From positions 5,270,001 to 5,334,000 of the forward strand of contig CP075494.1 in NCBI GenBank assembly GCA_021613535.1: a stretch of DNA of 64,000 nt, in the 5' to 3' direction. Positions within the stretch are counted from its first letter, which is position 1; each line of letters opens with the position of its first letter. This document shows, piece by piece, positions 1 through 64,000 of the stretch. The position numbers and the translations under genes are program-made. A model generated the notes under the pieces. It made no database searches. It was given only the letters and a program-made list of their open reading frames with translations, and had not been told where the DNA came from. The stretch comes from Adineta vaga. Lineage: Eukaryota > Animalia > Rotifera.

Positions 1-3000
1 AAGAAGCAATCAATTGTTTTTTGAAATATTCATTTCTTCAAAAAATTATTCATCAAGCATTTAAATTCGAAGATAATGATCAACTTTATCAATTACGATA
101 TTTCCTACGTGATTTAATCGATTGTATAACTACCGACATTGAAATTCATCAAGAAACATTCATTGTCTATCAACAAATGAACGTATCTCCTAAAGAACTG
201 GAACAATTAAAGAAAAATATCGGTAAATTGATTTGTATGAAAAAATTTCTAACTGCTTCACGAATTCGTCCATCAACTACTTCCGATATTCTTTTTCAAA
301 TTGAATGTGATATCAACGATGTTACTTTTGCTGATCGGAATTCGATGATTCTATTCGACATCAATACAACATTTCGAATCGAATCTATCAACGAAGATAA
401 AGTATTGAAATTAATTGCAGTTAATGATGGCAAATTGATTACACAAAAATATCTGGAGGATACTCAGCGTCAAACTGATAATCTCAGTCTTCCGATTATA
501 TTTGGTCGTTTCATCTTAAATATGTGTCAATGGCATCAAGGTGAAAAATATTTCCAACATTTATTCACTGATTTACCTCATGAAGATATTTCTTGGATTG
601 AACACAATCTTGGACACGCCTATCATTGTAAAGGAGAATGGATTGAAGGACGAAAACATTATGATCGTGCTTATCAACATATGATTCAATCAGATCCAGT
701 TCGAACAAAAGATTCAGCTGCTGTTCTATGCAGTATTGGAGAAATTCTACATTTAGAAGGTAATTATCAAGAAGCTTATCATATTCATCAACAAGCATTA
801 GATATTCGAAAGAAATTTTATCCCGAAGATCATATAAATATTGCAGCAAGTTTAGAAAATCTTGGTTTAATCTATCATCAACAATTACAATATGATGAAG
901 CACTTGAATATCTTTATCAAGCTTTGACGATACGAGAAAAATATTATAATTTATTTCATATTGATGTTGCTATTAGTTTGACAAATATTGGTTGTGTTTT
1001 TACAGATCAAGGTAAATATAAAGATGCATTAGATTATCATCAACGAGCAATGAAAATCTATGAAAAATATTATCAATTTGGTCATATTTACATTGCTTCA
1101 ACATTAAATAATATCGTCGATGTTTTATATCGACAAGAGAAGTATGAAGAAGCAACCCATCTCGTTCAAAAAGCACTAGTTATGCAGAAGAAATATTATC
1201 CATTTGGTCATATTGAATTAGCAACTAGTTTAAGTAATATAGGTAATATTAAATATGGTCAAGGCAAATATTCTGAATCATTAGATTATCATCAACAAGT
1301 TTTAACTATTCAAATGAAATATTATATAACAGATCATATTAGTATTGCATGTACGTTGAATAATATTGCTTATATACTTTTAAATGGAAAAGAAAATTAT
1401 GATGAATCACTTGATTTTAATCGTCGTGCTTTGACAATTCAACAGACACATTATCCCACATTTTTAGGTCATATTGCTCAAAGTTTAATATATATTGGAA
1501 GTAATTTAAGTAAACAAGGAAAATTAGATGAAGCACTCGATCATTATAAACAAGCATTGATGATGCATGAAAAATATTATACTTCAGATAATATTAATAT
1601 TGCGCATAGTCTTGCAAATATTGGAACTATTCTTAGTGATCAAGGTGATTATGAACAAGCACTTGATTATCATCAGCGTGCTATTAAAATTTATCAAAAA
1701 TCTCATCCAGCTGATCATACTTATCATGCGAGTAGTTTAAATGATATTGGAAAGATTCTTTATCGTTTAGGAAAATATAGTGAAGCATTTGATAAACATG
1801 AAAAAGCACTTGAATTACAACAGAAATATTACAAAGCTGATAATGCACATACAGCAAATAGTTTAAATCATATGGGTATTGTTCGATATGGCGAAGGAAA
1901 ATATGATGAAGCTGTTCTATATTATCAAAAAGCTTTAGAAGTTTATGAAACATATTCTCCATCGCGTCAAAATGATATTGCAACAATACTTAGTAATATT
2001 GGACGAAGTTATAATCATCAAGATAAATATGAACAATCATTTGAATATCAACAACGTGCATTACGTATTCGAGAAAGTTCTTCATCATCAGCCTGTATGA
2101 ATATAGCTGATAGTTTGAATCATTTAGGAAATATTCGTATTAATCAAGAAAATTATAGTGAAGCCATTGATTTCTATCAAAAAGCATTGGATATCTATGA
2201 GAAATATTATCCATCACGTTATTCAGATCTTGCAACAACTTTAAATAATATAAGTAATGCTTTATATAAACATGGCAAAGATCAACAAGCATTCGATTAT
2301 CAACAACGTTCATTAGATATTCGGGGAAAATATTTTCCAAATTCCTATGCTGATATTGCTGTTGGTCTGAATCATTTGGGTAATATTCGTATTAGTCAAG
2401 ATAATTATAATGAATCACTTGACTATTATTACCAAGCATTAGAAATCTATGAAAAACATTTATCAACTCGTCAAGCCGATACGGCAACAACATTGAGTAA
2501 TATTGGAAATGCTTTACATAAATGTGGACGATTTGATGAAGCATTTGAATATCAACAACGTGCATTACATATTCGTGAAACACATTGTCGAACTGCATAT
2601 ATCGATATTGCGATTAGTTATAATCATATGGGTATTATTCGAATTGCTCAAGAGAAACATGATGAAGCAATTGATTATTATAAACAAGCATTGACTATTT
2701 TTGAAACTCATTGTTCAACACGTCAAGTTGATATTGCTACAACGATCAGTAATATAAGTAATGCTCTTTATAAATGTGAACGATTTGATGAAGCCTACGA
2801 ATATCAACAACGTGCATTACATATTCGTGAAAATCATTGTCCATTAGGTTATTTAAATCTTGCTGATAGTTATAATCATATGGGAAATATTCAACGTGGA
2901 CAAGGTAAATATGTTGAAGCTGTTGAATATCATCATCGAGCATTGAATATCTATGAAAAATATCTTTCCAATCGTTATGCCGATATTGCTGTAATTTATA

Positions 3001-3551
3001 GTTTGATTGGAAGTAGTTTAAGTCGTCAAGAAAAATATGATGAATCATTCGATTATTACAAACGTGCATTGAATATTTATGAAAATTATTATCCAAATGA
3101 TCATTTTGAAATTGCTCGATATTTACAATGGATCGGTTTAATTTGTTATACAAAGTCAGAATTTGATCAAGCAATTGAATATTATGAAAAATGTCTTCGT
3201 ATACGAGAGATTAGTTTACCTGTTGAACATGTTTCAATCATTGAAACACTTCAAACATTAAGTGATATACAACGAGTACGAGGACAACATCGATGTTCGT
3301 TAGCATTTGAATTGAAATGTCTTCTAATACGTGAACAAATTCTTGTACCAAATCATGAAGATTTAGGTAAAAATTTATCAAGTATAGGTAGTTGTTATGA
3401 ACGTCTTCGTCATTTGAAATTAGCACTTAACTATTATAAACAAGCTTTAGTTATTTATGAACAATGTGTACCGGATTCGAATCATGATCGACAAATTATT
3501 GGTTTTAAAATTGAACGACTTTCCGAAGAAATTAATGAGACTGATGTTTAG
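1..3551 (+). CDS. Degenerate ADP-ribosyltransferase-like domain followed by a long TPR array (kinesin light chain/nephrocystin-3 type 42-aa repeats); 5' end lies outside the window
   Basis: The frame is open from position 3 (EAINCFLKYSF...). It contains more than 20 repeats of the type A.SL.NIG..Y..QGKY.EAL.Y.Q.AL.I..K. The N-terminal region aligns by eye to the ART fold (VYQQ / FLTAS / ILFQI / FRIESI). Confidence 0.85.
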   Translation, partial: EAINCFLKYSFLQKIIHQAFKFEDNDQLYQLRYFLRDLIDCITTDIEIHQETFIVYQQMNVSPKELEQLKKNIGKLICMKKFLTASRIRPSTTSDILFQIECDINDVTFADRNSMILFDINTTFRIESINEDKVLKLIAVNDGKLITQKYLEDTQRQTDNLSLPIIFGRFILNMCQWHQGEKYFQHLFTDLPHEDISWIEHNLGHAYHCKGEWIEGRKHYDRAYQHMIQSDPVRTKDSAAVLCSIGEILHLEGNYQEAYHIHQQALDIRKKFYPEDHINIAASLENLGLIYHQQLQYDEALEYLYQALTIREKYYNLFHIDVAISLTNIGCVFTDQGKYKDALDYHQRAMKIYEKYYQFGHIYIASTLNNIVDVLYRQEKYEEATHLVQKALVMQKKYYPFGHIELATSLSNIGNIKYGQGKYSESLDYHQQVLTIQMKYYITDHISIACTLNNIAYILLNGKENYDESLDFNRRALTIQQTHYPTFLGHIAQSLIYIGSNLSKQGKLDEALDHYKQALMMHEKYYTSDNINIAHSLANIGTILSDQGDYEQALDYHQRAIKIYQKSHPADHTYHASSLNDIGKILYRLGKYSEAFDKHEKALELQQKYYKADNAHTANSLNHMGIVRYGEGKYDEAVLYYQKALEVYETYSPSRQNDIATILSNIGRSYNHQDKYEQSFEYQQRALRIRESSSSSACMNIADSLNHLGNIRINQENYSEAIDFYQKALDIYEKYYPSRYSDLATTLNNISNALYKHGKDQQAFDYQQRSLDIRGKYFPNSYADIAVGLNHLGNIRISQDNYNESLDYYYQALEIYEKHLSTRQADTATTLSNIGNALHKCGRFDEAFEYQQRALHIRETHCRTAYIDIAISYNHMGIIRIAQEKHDEAIDYYKQALTIFETHCSTRQVDIATTISNISNALYKCERFDEAYEYQQRALHIRENHCPLGYLNLADSYNHMGNIQRGQGKYVEAVEYHHRALNIYEKYLSNRYADIAVIYSLIGSSLSRQEKYDESFDYYKRALNIYENYYPNDHFEIARYLQWIGLICYTKSEFDQAIEYYEKCLRIREISLPVEHVSIIETLQTLSDIQRVRGQHRCSLAFELKCLLIREQILVPNHEDLGKNLSSIGSCYERLRHLKLALNYYKQALVIYEQCVPDSNHDRQIIGFKIERLSEEINETDV

Positions 3552-3878
3552 AAAGACCAGGAACTTATTTTCAAATGTCTTTCATTATTTATTATTATGG
3601 ATTATATCCTAAGAGACTTTGTGCAATTTGACATTATCAAAAGATTTCTTTTGATTGTTTTTATGTTCTATGCAAATAAAAATAAATACAAAATTTTCAT
3701 TTCTATTGAATCAATTTATATCAGCATTCGTACGAATCTTTTGTGAACTAGAGAATTCAACAAATTTTCTTGTTTATTATCTTCCTATGTTGATATTAGA
3801 CACTTAAAGATAACAATTATAAATATCTCGTGTTTTGACGTATCAAAACAAAACCTTGACAACTTTTGCATACAAATA

Positions 3879-6011
3879 ATGGTATTAATACACCTACTTA
3901 TAGTATTTATTTTTACTACATCAACAATAAAAGCAACGACAAATATTTTACAATATGATTTACGTTCTTCCACAAAATTATCTCTTGATGATATTTATGA
4001 ATATGCTCATTTATTAGGTGCATTAAGTGGATTAGCAAATAGAGATACACCTAAATTGTTTACAATTTATGGTGATTCAGATATTCGTTGGTTATCTTAT
4101 ATATCTTCGATTAATTGGCCAGAAGATGCGAATTATACGGTAGTAACATCCATTATTGATCTTGTTGAACGTTTATCTGATGATATTAAAGGTGTTGCTC
4201 TTTATGATCCTAAAGTTCCTGCAACTTCGAATTTAGCTTCAACAGCATCTGGTGTTTACGATCTCATACCCATCTGTTATCGACCGGCTCCTAATTCTTT
4301 GTATACTCAACTCGTTCAATCAGGTCCTCAATTATCTGTTCAGATCAATTTTGTCAATATGTTTGTAGGAAATCTGACTGGTAGTGCTAAAACTGACGCC
4401 TATGTTTGGGCTGCAGAACATTTTTTAGATAGTAAACTTGCTGATGGAACTTATCTTGGTTATTATATCGATAAATGGTGGTCACAATCGTCGAAAGCAT
4501 CACAAGCACCTTTTGAAAGTTTAGCAGTTAATCAGGATTGGATCATTAAAAATCGTGGATTTATATTTGATTTATCACCTTGGGATGATGAATCACCAAA
4601 TGATGATCCTCATCAACCAATTGGAACTGACTATAAAGCATTGATTACTATTTTAGAAAAAGCCTATCAACAACATAATGGAACGAAATTTAGTACTGTG
4701 AGTGGATTTGTACCATGGCTTTTTAAATATGTCGATGAAAAACATGGCGGAGTACCATCAGAATGGCGTATGGCACATGTTATGTCAGCATTTAATGTTG
4801 TTATAGATGCTGATGCTTGTTGTGTTGATAATTTTGCTAATGCAGCTTTCTTTAGTCATTATGCCTACAATCAAAGTCAACAACGTTTCATTCAAAATCC
4901 ATTACCATCTCGTGAACAATTAATCGAGCAGAGACTTTTAAATGAAGACAATATCGTGGCAAATAGAACTTATATTATTTATTATGCTGGTGATTATGAT
5001 TCAGCAGCATGGTTTGCTAATGAATTCAAAACTCTTTGGGATGATCCAAAACGAGGAACAATACCAATTGCATGGGCAGTGAATCCAAATCTATATGATC
5101 GTTTTCCATTATTACATCCATATTTGTATCGTACTCGTACTGCAAATGATTTCTTTGTTAGTGGAGATTCGGGTTCTGGTTATTTAAATCCTACTCAATT
5201 ATTTGAACCACGTATGTTCTCTGGTCTACCTCGTGCTGATGCTCTATGGATTGAAAGAAATCGATACTATTTCAATAAATTTAATATTAAACATACAGGT
5301 TTCGTTATCAATGGTGATGCTGGTCCTCTAACGAATCAATCTGATCTCATGTATACGAAATTTAGTCCACTTGGATTCACGCGTCAACAAGGCTACACAA
5401 CATTAGGAGAGACAGCATTGATTCCTGGTACAAGAGTACCAAGTTTTACGGAAACAGATCTATCCGATGGCAATGAAATACAACAAATATTATCCTATTA
5501 TAAATCTCAAACAGTACGATTTGCCGTTTTTCGGGGTGTTCTACGTAGTGCCACTAATTATGCGACAATTGCAGAAAATGTTCAAAAGATTCAACCAAAT
5601 ATAACCTTTGTCGATCCATATACATTTGCATTACTTGCACGGATTTATTTAAGTAAAGATTACACAATAAACAATGATCTTGTTTCGTATGTAGATGATA
5701 ATTTACCAAAACTAGTTCGCAATAGAGATATAATTACAACGAATTTTTCCATTCGAAATGAAGGTTGGAATACATTGAATAATCTTCGTTTAAAATTGAC
5801 ATTTGCTTGTAATATGGTATATGTTTTCAATTGGAATACTGAAATTCAACATGGTGATATTCGATCAATATCTTATCAATTTCAAGTTGATTGTAATCAA
5901 CCTGGAGAATATCAAGTAATCTATCAACTTTATCGAGATAATATAGCATTTGAAGAGTTTGGAAATGTACCATGGATAAGTTCGGTACAATTAGTTTCAA
6001 TCATTTCTTGA
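3879..6011 (+). CDS. Secreted GxGYxYP-family putative glycoside hydrolase with a C-terminal Ig-like domain; HGT candidate
   Basis: Intronless 710-aa ORF with a hydrophobic N-terminal signal. Motifs GDYDS, WAVNP and SGSGYLNP are present. The C-terminal RNEGW...PGEYQVIYQL segment looks like a beta-sandwich. Confidence 0.75.
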   Translation: MVLIHLLIVFIFTTSTIKATTNILQYDLRSSTKLSLDDIYEYAHLLGALSGLANRDTPKLFTIYGDSDIRWLSYISSINWPEDANYTVVTSIIDLVERLSDDIKGVALYDPKVPATSNLASTASGVYDLIPICYRPAPNSLYTQLVQSGPQLSVQINFVNMFVGNLTGSAKTDAYVWAAEHFLDSKLADGTYLGYYIDKWWSQSSKASQAPFESLAVNQDWIIKNRGFIFDLSPWDDESPNDDPHQPIGTDYKALITILEKAYQQHNGTKFSTVSGFVPWLFKYVDEKHGGVPSEWRMAHVMSAFNVVIDADACCVDNFANAAFFSHYAYNQSQQRFIQNPLPSREQLIEQRLLNEDNIVANRTYIIYYAGDYDSAAWFANEFKTLWDDPKRGTIPIAWAVNPNLYDRFPLLHPYLYRTRTANDFFVSGDSGSGYLNPTQLFEPRMFSGLPRADALWIERNRYYFNKFNIKHTGFVINGDAGPLTNQSDLMYTKFSPLGFTRQQGYTTLGETALIPGTRVPSFTETDLSDGNEIQQILSYYKSQTVRFAVFRGVLRSATNYATIAENVQKIQPNITFVDPYTFALLARIYLSKDYTINNDLVSYVDDNLPKLVRNRDIITTNFSIRNEGWNTLNNLRLKLTFACNMVYVFNWNTEIQHGDIRSISYQFQVDCNQPGEYQVIYQLYRDNIAFEEFGNVPWISSVQLVSIIS

Positions 6012-6090
6012 ATTGTTTTTATTTTAAATTTCTCTTTGATTTTATTTAAAAATGTATCAAAAGAAAAAGATTTTAAGAAATGAACTCTAT

Positions 6091-6809
6091 CTAACCCAAA
6101 CGAATTGTTCCACAAGCAATACGAGGACCAGCATTTCTACAAATTTGAAAAATAAATATCTATCAATAAGTTAGTTTATAAATACGTACCCTGTTGTATT
6201 ACTTTCACCTTTACCAGTATGACCACCATCATCAGTTAAATTATGAATCATCAATGGTAAACCAATGACATTTGTGACATTATTATAAGTTCCCAGAGAC
6301 ATCACATGATCGACTAATCCAACATAAGCTCGACCGTTTGCATCTGTTTGAATGTTTCCTAAATCACCGACATGTCGTTTCATTGGTGGATCACCAGGCA
6401 TTCCATGAGATACATCTTGTTTTCAGAAAGAAAGAAAAACGAACATCAAAATCATTTCTATTACTAAATTAAACTTACTATATGGATTAAAATGTGCACC
6501 AGCAGCTGTACAATTATGATTTTCGTCAATAGGTTGTGAATGAATATGAAATCCCTATGATAACAATAATTCACATTCTACTATTTCATCAAATCGTACG
6601 AATAGACTTACCAAAGATGCAGAAGGTCTCAAACTGTTAACAGAACCAGAAATGACAACACCAAAACTCTGCTCTTCCATATAAAAATTAATCTCACCAA
6701 TATATTCACGTGTTCCTGACAAGAACATTTGAGCATTTGCATGTATTGATTCATCAGTTGTACCCACAAGAGCAATAATAACTACCATCAAAGCGAAAAT
6801 GACCTTCAT
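6091..6809 (-). CDS. sod: Extracellular Cu/Zn superoxide dismutase, 4 exons
   Basis: Exons are about 6809-6612, 6554-6479, 6415-6190 and 6136-6091. The spliced product has a signal peptide plus GFHIH, CTAAGAHFNP, SHG, RHVGDLGN, IHNLTDD and GNAGPRIACG, so all Cu/Zn ligands are present. Confidence 0.93.
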
Positions 6810-7091
6810 CTTTCGTTAGATGTAAATTCAAAAAAAAATGTTGTGTTGTGATCACCAAAGCAAATTAAAAAGAATGAGAACGATGAGTATGCTAAACTGT
6901 CTTATCTGATAACTTCGAAACAATATAGAGCAAAGAATGCATACGTCATTATTTCTAACAAATTTTTTCTTTATGTAACTTAAGGGAGATTTTTAAAACA
7001 AAGTTTACTTCGATATATTTCGTAAAAATAAATATAAGATATTATTAGAAAAAAAAATGTAGTTCAGATTGACTTGAACTAAGAGAAATTA

Positions 7092-7902
7092 TTAAAAAGG
7101 AAAGGCTTGACCACAGCCAGCACAGAATTTCATTGTTGGATTGACGCGTGGTGTACCGCATCGAGCACAGAAGCCTGTCGAGGGTTCTGCGGAATAGGGT
7201 GGCGGAGGTGCATATTGTATATTTTGTTGTGGTGCGCCATACTGTTGTGAATAATAAGAGTTATTTTGATAGGGTAGATTTCCACCGTTTGGAGCCAATT
7301 GTCTTCCAATATCAATGATTAACTAAAAACAAAAATGAAATAATTTAGTAGAAATCAATCGAATCTCATTTATAGAAATCTTACATGATAAATTAATATA
7401 CTTCTTCGATTACGTCCATATCCTGCTACAGATCTAGTAACATCTAATCGCCAACTACATGGCGTTGGTGATCTCGCTGAATATTTTGCTGATTCAGCAG
7501 CAACGGATTCTCGCATTCGTTTGGATACTCGTGCTTGCAGAATACATGCTCCGACAATTAAAATAATCATCCCCAAGACAAAGATACCCATTCCAACACC
7601 AATTAGCGCAGGAAATCCTGTTTTACCCGAACTTACTGCTGATAATCCACCACCAATGAATAAACCCATTCCAGCGAGTATACATACAATGAAAATAATC
7701 AAAAAGACGAACATGAATTTTCTTGTAGAAATCGATCGATTAATCGTTTCAATTGATTGTTGAAATTCATCTGGATTAATTATTCCATTTAATTGTACAG
7801 GATATGTTGAATCAAATCCAGAGAGACAACATCCCTCTAAAATATTCGAAAAGAAAATTAGTTTATATCAAAATAAAAACAAATTAACATACTTGGAATC
7901 AT
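7092..7902 (-). CDS. Small two-TM membrane protein with a Pro/Tyr-rich tail (PPPPY) and a C-terminal zinc ribbon, 3 exons
   Basis: ATG at 7902 followed by a GT donor. ORF 7370-7714 has two hydrophobic helices. The last exon encodes PPPPY and FCARCG...FCAGCG. Confidence 0.7.
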
Positions 7903-9099
7903 TGAAATATATACAGAATTTGGATTCACCGGCATAACAATCATTCTTTTGTTTTTTTCTACTATATTTAACCTAATAGAAAAAATACACACCCGTTTTT
8001 CAGTTAGACTTTAAATCAATCTATTTAATTCAAAAATTTTATTGTCATAAGAAATATTGCATGACATTCATGACAAATAACGTTTTCTGTTTCGTTTTTA
8101 TATTCAATGAAGTTGTACGTCATAAACATATAGAAAAATCGATGACGCACATAAATGCGTTACGTTTTGAATATGTCATTCACGTTAAACTTGAAAACAG
8201 AATGAAATTTGACAATAATACATTTTTACAAACAACATATGGTATGAAAAATTGACAGTTTCATATATATAACAACACATATCATAGGTCATATGCTGCA
8301 GGAAAGAAATAGAAGCCATGGAAATGAATACATTCATAAATCACTTTCACGTCACTAATGTGCACGTTGACAGAACGGAAAGGAAAAAAAGTTTCTTTTA
8401 TTTGAACTAGCCCGATTTTAACACTAAAGACGGCTGAAACACAAAAGATATTTTTATTTTTCTCACAGTTATAATTAAAAATGACTAATAAATTTATTAT
8501 TCATTTGATGCTTGATGATAATTTTCCACCAATTATATGAGATTCTCAGTCAGACATTTTAATTTCCCGTTTATTTCAAAGAAATATGAAGTTTGTAATA
8601 GTTTTTGAATTTAATATATAGATGTCGTAAGAACATTCGATAGACATACATTATTCAATAGTTCAGTATGCATGAAGATGACTTTCTTATGCTATTACTT
8701 TGAACTATGAAATATGATACAAAAGAAACGATAGTGCATGTGCTCTATTCAATGTATACTATATATATATTTAACATTATAATAAAATACAAAAGGAAAG
8801 AAAAGGATTTTATGTATCTCTCTGTATGCATGTATTATTATATAAGAAGACTTATGTGTTTTATCTCGAGAAGAAAAAAATGCATCGATACGTGAATGTA
8901 ATGTGAAGGTTATAATGATGATCGGTAGTATAGACTCAAAAACAAAAATTAGTACGATAAAGATACTTTTCAAACATTTTCGTTTACCTTTCTAGAAGTA
9001 AATACACATATTTATCTATTTGAAAAGTGTACACAAACCAACGACGTAGCTATTGCTTTTTGTTCTTTCGATACTCTTAGATTTTATATCGTTGAATTT

Positions 9100-11771
9100 A
9101 TGAAACTATTTGACAGAATGCTTCGTTCACAAAGTGATGTTCAATCTTCATGTAAATCTTATTTGAACAAAGCATCAATTACAATTCAACCGTCACATGC
9201 ATGCAATGTACTTAATTGTAAAAAATCAGCGGCAAGAAATAATCTTTGTACTCGACATTTTCTTGCAAAGAGAAAACGAAGCGATTCACTAGAAACTATT
9301 GCCGTCATTAATTCACGATCAAAGACGAATGCACATCTTCAATATACTTTATGTTCTGTAATTCAATGTGAAAAACCAACTGCTACTAGCGGACTTTGCA
9401 CAAAACATTATGCAGAACGTTTTCTTCACGAATTTAATGAAATTATCAAACCACAAGATAAAACTAAACAGAACAAATCTCAATATATGTGTTCCGTTGA
9501 AAATTGTGACAAATGGAGTCAAAGGAATGGTTTATGTTTACTTCATCTCCAAGAGAAGAATTCAACGACAAATAGAAAAACAAAAACAAAAACCATGACA
9601 AAGTCAGGTAGAGTATCAATGAATTCAACCATACAAATTTTGAATATCAATTCAAACAATTCATCAAATGTCAATATCCATGAACTAAATCAAGAAATAC
9701 AAAATATCATGACTTATTCGCGTAAGTTTTCTTTTCTAAATTCTATGTATCATTCAAATATTATCTTGTTTAGAAAATGCATGTCCACCAAGACGTTCTA
9801 CTAAACGAAATTCAAAGCAAAATCTTCAGTCAGAACAATCATCAACTATAGGTAAAAAAAAAGAAAAGATCTTCTTTATGTCTTAATCTGACATTTTTCA
9901 ATCATATTAGATGTTCAATCAAAAGATCAGAATGAAGAAATTGATATAAACAGATGTCAATATACAATTTCTATGAATAATCATAATAAATGTTCAAATC
10001 TAGCTACATACAAATGTTATCACTGCTTATCGTCATTTTGTCTTGAACATGATTTACAACATCAAGAAGATATCGAAGAAGAAATGACTTGTATACTTGA
10101 CGAAGCCAAAGTAAATAACGAGATTACATTCTATCTAATATGTATATTTATCTTCTATTCTAGACATTGATTACAGAAATCCCTTCAATAAATATCGAAA
10201 GTGGCAGAAAAAATTGTGCCGAACAATTAAAACATTGGTTCGATATGACATTGAATCAAGTTCAACAGAAATATTATCAATTACAAAATCAACTTGATCA
10301 AATTCATAATGATATCGAAACGAATAAAGATCGATGGAAACAATCCTTAATATCTCGACTAGAAACAAATCTCACTTCAGTTTTAACTATACAATTACAA
10401 ACAGAAAAGATCGATGGAATAGAAATAAACAAAGCAAAAGATGAATTAGTTCGCTTGCAAAAACTTTGTGATTTACTTAACAATCAAACATTAATTACTA
10501 TATCGAATATTGATGATAATAATGAATTAAATTTTCCTTTACCTCATTTAATATTTCCAAGTATTGATATTGAAGGTTTCAATTGGACTGATATATTTTC
10601 AATAGAAAAAAAAGAAGATAAAACAAATCAATCATCGAATTGTAAATGCAAATGATCAGAATCATATGACAATATATATTTGATTTGTTTAGATTTTGAT
10701 GAACTTCTTGAAGCAATGATTGATATCGATGGTCATCAATTGGTAAGTTAGTAAATATTTTATCTGACATTTATTTGTATTTTCAATTATTTTAAAGATA
10801 AATTCAACTAGACATGATACTCATCCAATAGATTTTATTGGTCAATTTGGAGAGAATAATATGCAACAGGTTTGATTTTTTTTCATTTCAGATTGATATT
10901 ATTTTCTATCATACGATTCATATTTAGAGTTATACAGAAACAAATGGCGTGTTTTCAACGATATGTGTATCTCAATGTCCTAAAATCAGTCATGAACAAA
11001 TTATTGCACGTCTTGAAGATTGTGAAAAACTGGATTTGTCATCACAGAATTTGATCTGTTCAGATGTGCAGATAATTTCTTCTATTTTACATAATAACAT
11101 GGTCAGTGAAATAATATTCATTAGTTTTCTTTTCTTATATTAATTCTTATGTAAATTAAAATTAGATATTGACAACATTGATTCTTTCTCGTAATCAAAT
11201 TAAAGATGACGGTGTAAAATTCTTGAGTAATGCATTACAAAATAATCAAGTAAGAGAAAAATCTATTGTATGATTCAATTTGAAGTATTGATGTTGGAAT
11301 ACATCTATGCATTTAGACAATAACCACGCTTGATCTTTCGCAGAATCAGATTGGCGATGATGGAGCACGAGCATTAAGTAATACATTGAAAACTAATATA
11401 GTATGATAAAGAATTATTTGATTCTCAAAACCTTTTCATAATTTAATATAGACACTTACATCATTAAATCTTTCTCAGAATCAAATTGGTACTCAAGGTG
11501 GACAATGTTTCATAGATGCATTACAATCAAATCAAGTAAGAAAAATAGCCTTTTCGTGAATCTCTGATTTCATTTATTCACTTTTGTTCAGACACTCACT
11601 ACACTGAATCTCACCTTCAATCCACTTAGCAATGAAATACTTTGTGATTTAACATTAGCTTTAACCATCAATTCAAGCAAAAAATCTATTCATAAATCAT
11701 CTAATACTCAGAATTTAGCATCAACTTCACTCTCTTCCACATCTAGCTTTTGGGATAGTCTATTTTTGTGA
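9100..11771 (+). CDS. ZnF/B-box-like/coiled-coil/LRR family member 1: three C-x4-C-x9-C-x2-H fingers, N-cap, three single-exon LRRs and a terminal LRR exon
   Basis: Fingers CNVLNC..LCTRH, CSVIQC..LCTKH and CSVENC..LCLLH. B-box-like C-x11-C-x7-C-x2-C-x4-C-x2-H-x3-H in exon 9912-10110. Helical exon 10165-10641. The 84-nt phase-0 LRR exons are 11166-11249, 11317-11400 and 11452-11535. Terminal exon 11592-11771 ends in TGA. Confidence 0.85.
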
Positions 11772-12151
11772 TAAACTGTGAATATGTTTTGTATATAATT
11801 CTATTCTGATGTCTGATTTCAAGATTCTTAAAACAAGTTGTTGCCATATTTATTTATAGAATATATTTTGAAGATATATAGATATTGTTTTTTCTAGTGA
11901 TACGAAGACGGTAAGATTCTATATTTTTACTTTCTATTGAATAAAAGATTGACTCACTCCTCTTTGTTCTCATATTTCACATTTATACTTCCATCTGTTA
12001 TGTTGATAAGTGAAATCTATGAATGATAATTTTTATTTGTCTGTCACATACACCAATCTTTATGTTAGCTATGTGTTCTCTTTTTTTTTATCTTAGCTTA
12101 TTAGTATCTTATCGAGCGATCATCTTGATTTTTTCATTACCAGTCATCTAG

Positions 12152-12772
12152 TTGAGTATGTCTTCAATTTCAAATGTAATTAACACTTCTTCTGGTGTTA
12201 TGCGGATGAATAGTATCATAAACCAATTTAATTTAATTGATTTACCAAAAGAAGGTGGTCTATTTCAAATAATTGATCGGTCGTCCATACAAGTATCTCT
12301 TCCACATCGTTCACAAGAGTCTACATTACGTGCTCAAAGTCATATTTATTACATGCTGACAAGTCTATGTCCAGATAAACAACATTTAACACATAATTAT
12401 TTACATTCAATTGAAGATGCCGATGATTTACATATATTGGTAGAAGGTGATAGCGTAGATTATTATTTATTTTATGAAAATGGTCATGTTGAACATAAAA
12501 TCTTAGGTCATGATTATATAAGTGGAGAATTACCGATTATAGCAACTCCAGGTACAATTACTTCCAAAGCATTGAAATTACGTCCTGGAAAAAATGGATT
12601 TGCATTCATTGTTAGTGTTCTCACTCCCGAATGGACACCTGAAAGATGTACAATTGGTGCTGGACAGTTATTTCTCGATAAATATATTGGCAAACAAGAT
12701 TGGTGTACAAGTGAATTTCTAAAAGAGTTAATTGGACCTAATTGGAAGGAGAACACTACGATAATTGATTAA
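12152..12772 (+). CDS. DUF985/Cupin_5-like cupin protein; HGT candidate
   Basis: Intronless. The pattern LIDLPKEGGLF...IYYML...LH...LH..EG...LG.D...GE.P...AF.VSV.TPEW resembles DUF985. The real start is probably ATG 12158. Confidence 0.65.
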   Translation: MSMSSISNVINTSSGVMRMNSIINQFNLIDLPKEGGLFQIIDRSSIQVSLPHRSQESTLRAQSHIYYMLTSLCPDKQHLTHNYLHSIEDADDLHILVEGDSVDYYLFYENGHVEHKILGHDYISGELPIIATPGTITSKALKLRPGKNGFAFIVSVLTPEWTPERCTIGAGQLFLDKYIGKQDWCTSEFLKELIGPNWKENTTIID

Positions 12773-12966
12773 TATAGAATTGCATTGAAATCAAATAGAT
12801 TTCTTTCAAAGCGGGAAATATCGTTTCGAACAGTTTTTTTTTGTCTCTATTCAATCTAAACCTTATCTTTTGTTGATATATCTACTTATGGTTTTATTTT
12901 TTTGCTAACATGATAACAAAGATAAGAAAGAAAAATAGTTTTTCATCATGCTCATCATTTCATTGA

Positions 12967-14364
12967 ATGGCAAAACGTCGTGATAGTAGAACTTCTCAAA
13001 AATCACATCATGAAGACGATATTCGACTTGAAGTAAAACGTTTTTTTTTCATGAAATTTGTTCATTCGAATTTGATTTGTTTACAGAAAACATTAGAAGG
13101 AAAAGAAGATTCAACTTATCTTGCACCTGAACAATATAATGGTCAACCAGTAATCAATGTTCCTGAACGACGGTTTGGTCCATCACCAGTCAATAAACAA
13201 TCTGATGAATATTGTATTCATCTTAAACAAATGGATTATATCAATAAACACAGTGAATTAAAACCAAGATTTGATGCAATGTTAACACATCGTTTAATGC
13301 AAACTGTACATGGTGATCAACGACATCCTCAACAACCATATCAGTATAAAAATTCTTTGTAAAATAAGATAAATTTATGATCGATTTTTAGAGATATTTA
13401 TCTATTAACATACGATCAAACATTTATTCATGCTTATTTATTATTACATGAAAATAGTTATGAACATTATACATATTTAATATGTCATGGAATTCGTCAT
13501 CAAATTGAAGATTTAAGTTCGATTGCGGATCGATTCTATCGAGATTTTGGAAATGTTTTAATCATTGATTATCGTGGTTTTGGAAATTCTTCGGGAAAAC
13601 AATCGGAACGTGGTGCTTATATTGATGTTCAAACAGCATTTGATTATCTTCTAACATTGGATACAATTGATCGAAAACGAATTGTTATCTATGGTGTTAG
13701 TATGGGTGTAGCTTTAGTTATTCAATTAGCAAGTGAAGTACATAATTCGGAAAATATTCATGCTTGTATTTTAGAAAATGGTTTTACATCAGTAAGAAAC
13801 ATCAGTCAAGTTGAATTTCTATTCATTTCGTTCGATAGTTTAAAGATGCTGCATCAGAGAAATCAGCCATCGCAAAATTATTACCATCGAAAGTATTCTC
13901 TGTAGGAATGCGATCGATTGATAAAGTTCATCAACTTCGTGTACCTGTTATGTATTTAATTGGATTGAATGATCAAATGATTCATCCAAAACATACGAAA
14001 CAACTTTTTGAAGCGACAACAAATTCCAAACATTGTCAGTTAGAAGTATTTGATCAGAAGAAAAAGAAAAGAAACCGTTCATTTCAATTAAATTCGTTTT
14101 GTTTTCTATTTATAGATCTATGCAGATGCAGGTCATACAGATGTTAAAGATATGCCTGATTATATTAAACGATCATATCGACCATTTATGAAAGCAGTAT
14201 GGAAAGTTTATAATCCAGATCAAATAGTTCCTCAACCACCTATTCTAGTAGCTGATCATGGAAAAAGTCGAGCTGTTAGTATAGATGAATATTTTGTCGA
14301 ACAAATGCATCATGTACCATCTACTAATCTTTCCTCATGTTCATTTTTCTTTTCTCATAAATAA
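12967..14364 (+). CDS. ABHD13/BEM46-like alpha/beta hydrolase, 5 exons
   Basis: The spliced frame gives CHG, DYRGFGNSSG..SERGAYID, the nucleophile motif GVSMG, LENGFTS, the acid in NDQMI and the His in AGH. Introns are at about 13033-13086, 13344-13391, 13792-13837 and 14046-14115. Confidence 0.8.
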
Positions 14365-14504
14365 TTCTATCGAACTAATCGACTGATTGAATCAACACTA
14401 TTTAAAACTTGTTTTGGTTTTTGTCTCTCTACAGTCGTCTAGGGCATATTTGAATGACTTCTTTTTACTGGAAAAAGAAGAGAAGGGTTGCACGCTCGAT
14501 TTAT

Positions 14505-14579
14505 TGGGTGCTCCGGTAGGGATCGAACCTACAACGTTTTTGTTAAAAGCAAAATAATCTACCGTTGATTTACAAAGCA
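14505..14579 (-). tRNA. Atypical tRNA-Lys(UUU) with an encoded 3' CCA
   Basis: The minus strand reads TGCTTTG TA AATC AACGGTA GATT A TTTTG CTTTTAA CAAAA ACGTT GTAGG TTCGATC CCTAC CGGAGCA C CCA. All four stems pair (two G-U pairs in the acceptor stem). A T5 run lies about 30 nt downstream. Confidence 0.75.
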
Positions 14580-14982
14580 AAGTAATCGAAGCATAATAGC
14601 CTTCTCTCTTGGTTACAACGGAAATGTCCTTTAATTTGCAGAAATATTGACGTGATGCAATTACATGTAGTGTGTTCTGCATTCTTATAACGTTCGTGTA
14701 AAACTACACAGCCACTTGACATTCAATACTATTGATATTGAAAGGTTTTTTAGTATAGATTTCGTTCTTTTCAGTCATACTCGATAGTTATCTTTCTATC
14801 TTTACATATTTTGTTATATTATAAACAACCACACGATATACAGTTGCATCTCGAACTTCTTCGCATTACGTGGTGGTATGATCATACGTGTTTGCGTTGG
14901 AATGCATGTACACTTTGAGTATAAAAGGAGAGTAACAAGTTCATAGTTACGATTATACACATCTTAATTTCAAGCGATCAAC

Positions 14983-16600
14983 ATGACTACTCACATCGGT
15001 TGGTTGCTAATATTGATAGTATGCGTCGTTTTACATCTCGTAACTCAACAAGGAGTTCTTGCTGCTGCAATTAGTGGTGAGTACGATCGACATATTTGAA
15101 TGAGTATCTATCAATTTTTAGAAGCAACAACAGTAGATGTATCAAGTGAAGAAGATAGTACAACGGAATCAAGTTCAATCATTGGTAAATATTGACGTAC
15201 ACCATTTGTAGTTTTATAACACTATATTCGATGGTATATTCTTATTGTTGCAGAAAATTCAACAAGTTCATTCAATCTCAATGGTGATCCTATGCTGGTC
15301 AGGATTACTTAATTTCCAGTGAAATATCTCATTTCTTTTGTTACTCTATTTCCTTTCAGGCCGGTCCACAACCTCCATTCGATTCTGGAGTACAAGAATA
15401 TCCAGGTTTGGAAAGTAAAATGGATCCTAAACCTGATTACGGTTTCACATCCTACAAAGGTTCAGGTAAACTCGAAGGCAAAATAGCTGTTATCACCGGT
15501 AAGTGGATATCTTTCATTCTTATTATACATATACTTGACCCTATTTTGACTTTAAGGTGGCGATAGTGGCATTGGACGTGCAGTTGCTTTAGCATTTGCA
15601 CGTGAAGGTGCTTCTATTGTTATTTCATATTTGAATGAAACTGAAGATGCAGAAGAAATTCAAAAAGTGATTCAAGACGAAGGACACGAATGTATTTTAA
15701 TTGTTAGTTAATCAATTCCGAAGAAATTCCGTGAATCATTGTATTTGTTCATTTCTCCTTTTTTTCTAGTCCGGTGATATCAGTGAAGAAGATCAATGTC
15801 AAAAGATTATTAATGAAACTATTACGAAATTCGATCGTATCGATATTTTAGTGAATAATGCAGCCTATCAAGGAAAAAAACTCGTAAGTTTATTGTTCGA
15901 AAATCTTATGAACAACGGAATAATCTTGTTTATAATTGTAATTTTTCAGAATGAATCAGTGGAAGGATTCAGTCATGAACGAGTTTTATATACGTTCAAA
16001 ACGAATATTGTATCTATGTTTGATCTGACACGTTTTGCTGTTCCACATATGCCAAAAGGATCATCAATTATAAATGTTGCTTCTATTCAAGCGTAAGTTC
16101 TGTTTTTTATGATCATTTTCTGTACCGATTTACGTCGTTTTCGATATAGTTATAATCCAAATGCAGGAATTCTCGATTATGCTACTTCTAAAGCAGCTAT
16201 TGTTGCATTTACCAAAGGTTAGTTCAACTATTTATGATATTTCATTATGCTCTTGATCTTTGTAGGTCTCGCTGAACCTATGCTTGAAAAAGGTATTCGA
16301 GTCAATTGTGTTGCACCTGGACCTGTATGGACACCACTAGTCATTACAAGTTTTGACAAAGAAAAAAGTTCACAATTTGCAGCAGATGTAAGTGAAACTA
16401 ACGAAATGAACCATTGATCAGTTTAAGGAGAGATAAACGAACTCGACATCATTCTTTTTCTTTTCATATAGTCTCCAATGAAACGTCCTGCACAACCACG
16501 CGAACTAGCACCTGTTTTTGTTTTTCTCGCATCTGGCACGGAATCATCATATGTTTCTGGTGCAATATTTACTGTTTCGGGTGCTCGTATAACAGCTTAG
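14983..16600 (+). CDS. SDR oxidoreductase of the YghA/YdaD (general stress protein 39) type with a signal peptide and Ser/Thr-rich linker, 10 exons
   Basis: The spliced product contains [49 protein letters not shown] (YxxxK), VNCVAPGPVWTPL and PMKRPAQPRELAP. Stop TAG at 16598-16600. Confidence 0.88.
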
Positions 16601-17007
16601 GACAATTGTTAACCATAGTATTACTATCATCTTAATTAATTCAGTCGAAATGAAATACATAATTCATATTCCAGCATTTTCTGTTGTAATTTACTAATAT
16701 AAAACATTATCTTAATAAAATGTGTTGTATTTATGTATACATGGTTATACTATAGAGACAGATGTCCGTCATAATCATTTTTATTATACGTCAATTATTG
16801 CAATCTTGATTCATATAAGCAATTATACTACCTCGATAAGAATAGAGTAGATTTTGAGTCATCAAGTAACATAATCGAATATTTACGCACAGTCATTTTG
16901 CCAACGTGTCATAGAACAGAATGAAAAAAAAGAAGTATATAGGAGATGTGTTATAAAACAACAACAGAAAAGAAAGAGAAAAATATTTGATTAGAAAGAA
17001 ACAAAAC

Positions 17008-18531
17008 ATGTCGTCGTATATTCGTTCAATGTTGAATAAAATCTTTGGTAAACCTGAATACCGAGTTTTAATTATTGGTCTTGACGCTGCAGGTAAAACG
17101 ACGATTCTCTATCGATTGAAATTAGGCGAACCAGTTACAACAATTCCAACAATTGGTTTTAATGTCGAATCGCTAACGTACAAATCAGTACCGTTAACAT
17201 TTTGGGATATAGGAGGGCGTGATAAAATTCGTCCTTTATTTCGACATTATTTTCATAATACACAAGCACTTATGTTTATCGTTGATTCAAATGATAGAGA
17301 ACGATTACCTGAAGCAACTGATACTCTATGGCGTTTATTATGTGAAGATGAACTTCGTGAAATACCTGTATTGATTTACAGGAATAAAATGGATTTGGAA
17401 CATACCTTATCTCAAGAAGATATTATTGAACAAATGCGATTGAATGATATTCGAAATAGACCATGGCATATACAATCTTGTTCAGCTACTAAAGGTGATG
17501 GTCTATACGAAGGTTTAGATTGGATTTCACGTGCAGTTCAATCACCATCAAGTTATATCAAGACATCATCAGATGTTTCAACAACAAAATCAGATGATAA
17601 TTATCGTGAAACAAATAAGTCCTTACAATGGTTATCTCAAGAAGATGACGATACTGATGAAGAATTCATTGATAAATTTCAAAAACATCAATTGCTTTCC
17701 GAACAATTCGATCATCGATCATTCTTAAGAACAATCTGGAGTTATTTACAACTTCACAATCGAAAAGAAACGATCAAAGCAATATTTAATCATCTTCCTA
17801 CTTATATCAATGATATTAATGAAACATTGACTTATTTCTGGATTCAAATTGTTCATTATGCACGTGAAGCAACAAAGAATCCAACAAATGATTTTCCTGG
17901 ATTTTTATTGATGAATCCTCAAATACTGAACGAAGCAGAACTTCCATTAGCATATTACAAAAAAGAAACATTATATAGTAATCAAGCCAAAGGATCTGTT
18001 ATATTAGCAGATGTGAAACAGTTACCAAGTATTTTACCCACAGCAAATAAAGCTGTTTCGAAAGTGACTAGTGGAAGAGAAGAACAGTCTGTCGATGAAA
18101 TCGATGATGATGATGATGATGAATTTCTGAAACAATTTGAATCGTGTACATTGACAAGCTGGTCACATAGGACTCATGTTCGAATGGCATGGCTTTATCT
18201 GACACGTGATGGTCGTCGAACAGGTGTGAAGAAAATCTTTGATGGGATTAAAAACTTCTTGGAAAATACTCAAATATCATCCAAACCAACATTTCACTTT
18301 ACAATGACCTATTTCTGGATTCAAATGATAGATTTAGCAATTGCACAAAGTCCCAAGGAGACCACTTTTGAAGAATTTCTTCGTCTAAATCCTCAATTGT
18401 TGAAAGAAGATCTTTACTTTGATTATTATAAGAAAGAAACAATACTAAACAATCCAACTGCTAGACAAGAAATGGTCTTACCTGATATCAAACCATTACC
18501 AACTTTAGTCGTACAACAGACCAAAAAATAA
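17008..18531 (+). CDS. Arf-family GTPase fused to two tandem copies of an uncharacterised helical domain
   Basis: [29 protein letters not shown] and [16 protein letters not shown] are followed by two copies of DEEF..F....H...R..W..L...T.T.FWIQ...NPQ.L...YYKKET...D.K.LP. Confidence 0.85.
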
Positions 18532-19049
18532 TCATTTGACACTTAAAAGCCCGATCAATCAAAACATAAACACGAAATAAAATTCTTTAGTTTTCATTTT
18601 TTTATGTATATTATTATATTAACAACAGTTTTAAAGAAAATACGATCTTAATCTTTCGGTATTCTTTACTTTCATTATATAATACATTTATTTAAAAAGA
18701 CATGTCAGAAGCTGAATATAAATTTAATAACTACAATGGCAATCTATACTATACTCTATCAAATATTTTTTTCTGTCTTAATTATTACAGAACTCGCACT
18801 GACTCGTCTAAGTTTAATAACATTCTTACATTAATAATATTTCAAGTACAAAATATTATTAACGAGACGACGATATCATTTTGAAATCGGTCTCGATATG
18901 TTTATTCACAAGACAAAGAAAAAGCAATTAAAATATTTCGATTACAACAAAAGTACAGAATGTAAATTTTCATCTCAAAGTATTCATTTTTTTCGAAGCG
19001 ACACACACATGTATATATGACTGTTCGTTCAATAGTCAAATGAATATCA

Positions 19050-19669
19050 TTATTTTTCCCTGACACTTGTATTTGCATCAAAAGGTGTGATTTCATTTTT
19101 AGGTGTCATGAAAATAGTTATGACAGCAAGAAGATTTACACCATTACCAGTTGTTGCCAAAATAGCAGCTGTACTCAATATTGTTGATGAATGATCAAGT
19201 GACCATTTTATACCGACGGGAAAGGCAATCATACCAAAAATAAAAGAAGCAATAGCAAGGATTCGAACACGTTCAAATGTTTTCGTCGAGCCACCGGTGA
19301 ACACTAGTTTCACTACAGCTATTGATGTAAAACCAGAGAAGATACATGCCAAAAGGAGAAACATTCGTATTATAATCAAATTCATACATTTCTGAAGTTC
19401 GTTGTCTGAAAAACGCGAACATGATAAAGACTCTTTTGTGCATGTGCCATTTCTTGCACATGATTTCCATAAACCATAACTATAAGATTTATCAGTTTTG
19501 ACAGACCTAAAACATAAAGATAATTGTTTTCAGTTGCTGATGTTCACCACATAGATAAGAAGAAGTGTATTGCTTACCACAATGGTAAAATAGCACTTGT
19601 AATATACATAGCAGTGCATCCAAGAATTAAAATACCTGCCATAACTGACCATAATCGCCCGCAAGCCAT
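19050..19669 (-). CDS. Claudin/PMP22-like four-TM protein, 2 exons
   Basis: Exon 19669-19578 encodes TM1 ending ...LPLW; the intron is 19577-19507. Exon 2 gives YGLWKSC...C (the W-GLW-C-C signature) and runs into ORF 19050-19385, which has three TM helices. Confidence 0.8.
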
Positions 19670-22600
19670 AGATAATGTTCAATTAACTATATGAACAATA
19701 TTATCTAGAAAATTAATATAAAAAATCGAATAATACAAAGTAAGATGAGTTTATCGACGAAATATAGGATCTGAAAAAGAAGTTCGATTGAATAACTATC
19801 CAAAAGACTTTTTCTAACATTAAGAATATTTCTATTACGAACATATTAAAATCTTATTGATAAAACTGTCTTCTAGGAGAGAATTTCAATTCCGCAGATA
19901 AAACACCTTCTTTCATGCATTCAATATCGTCGTTCAAAATATTGTTCTGATTAAGAAAAGAAAACAGCAGAGAGTTATTTTAAACTGTCAACAGAGAGAA
20001 ACATAGTAAAACATGATTAATCAAATCTAATATTCATATTGTATGTGACTAGTTCAAAATATACCAACTGATGATGTATGGAAGCATTGGATATCTATGA
20101 AAGAACAAAACATCTTTCTATTATATAGAGATTTACAAAAATATAGTCGTTCGATTTCTTGCTATGATTGAGCGTCAGAAAACGTATAACTCTCTTATAT
20201 TGGCTTGGCTTCAATGCGAGTTAAGTTCTGTAAAGATTAACAACCAATTTCTCATTGGATATGCAAACATTTAATTTGAATTTCTCCCAGAAAGAAAATG
20301 ATTGATCTTTGATATCATACAGCAGTTATATCTTTGCACTGAATAATATTCAAATTGACGTCAGATATTTATTCAATAATATTTACTTGTTTTCTCATGT
20401 ATATGTTGACAACCGAGAATAACAAGAGCGCACATCGAGTTATTACTTTTCTGATATCCATGATTTAATTGTTCAGTTTTGTAGAAAACTAACAAAAACA
20501 AATGACGATAGTATCTATGATAGAAGTATGGTGACATAACTTATGCGTTTTTTTTTCAACAAAAGAACCCAGAACATTGCTTCTATTCAATAATATTTAA
20601 TCTGTTAAATGACTCGTCGTTAATCGAGACAAGCCCTCATCATAAATGTTTCCATCAAGATTTTCTTCTTTTTCTGATGGAAATTAATTTTGACGATTGA
20701 TTTTAGCGAATGGAACTGTTCATGGTGTTCTTAAATCAACAAATATCTTGAGTATTACGGAAACATATTCGATGTTTACTTGAAATCTTAAGAAAGAGTT
20801 ATTGTTAGTATATAGGCAACGAAAATAAGATTAATCAGTGTTTAGTAATACATCATTTTGTTGGTTAATAATATTAGCCGATGGTCCCATTAGTGAACGA
20901 AATTTATCATCTATATTATCAACGCGAAATAATGATTGAATGCCATAACGTAGGGCAAAAAAAATGTGTACATCTGCAATCGATCGGTATGATTTCAGAT
21001 TAGGAAAGATTGGACCAGTTACTGTCTATAAATTGAGAGGATCATATTGACCATTGATTCTTTGTAGATATGACCTAAACAACTTCACAACGTCTCATAA
21101 AGCTATATTATTTTAAGATAGTTATCTACGCAGTAATATATAGTCTTCGTGAGATGAAATTCATACTATGAAACAGAACTGTTTTCTAACAGTATCGATC
21201 GTCATTATTTTTGTTTTTCATCCTCTGTAACTGCAGGCACAATGAACTTTTCTGTTATATCGTTCTCTTTTTTCCATATTAAAAAAAATCTGACAATATC
21301 GAAATTCGACCTGAAATATTGCAGTTTTGACAAATAATCTTTGTGTTTGTATCTACTACAAAGATGGGATTGAAGACTCTGTTTGAGAGATTTTGTCGAC
21401 CATCTATTAACTTAAAAGTAGTAAAATGTGTACGGATAATCGAATAAATTTTTGAGAGACTTCCAGTTGTGACAATCAATAGCTCATATATTTCACAAGT
21501 GCTCCGATACAATATTTTTCCATTTAATACTGAAAATAAATAAATTGTTATCACGAAAACATAATGATGGCTGTTAATCTAATGAACGCATCTACGAAGA
21601 CAATTGAATTCTCTCAATACGATTCGTATAGCACAAGCAATAGTATTGTCAGAGCAGAAATGAATAAAAAATAATAGAGATAAAGTTTTCAAAATGTTAT
21701 ACATTTTCCCACTTGATTTACTGCAGTACAGTGTTACTAACTGGCAAATGTATTCATTTTCTTTATTTATTGCTTCATTTCTGTATATGCTTTATACTCC
21801 TAACAATGATTATTTGTGCTTCGGACACCATTGCTCGCGCGTATTTATTACTAATACTATTGCAATAAGCAATTTAAATAATAGTAACCGTGTATACATA
21901 ATAAGATACCATAGCAGCATAATTTAGCTGTAAAAACTCGTTGGTTGAGTTCTATGATGTCCTTAAAGTAAAAGTAAGAGATGATAAAAATGATATCTAC
22001 ATCTACAGTTTCACTTCCTGAATAAATCGAAACGAGCAGCGAACAAACAGCTTCATAAAAAACAAAATATCAAACTCTTGTGACGTATAACGTAAATGTC
22101 TAAAGCTTTTGCAATTCCATATTGTTTTAATATAGTGCGTATTGTTGATCTACACTGTCTCTTTCGAATATATTGAGATAAAATCAAAAACTCGTTGTTC
22201 CCATCTCAGCTATAACAACATTTTTCCGTTCCAAAAGTACTGTAGACGATATTTAAGTATTCTCACTATTGCCGAATAGTTATTTCATGGTTTACGAGTA
22301 GGAGACAATAAGATATACATCGATATTTACAAGCGACACAATTAGTTGTACCGGATACAATACGATAAAAACTATTGTATTCGACGAAACAAAATAGACA
22401 ATCAACAGCACCGTTATGAAAAGAAATTCTTGGAAAACAAGATTTCAAAAAGACTATGAACCAATCGATTTTATCTACAAAAAATTGACTCCTTAATCTG
22501 TTTAATGTATAATATATTCCGAGGACGAAATAATATCAATCTGTTGATGTGAACTGGTTTGATTAATACTTAATGAGATGTGTTAATTTTTTAGAACGAA

Positions 22601-23401
22601 GAGAGAAAAACAACAAACTAAATAGAATGACAAGAAAATGTCGACAAGAACAGAGAAAGTGAGTTATATTTACCAAAAATCAGTACATCTGTTCATTAAA
22701 GAATGAAACTTCCCCTAAAGATATTAAAATTTGTAATCTAATAGGTTTGAAGAACAACTGTCAAATTTGTTTTATACATTGAAAGAAACCGAATACTCAT
22801 CAATATGAAGAATACAAATGCTAATTAATTTGCATTCATTGATGTGCATAAATGATTGACAGATTAATACAAGACAAAAAAAAGAGAAGAAAAAAACGAA
22901 TTTGAGAAATTTGACAAAAAAAGATGTAACGGTTGAAAACAATATAACCGTTATTTTTTCCATAGTGTGCTCGTTGAACTCATCATCATATTGCTTTTCT
23001 ATGAACGACTATAAATGAGATACATCTTGTTATTATTTCCGGAGAATGGTTGATGATGATAGGAATGTGAATAGCACCATGGAGAGATCATTTTCCTTTA
23101 TAGGATGTAATTTATAATTTTACAGTTTTGCTTTTTTTTTTCTACAAAAAGAAAAGAATCTTCATGAAAGAAAAAATTAGATTGAAACGGGTCGATTATA
23201 CATCGACATGAGTAAATAGTTTGTATTCTCATTAGAAAATCTATATCAAATTTCTTTAACGAACGATTCCTAACATATATATATATGGCTTCTTTGATTT
23301 TGTTTTAATGAAATCTCCGAAGGAACTCATCATAGACACATATCTCTTTGCCTATTTGCATACGTCAAAAATAAGGAAAACGATGCTCTTTCGTTTTCTA
23401 T

Positions 23402-23453
23402 TTCCCTCCCTCTGCCTCTGTCTCTCTGTCTCTCTCTCTCGCTTTCTTTCTCT
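23402..23453. repeat. CT-rich microsatellite-like tract
   Basis: ccctccctctgcctctgtctctctgtctctctctctcgctttctttctctc. Confidence 0.6.
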
Positions 23454-25240
23454 CGAGAAAGAAAAAGAGAAACAGTGTACAAAATAAGATGATGAGAAAG
23501 AATGCCATTCTTTTCTAACCGAAAAAATCACAAAACTCCCGACATTCTAACTAAAGAGAAACTATCATTCTTTGTTGAATAACGTAAGTAAGAATGAGAA
23601 AGTTTTTTCTTTTGTTTTTACATTGATCAAGGTATTTTTAATCAACAGAACCATCATGTTGACTCTTTTTTTCCGTCTTGTTTTTGACCTTCAATAACAT
23701 CCGTTCGAAAATATCTTCGCTACTCTTTGGAATTTCTATTTAACTGTCGTTTTCTTTTCTTTGCCAGATTCGGTCCATCTCCATCGAAAAGATCTTTCGT
23801 AGCAATCCCAAATCATAATAGAATTGTCTCGCAAATCCCATCTGTTAGCTGTCAATAAATTCATTATCGTACAAATAGAGTTAACAATTTATTTCTTATA
23901 TATATATATATATATACAATAATATCATAAACTATTTCTTTCGGACAAAAAATATGTTGTGGAATGTTAGAGTTCATACCAGTCGATGTTTTCTTCTTTT
24001 GCTTGTCTAAGTAGAAATTCTAATGAACGTTTATATCGACTAGTGAAGTCTGTCATACCTTATTGCAATTCTTAGCCGATCTAATCACTAGTCTCGAAGC
24101 CGACGACAGTTCCGTCTCTTCTTCTTGTTCTTTTCATTATTATTATTTCTATTGTTTCTTTTCTACTCGTTATTCGATGATAGAGAATAAGACTGAAGAG
24201 TATTATGTAGAGAAATTTCATAGATAGAGAAGAACAATTCTGATATGTTTCTTTTTTTCTCTAACTATTGTTCTTTTCGTTATTAATTTCAAACAATTGA
24301 GTTCTTTTTCTGTGGTAACAATGATATTGAAATGGTAAAAACTAATAAAGTTATTGGCAATTCATAATTAATTCTTTTCTCCTGTTTGTTATTTGTTGAT
24401 TTGTGTAATCAAGTGGGTGTATTTTGATTATCTCAATTCATTGAAATTGTCTTTAGGCGAGAAGAAAACTAAGAGTGAAGAATATGCGGAAACTATTTTT
24501 AGAAATCGGAAATAAAAAAGAACGTATAAGATGTTTGATAAGAAAGAAAGAGGAGGGAAAAGTAGAGAATAATACAAGCGACTTTATTTCTTCCTACGCT
24601 GGGAAACAGATGAGAACTCGACAGCTCACTTGTCCTAATATTCTAAAAAGAGATATGTATGAGTGGCAAATAACATTCAAGTCATGTTAATCTCATGGGA
24701 ATTTGAAAAGCAACAGGAATAGATGAGATGGAATTTCTTTCTTCCTCCTCCTTTGACAGCAATCACTTACGTCAGATTCTATATTTGAACATAACATCAA
24801 ACAATTCGTATTCTTTTCTTTTCTTTTCCTTTCCTGTATTATATTATAATTAATCATTTCATTACTGACGACATCATTTTATCTAAAAAGATACCTATCA
24901 AGAATCGATATTCTTCTTCCGAGTAAGAAAACAAGAAATCTTCGTAACAAATTGAAAATTATTTCCGTTTGATTTACAAACGAGAAAAGGAATACTATCA
25001 AGTACATTTTTTCTCCTCTGCCTTCTCGAACAGAGAAAACAAAAATCGATGCTTTTCATATGAAGTATAAGTAATATAATGGAAGGATTGAGTGTAATAG
25101 ACACTATATGAACAACAAGTTTTTTTTTCCAGTAAAATGAAAACACTTTTTACTTGTTTTCAACAGGAAAAACTAATGATTTAGTTTATTTTCTTTTTAG
25201 GAGTAATCATAATGAACACTAATCATTTCAATCTTCAACG

Positions 25241-25753
25241 ATGGTCGTGAGAAAGTGGCAATTATTTTTTATTTTCTTATGTAAGTTGACGAAGAAATTT
25301 TTTTTCAAAACAAAAAAAATATACAACAACATGATTTTATATAAATCAACTAGCTTTTCAATCAAGCACTGTCTATTCCATTCTATGTTGCGTTGGTGAT
25401 AATACATGCCTAGCAAAACCTATTGATTGTCCTTCAAATGTTTGTTTTAAATTAGGTAAACGAAGAAATTTTTATTGAAATAGAATCTGATCTTTTCAAC
25501 TTTTTCCACTATAGTATTTAATAAAGCAGCCGAAGAACGTGGATGTATGAATGATTTAATGAAATATTTGAAACTTGCCAATTCGGCAAGTGGACCAGGC
25601 GATGATCAATGTCAACAATTAGATTCTCAAATGGCTGGAATGTCTCTATGTAAATGTACAAGTGACTTATGTAATTCATCAACAAAACATTTCTCATTTG
25701 TATTTCCGGTTTTAATGTCTATCATATTTGTTGTTTTACGTTCTCTTCTATGA
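25241..25753 (+). CDS. Ly6/three-finger (Quiver/Sleepless-like) GPI-anchored protein, 3 exons
   Basis: Exon 25241-25280 is the signal peptide, exon ~25354-25455 encodes ILCCVGDNTC..CPSNVCFK, and exon ~25515-25753 encodes ERGC...CKCTSDLCNSS plus a hydrophobic tail. Confidence 0.8.
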
Positions 25754-25985
25754 TTATTTACTTCATCGAATCTATATATTTTACCGTCAGTTGTTTGCTG
25801 ATTTTTTATTATTGACTTTTCATTATTCTTCATCAATAGACAAGAAACTACTATCAATCATTGTTTATTATAAACTGAAATATGTACAGAACCGTCGTTG
25901 TTTTTTCGTTTTCTTCTTCTTCTTGTAATATAATAACGAGATTTGTTTCATTATAGACAAACTTATATCTTCGAAATAGAATTCA

Positions 25986-28900
25986 TTATGCATATGAATT
26001 ATTTACTGAAATCTCGTCAGTATCATTCAGTTTTGATCCAAAACCAAAATATTTCAAGATTTCTTCTTTGACATGATTTAAACTCAGATCAATTGTTGTA
26101 AGTATCTATTTCGAATGGAACAAAAATCGATGAGAACAATGTTGATGAGAGCAAAATTCCATCTTACATGATTTAATTCTACTGCATTGTTGAGTTGTTG
26201 TACACCTTCAATTCCAATTTGATTTCGAGAAAGATCGAGTGTTATTAATGTCTATTATAATGAAAGAAATCTTCATTTATTTATAACCAAGGAAAAGAAT
26301 AGATTTCTTACGCGATTTAGTTTTAAAGCTTCAGCTAGATATTTCGCACCTGAATTACCAATTTGATTTCGAGAGAGACTAATTGTTGTTAAAGTCTACA
26401 TGAGAGTATGAAATAAAAGAAGAAAGAAAGAAAGAAAAAGATGATATTATACTTTGTTTGACTTTAATCCAGTACTGATATGTAGAATACCCTCATCTCC
26501 AATGGTATTTTCCGAAAGATTCAGAGTAGTAAGTGTCTAAATGAAAAATCGAAGGATTGATTTAAATGAAAGATGAGAATAGATCGAATTTACTTTATTT
26601 GATTTTAATAAAGCATTCAAATATTGTGCTGCTCGATTTCCAATTTGATTCCAAGAGAGATCGATTGTTGTTAACGACTATAATCAATATTAATCCACAA
26701 TAATTGAAAAATTTTCTTTATATTCTGTTTTGTCTTACTTTATTTCGTTGTAATGAATCGCTTAGAAATTTTAAGCTTCGATCTTCCATTGGATTTCCTG
26801 AAAGATTAAGCGTAGTCAATGTCTATATAAATGAATAAATCAGTTTTGTTTTCGAAGAAATCAAAGAATTGATCATTATTCTTACCTCGTTATATTTTAA
26901 TGTTAAACCCATATGACGCGCTACATCATCGCGAAAAGTATTTCCAGCGAGATTAAGTGATTGAAGTGTCTATGTGATCAAAAAGTAAATATATGAAATA
27001 GGAAAAAAGATGAGTTTTACATTATTTATTTGTAATGAAGAACTTATTCGTTGTCCACCTTCATTATCAATTTTATTCCACGACAGATCAAGTACACAGA
27101 GTTTCTAAGCGATAATTTTCGTATATGAAATGATAAAAAGATAAAAGAAGTCTATACCTTATTTAATTGTAATGCAATACTCAAATATCGTGCTCCTTCA
27201 TCGCCAATTTCATTCCATGATAGATTGAGAATAGTCAATGTCTACAATAAAATGTATTTATTCACACATATGTAGATTGAAAAAAGATGCTTCGCTCACT
27301 TTATTAAATTGTAATGCATTACTTAAATATTGTGCTCCAACATATGAGATCTTATTTCGATGAAGATAGAGTGTAGTCAAAGCCTAACATCATCTTTCTT
27401 TTGGATACAAAGGATAAGGATCGTTTTCCTACCTTGTTACTTTGTAATGCTGTACTTAAATACTGTGCTCCTTGATTTCCAATTTGATTCCAAGAAAGAT
27501 CAAGTGTAGTCAATGTCTATATATTCAACAGTAGTTGAATATTCTCTATCAAAACTAAATCATTGTCCTACTTTGTTTCTTGGTAGTACAATACCGAATT
27601 GATATGCTCCTTCATCTCCAAGTGGATTTCCAGATAAATTCAATGAAGTAAGTGTCTATGAAGACAGATAGCTAGGAGTTTAATAAATATTAAATTAAAT
27701 AATAACTCATACTCGATTTGATTGTAATGCAGCACTAATATAATGTGCTCCATCGTCACCAATTGTATTTCCAGAAAGATTGAGGACAGCTAAAGCCTAT
27801 AAGCACGATGCAGTCTTATAATAAACATGTTAATTGAAAGATATTTTTTGTCTAACTTGATTTGATCGTAGTGTAGTACTAAGAATTCGTGCTCCTTGAT
27901 CTCCAATTTGATTCCAACCAAGATCTAATGTTTTCAAAGTCTATATCTCAGAAAGAGTAATAATTGCAAAGATATTCAATCTATCTTATCGTTACATTAT
28001 TTGATTCCAATCCTTTTGTTAGATATTGCGTTCCTTTGTCTCGAATTCGATTTCCAGAAAGATTAAGAACGGTAAGTGTCTAGAATAAAAAAGAGTAATA
28101 ATCTTCAATTAATAATATGTAAAATGAATATGTGTTCTTACTCTATTTGAATCTAGTACATTACTTAAATATTGTGCTCCTTTCAGTGCAATCTTATTTT
28201 GAAGAAGGTTCAGATTGGTCAGCTTCTACAATAGAAGAAAAAGGTTAATACGCGAAAAAAACAAGTCATTTTTAATTTACTGTGTTCGATTGTAATGCAT
28301 CACTCAAATATCGAATACCATCAGCGGCTATGTTATTCTGATGAAGATCGAGTGAACTAATATTCTATTCAATATCATATAGAAAATATCGATATTTAAA
28401 GAATATATTACTAGATTGGATTTTAAAACATCACTCAATTGTTGTGCTCCTTCGTTTCCAATTTTCTTTCGAGATAAATTCAGTGCTGTAGGTATCTAAA
28501 TGAAAGCACATGAAACGTGTTTTTTTTTTACACTAAAAATCGGGATCAGCAATTGACTAACATTGCAGTTCTTCATCAGATGATGAATCATTATCTCTGT
28601 TTCTTGGCGACTTAGACACTGTGCCGAAAGATTCGTTTGATTGGTATTTCTTTTCTGTTGTTGTTGTTGTGAAGTAGAAGGACATGGTTGTAATGATTCT
28701 GAACATATTGATTCTGTATCTAAAGAAATAATGATGAAAAAGGAACAGAATGTAAGTCGTTTTACTCAATCTATTTAACTTCTATCTGAATATTATATTT
28801 GTACACCCTCAAGAACTAACCTTCATCGTCGATGTCACTGTCATTTTCAACATTCGATGAAAAATCATTCGAACTAAATAAAAAGAAAATAAAAATTAAC

Positions 28901-30040
28901 TTCTTCAAGATATTTCCAACTACTTCTGTTTTGTTACAATGGGTGATTTTGTAGAAGATACATCATTCTGAAAAGAAAGAAATCGATAAAATTAATTAGT
29001 GGAATAAAACATCATTAAACCTGTTGAATACTATTATTTCTAGACTGATCTAAAGCATCGAAGACAATTTCACTTGTACTGTTGATCATCATTGAACTAT
29101 CTTCCAATATTGAAATATCCTAAGTAATGTATAAGAACGTATGATATATGAAAAACTAGACGAGTGTCTTATCATTTTATACTTCTTGTGGTAATTTGAT
29201 TTTTTTACTTTGATGAGTATGCTCATGATTTGTAATTCTCGTTGACTTTTCAATAGTATCTAAATTCCATCAGAAACACTTAAATTCAATAACTATGACT
29301 TCATAACCAATTACTTTCTTCTTGAATACGTTTTTGTGAAGGTCTGTTGTTTTCTTCTACTACATTATTGTGTGATATTTTTTCAATCGATTGAGAATCA
29401 TTAATTATCAAATTTCGTAAAGTTAACCGAGGTGTAATCAAATCAAAATTCGAATCTGCAATATCGGTTAGAGTAATCATTGCTTGACTATTTAGTAAAT
29501 TACAAAGTTTTTGGATACGAACAAATTCATTTCTTGCTTTATTTAATACAATTCCATCAATTTCATGTGAATGTAATTGTGTATTGAATACAGAGATCAC
29601 ACTGGTTTCCATTTGTTTGATTAATGATGTTTTCCATTCATCTTTTTGTGTTTCAACATGATTATGAAGTTCATGAAGTTGTATTTGAAATTCTTTATAC
29701 TTTTGTTTCATTTTATGAAGAATTAGTTTAATCCAATCTTGACATTGTTCAATACAATTCGTTCGGCCACTTTCGATATTTAATAAGGGTATTTCTGCCA
29801 TTAATTCCTAAAAAAAGAAAAAGAAACATTGATTGTACTTAATGGCAAATCTTGTCTATTCTATCTAACGTGTGCTTCATCCAGTAGATAGTTAATTTCT
29901 TCTCTTAGATCTTCTTGATGTTCTAATCCATGTTCAAGACAATAGACAGTTGAGCAATGAGAACATTTGTATATTGCTGACATTTCACATACAATACTAT
30001 CGATTGCAGATAATTGATATTGACATTTATTACTGTTCAT
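25986..30040 (-). CDS. B-box-like/coiled-coil/LRR family member 2 with 17 single-exon 28-aa LRRs and a terminal LRR exon
   Basis: Starts MNSNKCQY..CEMSAIYKCSHCSTVYCLEHGLEH; coiled coil in ORF 29301-29801; N-cap exon 28719-28562. The 84-nt AG/GT-bounded exons are 28412-28495, 28281-28364, 28142-28225, 27996-28079, 27857-27940, 27713-27796, 27572-27655, 27433-27516, 27300-27383, 27158-27241, 27021-27104, 26886-26969, 26739-26822, 26594-26677, 26453-26536, 26312-26395 and 26168-26251, all stop-free. Terminal exon 26105-25986. The small linker exons were not individually verified. Confidence 0.9.
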
Positions 30041-30515
30041 TTTTCGATCGTATAAACCTATAATTGTATTATGATAGATCTAAAATACAAATCATAGTTT
30101 TAATTGAAATCGGATTTTTCGTATATATCAATACGGAACTGTATATAATTCTGCTTGTAACTACTAACCTTCACATTTATACATAAATCCTACCGTTATA
30201 ACAATGTCCTCGTATGGGTGCACTTTTTTTCTCTTTCTTTCTTTTTTTGAGCAAAACACATAATGCGAGACAATGATACACGTGAGTAGACGAACGTATA
30301 GAAGCATCTTTTTGTTTCTTTATTTACTATACTCATTTATTTGACAATAGAATCATATGATCGTTGATAATTTAAAAGAACTCGAATCATCCCCAAGATG
30401 TGGGAAATGAGAAAAAGAAATAAATAAATAGAAAGCAGCATCAATTAGTTCGTTTTATTTTTCATTTATATAAATGGCTATTAACGCTTTTATAGTTTTA
30501 GACATATTCATATGT

Positions 30516-32033
30516 TTATGGTTGATACAATTCGCAGCTATTTAATACCATACCACTCGTATTTTGTCCGCCACATACGAGTACTTGTCCCGTATTGGTA
30601 AGTAACGTCGTACTATGATCAGCACGATCTGAAGACATATTGCCTGTCGGGATGAATATTTCCGATATTGGTTCGTAGAGTTCACATGATGATAATCTTC
30701 TATTGTCTTGTCCACCGATTATTAATACTTGCTCATTACGGAGAAGAACAGCACTGTGGTATGCTCGTGCATTTAAAGTACTACCGTTTAAAACAGTAAA
30801 ATTAAATGTTGTCACATTAAATAAATCGTATGTTTGTAATGCACCTGTTGATGATAGACCACCAACAAACAGGACAGCTTGTTTCGATGGAATAAAAGTT
30901 GCAGTATGATGTGCACGACCAATTGACATACGCATAGGCAGAGATACGAATAAGTTTGAAGTACTATTATATAATTCAAGGCTATCAAGAAATATCGAAT
31001 TGTTATTAATTCCACCAGCTAAAAGTACATAACCGTTATCTATAACTGTAGCTGTATGAAAGCTGCGCGTTGATATCATATTATTGCCAACTGGAATGAA
31101 TATACCAGTTGTTGTGTTAAAGATATCTCCAGAAGCAAGTACTCCACTCTCATCCTTACCACCAACCAGTAAAACATGCGCTGATATATTTTTATTATCA
31201 TTGAAAACGGCGGACGCAGGACTAGCACGAGCTACTGTAGGATTAATTGTTTTGTTGGAGACTCCTGCTACTGAATCATAGAGCTCTGCAGTTCGAAGCG
31301 AAGACCATCCACCAACAAGTAACACCAGATGACTATCGATAGACTCGGCTATATGGAATTGTCTTCTCTGCGATGTATCTCCTCGTCGAATGAATGAACG
31401 ATTCGATAAATGAAATATTTCAGTTGATGGTAGATCACTGGAACCATCATTACCACCTATTATTAAAACTGCATTCGTCGCAGCAATGAACGTACTTGTA
31501 TGAAAACTGCGTACTGACGTCATATTGCCAACATAATACCACATTCCAGAGTGTACTATAGATAGAAGTCGTCATAGGAAATGATATACTTTCAAAATAA
31601 AGATACGTATTTATACATACATGGTGTAGTGCTCATTATTGTTGAAGTTGCAATAGAAGAACAAAGATTATCAGGTACTAAACGAAACAATAGTTTTGTT
31701 TCATGTTCTAAAAAAATTGATAGACATACCATGGTTTTTTCGATGACAAATAACACTTGCTCGAATATTTCCTGATGATTGTATACTATTTGTTTGACAT
31801 AATTCAGTAAATAACGAGCAAATATTATCATCTTTGAAATAGACAGCTGTTTGACAATTTTTTTCATATACACATTCCCATATACAAGATTGAATCGAAA
31901 TATTACTTGACCATGTTACATTGCGAAGAAAATTACAAGAAGAAATAGGCTGATAGATAGCTGATCGATGAATTACAGTTATTATTAGAGTATCAATCAT
32001 CAGAAGAAAAAGCGAAATCAATAAGGCATACAT
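30516..32033 (-). CDS. Secreted PAN/Apple domain plus Kelch (galactose-oxidase-type) beta-propeller protein, 3 exons
   Basis: Signal peptide and CIWEC..EKNCQTAVYF..NIC.LF (PAN/Apple). Introns are 31729-31678 and 31620-31556. About 7 repeats of R..H.AT.L..G.VL..GG....L.S.ELY.P follow. Confidence 0.82.
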
Positions 32034-32289
32034 AGTCGTTGATACTAGAAGAATTGCAACATACTTTGCTGCACTTTAAAGATAAACTAATAAGATACGT
32101 CATTTTTTGGGAAAAAAATATGTTGAAATTCTCAGTTTTTTTAGCGTATTTGCATTTCATCGGAAAGCATTAAATAAACTGAAATATAAACATAAAATTT
32201 TATTAGCGTATTTGTTTTTCTTATTATGTGAAATACTTCAATTAATTTTTAAAACAATGATCGTAGTCTATTTTGCTGATAAGAGAAAT

Positions 32290-33170
32290 TTACTTTTTTG
32301 TAAAAAGACATATTTTATCACTGATTTCAAAAGAATAAAGATATTGTCCAAGAGTACTGTTTTTATACGTGGGCGATTTTGATTGAGTATCATCTATTAA
32401 TCGTTTGAGAAATTCGACTAATGTCGATGATTTTAAATAACCACCATCGTATTCAGTCAAATAACTTGTGTAAATATCTTCTATGGCATAAATACCACTC
32501 GATCGAAGTGCAGTAGGAAAAAGAATCGTAAGACTATTAATTTGTTGTATCATTCGATGTCCACCATCATCAATTATAACATCAAAAGTATTACGAAAAT
32601 CATTAGCAAATGATCGAAGAAATGTTTCATCTTCTTGAGAACCATAGTGCATGGTTATATTCAACTAAATATGTGATGAAAAAACAGTTCTTACGAAATG
32701 AAAGAAGAAAAAAAATAGGATGTGTTGTTACGTACTTGTTGACCACGTTGTTTCAACCATTTTTCACCACATTCTTTATCATATTCAAGGAAATGAATGT
32801 CAGCTGTGGAACCGAAATATTCTCGCCACATAGCTGCTGAAACTCCAACACCCCATGACATTCCACATCCAAGACCGATTTCAAGAAGACGAAAATTCGT
32901 ATTTCGATATTTATTTAAATAATGTTCATAGAAACGAGTATATTGATGAACACGTCCTTTACTAGTATGATATTTTTTATCTAGTTGGGTCAATGAAAAT
33001 TCACTTTTAGTCTTCGTTAATGTGGGTAAATTGTTGTACAATGGTGTGTTCGAACACGATGGTGGTTCACGTAACTCTCTCGAGAGTAATAAGGAGAGAA
33101 TGATTAATTGAAGAAGTACAATAAAAAGATAATTGTGACAATATCTTTGTAATCGTTGGAATATATTCAT
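32290..33170 (-). CDS. Membrane-anchored class I SAM-dependent methyltransferase (MycE/TylE-like sugar O-methyltransferase type), 2 exons; HGT candidate
   Basis: N-terminal TM helix, then HQYTRFYE, RLLEIGLG, MWREYF, QED..FL, FDVIIDDGGH...QQI and GIYAIED. Intron 32735-32665. Confidence 0.75.
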
Positions 33171-35300
33171 ATTTGGATTCTTCTTCTGCGCCTGTGAATC
33201 TTTTCTTATATGAAAAAGAAATTGTTTTTAATTAACGTATAATAGAATATAATTATGAAATAATGCGCTTAGGAATACAAGTTCATCAATTTTCTTACCT
33301 ATTCAATGTAATTGTAGGAAGAACGAGGTATTCTGATAATGTCTTATTAAAAAATAGAATTCAACAAACGGTTTTATTACGTTCTATTCTTCTTGATAAT
33401 TCACTCTGAGAAATTCAATATGAAGTCAAGACGAATTTCAAGGATTTCTCTTTGAGTATATATGTATATATTGACCTTACCTGTAATAGCACGTACTTCA
33501 TTACTTAACGACGATGAAATGGTGAAATATATATATACCGGGAAATGAGAATGAATATCTAAATCATACTTCTAGTATTAAAACTATTATAACAGTGCTA
33601 CACTGCCGACAAAAATTGGAACTCTTTCTTTTTTTTCAATATATATCGCTATTAGATGTGTTGTTTTATTCGATATACTGGAAAGATAAAGATTATCTTT
33701 AAGAATACTTGTATAGAGTATAAAGGTAAAGCAACACATCCAATCACTACCAGCGCTAGTGGAGACGTGAGCAAATAGCGTGTGAATGCTTCTATAAATT
33801 TTATTTTACTTACCTAATAAATTACCCATTAACTGAAGAAATATTTAGAAAAACTATTTATTCAAATGTAAAAAAAATGACTAATTATATTTCTACTTAA
33901 CGATAACTAGTTCAAATTTAGAGCGATAACAAATGAGTTTTATTATTACTATCTGTATGAGTTACGATGAATACTGATAACAGAAATCCAAGAACGATAG
34001 TGTCGAAAGGAAAAGAGAATACCTTGTCTAGACGGAGAAGATAACATGATCTTGACAGATATTTTTCGATGATTGACAATAATAGGAATAAAATCTAATC
34101 TTTCTTTTTCTTATAGAAAAATAATTTTTAATTCTAATTACAGTTTATAATACAATTATACGCTTTGGTTCTAATTCAAGTCTATGATAGTGATTAGGAG
34201 AAATGACGTGTTGATATTGACATTACTTCCTTTTTTCTTCTTCAAATAAATAAAGTACCGATGAAAAGAGAAGAATTAACTCATTGACATCTGATGTTAA
34301 TAACATGAATAAAAACTAAGAGCGTAGTTTTATAATTTCTATTCTCTTGGTCCTTGACAAAGATTTATAATCTTTCTCAAACAAAAGAACGAAAAAATGC
34401 TTGTTATATATATTTTAGCTCAATTTAACAACAAAGAACACCATAGAAAAGTGATTTCACATTTCGAATACAAAGATGTAGAACATAAGATCGACAAGAC
34501 TTACAGTTCTGGATAGTTTATTAAATTCAAAATCTGTTACGAAGTTTTCAATGTATGACGTGATCAATATGACTGCGTATATATTTTTTATATTGTAGAG
34601 AATAATCATAAAACTATTCACAATTGTACTTGAGGTTATTTCATGCAAGCAATGACAACAAATTTCATTAATGAGCGCAAATACTTCTTTCTTCGGAATT
34701 TTTCTCAGGCTTCCCAAATCAAAATTTTATGTCGACAGTTGTTATTATATCTACACTTATATTTTATAAAAAGTTTTTTTTTAATTATATAAAAGAAAAC
34801 TCTGTCGCGTCTATGAATACTGCTAAGTACTATAAAAATATAAGCAAAGTATCATGAAACAACCAAGTGTAACGCATGTGAAATAACCGAGACCAATGCA
34901 ACGAGTAATTTCTGATTCTGTCAAAGTGAGAAGAGTTAGCGCACGCGGTACAAGCCAACTTCAAGTAGGCGTAGCTTGATTATTATGAGTGTTAGATGTG
35001 ATATCTCTCTGTTCAGTCACAAAATGTTGCAAAAAACACTTTTTTGTAATAATATAACAAGATCATCGTTTCAGGCGAGTTTTATCTGAAAGAATCAACT
35101 GGATTTTATTTATTTCAGTTAAATAGCATACGATCGATTTAATGCAACAGTCAAAATCCTCGATCTAGAGATCAGTTGCATGGACTGCCGGATTTATTGG
35201 TAGATATATTTGAACAACGAGACAAAAAGCGAGAAAAATCGTCTAATCATCGGAGGTAAAGCTGTTGTCTGTCGATATTTCCCTTTTGTTGTAAGATATA

Positions 35301-35750
35301 TTTGGTACTTCGACGACTATTACAACTAGAATTACAACAACAACAATAATAAGCCAAACAGATACCACAACCAGTCTGACGATTATAACTACAAGTGCAA
35401 CAATTTCTATAACTAAAACGACAAGTACATCGTCAACGTTTTTTGATATTTGTGATTTATATAAATAACATTTATCAGAAGTTAGTTATTGCTCTGCATT
35501 TCAGAACTAGAAATGGCCTGCTAGTGCAAGTAGTGTTAGTTCAGTTGCAGATCAATTAGATTATCGATTAGATCTTACCTTTGACAAAAACGGAGCTATG
35601 TATGTATCGGATACAAAGAACTGTCGTGTATGGAAAAATCTACCTCCTTCAACCGTTGGAGCTACTGTTGTTGGAAGTGGTGAATGTGGACGAGAAATCT
35701 AATAATCCCATGATAATGGAACTCTCTATATCTTACAAATATTTACGCAT
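35301..35750 (+). pseudogene. Relic of a Thr-rich stalk plus NHL-repeat gene
   Basis: GTSTTITTRITTTT... is followed, after an AG at ~35504, by QLDYRLDLTFDKNGAMYVSDTKNCRVWK...GATVVG (NHL consensus), which ends in a stop at ~35700. Confidence 0.55.
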
Positions 35751-35930
35751 ATAATTTTTTTTTCTTCTTTTTATTTCATTTAACGAATGTCAGTGTTCTG
35801 AGAGTTTTTAAATATTTTTATTATCATAAATATCAGACATGTATATTTCAATATTCAAAATCATATTAAATAATTTGAAGACATAGTAGACATTCATTTT
35901 GATGTCACCTTTGTATTATTTGTTCGTTTT

Positions 35931-38132
35931 TTATATTCTAGACTTCAGTACAGTCGCTAGTTTTTCCAATGTTTTCTTCGGCACTTCATTCCAAGTAAGA
36001 TTAATTGTTTCAAGTGTCTGATAAGTAAAGATGATGAAACAGAAAGAAAACAGAGTCAATTGTATATCTACTTTATTTGTTTTCAATACATTAATCAAAT
36101 TCTGTGCACCTTCTTCATCGATTTCATTATGTGATAGTTCTAGTATAATAAGTGTCTAAAAAAGAAAAATCTACCTACTGTGAAACGAAGAATTTGACTC
36201 ACGTTATTCGAACGTAATGCAAGACTTAAATAATGTGCTCCAGAATAACTAATTCTATTTCAAGAAAGGTTTAAAGCCGTAAGAATCTACAAAAAAAGAT
36301 ACGACTCGTTAAATCAAAAGATAAAACATGATTTGTACTTACTTTACTATTATTTAATAGATGACAAGCAACAATTTCCATATCTTGACAAGTTAAATTT
36401 CTCAATTTCAAATTTAATTCAATCTCATTCTTTTGACTTGCTATTGTTTGTTTAAGATCAACGTTATCATAGTCAGATATTACCGGTACTGATTGTGCTT
36501 TTGAAAAACCTAGAGGATTAGTAAGAAAAGATGGTTATGAAAGAAATCATTTGAATTATGAACTTGAAAAATTAGAACCTTCCTCTTCTACAGTACTGCT
36601 AATCGCATCACTAAATTGAAAAGAAATAAATTCGTCATTCATAGAAATGTTTGTGACTTATTACTTTTGCATATTGTTGAGAATTGAACGATTTAGATAT
36701 TGATTATTCTTTATGGATAAGAAAATTAGATACAAATATTTCATCGAATGAATTTAAAGAAAAACTTCACACCTGTAGATCCTCTGTATTAGAAGAGATG
36801 CCATCGATCATTATTGCATTAATTTGTTCGTGATTAAATTTTTCCAATTTGATAAGTGGATTAATTATATCATTGCTTGTTGGCATTGTGAGAAAGATAA
36901 TGTCAGAATCTATTGCATAGATACATATCATTTGAAATGAATATCGATTGCTTCACATATACTTACCATCATTTCTGGTACTAATTGCAGTGTGAATTTG
37001 CTTCCATTGATTTGTATCTTTTGATAAAGTATCTGCAGACAATTCATCGATCCAATCGAAATCATTGAAATTTATACTTGGAAAATATAAATGTGGTATA
37101 TTCACATCGATTTTATTGTCTTCAATATTAGTAACAGTAATAAGTGCTTGATTCATTTCTATACGATTAATCTTATATTTTTCTAATTGAGCTTTTAATA
37201 CACATTGTACTTTTGTTTCTAATCGTTTAATTAATGATCTTTTCCATTGCTCTTTCTTTGTTTCTATATGTTTATGATACTGATTCAATTGCAATTGATA
37301 TTCTTTATATTTTTCTTTGATTTTCGCAAGAATCATTTCCATCCAATATTTAAATTGTTCAATACAATTCTTTCGGCCACTTTCGATATTTATTGATGGT
37401 ATTTCTTCGATTAATACCTAAATTACATATCTAAGCAGTTAAAACATCTATAAATATATATCAAAATGACAACAAACCTGAGATTCATCCAAAAGATAAT
37501 TAATTTCTTCTTCGAGATCTTGTTGAAATTCATTTTGATTTTCTTCGATGATAAAGCATTGATATTTATTTGTATTTACATATTTCTGAGTTGTCGGTTC
37601 AACTAAAAATACTGCAATTTGTAATGAATAGTATCAATTATTTGATTTGATTACCTGCTGATGAATAAGTAGTAAACCGATTCTTTTCGTCCGATGAAAA
37701 CAAATTTCTTTGAATGTATTGTTTTGGATTAGCTGCTTTTCTTCGTAAGCACATACTTGATCTCGTATTTTGACTTATATCAGTATGCATCGTATTTGCT
37801 GGGCATATAGAATCTGATTCTTTGATATTTGTAGCATTTTGTAATTCCTTGTAATGTTTGCATAGATTTTTCACTCGAGGACGTTTGAAGCAATCTTTAT
37901 AAATACAGTTTCGTTTTTTACGTTGCGTATAAGTTTTTTTTTTATCAGTAGCTGTAGGATGCTTCGTGGATAGCACCATATTTTGTATAACTGTTGCATG
38001 TCGACAGCAAACACCTCCCGATTGAGATTGTTTTGTACAATTCGAAATTTGACAAATACGAACACGTTTTCTCTTTTTACGAGCATGTAACGACATTTCA
38101 CTGTCTATAATCTCACTTGATTCGTGTGACAT
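35931..38132 (-). pseudogene. ZnF/coiled-coil/LRR family member 3, degenerate
   Basis: Two CCCH-type fingers in ORF 37638-38132. The B-box Cys/His residues are deleted in exon 37602-37478, and the coiled coil has an 18-aa deletion. LRR exons are 36203-36286 (in-frame TGA at 36260-36262) and 36072-36155, with terminal exon 36017-35931. Confidence 0.78.
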
Positions 38133-39326
38133 CGTTCTAACAGATATTACTTATCCGATACAACCTTGATATTTATTTAATAATATATTAATATGATACT
38201 TGCGTTACTGTATCGGTTCACATTTGTTTTGTTTCCTTCATAACAATACAATATACCTATACATATGCACGTGGATGCGTACTAAATTATCTTTCTATCA
38301 ATATTATGAGTGTGTCCTTCTACTACTATCATAAATGTTATGTCCAACAAAAAATGGATGATAATTGACATATGTATTTGAATTTTTTTAACTTTCTGCT
38401 GATTATTATACATACAGTCTAACTCATATAGATTGTGAACATCACTGTTCATCATTTTCTTTTGACTGAGAGAGATACACAATAGTATTAAAATATATTA
38501 GTATGTAAGAGGACACCAAAATCATTGTAGAGATTGGTCTACAAATTTTATTACGAAATTTATTTAGATTCGAACACGTGATTACTTTACGCATGATTTT
38601 TGTTATAGGTCTTTTACGCATCAACATATCCACTGTTTCTAGTGTGAGAGATTATAATCGTATAAATTCAGATGCTAACTTCAAACTTTTCCTGAGAATT
38701 AACTATGTTACATCTTTTGCCAACTTTAAAGTTGATATAAAAATAATTGTTCTAAAGACAATTGCGATGTGGCGACGATACATTGTCAATATTTTGGTGT
38801 AAGCGTTAAGTGCGTTATTGCATATTCACGATTTCCGACAATCACATATACTGCGATATACCAAACTCCGCGTGAACCTGTCGGACATATTAATCAACGT
38901 CAGTTGATTGAAAATAAAAATGAACTTAGAACTGAAGTGTGCTTTCGTATTTTCTTATTTAATCAAATCTTGAATAGCTCTATCATTCTACTACAAATTT
39001 CACTATCATTTGTTGTTGATCACTATTATCGTTCAACTCTCAACACGTTACTATATTGTTCAGACTGTGTCGCACGTATTCATATGCGTACTAGATTTTA
39101 TCAAAGACAAGCAGTTTCATCCATAGATTATCATACTTTCTGTTCTACAAGATATTAGTGTATAATTCAGGCATTTACAAATTTGCCTAAAATAAGGAGT
39201 CCATTAGCTAAATTTTTATGCAGAAATCAATCGATAACATCACAACGGTAAGTCATTTTTATGAAACAAAATCTGAAGCTAGTAGCATATCTAAAAGCAT
39301 AGTCTAGATCGTAAAAAGGGCCACCC

Positions 39327-42300
39327 TTATGCCATGTCCACGGATTCGTTCCAGTTCTTATTTCTTTCTATCATATTCAACAGCTGATTCTTCACATCAC
39401 CTGAAATACTATTGCCATCCACATTCAATGAGATCAGTGTCTGTAATGTAATGCGACGATTTCAAAGAGATAGATAGATAATAAGCTACTTCCTTTACCT
39501 CGTTCGATTGTAGTGCATTGCTCAAATATTGTGCTCCTTTATCTCCAATACCATTGAGAGAGAGATGAAGTGTGGTGAGTGTCTTCAATGGAATGCAATG
39601 ATTGTCAAGATACTAGTTGAACGAATGTGGTATGTCTCACCTCGTTCGATTGTAGTGCATTGCTCAAATATTGTGCTCCTTTATCTCTAATACCATTGAG
39701 AGAGAGATGAAGTGTGGTGAGTGTCTTCAATGGAATGCAATGATTGTCAAGATACTAGTTGAACGAATGTAGTATGTCTTACCTCGTTCGATTGTAGTGC
39801 ATTGCTCAAATATTGTGCTCCTTTATCTCCAATACCATTTCCAGAGAGATGAAGTGTGGTGAGTGTCTTGAATGGAATGCAATGATTGTCAAGATACTAG
39901 TTGAACGAATGTGGTATGTCTTACCTCGTTCGATTGTAGTGCATTGCTCAAATATTGTGCTCCTTTATCTCCAATACCATTTCCAGAGAGATGAAGTGTG
40001 GTGAGTGTCTTGAATGGAATGCAATGATTGTCAAGATACTAGTTGAACGAATGTGGTATGTCTTACCTCGTTCGATTGTAGTGCATTGCTCAAATATTGT
40101 GCTCCTTTATCTCCAATACCATTGAGAGAGAGATGAAGTGTGGTGAGTGTCTTGAATGGAATGCAATGATTGTCAAGATACTAGTTGAACGAATGTGGTA
40201 TGTCTTACCTCGTTCGATTGTAGTGCATTGCTCAAATATTGTGCTCCTTTATCTCCAATACCATTTCCAGAGAGATCAAGTGTGGTGAGTGTCTTCAATG
40301 GAATGCAATGATTGTCAAGATACTAGTTGAACGAATATGGTATGTCTTACCTCGTTCGATTGTAGTGCATTGCTCAAATATTGTGCTCCTTTATCTCCAA
40401 TATCATTGTAAGAGAGATCAAGTGTGGTGAGTGTCTTCAATGGAATGCAATGATTGTCAAGATACTAGTTGAACGAATATGGTATGTCTTACCTCGTTCG
40501 ATTGTAGTGCATTGCTCAAATATTGTGCTCCTTTATCTCCAATATCATTGTAAGAGAGATCAAGTGTGGTGAGTGTCTTCAATGGAATGCAATGATTGTC
40601 AAGATACTAGTTGAACGAATATGGTATGTCTTACCTCGTTCGATTGTAGTGCATTGCTCAAATATTGTGCTCCTTTATCTTCAATACCATTGTAAGAGAG
40701 ATCAAGTGTGGTGAGTGTCTGTCAAAGGAAGAACTATAGCAGTTTAGTACTATAATGATCAAACTTGCAGCATGTTTGTTTGTAATCTTATTCGACAAAA
40801 TCCTGACCTTTTGACTATTTGTGGTATAGGTAAGTGACAGTTATGTTTTGGTTAGTGGAACTGGAAGTGGACAATCGATTCAGTTCTCAGGAATTACTGA
40901 AGATGAGTTGTAACACACTTATGTGTAAACAGTTTTTGTAGCATATAGATTAATCGACGATAGAATGAGTGATTTGAGCGGAAGGTTGGCTACTAAAGGG
41001 TTGGTTAAGCTAGTTTTTGGCTTTCATATAGTTTGATTTGTAGTACATGAATAAACTTATGAGTCGATAAATTTGGATAAATGGGAATGAGAAGTATTAC
41101 AAAGAATTATCAACGGTACGAATATTCATGTTGAAGGATAGTTAACCGTGGAATGCTGCGAATATACACAGTGATTGGGGTCATATGAAGATTTGTGTGT
41201 TATTCAACCTATATTATCATGTCGACGAGATAAACTTGATATTGCCGCTTGAGCAAACATTTCGAGTTCAGTGAAAAAAGAAAGTTAGTTATTAGATACA
41301 TTTCGCTCTTTGAGCGTGACGGAGAATAGGGATTTAGCTCAATGTTGCCCATTTGTTTCAATGGAAAACAGTGTCTGTGGAGAGAGAAGTTGTTCTAAAT
41401 GGAACCTCAACTACACTCTAAGGTCGGATTGATCCTAAGTTTTTTGCATCCTTTAATTCCTATATTTTCTGATATCTTCTATCCGTTCCATATATTTTAA
41501 TCAATATTGATATATTTTTTAGAGCTTTGAAGGGTTCTATCAACATGTAGTAAAAAATTGAAAACTGACCGAAATATGAAAGAAATATAGAATGGCAACA
41601 AGTATAGGAATACAGAAACTATATGTCGAATCAGATCCTAGCTTACACTACTTATTACAAATAGTAAAACCAGAAATTTGAGTTGAATCTTTTTTTTTGT
41701 TGAAATCAACTAGAGTAGACAATAGTTGGTTCTACGGTATGTCGAATATGTTATTGTCGATGAAGTAATAATACAACACAATGCTGAAACTTGTCAATTG
41801 TTTGATTCATTATTTTGGAAATAATAGATTTTTTATCATATATTGGTCTATTTTATCTATTAAGATTTTATGCTTTTCGCCTCAGAATCAATCTTATATC
41901 TTTGCATTATTCGAAATGGTTTTGTATTGAACACTCGACTAATGCTGCTCAACTAGCATTCAGGCAAGGCGATACTGATAGCCGTATCGTTATCTATTTG
42001 TCGCAATTATTATAAGAGATAGACGTATTTTCAACTTCAAGTCTATTTATTTGTCGAAATAAAACGAGCAAATGGGCAAGATCTTGTTTATTCTAATGAA
42101 AAGAAGAAAAATAGAGTGGAACACATCAGAAATTTCCCTGAATAAAACGAATTCAAGTCTATTTATATATTGATGTAATGATAAAAGATGGAAGTTTCCT
42201 GACTGAAGTGGTGTATCTATCACGAGCTATAATTTAAATCAATCTATCATAGTAGGGAAGTTCAGATAAACCAAGATATTGTAATAAAATTCGCACAAAC

Positions 42301-45300
42301 TTTGCATCGTCTAATATTTGTTTAGGATAAATACGTTAGCATTTCCAAATACTAAAAGCAAATGTGTTTTCTTACCGTGTTGTTTTGTATTGCCTTTGAG
42401 ATAATTATTTTCACATCTTGTTGATTCAATTGCAGATAAGATAAACACAACACCGCGCTATCTTTATGACTCGCAATTCGTTGTTCGAGTTCTTCATTGT
42501 GATAAAGAAATGTTTTCTCAGCTAACATGAAGTCTAAAGAAAGTAACAAAATACAAAATATATGATTACTAAGAAAATCAATGATTTGAACCAAAATCTA
42601 ACGGCACTACAAAGAATATAATTCTTGTTTGAACAAAAAGTATAACTTGTCAAAGCTTTCATCTCGAAAGATCAGCTTTGGTTTCGAAAGTATTGTTATC
42701 AAGTATGGTTTTTGTACAGAAACAATTTTTTGAAGATTTCATAATTGAATAAAGTAAATGTGAAGTGTACCACTGCTCATCCTGTTAATGTAGAATTTAG
42801 CATTTCGAATGATTTGTTTATTTAATATGCAATCTGTGAATGAGTTCACATGAATATCTAGTGAAATCATCGTTCTTAATTTCAAATCAAGCATTCAACA
42901 ACTTTTCTGAACTGCGTATTGAAACATATCAAAACATCCAGCGTTAACTGAATCTATTCATCCGATCAACTTTTTATTAGAGCTGTACAATTTACGCTCA
43001 CGCTCATGACCATCGTGTAGCCGTAACAGCTAGCTCTATTATGAGGGCTGCCAATGGCGGTTCATTGTGTCACACCAGTCAACAATGATTAAAAAAGACT
43101 TTATTTTCATAGTATAGCTCAAAGAAGATTGTAACGCTCATTACAAATGAGCGTGAATTATACCACCCGAATTTTCATACTTATTCTATAATGTTCAAAC
43201 TTGAATTCTCAGAGTAATCCACGATCTCAGATGCTTCAGCATTTGAACTGATTAATTTCTCACAAATGATTATTGTTTGACATTATGAAACTTCTTTATT
43301 TTCAGTTCTCAACTTAATTTTAAACTATACGCACAGATATATTTTTCTGATGAGTAGTCAACTATCAAGTTTACTTAACTAATTTAAATATGCTTTATAG
43401 ATATTATCAATCAATTAATCATCTCCTACTGATTTCAGTAGTACATAACTGTCGTTATCAATAACGAACTTATATATTCAGAATAAAGTCGTACGTTTTC
43501 TCTGGCCTAATATCATGAGAAGATACTCAAGTATTATTATTCGTTTACCTATTTCTGCTGCTATTGTTCCTGTAGTACTTGCTCTTGATTCGATAGAACT
43601 AAAATAAAAATATGCGCAAGTCATACAACAAAGAGATCTTTGTAGCTATGTCTTTTTAGTTCATACTTGTCACTTGAGCCATTTGGATTTGAATTCGACA
43701 TAAAATCTTGTCCATACACCTAAATAATGTGATATTTTCATATAGCTTTGATGTAAGACGAAGAATTAAACGATAGTGTACCTCTTGATTACCATGATTC
43801 ATTGGTTGATTATGAAAATTCTCAGTAGTTGTTGATGTATTAATAATCTTTGACGAAAATTGCTGTTCGGGTGTGTTAATCTATGTGATTTTTATGATTT
43901 CAGACATATTAAGGATCCAAAAAAATGCTAGCTTACCATAACTTCTGTCTCTTTCCTTGTTTTGGTTTTGTTCATTTTAATATGGTTCGCTGTCGTCGGA
44001 GTGACATCAAAGTCTGGATTATCTGCCAGGTCAAAAATAAATATCATAAGTGTCAACAAGAAATATAACAAGTTATAAGTAATAAGTGGATATTTCAAAG
44101 TATGATTAAAGGAATTGTTTCATACAGACAAAAGTTCCTATTTCTCTCGCTTGATTTGTCTAAAAAAGACTAAGATAAGAATAACAGGACAACTAAGGAG
44201 GATCATTCTACATTGATTCTATACGTGAAACTTTCAAAGTGACATTTAATGATTCGATTTTACTGAGTCTGAATTTTAAAAGATAAAAACTATTTTTCTG
44301 AACGACACTCGACGACTGGAGGAATCTCCCAATATCACTACTTACTATTCGTCAATTCAGAACGATTGCGCTGAACAAGATTAGTTTGCTGTTGACCAGA
44401 ATACTCCATCGTCTCTACTCTAGTATCCATAAGAAAATTCGTGATCCGGTCGATATTGCCAGTAACAATCGTCGGAAAAGATAGATAAGATGTATCTTGG
44501 TCCACTTGATTGATAGCATTGGACGAAGAAATGGAAATTAACGGTTTGTTTTCAAGTGAATAGAAGAATTGTTGTATATGAGCAAACTCATTTTTAGCTC
44601 TACTAAATTCTATTCCATCTATCTCAGCTTTTTGTGACTGTTCCATCAATACACAACCAACTTTTGTTTCTACTCGATTGGCTAATCGATATTTCCATTG
44701 GACTTTGCTCTCGTCGATATATCTGTTTTTTCGGTCGAGTTCCATTCGAAGCACATTAAATCGATTATCAATAATGTTACGCATGATTTGTTGCCATTTA
44801 TGAAGATCTTCTTCGCAATTCTCCCGGCCACTAATAATATCTATTGCCTGAATTTTTTTGAATAAATCCTAGAAAAAAGGACAACTACAATTACTCATTT
44901 TATAGTAAGTTATAGTTGAGTGGAAGACAAAGAATTAGATTCACTCTGTTATTTGTCGGACTAATTTTTCAAACAAAGTGACTTTAACAATAGAAATATG
45001 CTGAACATTTATAATTAGAATATTGTTTTCATAGAATATGACAATATACCTCTGTTTCACCTAATAGACGCTTTATTTCTTCTTTGAGCTGTTGCTGATG
45101 TTGCACGCCATGTGGAAGACAAAATGATGATGGACAATGACTGCATTTATAAGACGCCACATCTCGACAACTAAAATAATCACTAGATGATGGAGGCATA
45201 TATTCACACTTTCCTGTATGTGCTATTCTGTTTTGGTTATTTTGATTGTCAGTAGAATTCTCAGCTAATAAATGTGTAAATATTGAAAAATATATAAACT

Positions 45301-45797
45301 ATGTGGTAAATGATGTCACAATAGTTACCTGATCGTTCAATGGTTATAGAAGAATGAGTCATATACATTCCATTAATAGATCCTGTGTCGTTACCTATAT
45401 GTTGCATTTGTTCGAGACCAACATGTGGAACAGTACTCTGTCCATTTAAATAAATTGGCGTTGTTGCTCCATGCATATTTTCTGAAATAGATGGAAAAAA
45501 GAAAGATATCGTTAGACATTTCTACTTAATACTCAACGAAGACATACCATGTCCCTCACAAAAGTTTGAGCTAGCACAATTTTCATCGGACAAATCTGAG
45601 TTAATTGCAGTGGCATGTTGACGATTTTTTTTTTCAGTCAAATGTCGAGCACATAAACCTTCTCGTTGAGATTGTTTCTGGCAGTTATCGATTGAACAGA
45701 TGCGCCGCCATTTATCGTTAACGAGTCTCTTTTTCACATCACTGTGAGCCAACGATTTAACGCGTGTCTTATTTTTGGTGACTTTACTTGGTATCAT
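39327..45797 (-). CDS. ZnF/B-box-like/coiled-coil/LRR family member 4 with nine near-identical single-exon LRRs
   Basis: Exon 1 (45797-45548) has CSIDNCQKQSQREGLCARH. B-box-like exon 45264-45050 reads CEY..CRDVASYKCSHCPSSFCLPHGVQH. Coiled-coil exon 44868-44346; N-cap exon 42533-42376. Nine LRR exons lie in 39499-40718 and the terminal exon 39440-39327 ends in TAA. The linker exons (43500-44300) could not be phased unambiguously, so intactness is unproven. Confidence 0.78.
39497..40720 (-). repeat. Tandem repeat with a 142-bp unit (84-nt LRR exon + 58-nt intron); 9 exons and 8 introns
   Basis: Exons begin at plus-strand coordinates 39499, 39641, 39783, 39925, 40067, 40209, 40351, 40493 and 40635. 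Each reads ag|TLTTL(H/D)LS(L/G/Y)N(G/D)I(G/R/E)DKGAQYLSNALQSNE|gt on the minus strand. Confidence 0.97.
41418..41641. mobile_element. Possible decayed MITE in an intron of family member 4
   Basis: Left end ctaaggtcggattgatc is an imperfect match to the reverse complement of the right end, ctaggatctgattcgac. There is weak subterminal inverted similarity (ttcctata), and tacact occurs on both flanks. Confidence 0.3.
42978..43170. mobile_element. Candidate hAT-like MITE (193 bp) in an intron of family member 4
   Basis: Left end tagagctgtacaatttacgctca versus right-end reverse complement tcgggtggtataattcacgctca. The flanks ctttttat and attttcat match at 6 of 8 positions (possible TSD). The acgctca motif is repeated subterminally. 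Confidence 0.5.
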
Positions 45798-47496
45798 ATG
45801 TTCAAATATGTATTAAATCTAGAACGAAAGTCGCAAATATTATTATGTCAAATCATAAAGGTTGTCTGCAATAAAGAAATTACGAGAAAAGACACATAAA
45901 GTACTAATACTTTCAAAGAGAATTATTATACGGAGCAGCTGGTTGAAAAAAAAATATTATAACATTGGACGTTGTGACTCTATAAAATATTAGTAACTAA
46001 ATATAAATAAGTAATTATTAGAACATTTTTTGGTATATTATAATATTTTTTGTATTAAATAATAAGAAATGAGAATGTCTTTTGTGCCCGCAGCCAAGAA
46101 TCATGTACAAAACACCTCTTTCGGTTGTTCTCCTGCACTTTCTAAAGATAATTTACGATGTTCCACTTGTATTGTGATTTCTTGGAGCAATTTTAAAACT
46201 GAATTATAATGTAATCGAGCAATGCCGTTTTCTTCACAAACAGAAGCTTGGTGAATATTCTTTTGGATTAGAAAAAGCTGCATAGCAAGATTATCCATAT
46301 CTTTTTCAATTAAAGAAGATAAAAAGATATTTTCATCTATTATAAGAAAGGTGCATCTTACCTAATTCCATACGAGTAACACAAACGATCAAAAGTTGAG
46401 CCGAAGGGATAAGTTTGTATACAAATGACATTCTGCTTCGAAATCACTAGACTTTTATATACAGCGTATGATACTATGGTCATGAATAGAGAATATTCCA
46501 TTTTTGCCATCAGTACGTCCAATTTAGGCTTGCGTCTACGTCCACGTCCGTCACAATAAGCGTTTTTGCTTTCTCAATTCTTTTACTCTAATAGCAAAAG
46601 TACTTTTTTCTTATCTTTATTTTATGTTTACCTCAAATCTCCAACTTGTATTTTTGTTTCGAAATTATATTTTTTACAAACTTACTTTCTCTTCCAACCT
46701 AAGTGAGTGTGTCTTTACATCCTTACGTATGATAAAAAGAAATAGAAAAAACACTAACCAAACAAAAGAAAAGAACGAGCAAACCATTTGCGTCAGTCTT
46801 CTCTACGTCTGATCGTCAAATTCTGTAGATATAAAATTTATTTAAAAAATGAGAAAGAACAAAGTTTATGATTGCAGTTCATACCTGTTTAGTATCGCGA
46901 ACATTTCATTAATCTACGTCTCTCTTGGCTTGTTTTGTTTTTGAAAAAACTATTCGACTATAATGATAAGATCATATTGAATATTACAAACGATTATGAT
47001 CAATTTTGCTATTAAATATCGATCATAAAAAAGACACCAAAGAACCTGAGTTCACTTCGAAGATATTTATATACGCATATTCATCTTATAATCATATAGT
47101 TTGTATGTTTTATTTTTGTTATCATAAGTACAATCAGAAAAAATAGATCTACCAGTTGGTTTAGGGTTTTTTTCGAAACAGATTATTCATACATATGGAT
47201 TGAATAAAGAGTAAAGAATTGATTCTGACTTATATCAATAAAATTTAAAAATCTAGATTACTTTCAAATCAAGTAAGGAATACTCTATGCCTTTACAGTT
47301 CAGCATGACAACGAATATTGTGCAAGTCCAATCGTATCTGTGTGTATATCGTGAATATAAACTTTTATCATACATTATATAGTTTAATACAGGTCATACC
47401 AGATCATCAAATACACATGAATTAAATGAGTGGATGAAAATTAATCAATAAAAAGTTAATTTTTCTTCTGAACTACAATCATATTAATGAATAATA

Positions 47497-47568
47497 GGGT
47501 TAGTGGTCTAGTGGTATGATTTTCGCTTAGGGTGCGAGAGGTCCGGAGTTCAATTCTCCGCTAACCCC
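47497..47568 (+). tRNA. tRNA-Pro(AGG)
   Basis: GGGTTAG TGGTCTAGTGGTATGATT TTCGC TTAGGGT GCGAG AGGTC CGGAG TTCAATT CTCCG CTAACCC C. It has canonical A and B boxes and a downstream T-run terminator. Confidence 0.96.
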
Positions 47569-49298
47569 GATTTGTTCTTTTTTTCATTCAATTAACATCA
47601 TGCTAATGATTTTTCAATTCGTTCATTTCTTTCATAGAATCTTTCTAATCATATGATACGTCAGTTTCAAATACATATGTTCATACTTTGAACTTTGAAT
47701 GAAAACCATGAAATATAGCTATTCTTTTCAAGAAAATATTTTATTCAAATATAATATAAAAAAGAATTTATTTTACAAAATAAAAAAAAAGAAATGCATT
47801 CATAAATTCAATCAGCACACATCTATTCCTTTTTTTCCATCTGTCATTTTTTCTCATTCAATGACTCATCGTCTGTCATCGGACGTCCATTAGAAATGTC
47901 ATTTTTCCTCTATTGCAAACACTGATTCTTCAAACTCTACCATAGAACTGGTTACTCAAAACAGAAATAAAATCGATCGAAAATTGATGTTTATAATCAT
48001 AAATGCGAAAGCGAATGTATCATAAAAGTTCAATAAGATTGATTTTCTTGTTTGACAACGTTACAAAAAAAGAATTAGTCATTCCATTGTTTAATCATTG
48101 TAACCTATGAGAAAGAAAAACGATGAAATTCGTATTCATGTCAACAAAGCAGGACTGTGATATGAATTTAAAAAGTCCAGCACATGACACAGTCTCTTTG
48201 ATGACACAAAGAATATCGTCGTAGTCGATTCATGTGATTTCCATTCCACCAAAGCTGGCTGTGATATGATTTCATTTGTACATAATCACAACCAGTAGGC
48301 GGAATAGTTTCAATTCACAACAGATTTCATTTCTATTATTATTGTTGTTGTTATTTTCTTTTTTGACTTTGAATTTGTCTGTCGAATAAAAAAGACATTC
48401 TTTGGAAAGACAGACTAGTAAGGTGAGCAATCATTAATCAACATCTCACTACCCATGTCTTTCATAGAAGATCTTTTCACGATAAATCCATTTACCTTAT
48501 CTCGATCGAATTTTGGATGACCTTACCCGTTAGTTTTGTGTTCGGACAATGTCTGACATGCATCTTCTTTATATAGGCACACTGTAGAAAAAAAAAAGAA
48601 AAAGAAGGAAATGAACGCGGACGGCGGAATATATCCGACGGCCATTGTTCGTGCTTGACCTCGTCCTCCTCTCATTTCCATCAGCCAATTGGCTCAATGC
48701 CCATGAAGAAAATTTTTCTTTCCTATTTGGCAAATCTCCAGTTTCCTTCTTCATCTCCTTCTGAACTTTTCCTCTCAACTCATTTCTTTCGTCTTCTCTC
48801 GCTGCTTCTTCTTCTTTTTTTCTTGTATATATTAGCAACCGACGGGCATATGTGTCAAAAATGACGTAGATGGGAGGAATGGTGGCGCCCGTCGACGGTC
48901 ACATGAGAAAGAAAAACAATTAGAATTCTATGTGTTCGATTAGACAGACGAACTAAGTGAAAGGCACATGGCAAATATTTAGATGAAACGAAATAAGAAA
49001 AAAACACCGAGAAATGTGTATGTAAGATGAAAATAAAGACAGCTACTGGCGACATCACATCCGCTTGTTAGATATTACATTAAGATGAGATATACAAACA
49101 TTGTACATTTAAATCGATTAACAGTCGAATGAAATTGGACAAGGAAAAAAAATTTACACATTCAAAATGAGAATTTCCGGTATGAAAATGAAGAATGAGT
49201 CAAATGTGTATCATGATATTTAATGTGAAAAATAAAAATGAAAAGCATCGATCCGAAACATTTGATTTTGATGAAAATCAAGGTTTCTATTTCGAATT

Positions 49299-50592
49299 AT
49301 GTATTATCAAATTGGAGTATTATCGAGTTTTACACTTCTATTAATTATAATTCATCTTCATTTAACAATTAATTCATTTGAAAAACAAAATGCAACACTT
49401 TCTGTCTATTTATGTTCACAATTTCCTTCTTCACAAGGATATTTTCAGAATAATTTCACAGATTCTTTCTTGTTGAATTATCCGAAGATATGTAAACCTG
49501 ATGATATTCTTCTAATTTATATTCTTTCAAAAGTCGAACATATTCAACAACGAAAACGTATTCGTCAAACATGGGCAAATAAATATCAATATGGACAATT
49601 ATTTCAAACATGTTTTATTTTTCTCATTGGTCTTACCAATGATTCTCAACAGATATTTTCCGAAGCCAAGACATATGGTGATCTTGTTCAAGTCAATATC
49701 AATGAAACAGATGAAAGTAATGTTTATCAAGAAATTGCTGGATTGAAATGGTCATATATCTATGCATCACATATTCCATATCTATTTAAAACGAGAGATA
49801 GTATTATGATTGATACATTGTTATTAAGTGATATTACAAGATTATTGATTGATAATCGAATTGTTCATAGTGATTATTTACAAAAACATTATGAATTGAA
49901 AAATTTTACAGAAGATTTATTATTTGAAAATAAATATACTTTATTCAAAGGAACTGAACGATTAGGAATAAAAACAATACGTCGTGGGAAATTTGCACTG
50001 AATTATTTAGCTTGGAATGGTGATTATCTTCCTGAATATTGTAGGTATGTGTGTATGTATGTCTATAGATGAATATTTTTTCCAAATAAATATGTCATTC
50101 TAGTAGTGCTGGATACTTATTATCATCATTGATACGTGATCGTCTTTATCAAGCATCGCTTTGTTTTGGTATAAATTTTTTGAAACTGTTCTTGAATTGA
50201 AAGAGAAAAAACAATTCTTTTTATTTTTTTTAGCCAAGGAATATGTATTACCAATGGGTGATTTATTTGTCTCAGGTTTTCTTGCCAATGCAGCATCTGT
50301 TCGATGTAGTAATTGGCGAATGGAATATTTACATGCATCTCATAGTTGTGCAGAATATTTTCAAAAGCAACCACAATTACTTCTCTGTTCAACTTCAATG
50401 GATTTCGATGATCAAGGATGGCCAGCAATTCTCTATCGACATTCATTAACGAATCAAACAATTGAAGAATCACGAAGAAAATACATAGCTTTATTACAGA
50501 AACAATTCAAACAAAAATCTATAATAAAAGAATCAATAATCGAACAAATACAAAATAATTCTATAGATCAAGATTTTTTTTTGAGAATGTAA
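49299..50592 (+). CDS. GT31 (beta-1,3-galactosyltransferase-like) type II membrane protein with degenerate catalytic motifs, 3 exons
   Basis: N-terminal TM helix, RKRIRQTWA, FLIG, EAKTYGDLVQ and YLPEYCSSAGYLLS. Introns are 50045-50103 and 50169-50232. Confidence 0.8.
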
Positions 50593-50612
50593 AAAATAAA
50601 AACGATGAATTT

Positions 50613-51794
50613 CTATTTTCGATCGAATATTTTTTGCATCCATTTATGAATATTATCAAGTGTATGTCTTGCTTCAGGAAAATAACCAAAAAACATTGGA
50701 TAAACATGCATTAGACCTATACCTTCTTCAAAAGTCACATCAACATTAGCTGCTTTAGCTTTTTCTAAAACTTTTCTTGCATCATCTTCTAATGTTTCTG
50801 CAGTACCAAAATTGATATACAAGGATGGAAATCCTTTGAATGAACCAAATAATGGACTATAAAAAGGATGATCAGCTGGTAATTTCGAAGGATTTGAACC
50901 TAAGAGTTGTTCAATTAACCATTCTTTTTTATCGAAACGAAGCATTACATCTGTATTTTTATTTCGTGTATAACTTTCACTTGAAGTTGAAAGATCAGCC
51001 CATGGTGAAAGAACAATAACACCACGAGGAACAGGTAATTGATGAGTTAATAAAGCTTGAGTTGTCAACAAAGAAAGACCACCACCAGCTGAATCACCCA
51101 TGATCATTATTTGTGATGGAGAAACACCATGTGTAAGTAGAGCTCGATAGATCGAAACTGCATCTTCAACTGCAGCTGGTAATGCATGTTCTGGACATAG
51201 GCGATATTCCAAATGAATTACAGTAACATTGAAAAGTTTAGATAGATGACATTCAAATCCACCATATGCTATATGAAATAAATGAAAATCAATCTTTTGT
51301 TTTGAATGTTTTTTTTTGAAAAATAACTTACTATTGATATCACCGAATAGATATCCTCCACCATGAAAATAAAGTAATACTTTATCTGTATCTTTTTGAA
51401 AATTTCTTGAAGGATTATTAACCCAAAATGCATCTATGGAATGATCATCATGAACAAAGACTTCTTTATCAATTTGACATTCAGATGGTTTTGGACTAAT
51501 ATTATTAGCACTAATGGATAGACGTAAACGTTTAACAGCTTGAAGTGGATCTTCGTATAGATGATCTCCGAATAGAGGTCGTAAACGTAATATCGTTTCA
51601 AAAGCTAGATAATCTGCAGTTAATTGTGGTCGAGTTGGATCTGGTGTAAAAGAATATTTTAATGAGAGAAATGAATGCAGTAAACGAACACGAAGATATC
51701 GATAATCTGTTGAACGATATCGTAATGGAATGGCAATAGCCAAAAACACAACAAAATACACTAGTTTTTTTAATAATCCAGTAGAGAATGACAT
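50613..51794 (-). CDS. HSL-family (Abhydrolase_3) esterase, copy A
   Basis: YFHGGGY, YRLCPEH, GDSAGG, SPWADL, E.LEDD and HVYP. A 63-nt stop-free intron at 51331-51269 is read through in the ORF track. Confidence 0.9.
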   Translation of the reverse strand: MSFSTGLLKKLVYFVVFLAIAIPLRYRSTDYRYLRVRLLHSFLSLKYSFTPDPTRPQLTADYLAFETILRLRPLFGDHLYEDPLQAVKRLRLSISANNISPKPSECQIDKEVFVHDDHSIDAFWVNNPSRNFQKDTDKVLLYFHGGGYLFGDINSKLFFKKKHSKQKIDFHLFHIAYGGFECHLSKLFNVTVIHLEYRLCPEHALPAAVEDAVSIYRALLTHGVSPSQIMIMGDSAGGGLSLLTTQALLTHQLPVPRGVIVLSPWADLSTSSESYTRNKNTDVMLRFDKKEWLIEQLLGSNPSKLPADHPFYSPLFGSFKGFPSLYINFGTAETLEDDARKVLEKAKAANVDVTFEEGIGLMHVYPMFFGYFPEARHTLDNIHKWMQKIFDRK

Positions 51795-52411
51795 TCTTTC
51801 ACCTACACCCTCAATAAAAAAAACAAAATTCTACATCTTTTTCATCGCTTTTATGCATCTGATAACAAAGATCATGGTTTTTTCTTCTTATCATACGTTG
51901 ATGTTATTTCATCACAATATCACATGATATTCACATTGAAACGACCGAAACGTCTGTCCGCAGTACGAACTCTTATCATTCTTAATATGATTATTGTTCG
52001 TCTTTTCATCGAACAACTTTTTTTCTTTTTCTGTATGTAATCATTCAATCATAATCGAAAGTCGCCTAATCAACCGTGAAATAAAATATGCGTTGTTTTC
52101 TTTTTTATAATAATTTCTCTATGTAATCACTGTCCTTGATTAGATTTCGAACTGATTCATGTGCTACGGGTATGTTTTTTACTTTCCTCTCGGCAACGCC
52201 TATGTTTTACTACCTTTACAAGGAGGGAGAAAAATAGGCAGTATTATATATTATAATTAGACTGTATTCATTGAGGGTCAAAATGTCTTATCGATTATTC
52301 GATCATTATTTTGATGCATAAAGAGATATTTAAAATTTTATTGGGTGTAACTTCAAAAGAAAAAAACCGAGTTTTTCTATCAAACGTTCGATATACAGTA
52401 AAAACAGAAAG

Positions 52412-53596
52412 TTATTTAGTAGATATTGTTTGTATCCATTTGTTGATATTATTCAATGTATTTTGTGCTTCAGGAAAATAAGAATAAAATAATGGATAAT
52501 CATGCATAAGGTGTAAACCTGCTTCGATGGTGACATTTACACCTGCATCTCGAGCTTTTTTTGCTACTTGTCGCGAATCATCTTCTAATAATTCAGCAGT
52601 ACCCATATTGATAAACATTGATGGAAAACCTTGAAAAGATCCGAACAATGGACTGAAAATTGGATTGATGTAAGAATCAGAACTATGATCGTTGCCTAAT
52701 AAATGTGAAATAATCCATTTGAAATTATCAAAATCAGCAATGACATCCGTTTGACGATTGCGCGTATAACTTTCACCCGATGTAGAAAAATCAGCCCATG
52801 GTGAAAGAACAATAACACCACGAGGAACGGGAATTTGTCGATTGAATAATGCTTGAATCGTTAGAAGAGTTAGACCACCACCAGCTGAATCACCCATAAC
52901 GATTAATTGAGATGGTGAAATATTTTCGTGGAGAAGTGCACGATAGGCTGCAACAGTATCTTCAACACCGGCAGGATATTGATGTTCAGGACTAAGACGA
53001 TATTCAACAAATAAGACAGTGATATTAAAAGTTCGGGATAGATGACAGACAATACCACCATATTCTATAAGAAGTAAGCATTTGAAAAATCATATAGATC
53101 GGTTATCATCAAACAATGACTTACTGTGAATATCACCGGCAACGAATCCTCCACCGTGAATATACATTAAGATTTTATCAGAGTTTCTCTGAAGTTTATA
53201 CTCATGGTTTTGAACCCAGAAAGTAGTAACTGATTGTCCATCATGCTGAAATATTTCTCTATCAATTTGACATTCAGATGGTGTAGGAACAATGACATCA
53301 AAGGCAAAATTGGCACGTAATTCCTTGAGTACACCAATTGGATCTGCTGATGAATTGATTTTGGCTACTGGTATCAAACGAATTAAATTTTCAAAAGCAC
53401 GATATTCTGCACTTAATGTTGGTCGAGTATTATCTGTAAGGAAACTATGTTTTATTACTAGTATTGAATGTAAACATCGTGTTGTAAGATGTTGCAAATT
53501 TGTTGATCCATATCGTAGTGGAATTGCAATAGCTAAGATGAGCACGAATAGAAAGGACTTTTTCAAAAAGCCGTACGCTGCTTTCTGCATTGACAT
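52412..53596 (-). CDS. HSL-family esterase, copy B
   Basis: YIHGGGF, an intron at 53124-53065, YRLSPEH, GDSAGG and HDYP. Confidence 0.9.
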
Positions 53597-53962
53597 TTTT
53601 GATCTTTGTCTAAATATGAATTGTTTGTTTTTGAATTAACATTAATGAGGTTCGTTTTATTGGCACTTACCTTTTGAATAAAATAAATAAATATATATGT
53701 ATATATATATGTATATATTCATTTCGTAATATTAATACATCTGTATATATATGAGATAGCTCAAGGTCAAAATATCAACCCCTCTCTTTTGTATTCCGAT
53801 GTCACAAACGTATGACAAGTCATAAGGGAAGATATATTGGATGGCTGACTAACTGGTTGTATAACTGGATACACCTGAATGATATTTCATTTATTTAAAA
53901 ATTGTCTATATACTATATAAAATATCATACAGATGAAAGAGAAAACATCAATTAGAGCATCT

Positions 53963-55136
53963 TCAATTAAATTTTGCTTGAATCCATCGATTGATGTTGT
54001 CAAGTGTTCGTCGTGCTTCAGGATAATAAAGAAAGAACATTGGATAAACATGTAATAGATGTAAACCAACTTCGAATGTGACATCAACATTTGCATCTTG
54101 AACTTTCTTTACAACTCGTCTTGAATCATCTTCATAAACTTCACCTGTGCCAACAGTGATATACATTGGTGGAAATCCTTGAAAAGAACCAAACAATGGA
54201 CTATAGATTGAATTATTAGGTAATAATTGAGAATGATTTGGTCCTAATATCAATTTGATCATATAATCATTATCATCAGTTGGAAACATAACATCTTTAT
54301 CACGATTACTAGTAAAACTATCGCCCGATGCAGAAAGATCCGTCCATGGTGATAGAACAACAATACCCTGCGGAATAGGTATATGCCGATGGATTAAAGC
54401 TTGAATTGTTAGAAGAGATAGACCACCACCAGCAGAATCTCCCATAACAAACAATCGAGATGGTGAGATATTTTCACGAAGAAGTGCACGATAGACTGCA
54501 ACAGTATCTTCGACTGCTTCTGGTAGAGGATGTTCAGGACAAAGACGATATTCTATGTGAAGAATAGTGATATTAAATAATTGAGATAAATAACATTCAT
54601 ATCCACTATAACCTATGAAAACAAAAACCGATATACGTTCTATTCTTAATTCGTGCTTTTACTCTTTTACCTTTAATATCACCGAGAAGATATCCTCCAC
54701 CATGAAAATAAAGTATAATTCGATCAGAATTTCGTTCAAATTTATTTTGATGATTATTAACCCAATATGTATCAACCGAATGTTCATTATATTGAACGGT
54801 TTCTTTATTGATTTGACACTGTGATGGCTTAGGTATAATTGAATTCATATCAAAACTAGTACGTATGTTTTTAACAACCATAAATGGATCTTCTGATGGA
54901 TCAAATTGTGCAAGAGGTTTCATACGCATAAGACTTTCAAATGCACGATAATCTGCACTAAGTTTTGGTCGAGCTACATCTGGTATAAACGAATGTTTTA
55001 AGAAGAAGATAGAATGCAATAAACGAATTATGAGATAATTAGGATTTGTAGAACCATAATGAAATGGAATCGCAATAGAAATAAACAAAATGAACACAAA
55101 GAATTTCTTGAAAAATCCAAAAAATATTCCACCCAT
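53963..55136 (-). CDS. HSL-family esterase, copy C
   Basis: ATG at 55136 (MGGIFF), YFHGGGY, an intron at 54670-54613, YRLCPEH, GDSAGG and HVYP. Confidence 0.9.
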
Positions 55137-56146
55137 CAACGATGTATGACTACAGTTTTTTGCGTCCAATAATTTAAGCGTTACTGTACAGAGCACGTTT
55201 TTTTTCTTCTTTCTCTAACCTATCTGTTTATTCGATATTTTTAGACATTATTTACATCACGGACAGCAAAAAATGTTTTTTGCGTACAAAAAAACAAAAT
55301 ATTTAAGTGCATTTTTGTATGACATTGAAAAAAAATGAAATTCTTTCATTTTAATCTGACGAATTTTTTCTACCATGAACGTCCAACTAGTTTTAGAAAT
55401 TAAAGCTAGTTGTTTGCTAAGATGAAGAGCAAGATCAACTTCTTCAAGACAGAGATTTTTTTGTCTTATCAATAGATTTATTTTCAGTAAACTTTTCCCA
55501 TTGAACTTCGATTGATTTGACACCTTCATTTGTAATTGAAAACCAAAGATCCTTAAATATTGTTGTACTTTGTAAGTTATTATCATCGATAGTTTGGAAT
55601 AAAAGTTGTAAAACAATTGATAAAAGCCAACATTTCTTCAGATATTTCTTTCGATATTCAGCTGCACGAGTTACGACACCTTCCTATAAGTGATATTGTA
55701 TTCCATTCCTATCGTTTTTAAATTATAAAATACATGTAATTTGATTTTTAATTGACGTTATCATACCATCATCATCATCTCTGGAATTGTATGATGTTAC
55801 AGGACATTCAGCTATCTGAATGTTGCTTTTGAGAAAAATTTTAAAATAACCCAAAATGAAACCGTACATTTATGAAAAAAAAACTAGCAGTCGGCTAGTT
55901 ACAAAATGACATACTAAACAAAATTGAATCAGGTTATTTTGTAATAATATCTTATATTCATATTACTGCTTTTATATTTCTTTATTTGTATATGATTAAT
56001 TGACTATAGATAAAGAATAAAAACTGAAACCTTTTGTTTTATTCCTATAATAAAGATGAGTCAAATTAAATTGATGATAAACATCTTCGTTATCAATGTA
56101 ACAACAACGACGACGTTTTAGTCAGTTTTCGTTTAACCTTCGAAGT

Positions 56147-56998
56147 ATGTTACTCTATTCGTTTCTTGTCTTAATATTATTACACAATGTTACATCTTTA
56201 AAATGTAATAAATGTCACTATGATACCATATTTAATTATACCATTACAACCGAGACAGTTCCACTGATGCCTGCAAATTGTACCATTGTTGATGCTCTAC
56301 ACACGTGTTCAATTGAAATTCATTGGATGAAATCTCCAATACAGTCGTCAGTTTTTTATGATTCAAACTCTGGAATAATTCGAACATCCTATCATCATGT
56401 TTTCAGTAGTGTTGAGCATCGAGCTAATGGATATGCAAAACAACAAGACACTCATACTCTTATGTATAGTTGTGATACAGATGGATGTAATAATAACACA
56501 GCATTGAAAGCAATTCTTAATGCCTTAACTTTGACAGAACAATTGAACGAATTAGAATCACTTCTTGCACCTGGATACTATCCAACTTTTACAGAACAAG
56601 AATCTTGTTTCAATTCTTTTAATACTACTCAAACAAGCGAACAATGCAAATCGGGTTCAGCATCAATACCCACTTGTATCGGTTGTCGAATAGAAGTCAA
56701 TTCCAATGAGTTTTGTGCTCAATGTGCCGCACAATATTATCTTAGAATTGATGATTATATCTTACGAACTAAAATATTCTTTCTTTACAATCGTACTCAA
56801 ACGGATCGTATGGAACTTTTCTGTCGTACGAAAAATTGTAATGCATTAACAAGCATCGACAAAATTCGTCAAAAAAGTTCACTAGAATTTGATTTTGATA
56901 AATTTTTCAATGGTCTTACACCTTCATCAACTGGTCATACATTTCATTTTCTAATTTTTATTCTTTTTATAGAACAATTCTTTGTTTTCTTAGTTTAA
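56147..56998 (+). CDS. Secreted or GPI-anchored Cys-rich protein with two three-finger-like modules
   Basis: Signal peptide, LKCNKC...CDTDGCN, a second module ending CRTKNCN, and a hydrophobic C-terminus. Confidence 0.7.
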   Translation: MLLYSFLVLILLHNVTSLKCNKCHYDTIFNYTITTETVPLMPANCTIVDALHTCSIEIHWMKSPIQSSVFYDSNSGIIRTSYHHVFSSVEHRANGYAKQQDTHTLMYSCDTDGCNNNTALKAILNALTLTEQLNELESLLAPGYYPTFTEQESCFNSFNTTQTSEQCKSGSASIPTCIGCRIEVNSNEFCAQCAAQYYLRIDDYILRTKIFFLYNRTQTDRMELFCRTKNCNALTSIDKIRQKSSLEFDFDKFFNGLTPSSTGHTFHFLIFILFIEQFFVFLV

Positions 56999-57021
56999 AT
57001 AAAATTTACAAAAAAAATATA

Positions 57022-58769
57022 TTACCACCATAAATAACAATTATCATCGATTGCTTTACATTCAATCGATAGATTTTTTGAATTGATTAAATCAACAAGT
57101 GCTCTAACTGTTGATTCGCCTAATTTTAATAAATACAATGAAAACATTGGAAGCGTACGATAATTGTTCTTTATAAACATATAATTGATAATTGGTATAC
57201 TGGTACAGTAAGATAATCGAATTGTTGTATGTTTCAAACATGGACAGAGATTGAAAAAAAACTTCCATATTTTTAATGAACTCAACTGTTTTATCAACAG
57301 ATTTTCAATTCGAATTTGATGTGAATTAAATTGAATAGGTTGATCGGTTAATGAGAGAGTATTCAACACCAATATATGACAGTTAGGTGTTAAATTTAAC
57401 ATCATTATTAATTCATTCGAATGTAAACAAGAACTATTAAATGTAAGTTTTCGAACTTGTGTTAAATGACGAAGATGATTGAAATTATTCATGAGTAATT
57501 CATCATTTTGAAAAGATAAAGATCGATGAATAATAAATTGCATAGCATTTGGAAAACGAATTGATGTATTAGCATTCACTGCGTACTGATCAGCGAGAAA
57601 AACATGACGAACTTAACCGAGATTCATCTCATTCACATATGGACAGATTGAATTATCAGAACAATTACTGATCGAATAGAATTTGTTTCTAAAAACAAAA
57701 ATCAGAAGAATTTTGTTGATGATAATCTTTAGACATACCTATATGGATTTGTTGAATAGAAAATGGCATTATTTGTATATTCTAACCAATTATGTTGATG
57801 TCCAAAAAACCATTGTCGTTCGAACCAAAATTGTGTAGAAAATTGATTCATTAATGTTCGATATGATGTTTCTTCTCGACGATTATAAAATGCAAAATTC
57901 GAATATTGTATATCAAAAATACGTAAATATTTCATATGAATTGAAATTAATTCTTCTTATCAAGATGCATTCGAATATGTATGATCATCGCTTGTAGAAA
58001 GACGTAAAACTTCCAATTGACGACATTGAGTTCTAAGAAATGTTTCCAAAATATCAAATTTTACATTGAATAATTTCAATGAAACATGTGTTAATTGATT
58101 TAATATTAATGGAACGAGTTTTTCTTTAAAATCAAAACACATATGTAAATCTATACATGTTAAATAACGAAGTTGAGGAGTATATGAAAGAAGAACAAGA
58201 AGTTCATTGAAATGACAACTCTTTTCGATAATCAAATGTTCGATTGGACTTGATAAATTAGTGGATATCGGTAAGTATTCTCCATTCCAATCGTTCTGAA
58301 ATGATACTTTCAGATATTTTAATTGAGGTAATTGAAAGATTAGAAGATATAAATCATCCGTATATTGAACATATTCAGCTATACTGATTGATAAGGTAGA
58401 TAATCTGATTGATGATGAAATGAAACGGTAAAGAAGAGTTCTAAGAGCGTTTGTATCGGTGTTATTGAGAGTAAGATTTTCAAGTTGGGGAAAATTAACG
58501 AGATCTATGAGTTTGATTGTAAATGGATTTGATGAATAAATTGATTTTATACGATGAATATTTGGTTGAATGTAATAGGTATCATGGTGATTAAAATCTG
58601 TTTTCGAAATGGAAGAAATGTTGATATGAATAGGAAATGATGAATTAGTAAGAAGATCTTGAAATCGTTGGTTTATATTGGAAAAGTGTTGATTAAGACG
58701 ATAAATATCAAATAATTCGAAGATTTCGTAAATTAGTTCATTGGGAAGATCTTCAAATCTTGTCGGCAT
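57022..58769 (-). pseudogene. F-box/LRR-like gene with three in-frame stops
   Basis: F-box FEDLPNELIYEIFE. Consecutive TGA TAA at 57962-57957 remain in frame with the downstream EELISIHMKYLRIFDIQ. Intron ~57737-57689. A third stop (TAA) is at 57615-57613. Confidence 0.8.
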
Positions 58770-59225
58770 TTGATTTCGAAATGATTAAATAGCAAACTAG
58801 AAATACATCTGATGATATATGCTTCTCAATTATGATTCTTATTCTTTGCCGTTAATATTGGGTTTTTTTAATAGTAAACTCGATATTTATCACCATATAT
58901 TCGGTTTATTCCAAATGCATGTAATTTCAACATAGTTTTCGGATATTATTTGTTAAAGAATGATTCATCGGATACATCCATGTGATCAGAAAAAGACAGG
59001 CGAGTATGTGTCATTCAAAACACAACAAAGAAAATAGAATCGATTTATTGAGATTGAATATGGATGATAGAAAATTTGAATTTAATCTAATGAAATAGAA
59101 ATATTATTCTTATCATATCAAATGTAACATCTATCTTTCTATTCTCTCGATCAGCGATACATTCAAATGAAGAAGACGAAAAAGATATATACCATTTGTT
59201 TTTCTTTGTGAAATTCATTTTTGCA

Positions 59226-61218
59226 ATGAAACCATTTTTATTGTTTATTCTCATTGCACTTTGCTTTGTTATATCGAACTTAAGTCATGCAGTGCATTTT
59301 GAAAAATCTGACTCTAATGTTTGTAATTTGAAAGTAAAATTTTTATTATCACATAAAAATCCAGAGCAATGGTAAGACCAACTTTTAGTCGATGAATGAA
59401 TATACTAGTCGAGTTTAGGATTCAATCAACAACTAACTTCAAATGGAAATTAATTATCACTGGACTTTCAAAAATTGCAGAAACAAAAGTTCATCAGAAA
59501 ATTCGGCAAGCATTTAATGACTGGTCAATCTATCCTGGAATAATCTTTCATGAAGTATCTGAGAACGATGAAGTGGACTTCAACTTAATCTTTGCTGCTA
59601 ACTATCATCAATATGATATTTCCTCGAATGATTTTGATACAATCTTGATGCATACAATGAGCTCATCGTATGCAAATATTCTATTTGAGACGAACAAGGA
59701 TTGGATAGATCCGTAAGTGCTGTCTATATCATTAAAAATAAGAATAGATTGTTTGTTTTAGTGATCATGATATGAACTGCAATCTGTATCTTATAATGAA
59801 ACATCAAATAGGTTATATACTCGGTCTAGAACATCCAGATGATAAACCATTGGTAATATTTGTTCTATTATTCACATTCTACAAAACCAACGCTCTTTTA
59901 TGTAATTTTTAGAATCCTATCTCGGATGAAACATTGGATGAAGAACCTGAAATGATGGCTATTGCTGCTCGAAAACCAATTAGATTTTCACGAGCGATTG
60001 TAAACAATGGTGAAATAACAACTACTAATGCGTCGGACGAATTACCAAAATCTCGAATGGAAAATGGACGTTATTCAAATTCATTCAATTCTGAATTTAA
60101 ATTTCCTAGTGCAGCAGTTATATTACGATGGAAGTTTACGACACGAAGAAATACGAAATTACCCAATACTAAACAAGAACTTGATAGACTTTTACCCGTT
60201 ATTCGACATTCAAAATCTGAAGAATTATATCAAACAAAATTCGGTATACGATTTATTTGGATTGGACACGCTTCCAGTTATGTTCAAATGAACAATTTTC
60301 GATTTCTTCTCGATCCCGTATTTAGGTAAATCTTTGATCTGTCATTGCTTAATCTATTTTCTTCTTTGATCATTTTAGTGAACGATGTGGTATTAATTCA
60401 ATGATTGGTCCGAAAAGATATCGTCCAACACCGTTAACAGTAAATGATCTACCTGATAATCTCGATGCGATATTTATTTCACATAATCATTTTGATCATC
60501 TTGATTATGCGAGTGTAAAAGAACTGAATAAGCGTTATGGTAAACAATTAACATGGTTCTGTGGTCGAGGTCTTCGACAATGGTTTCTTGGTAATCATGT
60601 GAAGAATGTTATTGAACTCGATTGGTGGGAAAATTATCATTATTCAGTAAGAAGACCATTCTCATTAGAGAACTTTTCTTTATTTAATTTTTATTCGATA
60701 TTTATTTTAGAAGAAAAACATCAGCATCGCTTTTCTTCCAGCTCAACATTGGTAAGATTTATCGGTTACATTTTCGTTTCTGAGAATAAATGATTTTCTA
60801 TGATAGGAGTCGTCGTGGTATATTTGATTTAAATAAATCTTTATGGGGTGGATTTGCTATTTGGGATAGTACACATAAATTCTATTTTGCTGGTGATACA
60901 GGTTATACACATAATATCTCAATTTTTCGACAAATTGGTGAAAGATATGGTCCATTTGATTTAAGTGCTATACCAATCGGTGCCTATGAACCACGATGGA
61001 TGATGGAAGCTCAACATGTATCACCGGACGAAGCTGTTCAAATACATATAGATGTTCAATCAAATCGTTCAATTGGAATTCATTGGGGAACATGGGCATT
61101 AGCAAACGAATATTTCATGGAACCACCGACGAAACTCTCTGAAGCAGTGAAACATAAACAACTTGATCCATCGTCATTTATTGTTGTTAAACATGGTGAA
61201 ATTTTTGATTTACCTTAA
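59226..61218 (+). CDS. Signal peptide + inactive matrixin (M10)-like domain fused to a NAPE-PLD-type metallo-beta-lactamase
   Basis: Exons are about 59226-59371, 59419-59712, 59762-59852, 59913-60325, 60379-60646, 60711-60751 and 60807-61218. M10-like motifs: IRQAFNDWS..F.EV and NLYLIMKHQIGYILGLEH. NAPE-PLD motifs: WIGHAS, LDPVFSER, SHNHFDHLD, ELDWWE, YFAGDTGY, PIGAYEPRW and IHWGT. Confidence 0.8.
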
Positions 61219-61470
61219 ATTAATATCGCAATAATAAAAGTAAAATTACGGTATTAGTGGGACGAAGTGGATGTAAGATTAAGAAAAGACACCCATGTCC
61301 TCACTATCACAACTAGATGTTCTCATTGTATCTATCAAGTTTTTCTTAAAAAAACATTAATTTTCATGAAAACGTCTAAATAGTTATCTGATGATAATAT
61401 GACAGGTATTCAAACTTCCATGATTATTGAATATGTTTTTTGATAATTAAGTATTTATTTATAAAGACTT

Positions 61471-62451
61471 TCAATGACATTTTATAGTAGTGAGAAAAGA
61501 AAAGACTTTTCTTACTTCTTTTCGAAATGTTTTCGATACTATTAAATTTGTATAAAAACTAACGCAAAATGGAACAGCGATACTAAATAGACATAAATAT
61601 CTTATAACCAGTTCAATTTCTTGTTGCTCAACATTTTTAAAATGGTTTTGTGTTATTTGTTGATACATAAGGAAGATTGCAAAGGTAAAACTAAATAGAA
61701 CATAGATAGTAATGTCTAAAAATAACATCCACAACATTTGACGATTTTTTGCAGTGTTTGCTTGTGTACCGATCGCAACAGCGCGTCTTGTTAAAGATAA
61801 ACTAGGTTCAACATGAATTTGATGAAAATGTCGAACATTTTTGATCGACCATAGCCCACACATAATCATTACTGAAAGTGCTGCAATTTCTTTGACGAGT
61901 GAATAGTAACTGACAAAGGTTAAATGAATGCCTGGTTGAAACATGCAAACAAAGAGGTTAGGAGCAATTTCAATGATATTTGAGGCAATGAATGGATGCA
62001 TATGAAACAGTGACCAGAAGAATGTTCCACAAATAATAGACATATAAGCTAGACGACGAGTACTTCGTTGTCTTATCAATGCACTTGGTGATGTTATAAG
62101 AATTCGATCAATAGAAGCTAAAATTAGATAGAACGGACTTAAAACATTAAATAGAGTGGTGGTATAATGCCGTAAGCGGCAAAGAACTACACTGTAACTA
62201 CTAGGATCAATGTTATATCCTGAGCCCATTGTTAAAGATAATAAAGAAGAGAAGATGTAAGCAAAGTTCGCAATATTGTATGCAATAAAATAAATTGAAC
62301 ATGGATTTTTTCTTAAATTTTGTTGAGTAAATACAAATAGATTAAGAAGACAACCAATGACTCCTGTTAATATCATAATTGGACCAAAATATTGATATAA
62401 ATAATTTTGAACTAAACGCATTGTAATGACTGTATCAGATACTGAAGACAT
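61471..62451 (-). CDS. Class A-like 7TM GPCR
   Basis: Seven hydrophobic segments; G..G..LN..VF....LR.NPCS.Y; LASIDR; FYTNLIVSKTFR. Confidence 0.88.
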   Translation of the reverse strand: MSSVSDTVITMRLVQNYLYQYFGPIMILTGVIGCLLNLFVFTQQNLRKNPCSIYFIAYNIANFAYIFSSLLSLTMGSGYNIDPSSYSVVLCRLRHYTTTLFNVLSPFYLILASIDRILITSPSALIRQRSTRRLAYMSIICGTFFWSLFHMHPFIASNIIEIAPNLFVCMFQPGIHLTFVSYYSLVKEIAALSVMIMCGLWSIKNVRHFHQIHVEPSLSLTRRAVAIGTQANTAKNRQMLWMLFLDITIYVLFSFTFAIFLMYQQITQNHFKNVEQQEIELVIRYLCLFSIAVPFCVSFYTNLIVSKTFRKEVRKVFSFLTTIKCH

Positions 62452-63038
62452 AATTAAATTGCTGGTTTGTTCACACGAATGAAGAAGTTTTTCTCAAAGG
62501 ATTGTAGAGAAAAAAATATAGGATGTCGTATTATATACTTTGTCATTTCCAAAGATCTAGCCACTAGACTGATTCAGACAAGCTTTGGCTTTGATGAAAA
62601 TTTCATCAGGATATATAATTTAGAATAAGCTTCATTACTTCGTAGTCGCATAAAATCTATTGAAAAGAATTTAATCAGCAAAAACAAAACAAATTGAAGT
62701 GGGAAAGATAAGATCTTATCTGTTATTTTTCCTGATGAGAGTAAAAAAACAAGTGATTATATAATTGTTGTATCAGTCATCGGGAGAATGTACTCAGATG
62801 TATGAACAAGAGATAATAAGATACTCAATTGAATTGCTACAGGAAATAAAAGGAAAAGAAAACTGCAAATAATACAAGAAATTAGTCAGATTAATGCTTG
62901 AAATCATACGACATTGTTTTTCTATAGAAAAATGATTCAAGAAAACAAGTTTGGTCTGTAAATTCTCCTCATATATATATATATATATATTTATGTACTT
63001 ATAAATAGAAACAACAAAAACACAATATCAAATTACTC

Positions 63039-63971
63039 CTATTGAAATATGTTTTGAAAATGACGTCGTGTCTGGTTGATAATATTCATGATCTCTTGTC
63101 GATACAATTTTCCACTCAGTGTATATATATAAAACGATGTACAATATGATAAAAAGAACGGAAGCATAGAAATACGAAGAAGAGTTACCATTAACAATGT
63201 TGGATTCGGGACGAAATTAATAATTGTCATCATAACACAAAGTACTGTAGCGCAAAGAACATAGGCGAATACTTGAAAAATCAACATACGCAAAAGTTCA
63301 TTGTCTGAACGACGATATAGTCTTCGATTATTTCGTCCATGTGATTGATTATTGCTATTGATAGGTTGAATAAGTCGTCTTTGAATTCGTATATTCCACA
63401 GAGTCAATAATCCAAATATAACCATCAATATGGGTGGGGCCATTGCATAGAAGATCAATTGAAAAATAGACCAATTTGCATTAAATGTTTGACTAGTACT
63501 AATACATTGAGGAGGATCGGAATCAATTAGATCATAGACAATAAGTAGGGGTATAAAAATTGCCAGAAATATACCCAACATCGTAATGATGATTTTTCGA
63601 GCTATATGAACTTGAGTCAATGAGCGAAGCACAACTGATGAAGATGAACAACAAAACCGATCGAAACTAGCTAATACTAATAGATACGGTGATATATTGT
63701 ATATTAAATAGGATAGGTAACAATTGAGTTTACAAATAATAGACGAATATGAGGAAATTGTTACTCCATAACCATCTGATATTAACGAGATAATAAATAG
63801 AAAACACACGACCAGTAGATTATTTATTGAACCAGCAAGAAAATATTGTGTACATGAATTACGACGAAGTGTTTTACGAGTAAAGATTAATATATTCATA
63901 GTATTACCAAATATTCCAATAATTATCTCCAATGGTAGTATAATACGTAGTAAATGAGTATAAATATCCAT
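63039..63971 (-). CDS. Class A-like 7TM GPCR
   Basis: GIFGNTMNILIF...LRRNSC, LASFDR and FYIYTLSGKLYR; first ATG at 63971. Confidence 0.88.
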   Translation of the reverse strand: MDIYTHLLRIILPLEIIIGIFGNTMNILIFTRKTLRRNSCTQYFLAGSINNLLVVCFLFIISLISDGYGVTISSYSSIICKLNCYLSYLIYNISPYLLVLASFDRFCCSSSSVVLRSLTQVHIARKIIITMLGIFLAIFIPLLIVYDLIDSDPPQCISTSQTFNANWSIFQLIFYAMAPPILMVIFGLLTLWNIRIQRRLIQPINSNNQSHGRNNRRLYRRSDNELLRMLIFQVFAYVLCATVLCVMMTIINFVPNPTLLMVTLLRISMLPFFLSYCTSFYIYTLSGKLYRQEIMNIINQTRRHFQNIFQ

Positions 63972-64000
63972 CGCAAATTTCAAACGAAAAATATAAACGA

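Follow-up and report, generated by a model that had tools for sequence, protein, structure and literature searches.

A family of zinc-finger, helix and LRR proteins from bdelloid rotifers, clustered on chromosome 5 of Adineta vaga

The window analysed here, 64,000 nucleotides of Adineta vaga chromosome 5, holds four paralogous genes (M1-M4), all of them located where an earlier note on this DNA had placed them (9100-45797; Table 1). They represent a previously undescribed family which, judged by database searches, is restricted to bdelloids and thus to rotifers. Direct observations are its architecture, the single mRNA of M1, the few taxa in which it occurs, the clustered loci and an LRR number that changes by exon cassettes. 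The reading that we moderately favour is that of soluble intracellular zinc-finger/helix/LRR proteins acting by binding, with an LRR domain retuned by exon cassettes.

Gene models and taxonomic range

Spliced RNA contigs from two runs (2376 nt and 2190 nt) connected 11 M1 exons across 10 GT..AG introns of 51-67 nt, and none of these joints was present in a DNA-like run. The transcript contig extended to ~11942, and joining of the exons by script for a frame check led to an intact spliced ORF of 701 aa. As the spliced contigs span all 11 exons with an intact ORF, separate genes for the M1 modules can be rejected, and the single gene with N-terminal and LRR modules proposed in the earlier note is confirmed for this member, in agreement with A. 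steineri and Rotaria models. Transcript support in this analysis concerns M1 only, which was expressed in several unrelated runs. In M2, 17 of 17 internal LRR exons were open and had AG/GT at their borders, and the introns between them measured 47-63 nt. One member was previously stated to be decaying, and this is M3, which has in-frame stops and deletions: the B-box-like exon, reported as deleted, has lost its zinc-binding core and kept its helix part, and one finger is degenerate, with C-x-H replacing C-x2-H. The NCBI model of M3 (343 aa) ends before any LRR, and that of M4 (P0001) is partial and stops early.

Table 1. Coordinates of M1-M4 and their modules within the window
Feature	Position	Strand	Remarks
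M1 whole gene	9100-11771	+	three fingers, three internal 84-nt LRR exons
M1 exon 1, three Zf_WRKY19-type CCCH fingers	9100..9721	+	Pfam PF24906; exon end from RNA contigs
M1 fingers 1-3	9202-9258, 9352-9408, 9490-9546 (aa 35, 85, 131)	+	motif C-x4-C-x9-C-x2-H; KRKR after finger 1
M1 exon 2, hydrophilic linker, 75 nt	9774..9848	+	GT..AG joints seen in RNA contigs X1 and X2, not in DNA-like run X8
M1 exon 3, atypical 8-ligand B-box-like zinc finger and helix start	9908..10110	+	RNA contigs, ORF, Cys/His alignment
M1 exon 4, family-defining helical (coiled-coil) exon	10164..10641	+	RNA contigs; modelled helical hairpin
M1 exons 5-6, short linkers	10693-10741, 10797-10867	+	RNA contig joints
M1 exon 7, LRR N-terminal cap	10926..11100	+	RNA contigs, ORF
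M1 exons 8-10, one internal LRR each, 84 nt	11166-11249, 11317-11400, 11452-11535 (span 11165..11535)	+	RNA contigs
M1 terminal coding exon: last LRR, tail, stop	11592..11771	+	701-aa ORF
M2 whole gene	30040-25986	-	finger exon absent
M2 first coding exon, B-box-like finger	29864..30040	-	no WRKY19-type finger upstream
M2 helical exon	29304..29807	-	genome search, helical motif
M2 array, 17 internal 84-nt LRR exons	26168..28495	-	mean pairwise nt identity 0.60
M2 terminal LRR exon and stop (approximate boundary)	25986..26105	-	
M3 whole gene	38132-35934	-	
M3 finger exon	37641..38132	-	RKKRKR, then one intact and one degenerate finger; PF24906 19 bits, sub-threshold; annotated UJR20361.1
M3 B-box-like exon remnant	37478..37603	-	zinc-binding core deleted; only C-terminal helix part remains
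M3 helical exon	36956..37417	-	internal deletion of ~18 residues; in-frame stop at exon end
M3 LRR remnant	35934..36534	-	N-cap, two LRR exons (36203-36286, with in-frame stop; 36072-36155), terminal repeat
M4 whole gene	45797-39327	-	one finger, nine LRR exons
M4 finger exon, one finger	45525..45797	-	PF24906 21.6 bits; annotated UJR20362.1, partial
M4 B-box-like finger exon, C-x12-C variant	45032..45199	-	Cys/His alignment
M4 helical exon	44341..44868	-	genome search, helical motif
M4 LRR N-cap exon (approximate)	42376..42534	-	followed by unusually long intron of ~1.66 kb
M4 young tandem array, nine 84-nt LRR exons	39499..40718	-	58-nt introns, period 142 nt
M4 terminal LRR exon and stop (approximate)	39327..39440	-	

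A genome search with the helical exon led to seven A. vaga loci per haploid genome, six of them inside 65 kb. Matches among the helical exons of the paralogues had E values of 1e-52 to 1e-66, and their similarity is no chance pattern. Searches were made with single exons or with the database proteins P0001 (M4) and P0002 (the NCBI model of M3), plus their homologues. For the helical exon, only 41 relatives were detected among 1.84 billion proteins, and all named ones were bdelloid. The same architecture was found in independent gene models of A. steineri, R. sordida and R. socialis. The paralogues evolve fast (23-53% identity), with a dN/dS of 0.3-0.7 for the helical exon. A copy on chromosome 4 showed no detectable finger and kept the rest of the architecture, and the paralogue U2 carries FLYWCH (24.9 bits, above the GA of 23.6) and MULE-like ORFs where the LRRs would stand, an arrangement that may reflect a simple transposon insertion. 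Gene duplication, gain and loss of LRR exon cassettes and the decay of a member were all seen, as expected for the birth-and-death evolution claimed before. Literature searches for bdelloid B-box proteins, rotifer B-box+NHL proteins and Zf_WRKY19/PF24906 yielded no papers; the family is absent from PMC7145615 and PMC8195603, and a bdelloid infection transcriptome preprint mentions neither the family nor LRR, NLR or B-box genes. The family has no name, and the earlier note did not recognise its architecture as a named one.

Protein modules

From the N- to the C-terminus, the proteins consist of 0-3 WRKY19-type CCCH fingers flanked by basic residues, a probably disordered linker, an atypical, putatively two-zinc (8-ligand) finger continuing into a predicted helical hairpin of ~130 residues, a second linker and a capped solenoid of ribonuclease-inhibitor (RI) type LRRs, in which each internal repeat corresponds to one frame-neutral 84-nt exon.

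The finger counts of 3/0/2/1 for M1-M4 agreed with those reported previously, one of the two in M3 being degenerate, and so did the basic clusters beside them (KRKR in M1, RKKRKR in M3). The type was assigned to Pfam Zf_WRKY19 (PF24906), with 34.3 bits for M1 exon 1 (GA 27), while single fingers mostly stayed under this cut-off at 19-22 bits (M3 19.0, M4 21.6). A search of the A. vaga genome with PF24906 gave one weak match only, because this model has just 24 positions, and a family profile (A5) was used in its place. With this profile the finger was also detected in A. vaga Capicua-like HMG-box and TALE-homeobox genes, at locus L018 within one ORF together with the HMG box, and elsewhere adjoining DUF4819+HMG or TALE homeobox+BRCT. 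Because the finger type is common to HMG-box and homeobox genes, a link to the nucleus or to nucleic acid, put forward earlier as possible, gains indirect support. The finger end itself is dispensable, as no finger was detected in M2 or in the chromosome-4 copy.

The motif C-x11/12-C-x7-C-x2-C-x4-C-x2-H-x3-H given for the central finger proved exact, and an additional invariant His raises the invariant Cys/His residues to eight (11 sequences). No match to the B-box model PF00643 was obtained at E<=1; sub-threshold matches were ANCHR-like_BBOX (E 0.006), with zf-AN1 and C5HCH scoring similarly, and a related generic bdelloid profile matched TRIM25 in its B-box region (E 0.024). The finger modelled alone (pLDDT 85.6) had MYND as best Foldseek match (E 2.7), and VIA ranked the Rabex-5 A20 finger first (Z 4.2) and the COL2 B-box at Z 3.3, all of these scores being weak. 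The central finger is not demonstrably a Pfam B-box.

The helical-exon motif IP.INIESGR.NC.EQ...W...W...L...LET...IDGIE..A..E was likewise confirmed. Modelling of finger and helix together predicted helices at 35-64, 72-136 and 142-164 (pLDDT 85-96), arranged as a helical hairpin. Against PDB, Foldseek returned nothing at E<=0.001 for this model, and VIA-align (wide) gave generic helical proteins with a best Z of 7.1, among them the TRIM coiled coils of Brat, TRIM72 and TRIM5 at Z 5.6-5.9, so that the result does not discriminate. An hmmsearch of PDB sequences with the family profile A3 led to nothing relevant and no detectable relation to TRIM coiled coils. In the ESM Atlas the nearest shape was the RING-less TRIM14 at a weak TM of 0.39, and the feature search gave matches all below 0.9, to be read as leads only, including uncharacterised B-box+LRR_4/LRR_8 clusters. 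For the M4 segment orthologous to M1 exon 4, an antiparallel homodimer was predicted with an ipSAE of 0.63 (best of 3 controls 0.00). Of 30 proteins solved as one-chain pairs 21 attained this mark, against none of 23 whose structures are single chains; for eukaryotes (17 of 29) the score is poorly calibrated where no older solved relative exists (only 1 of 7). The runs shared at least 82% of contacts, with a partner pLDDT of at least 71, and contacts at i+j ~176-184 indicate the antiparallel orientation. The oligomerisation suggested earlier finds support at the level of this prediction.

The finger-plus-helix part is homologous to a wider, unnamed bdelloid module (hhalign 98.5%, E 2.1e-15, 149 columns), present at about 48 or more further A. 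vaga loci with other C-termini such as TLDc. These W-helix loci differ by a canonical C-x2-C first pair and are mostly one long open frame; they escape the helical-exon profile, which retrieves only the seven family loci. The C-terminal partners of the module include LRR and TLDc, a Hint domain, perhaps a transposase, and NHL in Atlas clusters.

The LRRs are RI-type repeats of 28 residues (consensus TLTTLNLSxNxIGDEGAxYLSxALxSNx), and homologues, P0001 among them, scored 29.8 to 204 bits for LRR_6 (PF13516), above its cut-off. Their best PDB relatives (E 5e-40 to 1e-32) were RI-like proteins, LRRC34 and NLRP14, and also NLRP5, NOD2-like and DRC5. The internal exon counts of 3/17/2/9 were reproduced, and over the seven loci the LRR number was 3, 17, 2, 9, 6, 0 and 9, reported as differing at every locus. 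In the M4 array, whose 142-nt units are 97% identical, 7 of 7 variable exon columns were nonsynonymous and confined to codons 6, 9, 11 and 13, codon 9 being TAC, GGA or CTC. Diversification of the LRR is not general, as it is 88% identical between the A. steineri proteins P0005 and P0043 and their best conserved part (fingers 51%); this comparison led us to reject the idea of the LRR as always the fastest-evolving part. No TM helix or signal peptide was found, as claimed before (maximum KD19 1.43, within the LRR; no signal-like N-terminus), and Pfam analysis of the window exons and seven full-length homologues gave no match for NACHT, likewise in line with the earlier claim, nor for RING or a death-fold domain.

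Comparison with known systems

With RING-less TRIMs (TRIM14, pyrin/TRIM20) the family shares a small finger, putatively of cross-brace type, a long helix directly behind it that is predicted to pair antiparallel as in the dimeric TRIM coiled coil, and a C-terminal recognition domain. It differs in its extra N-terminal WRKY19-type fingers, in a first ligand pair of C-x11/12-C instead of C-x2-C/H, and in an RI-type LRR instead of PRY/SPRY, NHL or similar. As no member has a RING, and with PF00643 unmatched and fold searches non-discriminating, the label 'TRIM-like' used earlier did not hold beyond analogy.

NLRC-type genes (NOD1/2, NLRC3/5) also encode cytosolic RI-type LRRs of variable repeat number, with one repeat per symmetric 84-nt exon. 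This comparison fails for want of a NACHT domain, and NB-ARC, CARD, PYD and other death folds are absent here as well. Proteins of the ribonuclease inhibitor/LRRC34 type have the 28-residue RI-class repeats (LRR_6) in common but are themselves without zinc fingers or coiled coil. Zf_WRKY19 proteins share the C-x4-C-x9-C-x2-H finger, whereas the units of the present family are isolated, separated by linkers, sub-threshold when single, and joined to an LRR protein.

Candidate functions

The earlier observations were upheld, and their interpretation found support in part. Since neither a catalytic nor a death-fold domain is present, the protein most likely works by binding, e.g. by capture, tethering or sequestration of a protein ligand. 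The finger-plus-helix module would pair two chains antiparallel, as modelled, and the resulting dimer would display two LRR binding surfaces. As HMG-box and homeobox genes of A. vaga use the same finger type, the N-terminal fingers would give this complex its anchorage on nucleic acid, on chromatin or on a partner. Duplication of exon cassettes would retune repeat number and concave-face residues, which would fit a fast-changing recognition task, with conflict with a pathogen or selfish element as a candidate role.

A signalling innate immune receptor, in which the LRR senses a pathogen molecule and ligand-induced higher-order oligomerisation via B-box-like finger and coiled coil triggers defence as in TRIM5, pyrin or NLR proteins, is a tentative alternative that we doubt. 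It would account for RI-type LRRs with a separate 84-nt exon for each repeat, a pattern also found in NLRC-type genes, for a tandem cluster with members gained, lost and decaying, for young M4 cassettes varying nonsynonymously only, at beta-strand and loop codons, and for the predicted homodimer; TRIM14 as nearest Atlas shape points the same way, but weakly. However, NACHT, TIR, death-fold, RING and other output domains are all absent, seven loci per haploid genome are far from the numbers usual for expanded repertoires of receptors, RI-type LRRs characterise non-immune ciliary and RanGAP-type proteins just as well, the LRR is the most conserved part in one A. steineri pair, and the infection preprint is silent on such genes. 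A nuclear regulator or control factor for selfish elements, whose WRKY19-type fingers would bind chromatin, DNA or RNA and whose LRR would recruit or block a protein of the nucleus, for example a transposase, appears unlikely: the finger shared with Capicua-like HMG-box and TALE-homeobox/BRCT genes, the basic clusters beside it and the FLYWCH and MULE-like ORFs of U2 would fit, but M2 and the chromosome-4 copy keep the same architecture fingerless, nucleic-acid binding by Zf_WRKY19 is putative, and U2 may have an ordinary explanation.

That the family is a housekeeping structural scaffold, e.g. cytoskeletal or ciliary, with neutral differences in LRR number, is improbable. Axonemal LRRC34 and DRC5 are among the best solved LRR relatives and M1 expression is not limited to one run, but a bdelloid-restricted range, fast-evolving paralogues, a decaying member and cassette variation concentrated on the binding face argue otherwise. 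Finally, the early ends of the NCBI models of M3 and M4 might suggest that finger/helix and LRR exons are separate genes or that the cluster is all pseudogenes; in view of the M1 contigs, the 17 consecutive open exons of M2 and the full-length models in three other species, this is hardly credible. The favoured reading of proteins acting by binding can be extended, speculatively and with considerable doubt, to a bdelloid-specific receptor for defence or genome conflict without NACHT or RING: a TRIM14-like antiparallel dimer with LRR arms retuned by single-repeat cassettes under selection at four concave-face codons, and with WRKY19-type fingers that would tie recognition to nucleic acid in the nucleus.

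Bdelloid rotifers, an anciently asexual group, pose the question of how such animals keep up with pathogens and selfish DNA. If the family were an ordinary scaffold, its value would be reduced to that of a documented example of how exon cassettes evolve. The joining of the bdelloid finger-plus-helix module to varied C-terminal domains resembles the way in which TRIM proteins are built from modules, and the receptor reading, if true, would mean that an ancient asexual lineage of animals invented an intracellular LRR receptor independently. A lineage-restricted cluster with frame-neutral cassettes and a young array varying only at binding-face codons makes the family a concrete candidate for rapidly adaptable recognition without sex.

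Gene cluster and exon joints of M1

All four paralogues (M1 to M4) proposed in the earlier note were recovered by six-frame scans and ORF lists at the positions listed in the table. GC content is about 30% across the whole window, and unrelated genes lie between the paralogues (Cupin_5, an Arf GTPase fusion and an intronless Kelch protein). The finger counts given in that note held, the second M3 finger being degenerate, as did the decay of M3, in which the zinc core of the central finger is deleted, about 18 residues are gone from the helical exon and an LRR exon carries an in-frame stop. Likewise, neither a TM helix nor a signal-like N-terminus was found in the M1–M4 proteins, as had been claimed. 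Exact-sequence look-up led to Adineta vaga database entries identical to two proteins encoded in the window (UJR20362.1, UJR20361.1).

Features of the family and its surroundings (window positions unless a chromosome, C, or fetched locus, L, is named)
Feature	Position	Strand	N-terminal fingers	Internal LRR exons	Observation
M1	9100-11771	+	3	3	
M2	30040-25986	-	0, none detected	17	
M3	38132-35934	-	2	2	decaying
M4	45797-39327	-	1	9	
U1	16 kb upstream of window			6	
U2	L003:4418-6050 (G000:C5:5264418-5266050), 6 kb upstream of window			0	
Chromosome 4 copy	chromosome 4		none detected	9	
M1 presumed ATG, first base	9100	+			next ATG at 9118
Seventeenth M2 LRR exon	28412-28495	-			Lys replaces motif Asn
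M4 cassettes	39499-40718	-			nine 84-nt LRR exons with introns
M4 long intron	40719-42375	-			~1.66 kb, LRR N-cap exon to first cassette
Arf fusion	16987-18531	+			single 514-aa open frame
Kelch-repeat ORF	30516-31544	-			342 aa, directly upstream of M2, same strand; stop codon and ~430 nt between
Open frame upstream of U1	L001:1067-2536 (G000:C5:5251067-5252536)				490 aa
Finger between DUF4819 and HMG box	L014 (C4:871188), L015 (C4:13467233), L016 (C1:1420963)				RKKFNGKQWRRLC...C..H
Finger and HMG box	L018 (C1:10727431)				one open frame
Fingers, TALE (KN) homeobox, BRCT	L017 (C5:11060197-11060978), L019 (C2:7213262-7213983)				two or three fingers

Contigs from four public runs were compared with window 9000-12100. 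In each of two runs a single contig (2376 and 2190 nt) omits ten GT..AG intervals of 51-67 nt and connects the finger, linker, B-box-like, helical, LRR-cap, three LRR and terminal exons of M1; seven of the joints were also present in a third run and none in the DNA-like run. The RNA status of these runs is a guessed label, and intron-less contigs with canonical splice borders resemble transcripts. Joining the exons by script gave a 701-aa ORF without interruption, and the same module order was observed in independent gene models from A. steineri (711 and 739 aa), Rotaria sordida (857 aa) and R. socialis (682 aa). Because of these spliced contigs, the intact ORF and the models from other species, an assignment of the N-terminal and LRR exons to separate genes fails for M1, the one member covered by transcript evidence.

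At the first base of the presumed M1 ATG, the DNA-like run X8 shows A/G heterozygosity (G depth 46.6/97.4), so that one haplotype would begin with GTG or with the next ATG. Introns elsewhere in the M1–M4 family, where observed, measure 47-67 nt, and no LRR remnant was seen inside the long M4 intron. The Arf-family GTPase (216.8 bits) is fused in its frame to a region of about 330 residues with an apparent internal duplication and without a Pfam match.

Fingers, helical exon and predicted dimer

Searches and folding used single exons and database homologues. The M1 fingers match Pfam Zf_WRKY19 (PF24906) with 34.3 bits (cut-off 27), while the single fingers of M3 and M4 reach 19-22 bits. As no finger was detected in M2 and the chromosome 4 copy, this N-terminal end is optional. 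A family-specific finger profile led to about 10 additional genome sites. At four of them the finger occurs with an HMG box, at three of these next to DUF4819, the Capicua N-terminal domain; the four loci are Capicua-like genes. At two others, fingers precede a TALE homeobox and BRCT, a combination that we do not recognise. This context indirectly supports a role for the N-terminal end in the nucleus or in association with nucleic acid.

The central finger has eight invariant Cys/His residues (C-x11/12-C-x7-C-x-H-C-x4-C-x2-H-x3-H), sufficient for two zinc ions. Its ligand spacing fits the designation 'B-box-like'; membership of the B-box family did not follow, as the Pfam search gave no PF00643 match, only sub-threshold matches to zf-AN1, C5HCH and ANCHR-like B-box, and the model of the finger alone (AlphaFold, pLDDT 85.6) was no closer to B-box than to MYND and A20 folds, all of these matches being weak. 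The helical exon was modelled as three helices (35-64, 72-136 and 142-164; pLDDT 85-96), for which structural-neighbour searches gave no discriminating match, the top Atlas shape match being RING-less TRIM14 with a TM of only 0.39.

Predicted as two copies, the M4 finger-plus-helix segment passed with a score of 0.63 (best of 3 controls, 0.00). Of proteins solved as same-chain pairs, 21 of 30 reach the mark used, against 0 of 23 single-chain proteins; among eukaryotes the figure is 17 of 29, but only 1 of 7 for those without an older solved relative. Contact agreement between runs was at least 82% and partner pLDDT at least 71. Residue sums of the best-defined contacts lie around 176-184, indicating that the long helices cross antiparallel near residue 88, with helix 1 on the partner's helix 2. 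The model thus supports a module that would dimerise, and the oligomerisation suggested earlier gains a prediction, not a proof.

A bdelloid module family

Among 1.84 billion proteins, the profile of the four helical exons found only 41 representatives. All named holders are bdelloid (A. vaga, A. steineri, R. sordida, R. socialis), the remainder being metagenome single-exon ORFs without a name. In the 100.8-Mb, six-contig A. vaga genome it found seven loci, namely the four in the window, U2 and U1 upstream and one on chromosome 4. In a maximum-likelihood tree built from the helical region, the A. vaga copies fell into three or more lineages, all of which also contain sequences from other species; within one clade, M1, U1, U2, M2 and M3 are local duplicates. 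With dS from 0.6 to saturated and 23-53% amino-acid identity (dN/dS 0.3-0.7), the paralogues are old.

The central-finger profile recovered six intact family fingers (E 1e-23 to 1e-26) and, besides these, 48 weaker places on all chromosomes. Eight of the latter, when fetched, were long open frames opening with C-x2-C-x7-C-x2-C-x4-C-x2-H-x3-H and a conserved-Trp helix, one ending in a TLDc domain. Since profile-profile comparison related this generic module, which bears other C-termini, to the LRR-bearing family (98.5% probability, E 2e-15, 149 columns), M1–M4 are the branch that carries LRRs within a bdelloid module family whose C-termini are interchangeable. TRIM proteins likewise join a finger-plus-helix module to varying C-termini, and the description 'TRIM-like' is an analogy of this kind; TRIM descent is not established. 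The generic module matches the TRIM25 B-box region only marginally (E 0.024).

In U2 the B-box-like and helical exons are retained and LRR exons are lacking; downstream on the same strand are a FLYWCH finger that exceeds the cut-off (24.9 bits) and an ORF with weak resemblance to MULE transposases, an arrangement that may be either a fusion or a transposon insertion. In the gene models of two A. steineri proteins (CAF4021416.1, CAF1278588.1), the helical module is represented by its second half and is accompanied by a WRKY19-type finger and a Hint domain (91.9 bits); either Hint is a further C-terminal partner or the gene model is chimeric. The open frame just upstream of U1 has a borderline ADP-ribosyltransferase exoenzyme match (24.0 bits, cut-off 23.4).

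LRR turnover and possible function

The LRRs are of the ribonuclease-inhibitor type (LRR_6), with RI-like proteins, LRRC34, NLRP14, NLRP5 and RanGAP as best solved relatives. Scanning for 84-nt open windows between AG and GT with an LxxLxLxxN motif gave 3, 16, 2 and 9 exons in M1 to M4, and the seventeenth M2 exon brings these to the internal counts reported previously. The 17 M2 exons share a mean nucleotide identity of 60% and are old, in contrast to the M4 cassettes, a tandem array with a period of 142 nt and 97% identity. All seven variable exon columns of the nine cassettes are nonsynonymous and fall within nt 16-38 (codons 6, 9, 11 and 13), codon 9 reading TAC, GGA or CTC, with all three bases differing, in units otherwise about 97% identical; the other 46 exon nucleotides are invariant, and the 58-nt introns have four variable columns. 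The variable codons belong to the beta-strand of the LxxLxLxxNxI motif and the loop after it, which form the ligand-contacting face in complexes of RI-type LRRs. A concentration of variation on this face is suggestive only, given the small numbers and a stretch picked after the data were seen. The LRR of an A. steineri pair (P0005/P0043) is conserved better than any other region (88% vs 51% in the fingers).

From this, the proteins of the M1–M4 family are soluble and probably form antiparallel dimers. They would act through binding, since neither a catalytic nor a signalling domain is present; two LRR surfaces would be displayed by each dimer, whose optional zinc-finger ends may anchor the complex to nucleic acid or partner proteins. 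Such a binding protein has three rivals: a signalling immune receptor, a factor acting in the nucleus or in transposon control, and a housekeeping scaffold. All domain classes are already known and the database entries of the family are unnamed; the literature searched contained no description of the domain combination, the family-specific helical exon or the bdelloid restriction. Cassette turnover, together with the birth and death of members, points to a recognition task that changes.

Follow-up and report, generated by a model that had tools for sequence, protein, structure and literature searches.

How do nine consecutive exons of one gene come to share a uniform scaffold and near-identical introns while differing at a few residues of the leucine-rich repeat (LRR) that each of them encodes? 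This question is raised by a tandem array in the 64,000-nucleotide stretch of the Adineta vaga genome analysed here, the whole of which we call the window. TRF detects a single array at 39495-40730 (period 142, 8.7 copies, 97% matches, indels absent), and the minus strand from 40718 to 39499 reads as nine phase-0 exons of 84 nt separated by eight GT-AG introns of 58 nt, which confirms in full, from TRF and from the sequence, the 142-bp anatomy that the original prediction had described. At the nucleotide level the repeat takes in the introns (142-bp period, 97% identity). The frame is open in 9/9 exons, which read TLTTLxLSxNxIxDKGAQYLSNALQSNE, and the RI-type LRR motif, a 28-29-residue unit of LxxLxLxxNxL and then a helix, can be read straight from the array sequence. 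All nine exons match Pfam LRR_6 (PF13516; 32.2 bits against a cut-off of 23.4, E=8e-8). The cassettes have a fixed exon size, GT..AG borders and the same phase on both sides (0-0), so that each added copy is one extra in-frame LRR.

These nine exons make up the entire canonical LRR region of I4U23_023493, a transcribed gene on chromosome 5 with a predicted product of 818 aa. Its public model, UJR20362.1 (here P0001), is a partial hypothetical protein that stops inside the array, and the array is missing from the public protein set for this reason. The predicted layout comprises a Cys/His-rich N-terminus, long helices, a linker, nine RI-type LRRs and a cap, and the frame stays open through all 19 exons (2457 nt) as judged from exon lengths and per-exon translations; exons were searched singly rather than as a joined spliced protein, and folds were tested on natural homologues. 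All of these exons lie on the minus strand. Exon 1 (45548-45797, ATG at 45797) carries a CxxxNCxKxxQxxGLCxRH motif with a weak Zf_WRKY19 match, exon 2 (45329-45481) follows from exon lengths, translation and the public model, and exon 3 (45050-45264), supported by an RNA joint and a loose end, encodes a Cys/His-rich putative zinc finger with only sub-threshold Pfam matches. Exon 4 (44346-44868), bounded by RNA joints, encodes the long-helix module; its donor lies 5 nt ahead of an in-frame stop, and P0001 is 100% identical to it (P0001 residues 208-380). RNA joints likewise define the linker exons 5 (43937-44022), 6 (43782-43880), 7 (43667-43719) and 8 (43549-43598), those of exons 5 and 7 in both RNA runs, X13 and X14. 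Exon 9 (42376-42533), covered by RNA contigs of both runs, encodes a degenerate first LRR (...LCLSYLQLNQQDVKIIISKAIQNNT) and ends in phase 0; its join to array exon 1 across a 1657-nt GT..AG intron (40719-42375) rests on the public model. That intron contains a repeat of about 135 bp (41458-41592). Scanned with a profile built from 287 family exons, neither this intron nor the 1015-nt one showed relic LRR exons. Beyond the array, the last intron (39441-39498, 58 nt, GT..AG) is unrelated in sequence to the array introns, and the terminal exon (39327-39440), which lies outside the RNA contigs, would encode a C-terminal cap LRR of 37 aa before a TAA stop at 39329-39327. A search for contigs on record that encode P0001 found none, the source genome possibly lying outside that search.

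The splice sites predicted in the array are used in RNA. A 57+57-nt contig of run X13 joins the exon end at 40209 to the exon start at 40008 with the intron gone, as had been anticipated, and this is the one junction type within the array that the RNA contigs contain. In X13 and X14, six upstream introns appear as CT..AC joints (GT..AG on the minus strand) and a seventh as a loose end, and DNA run X1 shows neither the upstream splice joints nor the array junction. The depth of the junction contig is 27, compared with about 3.4 in the upstream exons, which is the order expected if many collapsed junctions stem from one transcript. Three unspliced contigs, one of them with an intron, came from run X20 (organism B).

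The differences among the nine units are narrowly placed. In gene order, residues 6/9/11/13 are D-Y-G-E in array exon 1 (40635-40718, part of UJR20362.1), D-Y-D-G in exons 2 (40493-40576, a haplotype also found in the DNA-run unitig 40515-40578) and 3 (40351-40434), whose cassettes are exactly the same, D-G-G-G in exon 4 (40209-40292), H-L-G-G in exon 5 (40067-40150; DNA-run unitig 40094-40153), H-G-G-G in exons 6 (39925-40008; an RNA contig and the X20 contig 39843-40014) and 7 (39783-39866), H-L-G-R in exon 8 (39641-39724) and H-L-G-G in exon 9 (39499-39582). Seven exon bases vary (positions 16, 25, 26, 27, 32, 37 and 38), all of them in codons 6, 9, 11 and 13 and all altering the amino acid; synonymous differences number zero, codons 14-28 are identical across units, and no exon difference falls outside codons 6-13. 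The introns vary at four bases (positions 3, 12, 14 and 55). This series of residues and these counts are exactly those of the original prediction. Codon 9 occurs as TAC, GGA or CTC, alleles 2-3 bases apart. The closest other sequence in the genome is at most 82% identical to the array.

Because four-gamete incompatibilities, a signal of recombination, occur among the units, the units are recombinant mosaics. Codon-9 alleles also recur in non-adjacent units, so that they spread by duplication and recombination, not by repeated origin. The proposed origin of the array by tandem duplication of an exon-plus-intron cassette is supported, and the accompanying suggestion of targeted diversification is not. 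A programmed system, somatic or driven by a dedicated mutator as in lamprey variable lymphocyte receptors (VLRs), seems to us scarcely credible: all that speaks for it is the resemblance, in LRR cassettes whose flanks are uniform and whose binding residues vary, the variant codons are common to units and stable over DNA and RNA runs from several studies, and germline recombination accounts for everything seen. An Rfam scan of 39000-46000, the 7 kb around the gene, returned no known RNA families, and shuffled sequence folds at least as well as the array introns do (z=+1.3 to +1.8).

Mosaics could also be mimicked by polishing that places variants in the wrong copies, and an assembly could inflate the number of copies. 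Short-read contigs do break within the array, and the unitigs within it, at 1.7-3.9x single-copy depth in an independent DNA run, reach 73-95% of the nine-copy expectation. This depth confirms that the array is multi-copy, as several copies are needed to produce it; the exact number of nine rests on the assembly. An artefact is nevertheless highly improbable, since independent runs contain each of the three codon-9 alleles and show the D-Y-D-G, H-L-G-G and H-G-G-G haplotypes and the joins of the array to its flanks unchanged, and since similar arrays stand at many other loci and in another genus. As such assemblies are made, a 1.2-kb array is also far below long-read length. Some RNA and DNA contigs end loosely within the array, and a reading of these ends as structural variants was rejected; three were traced to paralogues sharing 31-mers (C3:13752115 and window position 26587) or to the next exon, and the remaining ones had no match within the 64-kb window. 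One X14 contig carries a 37-letter insert that translates as another LRR exon junction, taken for a paralogue. Compared with proteins of other assemblies, the 49-aa open frame of the cassette had a sole match, unrelated, at 71%.

Where the varied residues lie in the protein can be judged from a homologue. The LRR domain of P0005 (residues 445-857) folds as an RI-like horseshoe (pLDDT 86.7; a model of the homologue, not of the focal protein) whose best match is ribonuclease inhibitor (TM 0.85-0.9, a range that also covers NLRP LRRs). A strand and a helix recur every 28 residues, occupying unit positions 4-6 and 13/14-26, respectively. Position 6 is the last of the beta-strand, the ascending loop contains 9 and 11, and 13 caps the helix. 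The varied residues would therefore form a strand-end and loop rim, not strictly part of the beta-sheet, and the concave-face placement first proposed is to that extent not supported. RI-type LRRs contact ligands at the strand end and the ascending loop, and the array protein may bind ligands and have an immune role. We call the codons of such strand-end and loop residues the face codons.

The further description of the product as an LRR receptor fared unevenly: RI-type LRR coding is borne out by the LRR_6 matches, also in P0001 (residues 527-550, 29.8 bits), and the term receptor is not, as no NACHT, NB-ARC, TIR, F-box or other Pfam domain scores above cut-off in P0001 or the upstream open segments. 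The protein is probably intracellular; no signal-like hydrophobic stretch is visible by eye at the N-terminus. A TRIM/B-box identity of the N-terminus was dropped: RING and B-box gave no match, the only Pfam matches were sub-threshold (zf-AN1, C5HCH, Zf_WRKY19), and Foldseek against the PDB with the N-terminal module returned zero matches. The AF2 model of this module, made as a monomer only, has helices of 30, 65 and 23 residues (pLDDT 80-93, pTM 0.47). Only bdelloid rotifers have so far yielded proteins that combine a Cys/His-rich N-terminus with a long-helix module, a low-complexity linker and an RI-type LRR horseshoe.

What concentrated the differences at the face? Within the exon, variable sites cluster strongly in codons 6-13 (7/24 versus 0/60, Fisher p=7.6e-5), and diversity in the focal array is 0.141 in these codons, 0.027 in the introns and 0 in the remaining exon. 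Set against the introns, which are short, partly constrained and so an imperfect neutral yardstick, the excess of variable face sites is smaller (7/24 versus 4/58, p=0.012, or p=0.057 with codon 9 counted as two multi-nucleotide events). Mutational events in the focal array number only about 6-9, array units are non-independent, and the minimum-change and spanning-tree counts are approximate and take no account of recombination. So few events leave room for a neutral young duplication in which the few mutations, codon 9 contributing one or two multi-nucleotide events, were free of selection and clustered by chance or by a local mutational quirk. Codon 9 lies directly 3' of ATCTCTCT, the CTC allele lengthens that CT-rich run, and the absence of synonymous changes is not significant by itself. 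We nonetheless consider this account unlikely. The within-exon clustering speaks against it, and the helix-face positions 14, 15, 19, 26 and 28, which family-wide are as variable as 11 and 13 and thus equally unconstrained, are invariant in the focal array. The same positions are moreover hypervariable in other arrays of the genome, with many more events and above intron rates.

At least 10 further constant-period cassette arrays (139-145 bp, 8-21 units) are present in the A. vaga genome, in which we sampled more than 280 fixed-size, same-phase one-LRR exons; the introns between cassettes measure 55-61 nt. A homologue in Rotaria socialis has a cassette array too. In seven other, younger arrays pooled, nonsynonymous to synonymous changes number 118:18 at face codons versus 66:62 elsewhere (p=3.6e-10), and closest-unit links give 0.066 changes per site at the face versus 0.032 in introns, about twice as many (p=7.9e-6). 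The predicted focus of variation on binding-face residues therefore recurs beyond the focal array. Diversifying selection, which the original prediction had put forward, is made probable by these seven-array statistics, whereas the focal array taken alone reaches only p=0.012-0.057 against introns; selection of this kind is the most likely cause of the face differences. The focal array is the youngest sampled case of this genome-wide class of fast-changing LRR genes.

Selection for face diversity is also implied by another history, in which an old array evolves in concert, conversion and unequal crossing-over homogenising scaffold and introns while selection spares old face differences. Its appeal lies in the mosaic units, in codon-9 alleles that look old, being 2-3 bases apart, and in several arrays with less variation in introns than at synonymous exon sites (L026, 0.04 versus 0.25; L017, 0.07 versus 0.17) or, in Rotaria socialis, at third positions (0.08 versus 0.21). 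We regard it as quite unlikely for the focal array: older arrays retain many synonymous differences, for example at Leu codons, whereas in this one exon sites beyond codons 6-13 show no such difference and vary less than the introns do. Zero synonymous differences and low intron diversity would fit a recent amplification better than an old array.

The best joint explanation, to which we assign a probability of roughly 70%, is recent in-place amplification with recombination, and face diversity likely due to selection, in a transcribed bdelloid LRR gene. One 84-nt phase-0 exon with its 58-nt intron would have been amplified recently in place to nine copies by unequal recombination of cassettes, and subsequent recombination would have reshuffled the units. 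Differences at residues 6, 9, 11 and 13 would have been kept or driven by diversifying selection on binding specificity, with scaffold and introns staying uniform. A much more tentative idea, possible but doubtful, extends this to recombination-driven LRR diversification across bdelloid genomes: some thousand or more candidate cassettes, each with one LRR on a phase-0 exon, in F-box and other adaptor contexts, would have introns held to greater uniformity than the synonymous sites of their exons, and these introns would be substrates for unequal exchange that reshuffles hypervariable face modules, yielding a renewable intracellular immune repertoire, possibly with in-frame exon skipping.

Bdelloid rotifers are the textbook ancient asexuals, and their persistence in the face of parasites, with no ordinary sex to help, calls for an explanation. 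If many LRR genes duplicate and recombine their binding modules, with variation at contact residues, they would supply recognition diversity in a concrete and testable way, and intragenic recombination would suffice. The focal array offers a convenient starting point, as it is young and nearly every difference between its units falls at likely contact residues. Introns more uniform than synonymous sites raise the further question of concerted evolution alongside selection for diversity in one gene.

Several known systems resemble parts of this arrangement. Lamprey VLRs are assembled somatically from flanking LRR cassettes and vary at concave-face residues; the A. vaga array likewise consists of LRR cassettes with variable binding residues, and shows no sign of somatic change. 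Vertebrate ribonuclease inhibitor and NLR LRRs share the RI-type fold with the A. vaga homologue (TM 0.85-0.9). Vertebrate RI exons each encode a pair of repeats, and NLRs carry a NACHT domain, which I4U23_023493 lacks. Zebrafish NLR-B30.2 genes have LRRs on single exons that are duplicated to varying degrees, with gene conversion within the family, and these LRRs were found not to be particularly variable (PMC4852459). Nematodes have expanded F-box adaptor families under positive selection, with other substrate-binding domains (PMC8120010). Three A. vaga arrays (L016, L017 and L018) similarly follow an F-box domain (20.2-21.4 bits against a cut-off of 20.5), a context that points to possible fast-evolving ubiquitin-ligase substrate receptors; the focal gene has no F-box.

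Parallels in exon structure come from outside animals. ROCO genes of Ectocarpus and other brown algae, candidate immune receptors, encode one LRR per fixed-size exon of symmetric phase, as the A. vaga array does, and their exons are duplicated and shuffled with positively selected sites on the concave face (PMC3341825, PMC11378527). The genes themselves are non-homologous: ROCO exons are 72 nt, phase 2 and of a 24-residue LRR type attached to a ROC-COR GTPase, whereas the A. vaga exons are 84-nt phase-0 RI-type LRRs with a bdelloid-specific Cys/His-rich helical module. Inactivated LRR exons are reported in ROCO introns (PMC3341825, PMC11378527), in contrast to the two long A. vaga introns. Tetrahymena LRR genes contain arrays of exactly 90-bp exons, repeated together with their introns at the nucleotide level and with recent clonal expansions ascribed to unequal crossing-over, and their authors were aware of no other eukaryote with such uniformity (PMC6564038). 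The A. vaga array is likewise uniform in exon size, intron length and phase. In the ciliate the introns are phase 2 and about 120-260 bp long, and the genes are associated with a LINE-like element, whereas the metazoan introns are 55-61 nt and a transposon link was not seen. The class to which the A. vaga array belongs shows that uniform LRR exon/intron arrays arose independently in an animal, beside a ciliate and the brown algae.

Our analysis shows that the leucine-rich repeat (LRR) array of the Adineta vaga gene I4U23_023493 is real, transcribed and was correctly read by the original prediction. Tandem Repeats Finder reported one array at 39495–40730, with a period of 142, 8.7 copies, 97% matches and 0 indels. 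On the minus strand, which is the coding sense, it comprises nine open exons of 84 nt spaced by 142 bases, the first starting at 40718 and the last lying at 39582–39499, each followed by a 58-nt GT..AG intron and all sharing the consensus TLTTLxLSxNxIxDKGAQYLSNALQSNE. Because the 142-bp period is not divisible by three and the intron contains in-frame stops, the protein reading is possible only with the introns removed. On re-reading the sequence, the residues claimed at positions 6/9/11/13 of the nine exons matched exactly, as did the seven variable exon bases (positions 16, 25–27, 32, 37 and 38), the three codon-9 alleles (TAC, GGA and CTC) and the four variable intron sites (positions 3, 12, 14 and 55).

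The array is multi-copy: several copies are certain, and nine is the count in the assembly. In the DNA run X1, depth was 33–38 for single-copy flanks vs 59–137 for unitigs within the array, the latter amounting to 73–95% of the nine-copy expectation with assembly 31-mer multiplicities as reference. Haplotypes, named here by residues 6/9/11/13, were recovered in separate runs, D-Y-D-G and H-L-G-G unchanged in X1 unitigs and H-G-G-G in a contig of the RNA run X13 and a 172-nt contig of X20, so that none of the three codon-9 alleles depends on the assembly. Sequence variants were considered as the source of three loose contig ends in the array, but these proved to come from paralogues with 31-mers in common or from the next exon; the other loose ends had no match within the window. 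An X1 contig (depth 33) that links 40561 to 40643, skipping 81 bases with non-canonical ends, probably reflects an artefact caused by the repeat in the assembly graph.

Contigs of four public runs were mapped on 39300–45299. In X13 and the second RNA run, X14, which come from two studies, spliced joints bounded by CT..AC (on the minus strand, GT..AG) were found at 45049/44869, 44345/44023, 43936/43881, 43781/43720, 43666/43599 and 43548/42534, and the intron 45328–45265 was marked by a contig loose end. None of the upstream joints occurs in X1, hence X13 and X14 contain RNA. Removal of the 58-nt introns was borne out by a 114-nt X13 contig, cut exactly at the predicted splice sites, in which the final 57 nt of one array exon are followed directly by the initial 57 nt of an H-G-G-G exon; it was aligned as 40209|40008, the consecutive pairs 5–6 or 6–7 fitting equally well. 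Its depth of 27, vs about 3.4 for the upstream exons, is of the order expected from many identical junctions of one transcript collapsed into one contig.

The 173-residue exon at 44865–44347 (minus strand), used as a query, retrieved with 100% identity the 562-aa protein UJR20362.1 ("hypothetical protein I4U23_023493, partial [Adineta vaga]"). This model has nine upstream exons, connects ...AIQNNT straight to array exon 1 and terminates after five residues of exon 2, showing that the public annotation stops partway through the array. Protein databases therefore lack about 256 residues of the predicted protein, namely the rest of the LRRs and the cap. Downstream of array exon 9, past a 58-nt intron unlike the array introns, comes a cap exon (TLISLNVDGNSISGDVKNQLLNMIERNKNWNESVDMA) ending in a TAA stop. 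The summed exon lengths give 2457 nt, or 818 codons plus a stop, with all exons open in their phase, the join of the ninth upstream exon to the array being taken from the public model and the terminal exon being predicted. The 1657-nt intron contains a roughly 135-bp segment (41458–41592) with 88–90% identical copies at C6:661529 and C5:15797982 in the same genome. An X14 contig that matches with 11 mismatches shows transcription of a diverged copy; the segment had no Rfam match.

Every array exon scores above the cut-off for Pfam LRR_6. No further Pfam domain of UJR20362.1 exceeded the cut-off, the weak matches being Zf_WRKY19, zf-AN1 and C5HCH. An AlphaFold model of residues 140–385 (pLDDT 72), built with 19 aligned relatives, shows small hairpins and then three helices, 30, 65 and 23 residues long, and has no fold match in the PDB. 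With Pfam matches below cut-off and no PDB fold match, the likeness of the N-terminus to B-box/coiled coil proteins is a resemblance rather than membership. Of the seven genomic copies of the helical module, six are clustered within 60 kb (C5:5.254–5.315 Mb) around the window, which is C5:5,270,001–5,334,000, and the seventh is on C4. Four genes with this Cys/His-rich module lie inside the 64-kb window, including a paralogue at 26168–28364 (minus strand; N-terminal module at about 30010–29466) with 16 strict 84-nt one-LRR exons and diverged introns of 49–63 nt, and two others at 9115–11535 (plus strand) and 38060–36072 (minus strand), each followed by 84-nt LRR exons. The gene family spans both bdelloid families sampled, with relatives in Adineta steineri, Rotaria sordida and R. 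socialis.

The array is young: an LRR cassette was amplified in tandem, and its copies have recombined with one another. No site in the rest of the genome searched (six contigs, 100.8 Mb) was more than 82% identical to the cassette, which indicates amplification in situ. The exons are identical outside codons 6–13, and cassettes 2 and 3 are the same over all 142 bases. All four site combinations are present for codon 6 with codon 9, and for codons 6 and 9 with intron position 55, so the units are recombinant mosaics. A search of the long introns (1015 and 1657 nt) revealed no relic LRR exons, making the array the entire canonical LRR region of the gene.

Diversity among the units is 0.141 in codons 6–13, compared with 0.027 in the introns and 0 across the remaining 60 bases of the exon. 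Variable sites number 7/24 in codons 6–13 vs 0/60 in the rest of the exon (Fisher p 7.6e-5) and 4/58 in the introns (p 0.012), the latter comparison becoming 6/24 vs 4/58 (p 0.057) with codon 9 counted as two events; this array alone is underpowered for selection. Across 76 diverged LRRs of the family, the most variable position is 9, and the helix-face positions 14, 15, 19, 26 and 28 exceed 11, 13 or 6 in variability. As these helix-face positions are invariant in the young array, the pattern is not simply one of the least constrained sites changing first. The modelled LRR domain of the R. sordida relative is a regular strand-helix solenoid (pLDDT 86.7) that matches the LRR domains of ribonuclease inhibitor and NLRPs best (TM 0.85–0.9), the strand occupying positions 4–6 and the helix 13/14–26 of the 28-residue register. 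In this homologue model the proposed placement of residues 6, 9 and 11 on the concave face holds for residue 6, which ends the concave-sheet strand, but the ascending loop is where residues 9 and 11 fall, and position 13 caps the helix. In structures of ribonuclease inhibitor and plant NLRs, the xxLxLxx strand and the following loop form the ligand-contacting, hypervariable part.

Searching the genome with one exon gave over 1067 candidates for LRR exons, and 20 loci were sampled in addition to a further one on C1. Constant-period arrays (139–145 bp, 8–21 units) were present at 9 of the 20 and at the additional locus, and an F-box domain precedes 3 of these 10. These three, L016 (C2:15.72 Mb), L017 (C1:1.36 Mb) and L018 (C4:14.59 Mb), have 17–21 cassettes of 141 bp, with an F-box-containing open frame about 525 bp upstream; positions 6, 8, 9 and 11 are hypervariable in these F-box/LRR genes. 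In the seven younger arrays, diversity was 0.04–0.12 in introns and 0.17–0.30 in codons 6–13, and minimum amino-acid changes peaked at face positions within codons 6–14 (27 at codon 9, 22 each at codons 8 and 11, 13 at codon 6 and 12 at codon 14). Nonsynonymous to synonymous changes stood at 118:18 in codons 3, 4, 6, 8, 9, 11, 13 and 14 vs 66:62 elsewhere (p=3.6e-10). Along most-similar-unit links, differences per site were 0.066 for the face, 0.032 for introns (p=7.9e-6) and 0.027 for other exon sites. Both sets of counts are rough because the units are related and recombining. An even spread of variation in a larger sample, named beforehand as a refutation, is thus not what we observe, face codons being in excess in seven arrays. 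At L005 (C1:10321496–10324733, minus strand), 145-bp cassettes form a three-cassette, 435-bp higher-order repeat, in which cassettes 2–3 and 5–6 are identical or nearly so and the exons of 1 and 4 differ only at codons 6, 8 and 9.

Synonymous diversity outside face codons was 2–6 times intron diversity in four of seven arrays, introns being more uniform than synonymous sites in L026 (C6:1503000–1510000), L017 (C1:1358000–1366000), L018 and L019, with L026 as the extreme (0.25 vs 0.04). In an R. socialis homologue (L036, CAJNYU010003189.1), with 141-bp cassettes, introns had 0.08 vs 0.21 for third codon positions. These data suggest, for older arrays, either that introns are preferentially homogenised while exons keep their diversity, an argument also made for MHC genes, or that the introns are themselves constrained. 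The L036 array is broken by an assembly gap, and its public model CAF3647198.1 (L036:9968–10770) translates 57-nt in-frame introns into repeated 19-residue inserts. The silent sites of the focal array are identical, the opposite of the older arrays, and we therefore read it as truly young.

Selection for diversity at contact residues is the best explanation of these sequence patterns, though proven only loosely and mainly via the sister arrays. We found nothing in support of a targeted mutational mechanism or of the receptor role, both raised by the original prediction, and nothing supports an immune role. In the A. vaga literature we found LRR family expansion mentioned in general terms (PMC3846280) but no account of such arrays. 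Elsewhere, brown-algal ROCO genes carry one-LRR-per-exon arrays of 72-nt phase-2 exons that are duplicated and shuffled, with positive selection at concave-face sites (PMC3341825, PMC11378527), and zebrafish NLR-B30.2 genes have a variable number of LRRs on single exons (PMC4852459). Tetrahymena has arrays of uniform-size exon+intron units at the nucleotide level, with 90-bp phase-2 exons, for which its authors knew of no parallel elsewhere (PMC6564038). The A. vaga array is a variant of these already described one-LRR-per-exon arrays, and the variant itself is new.
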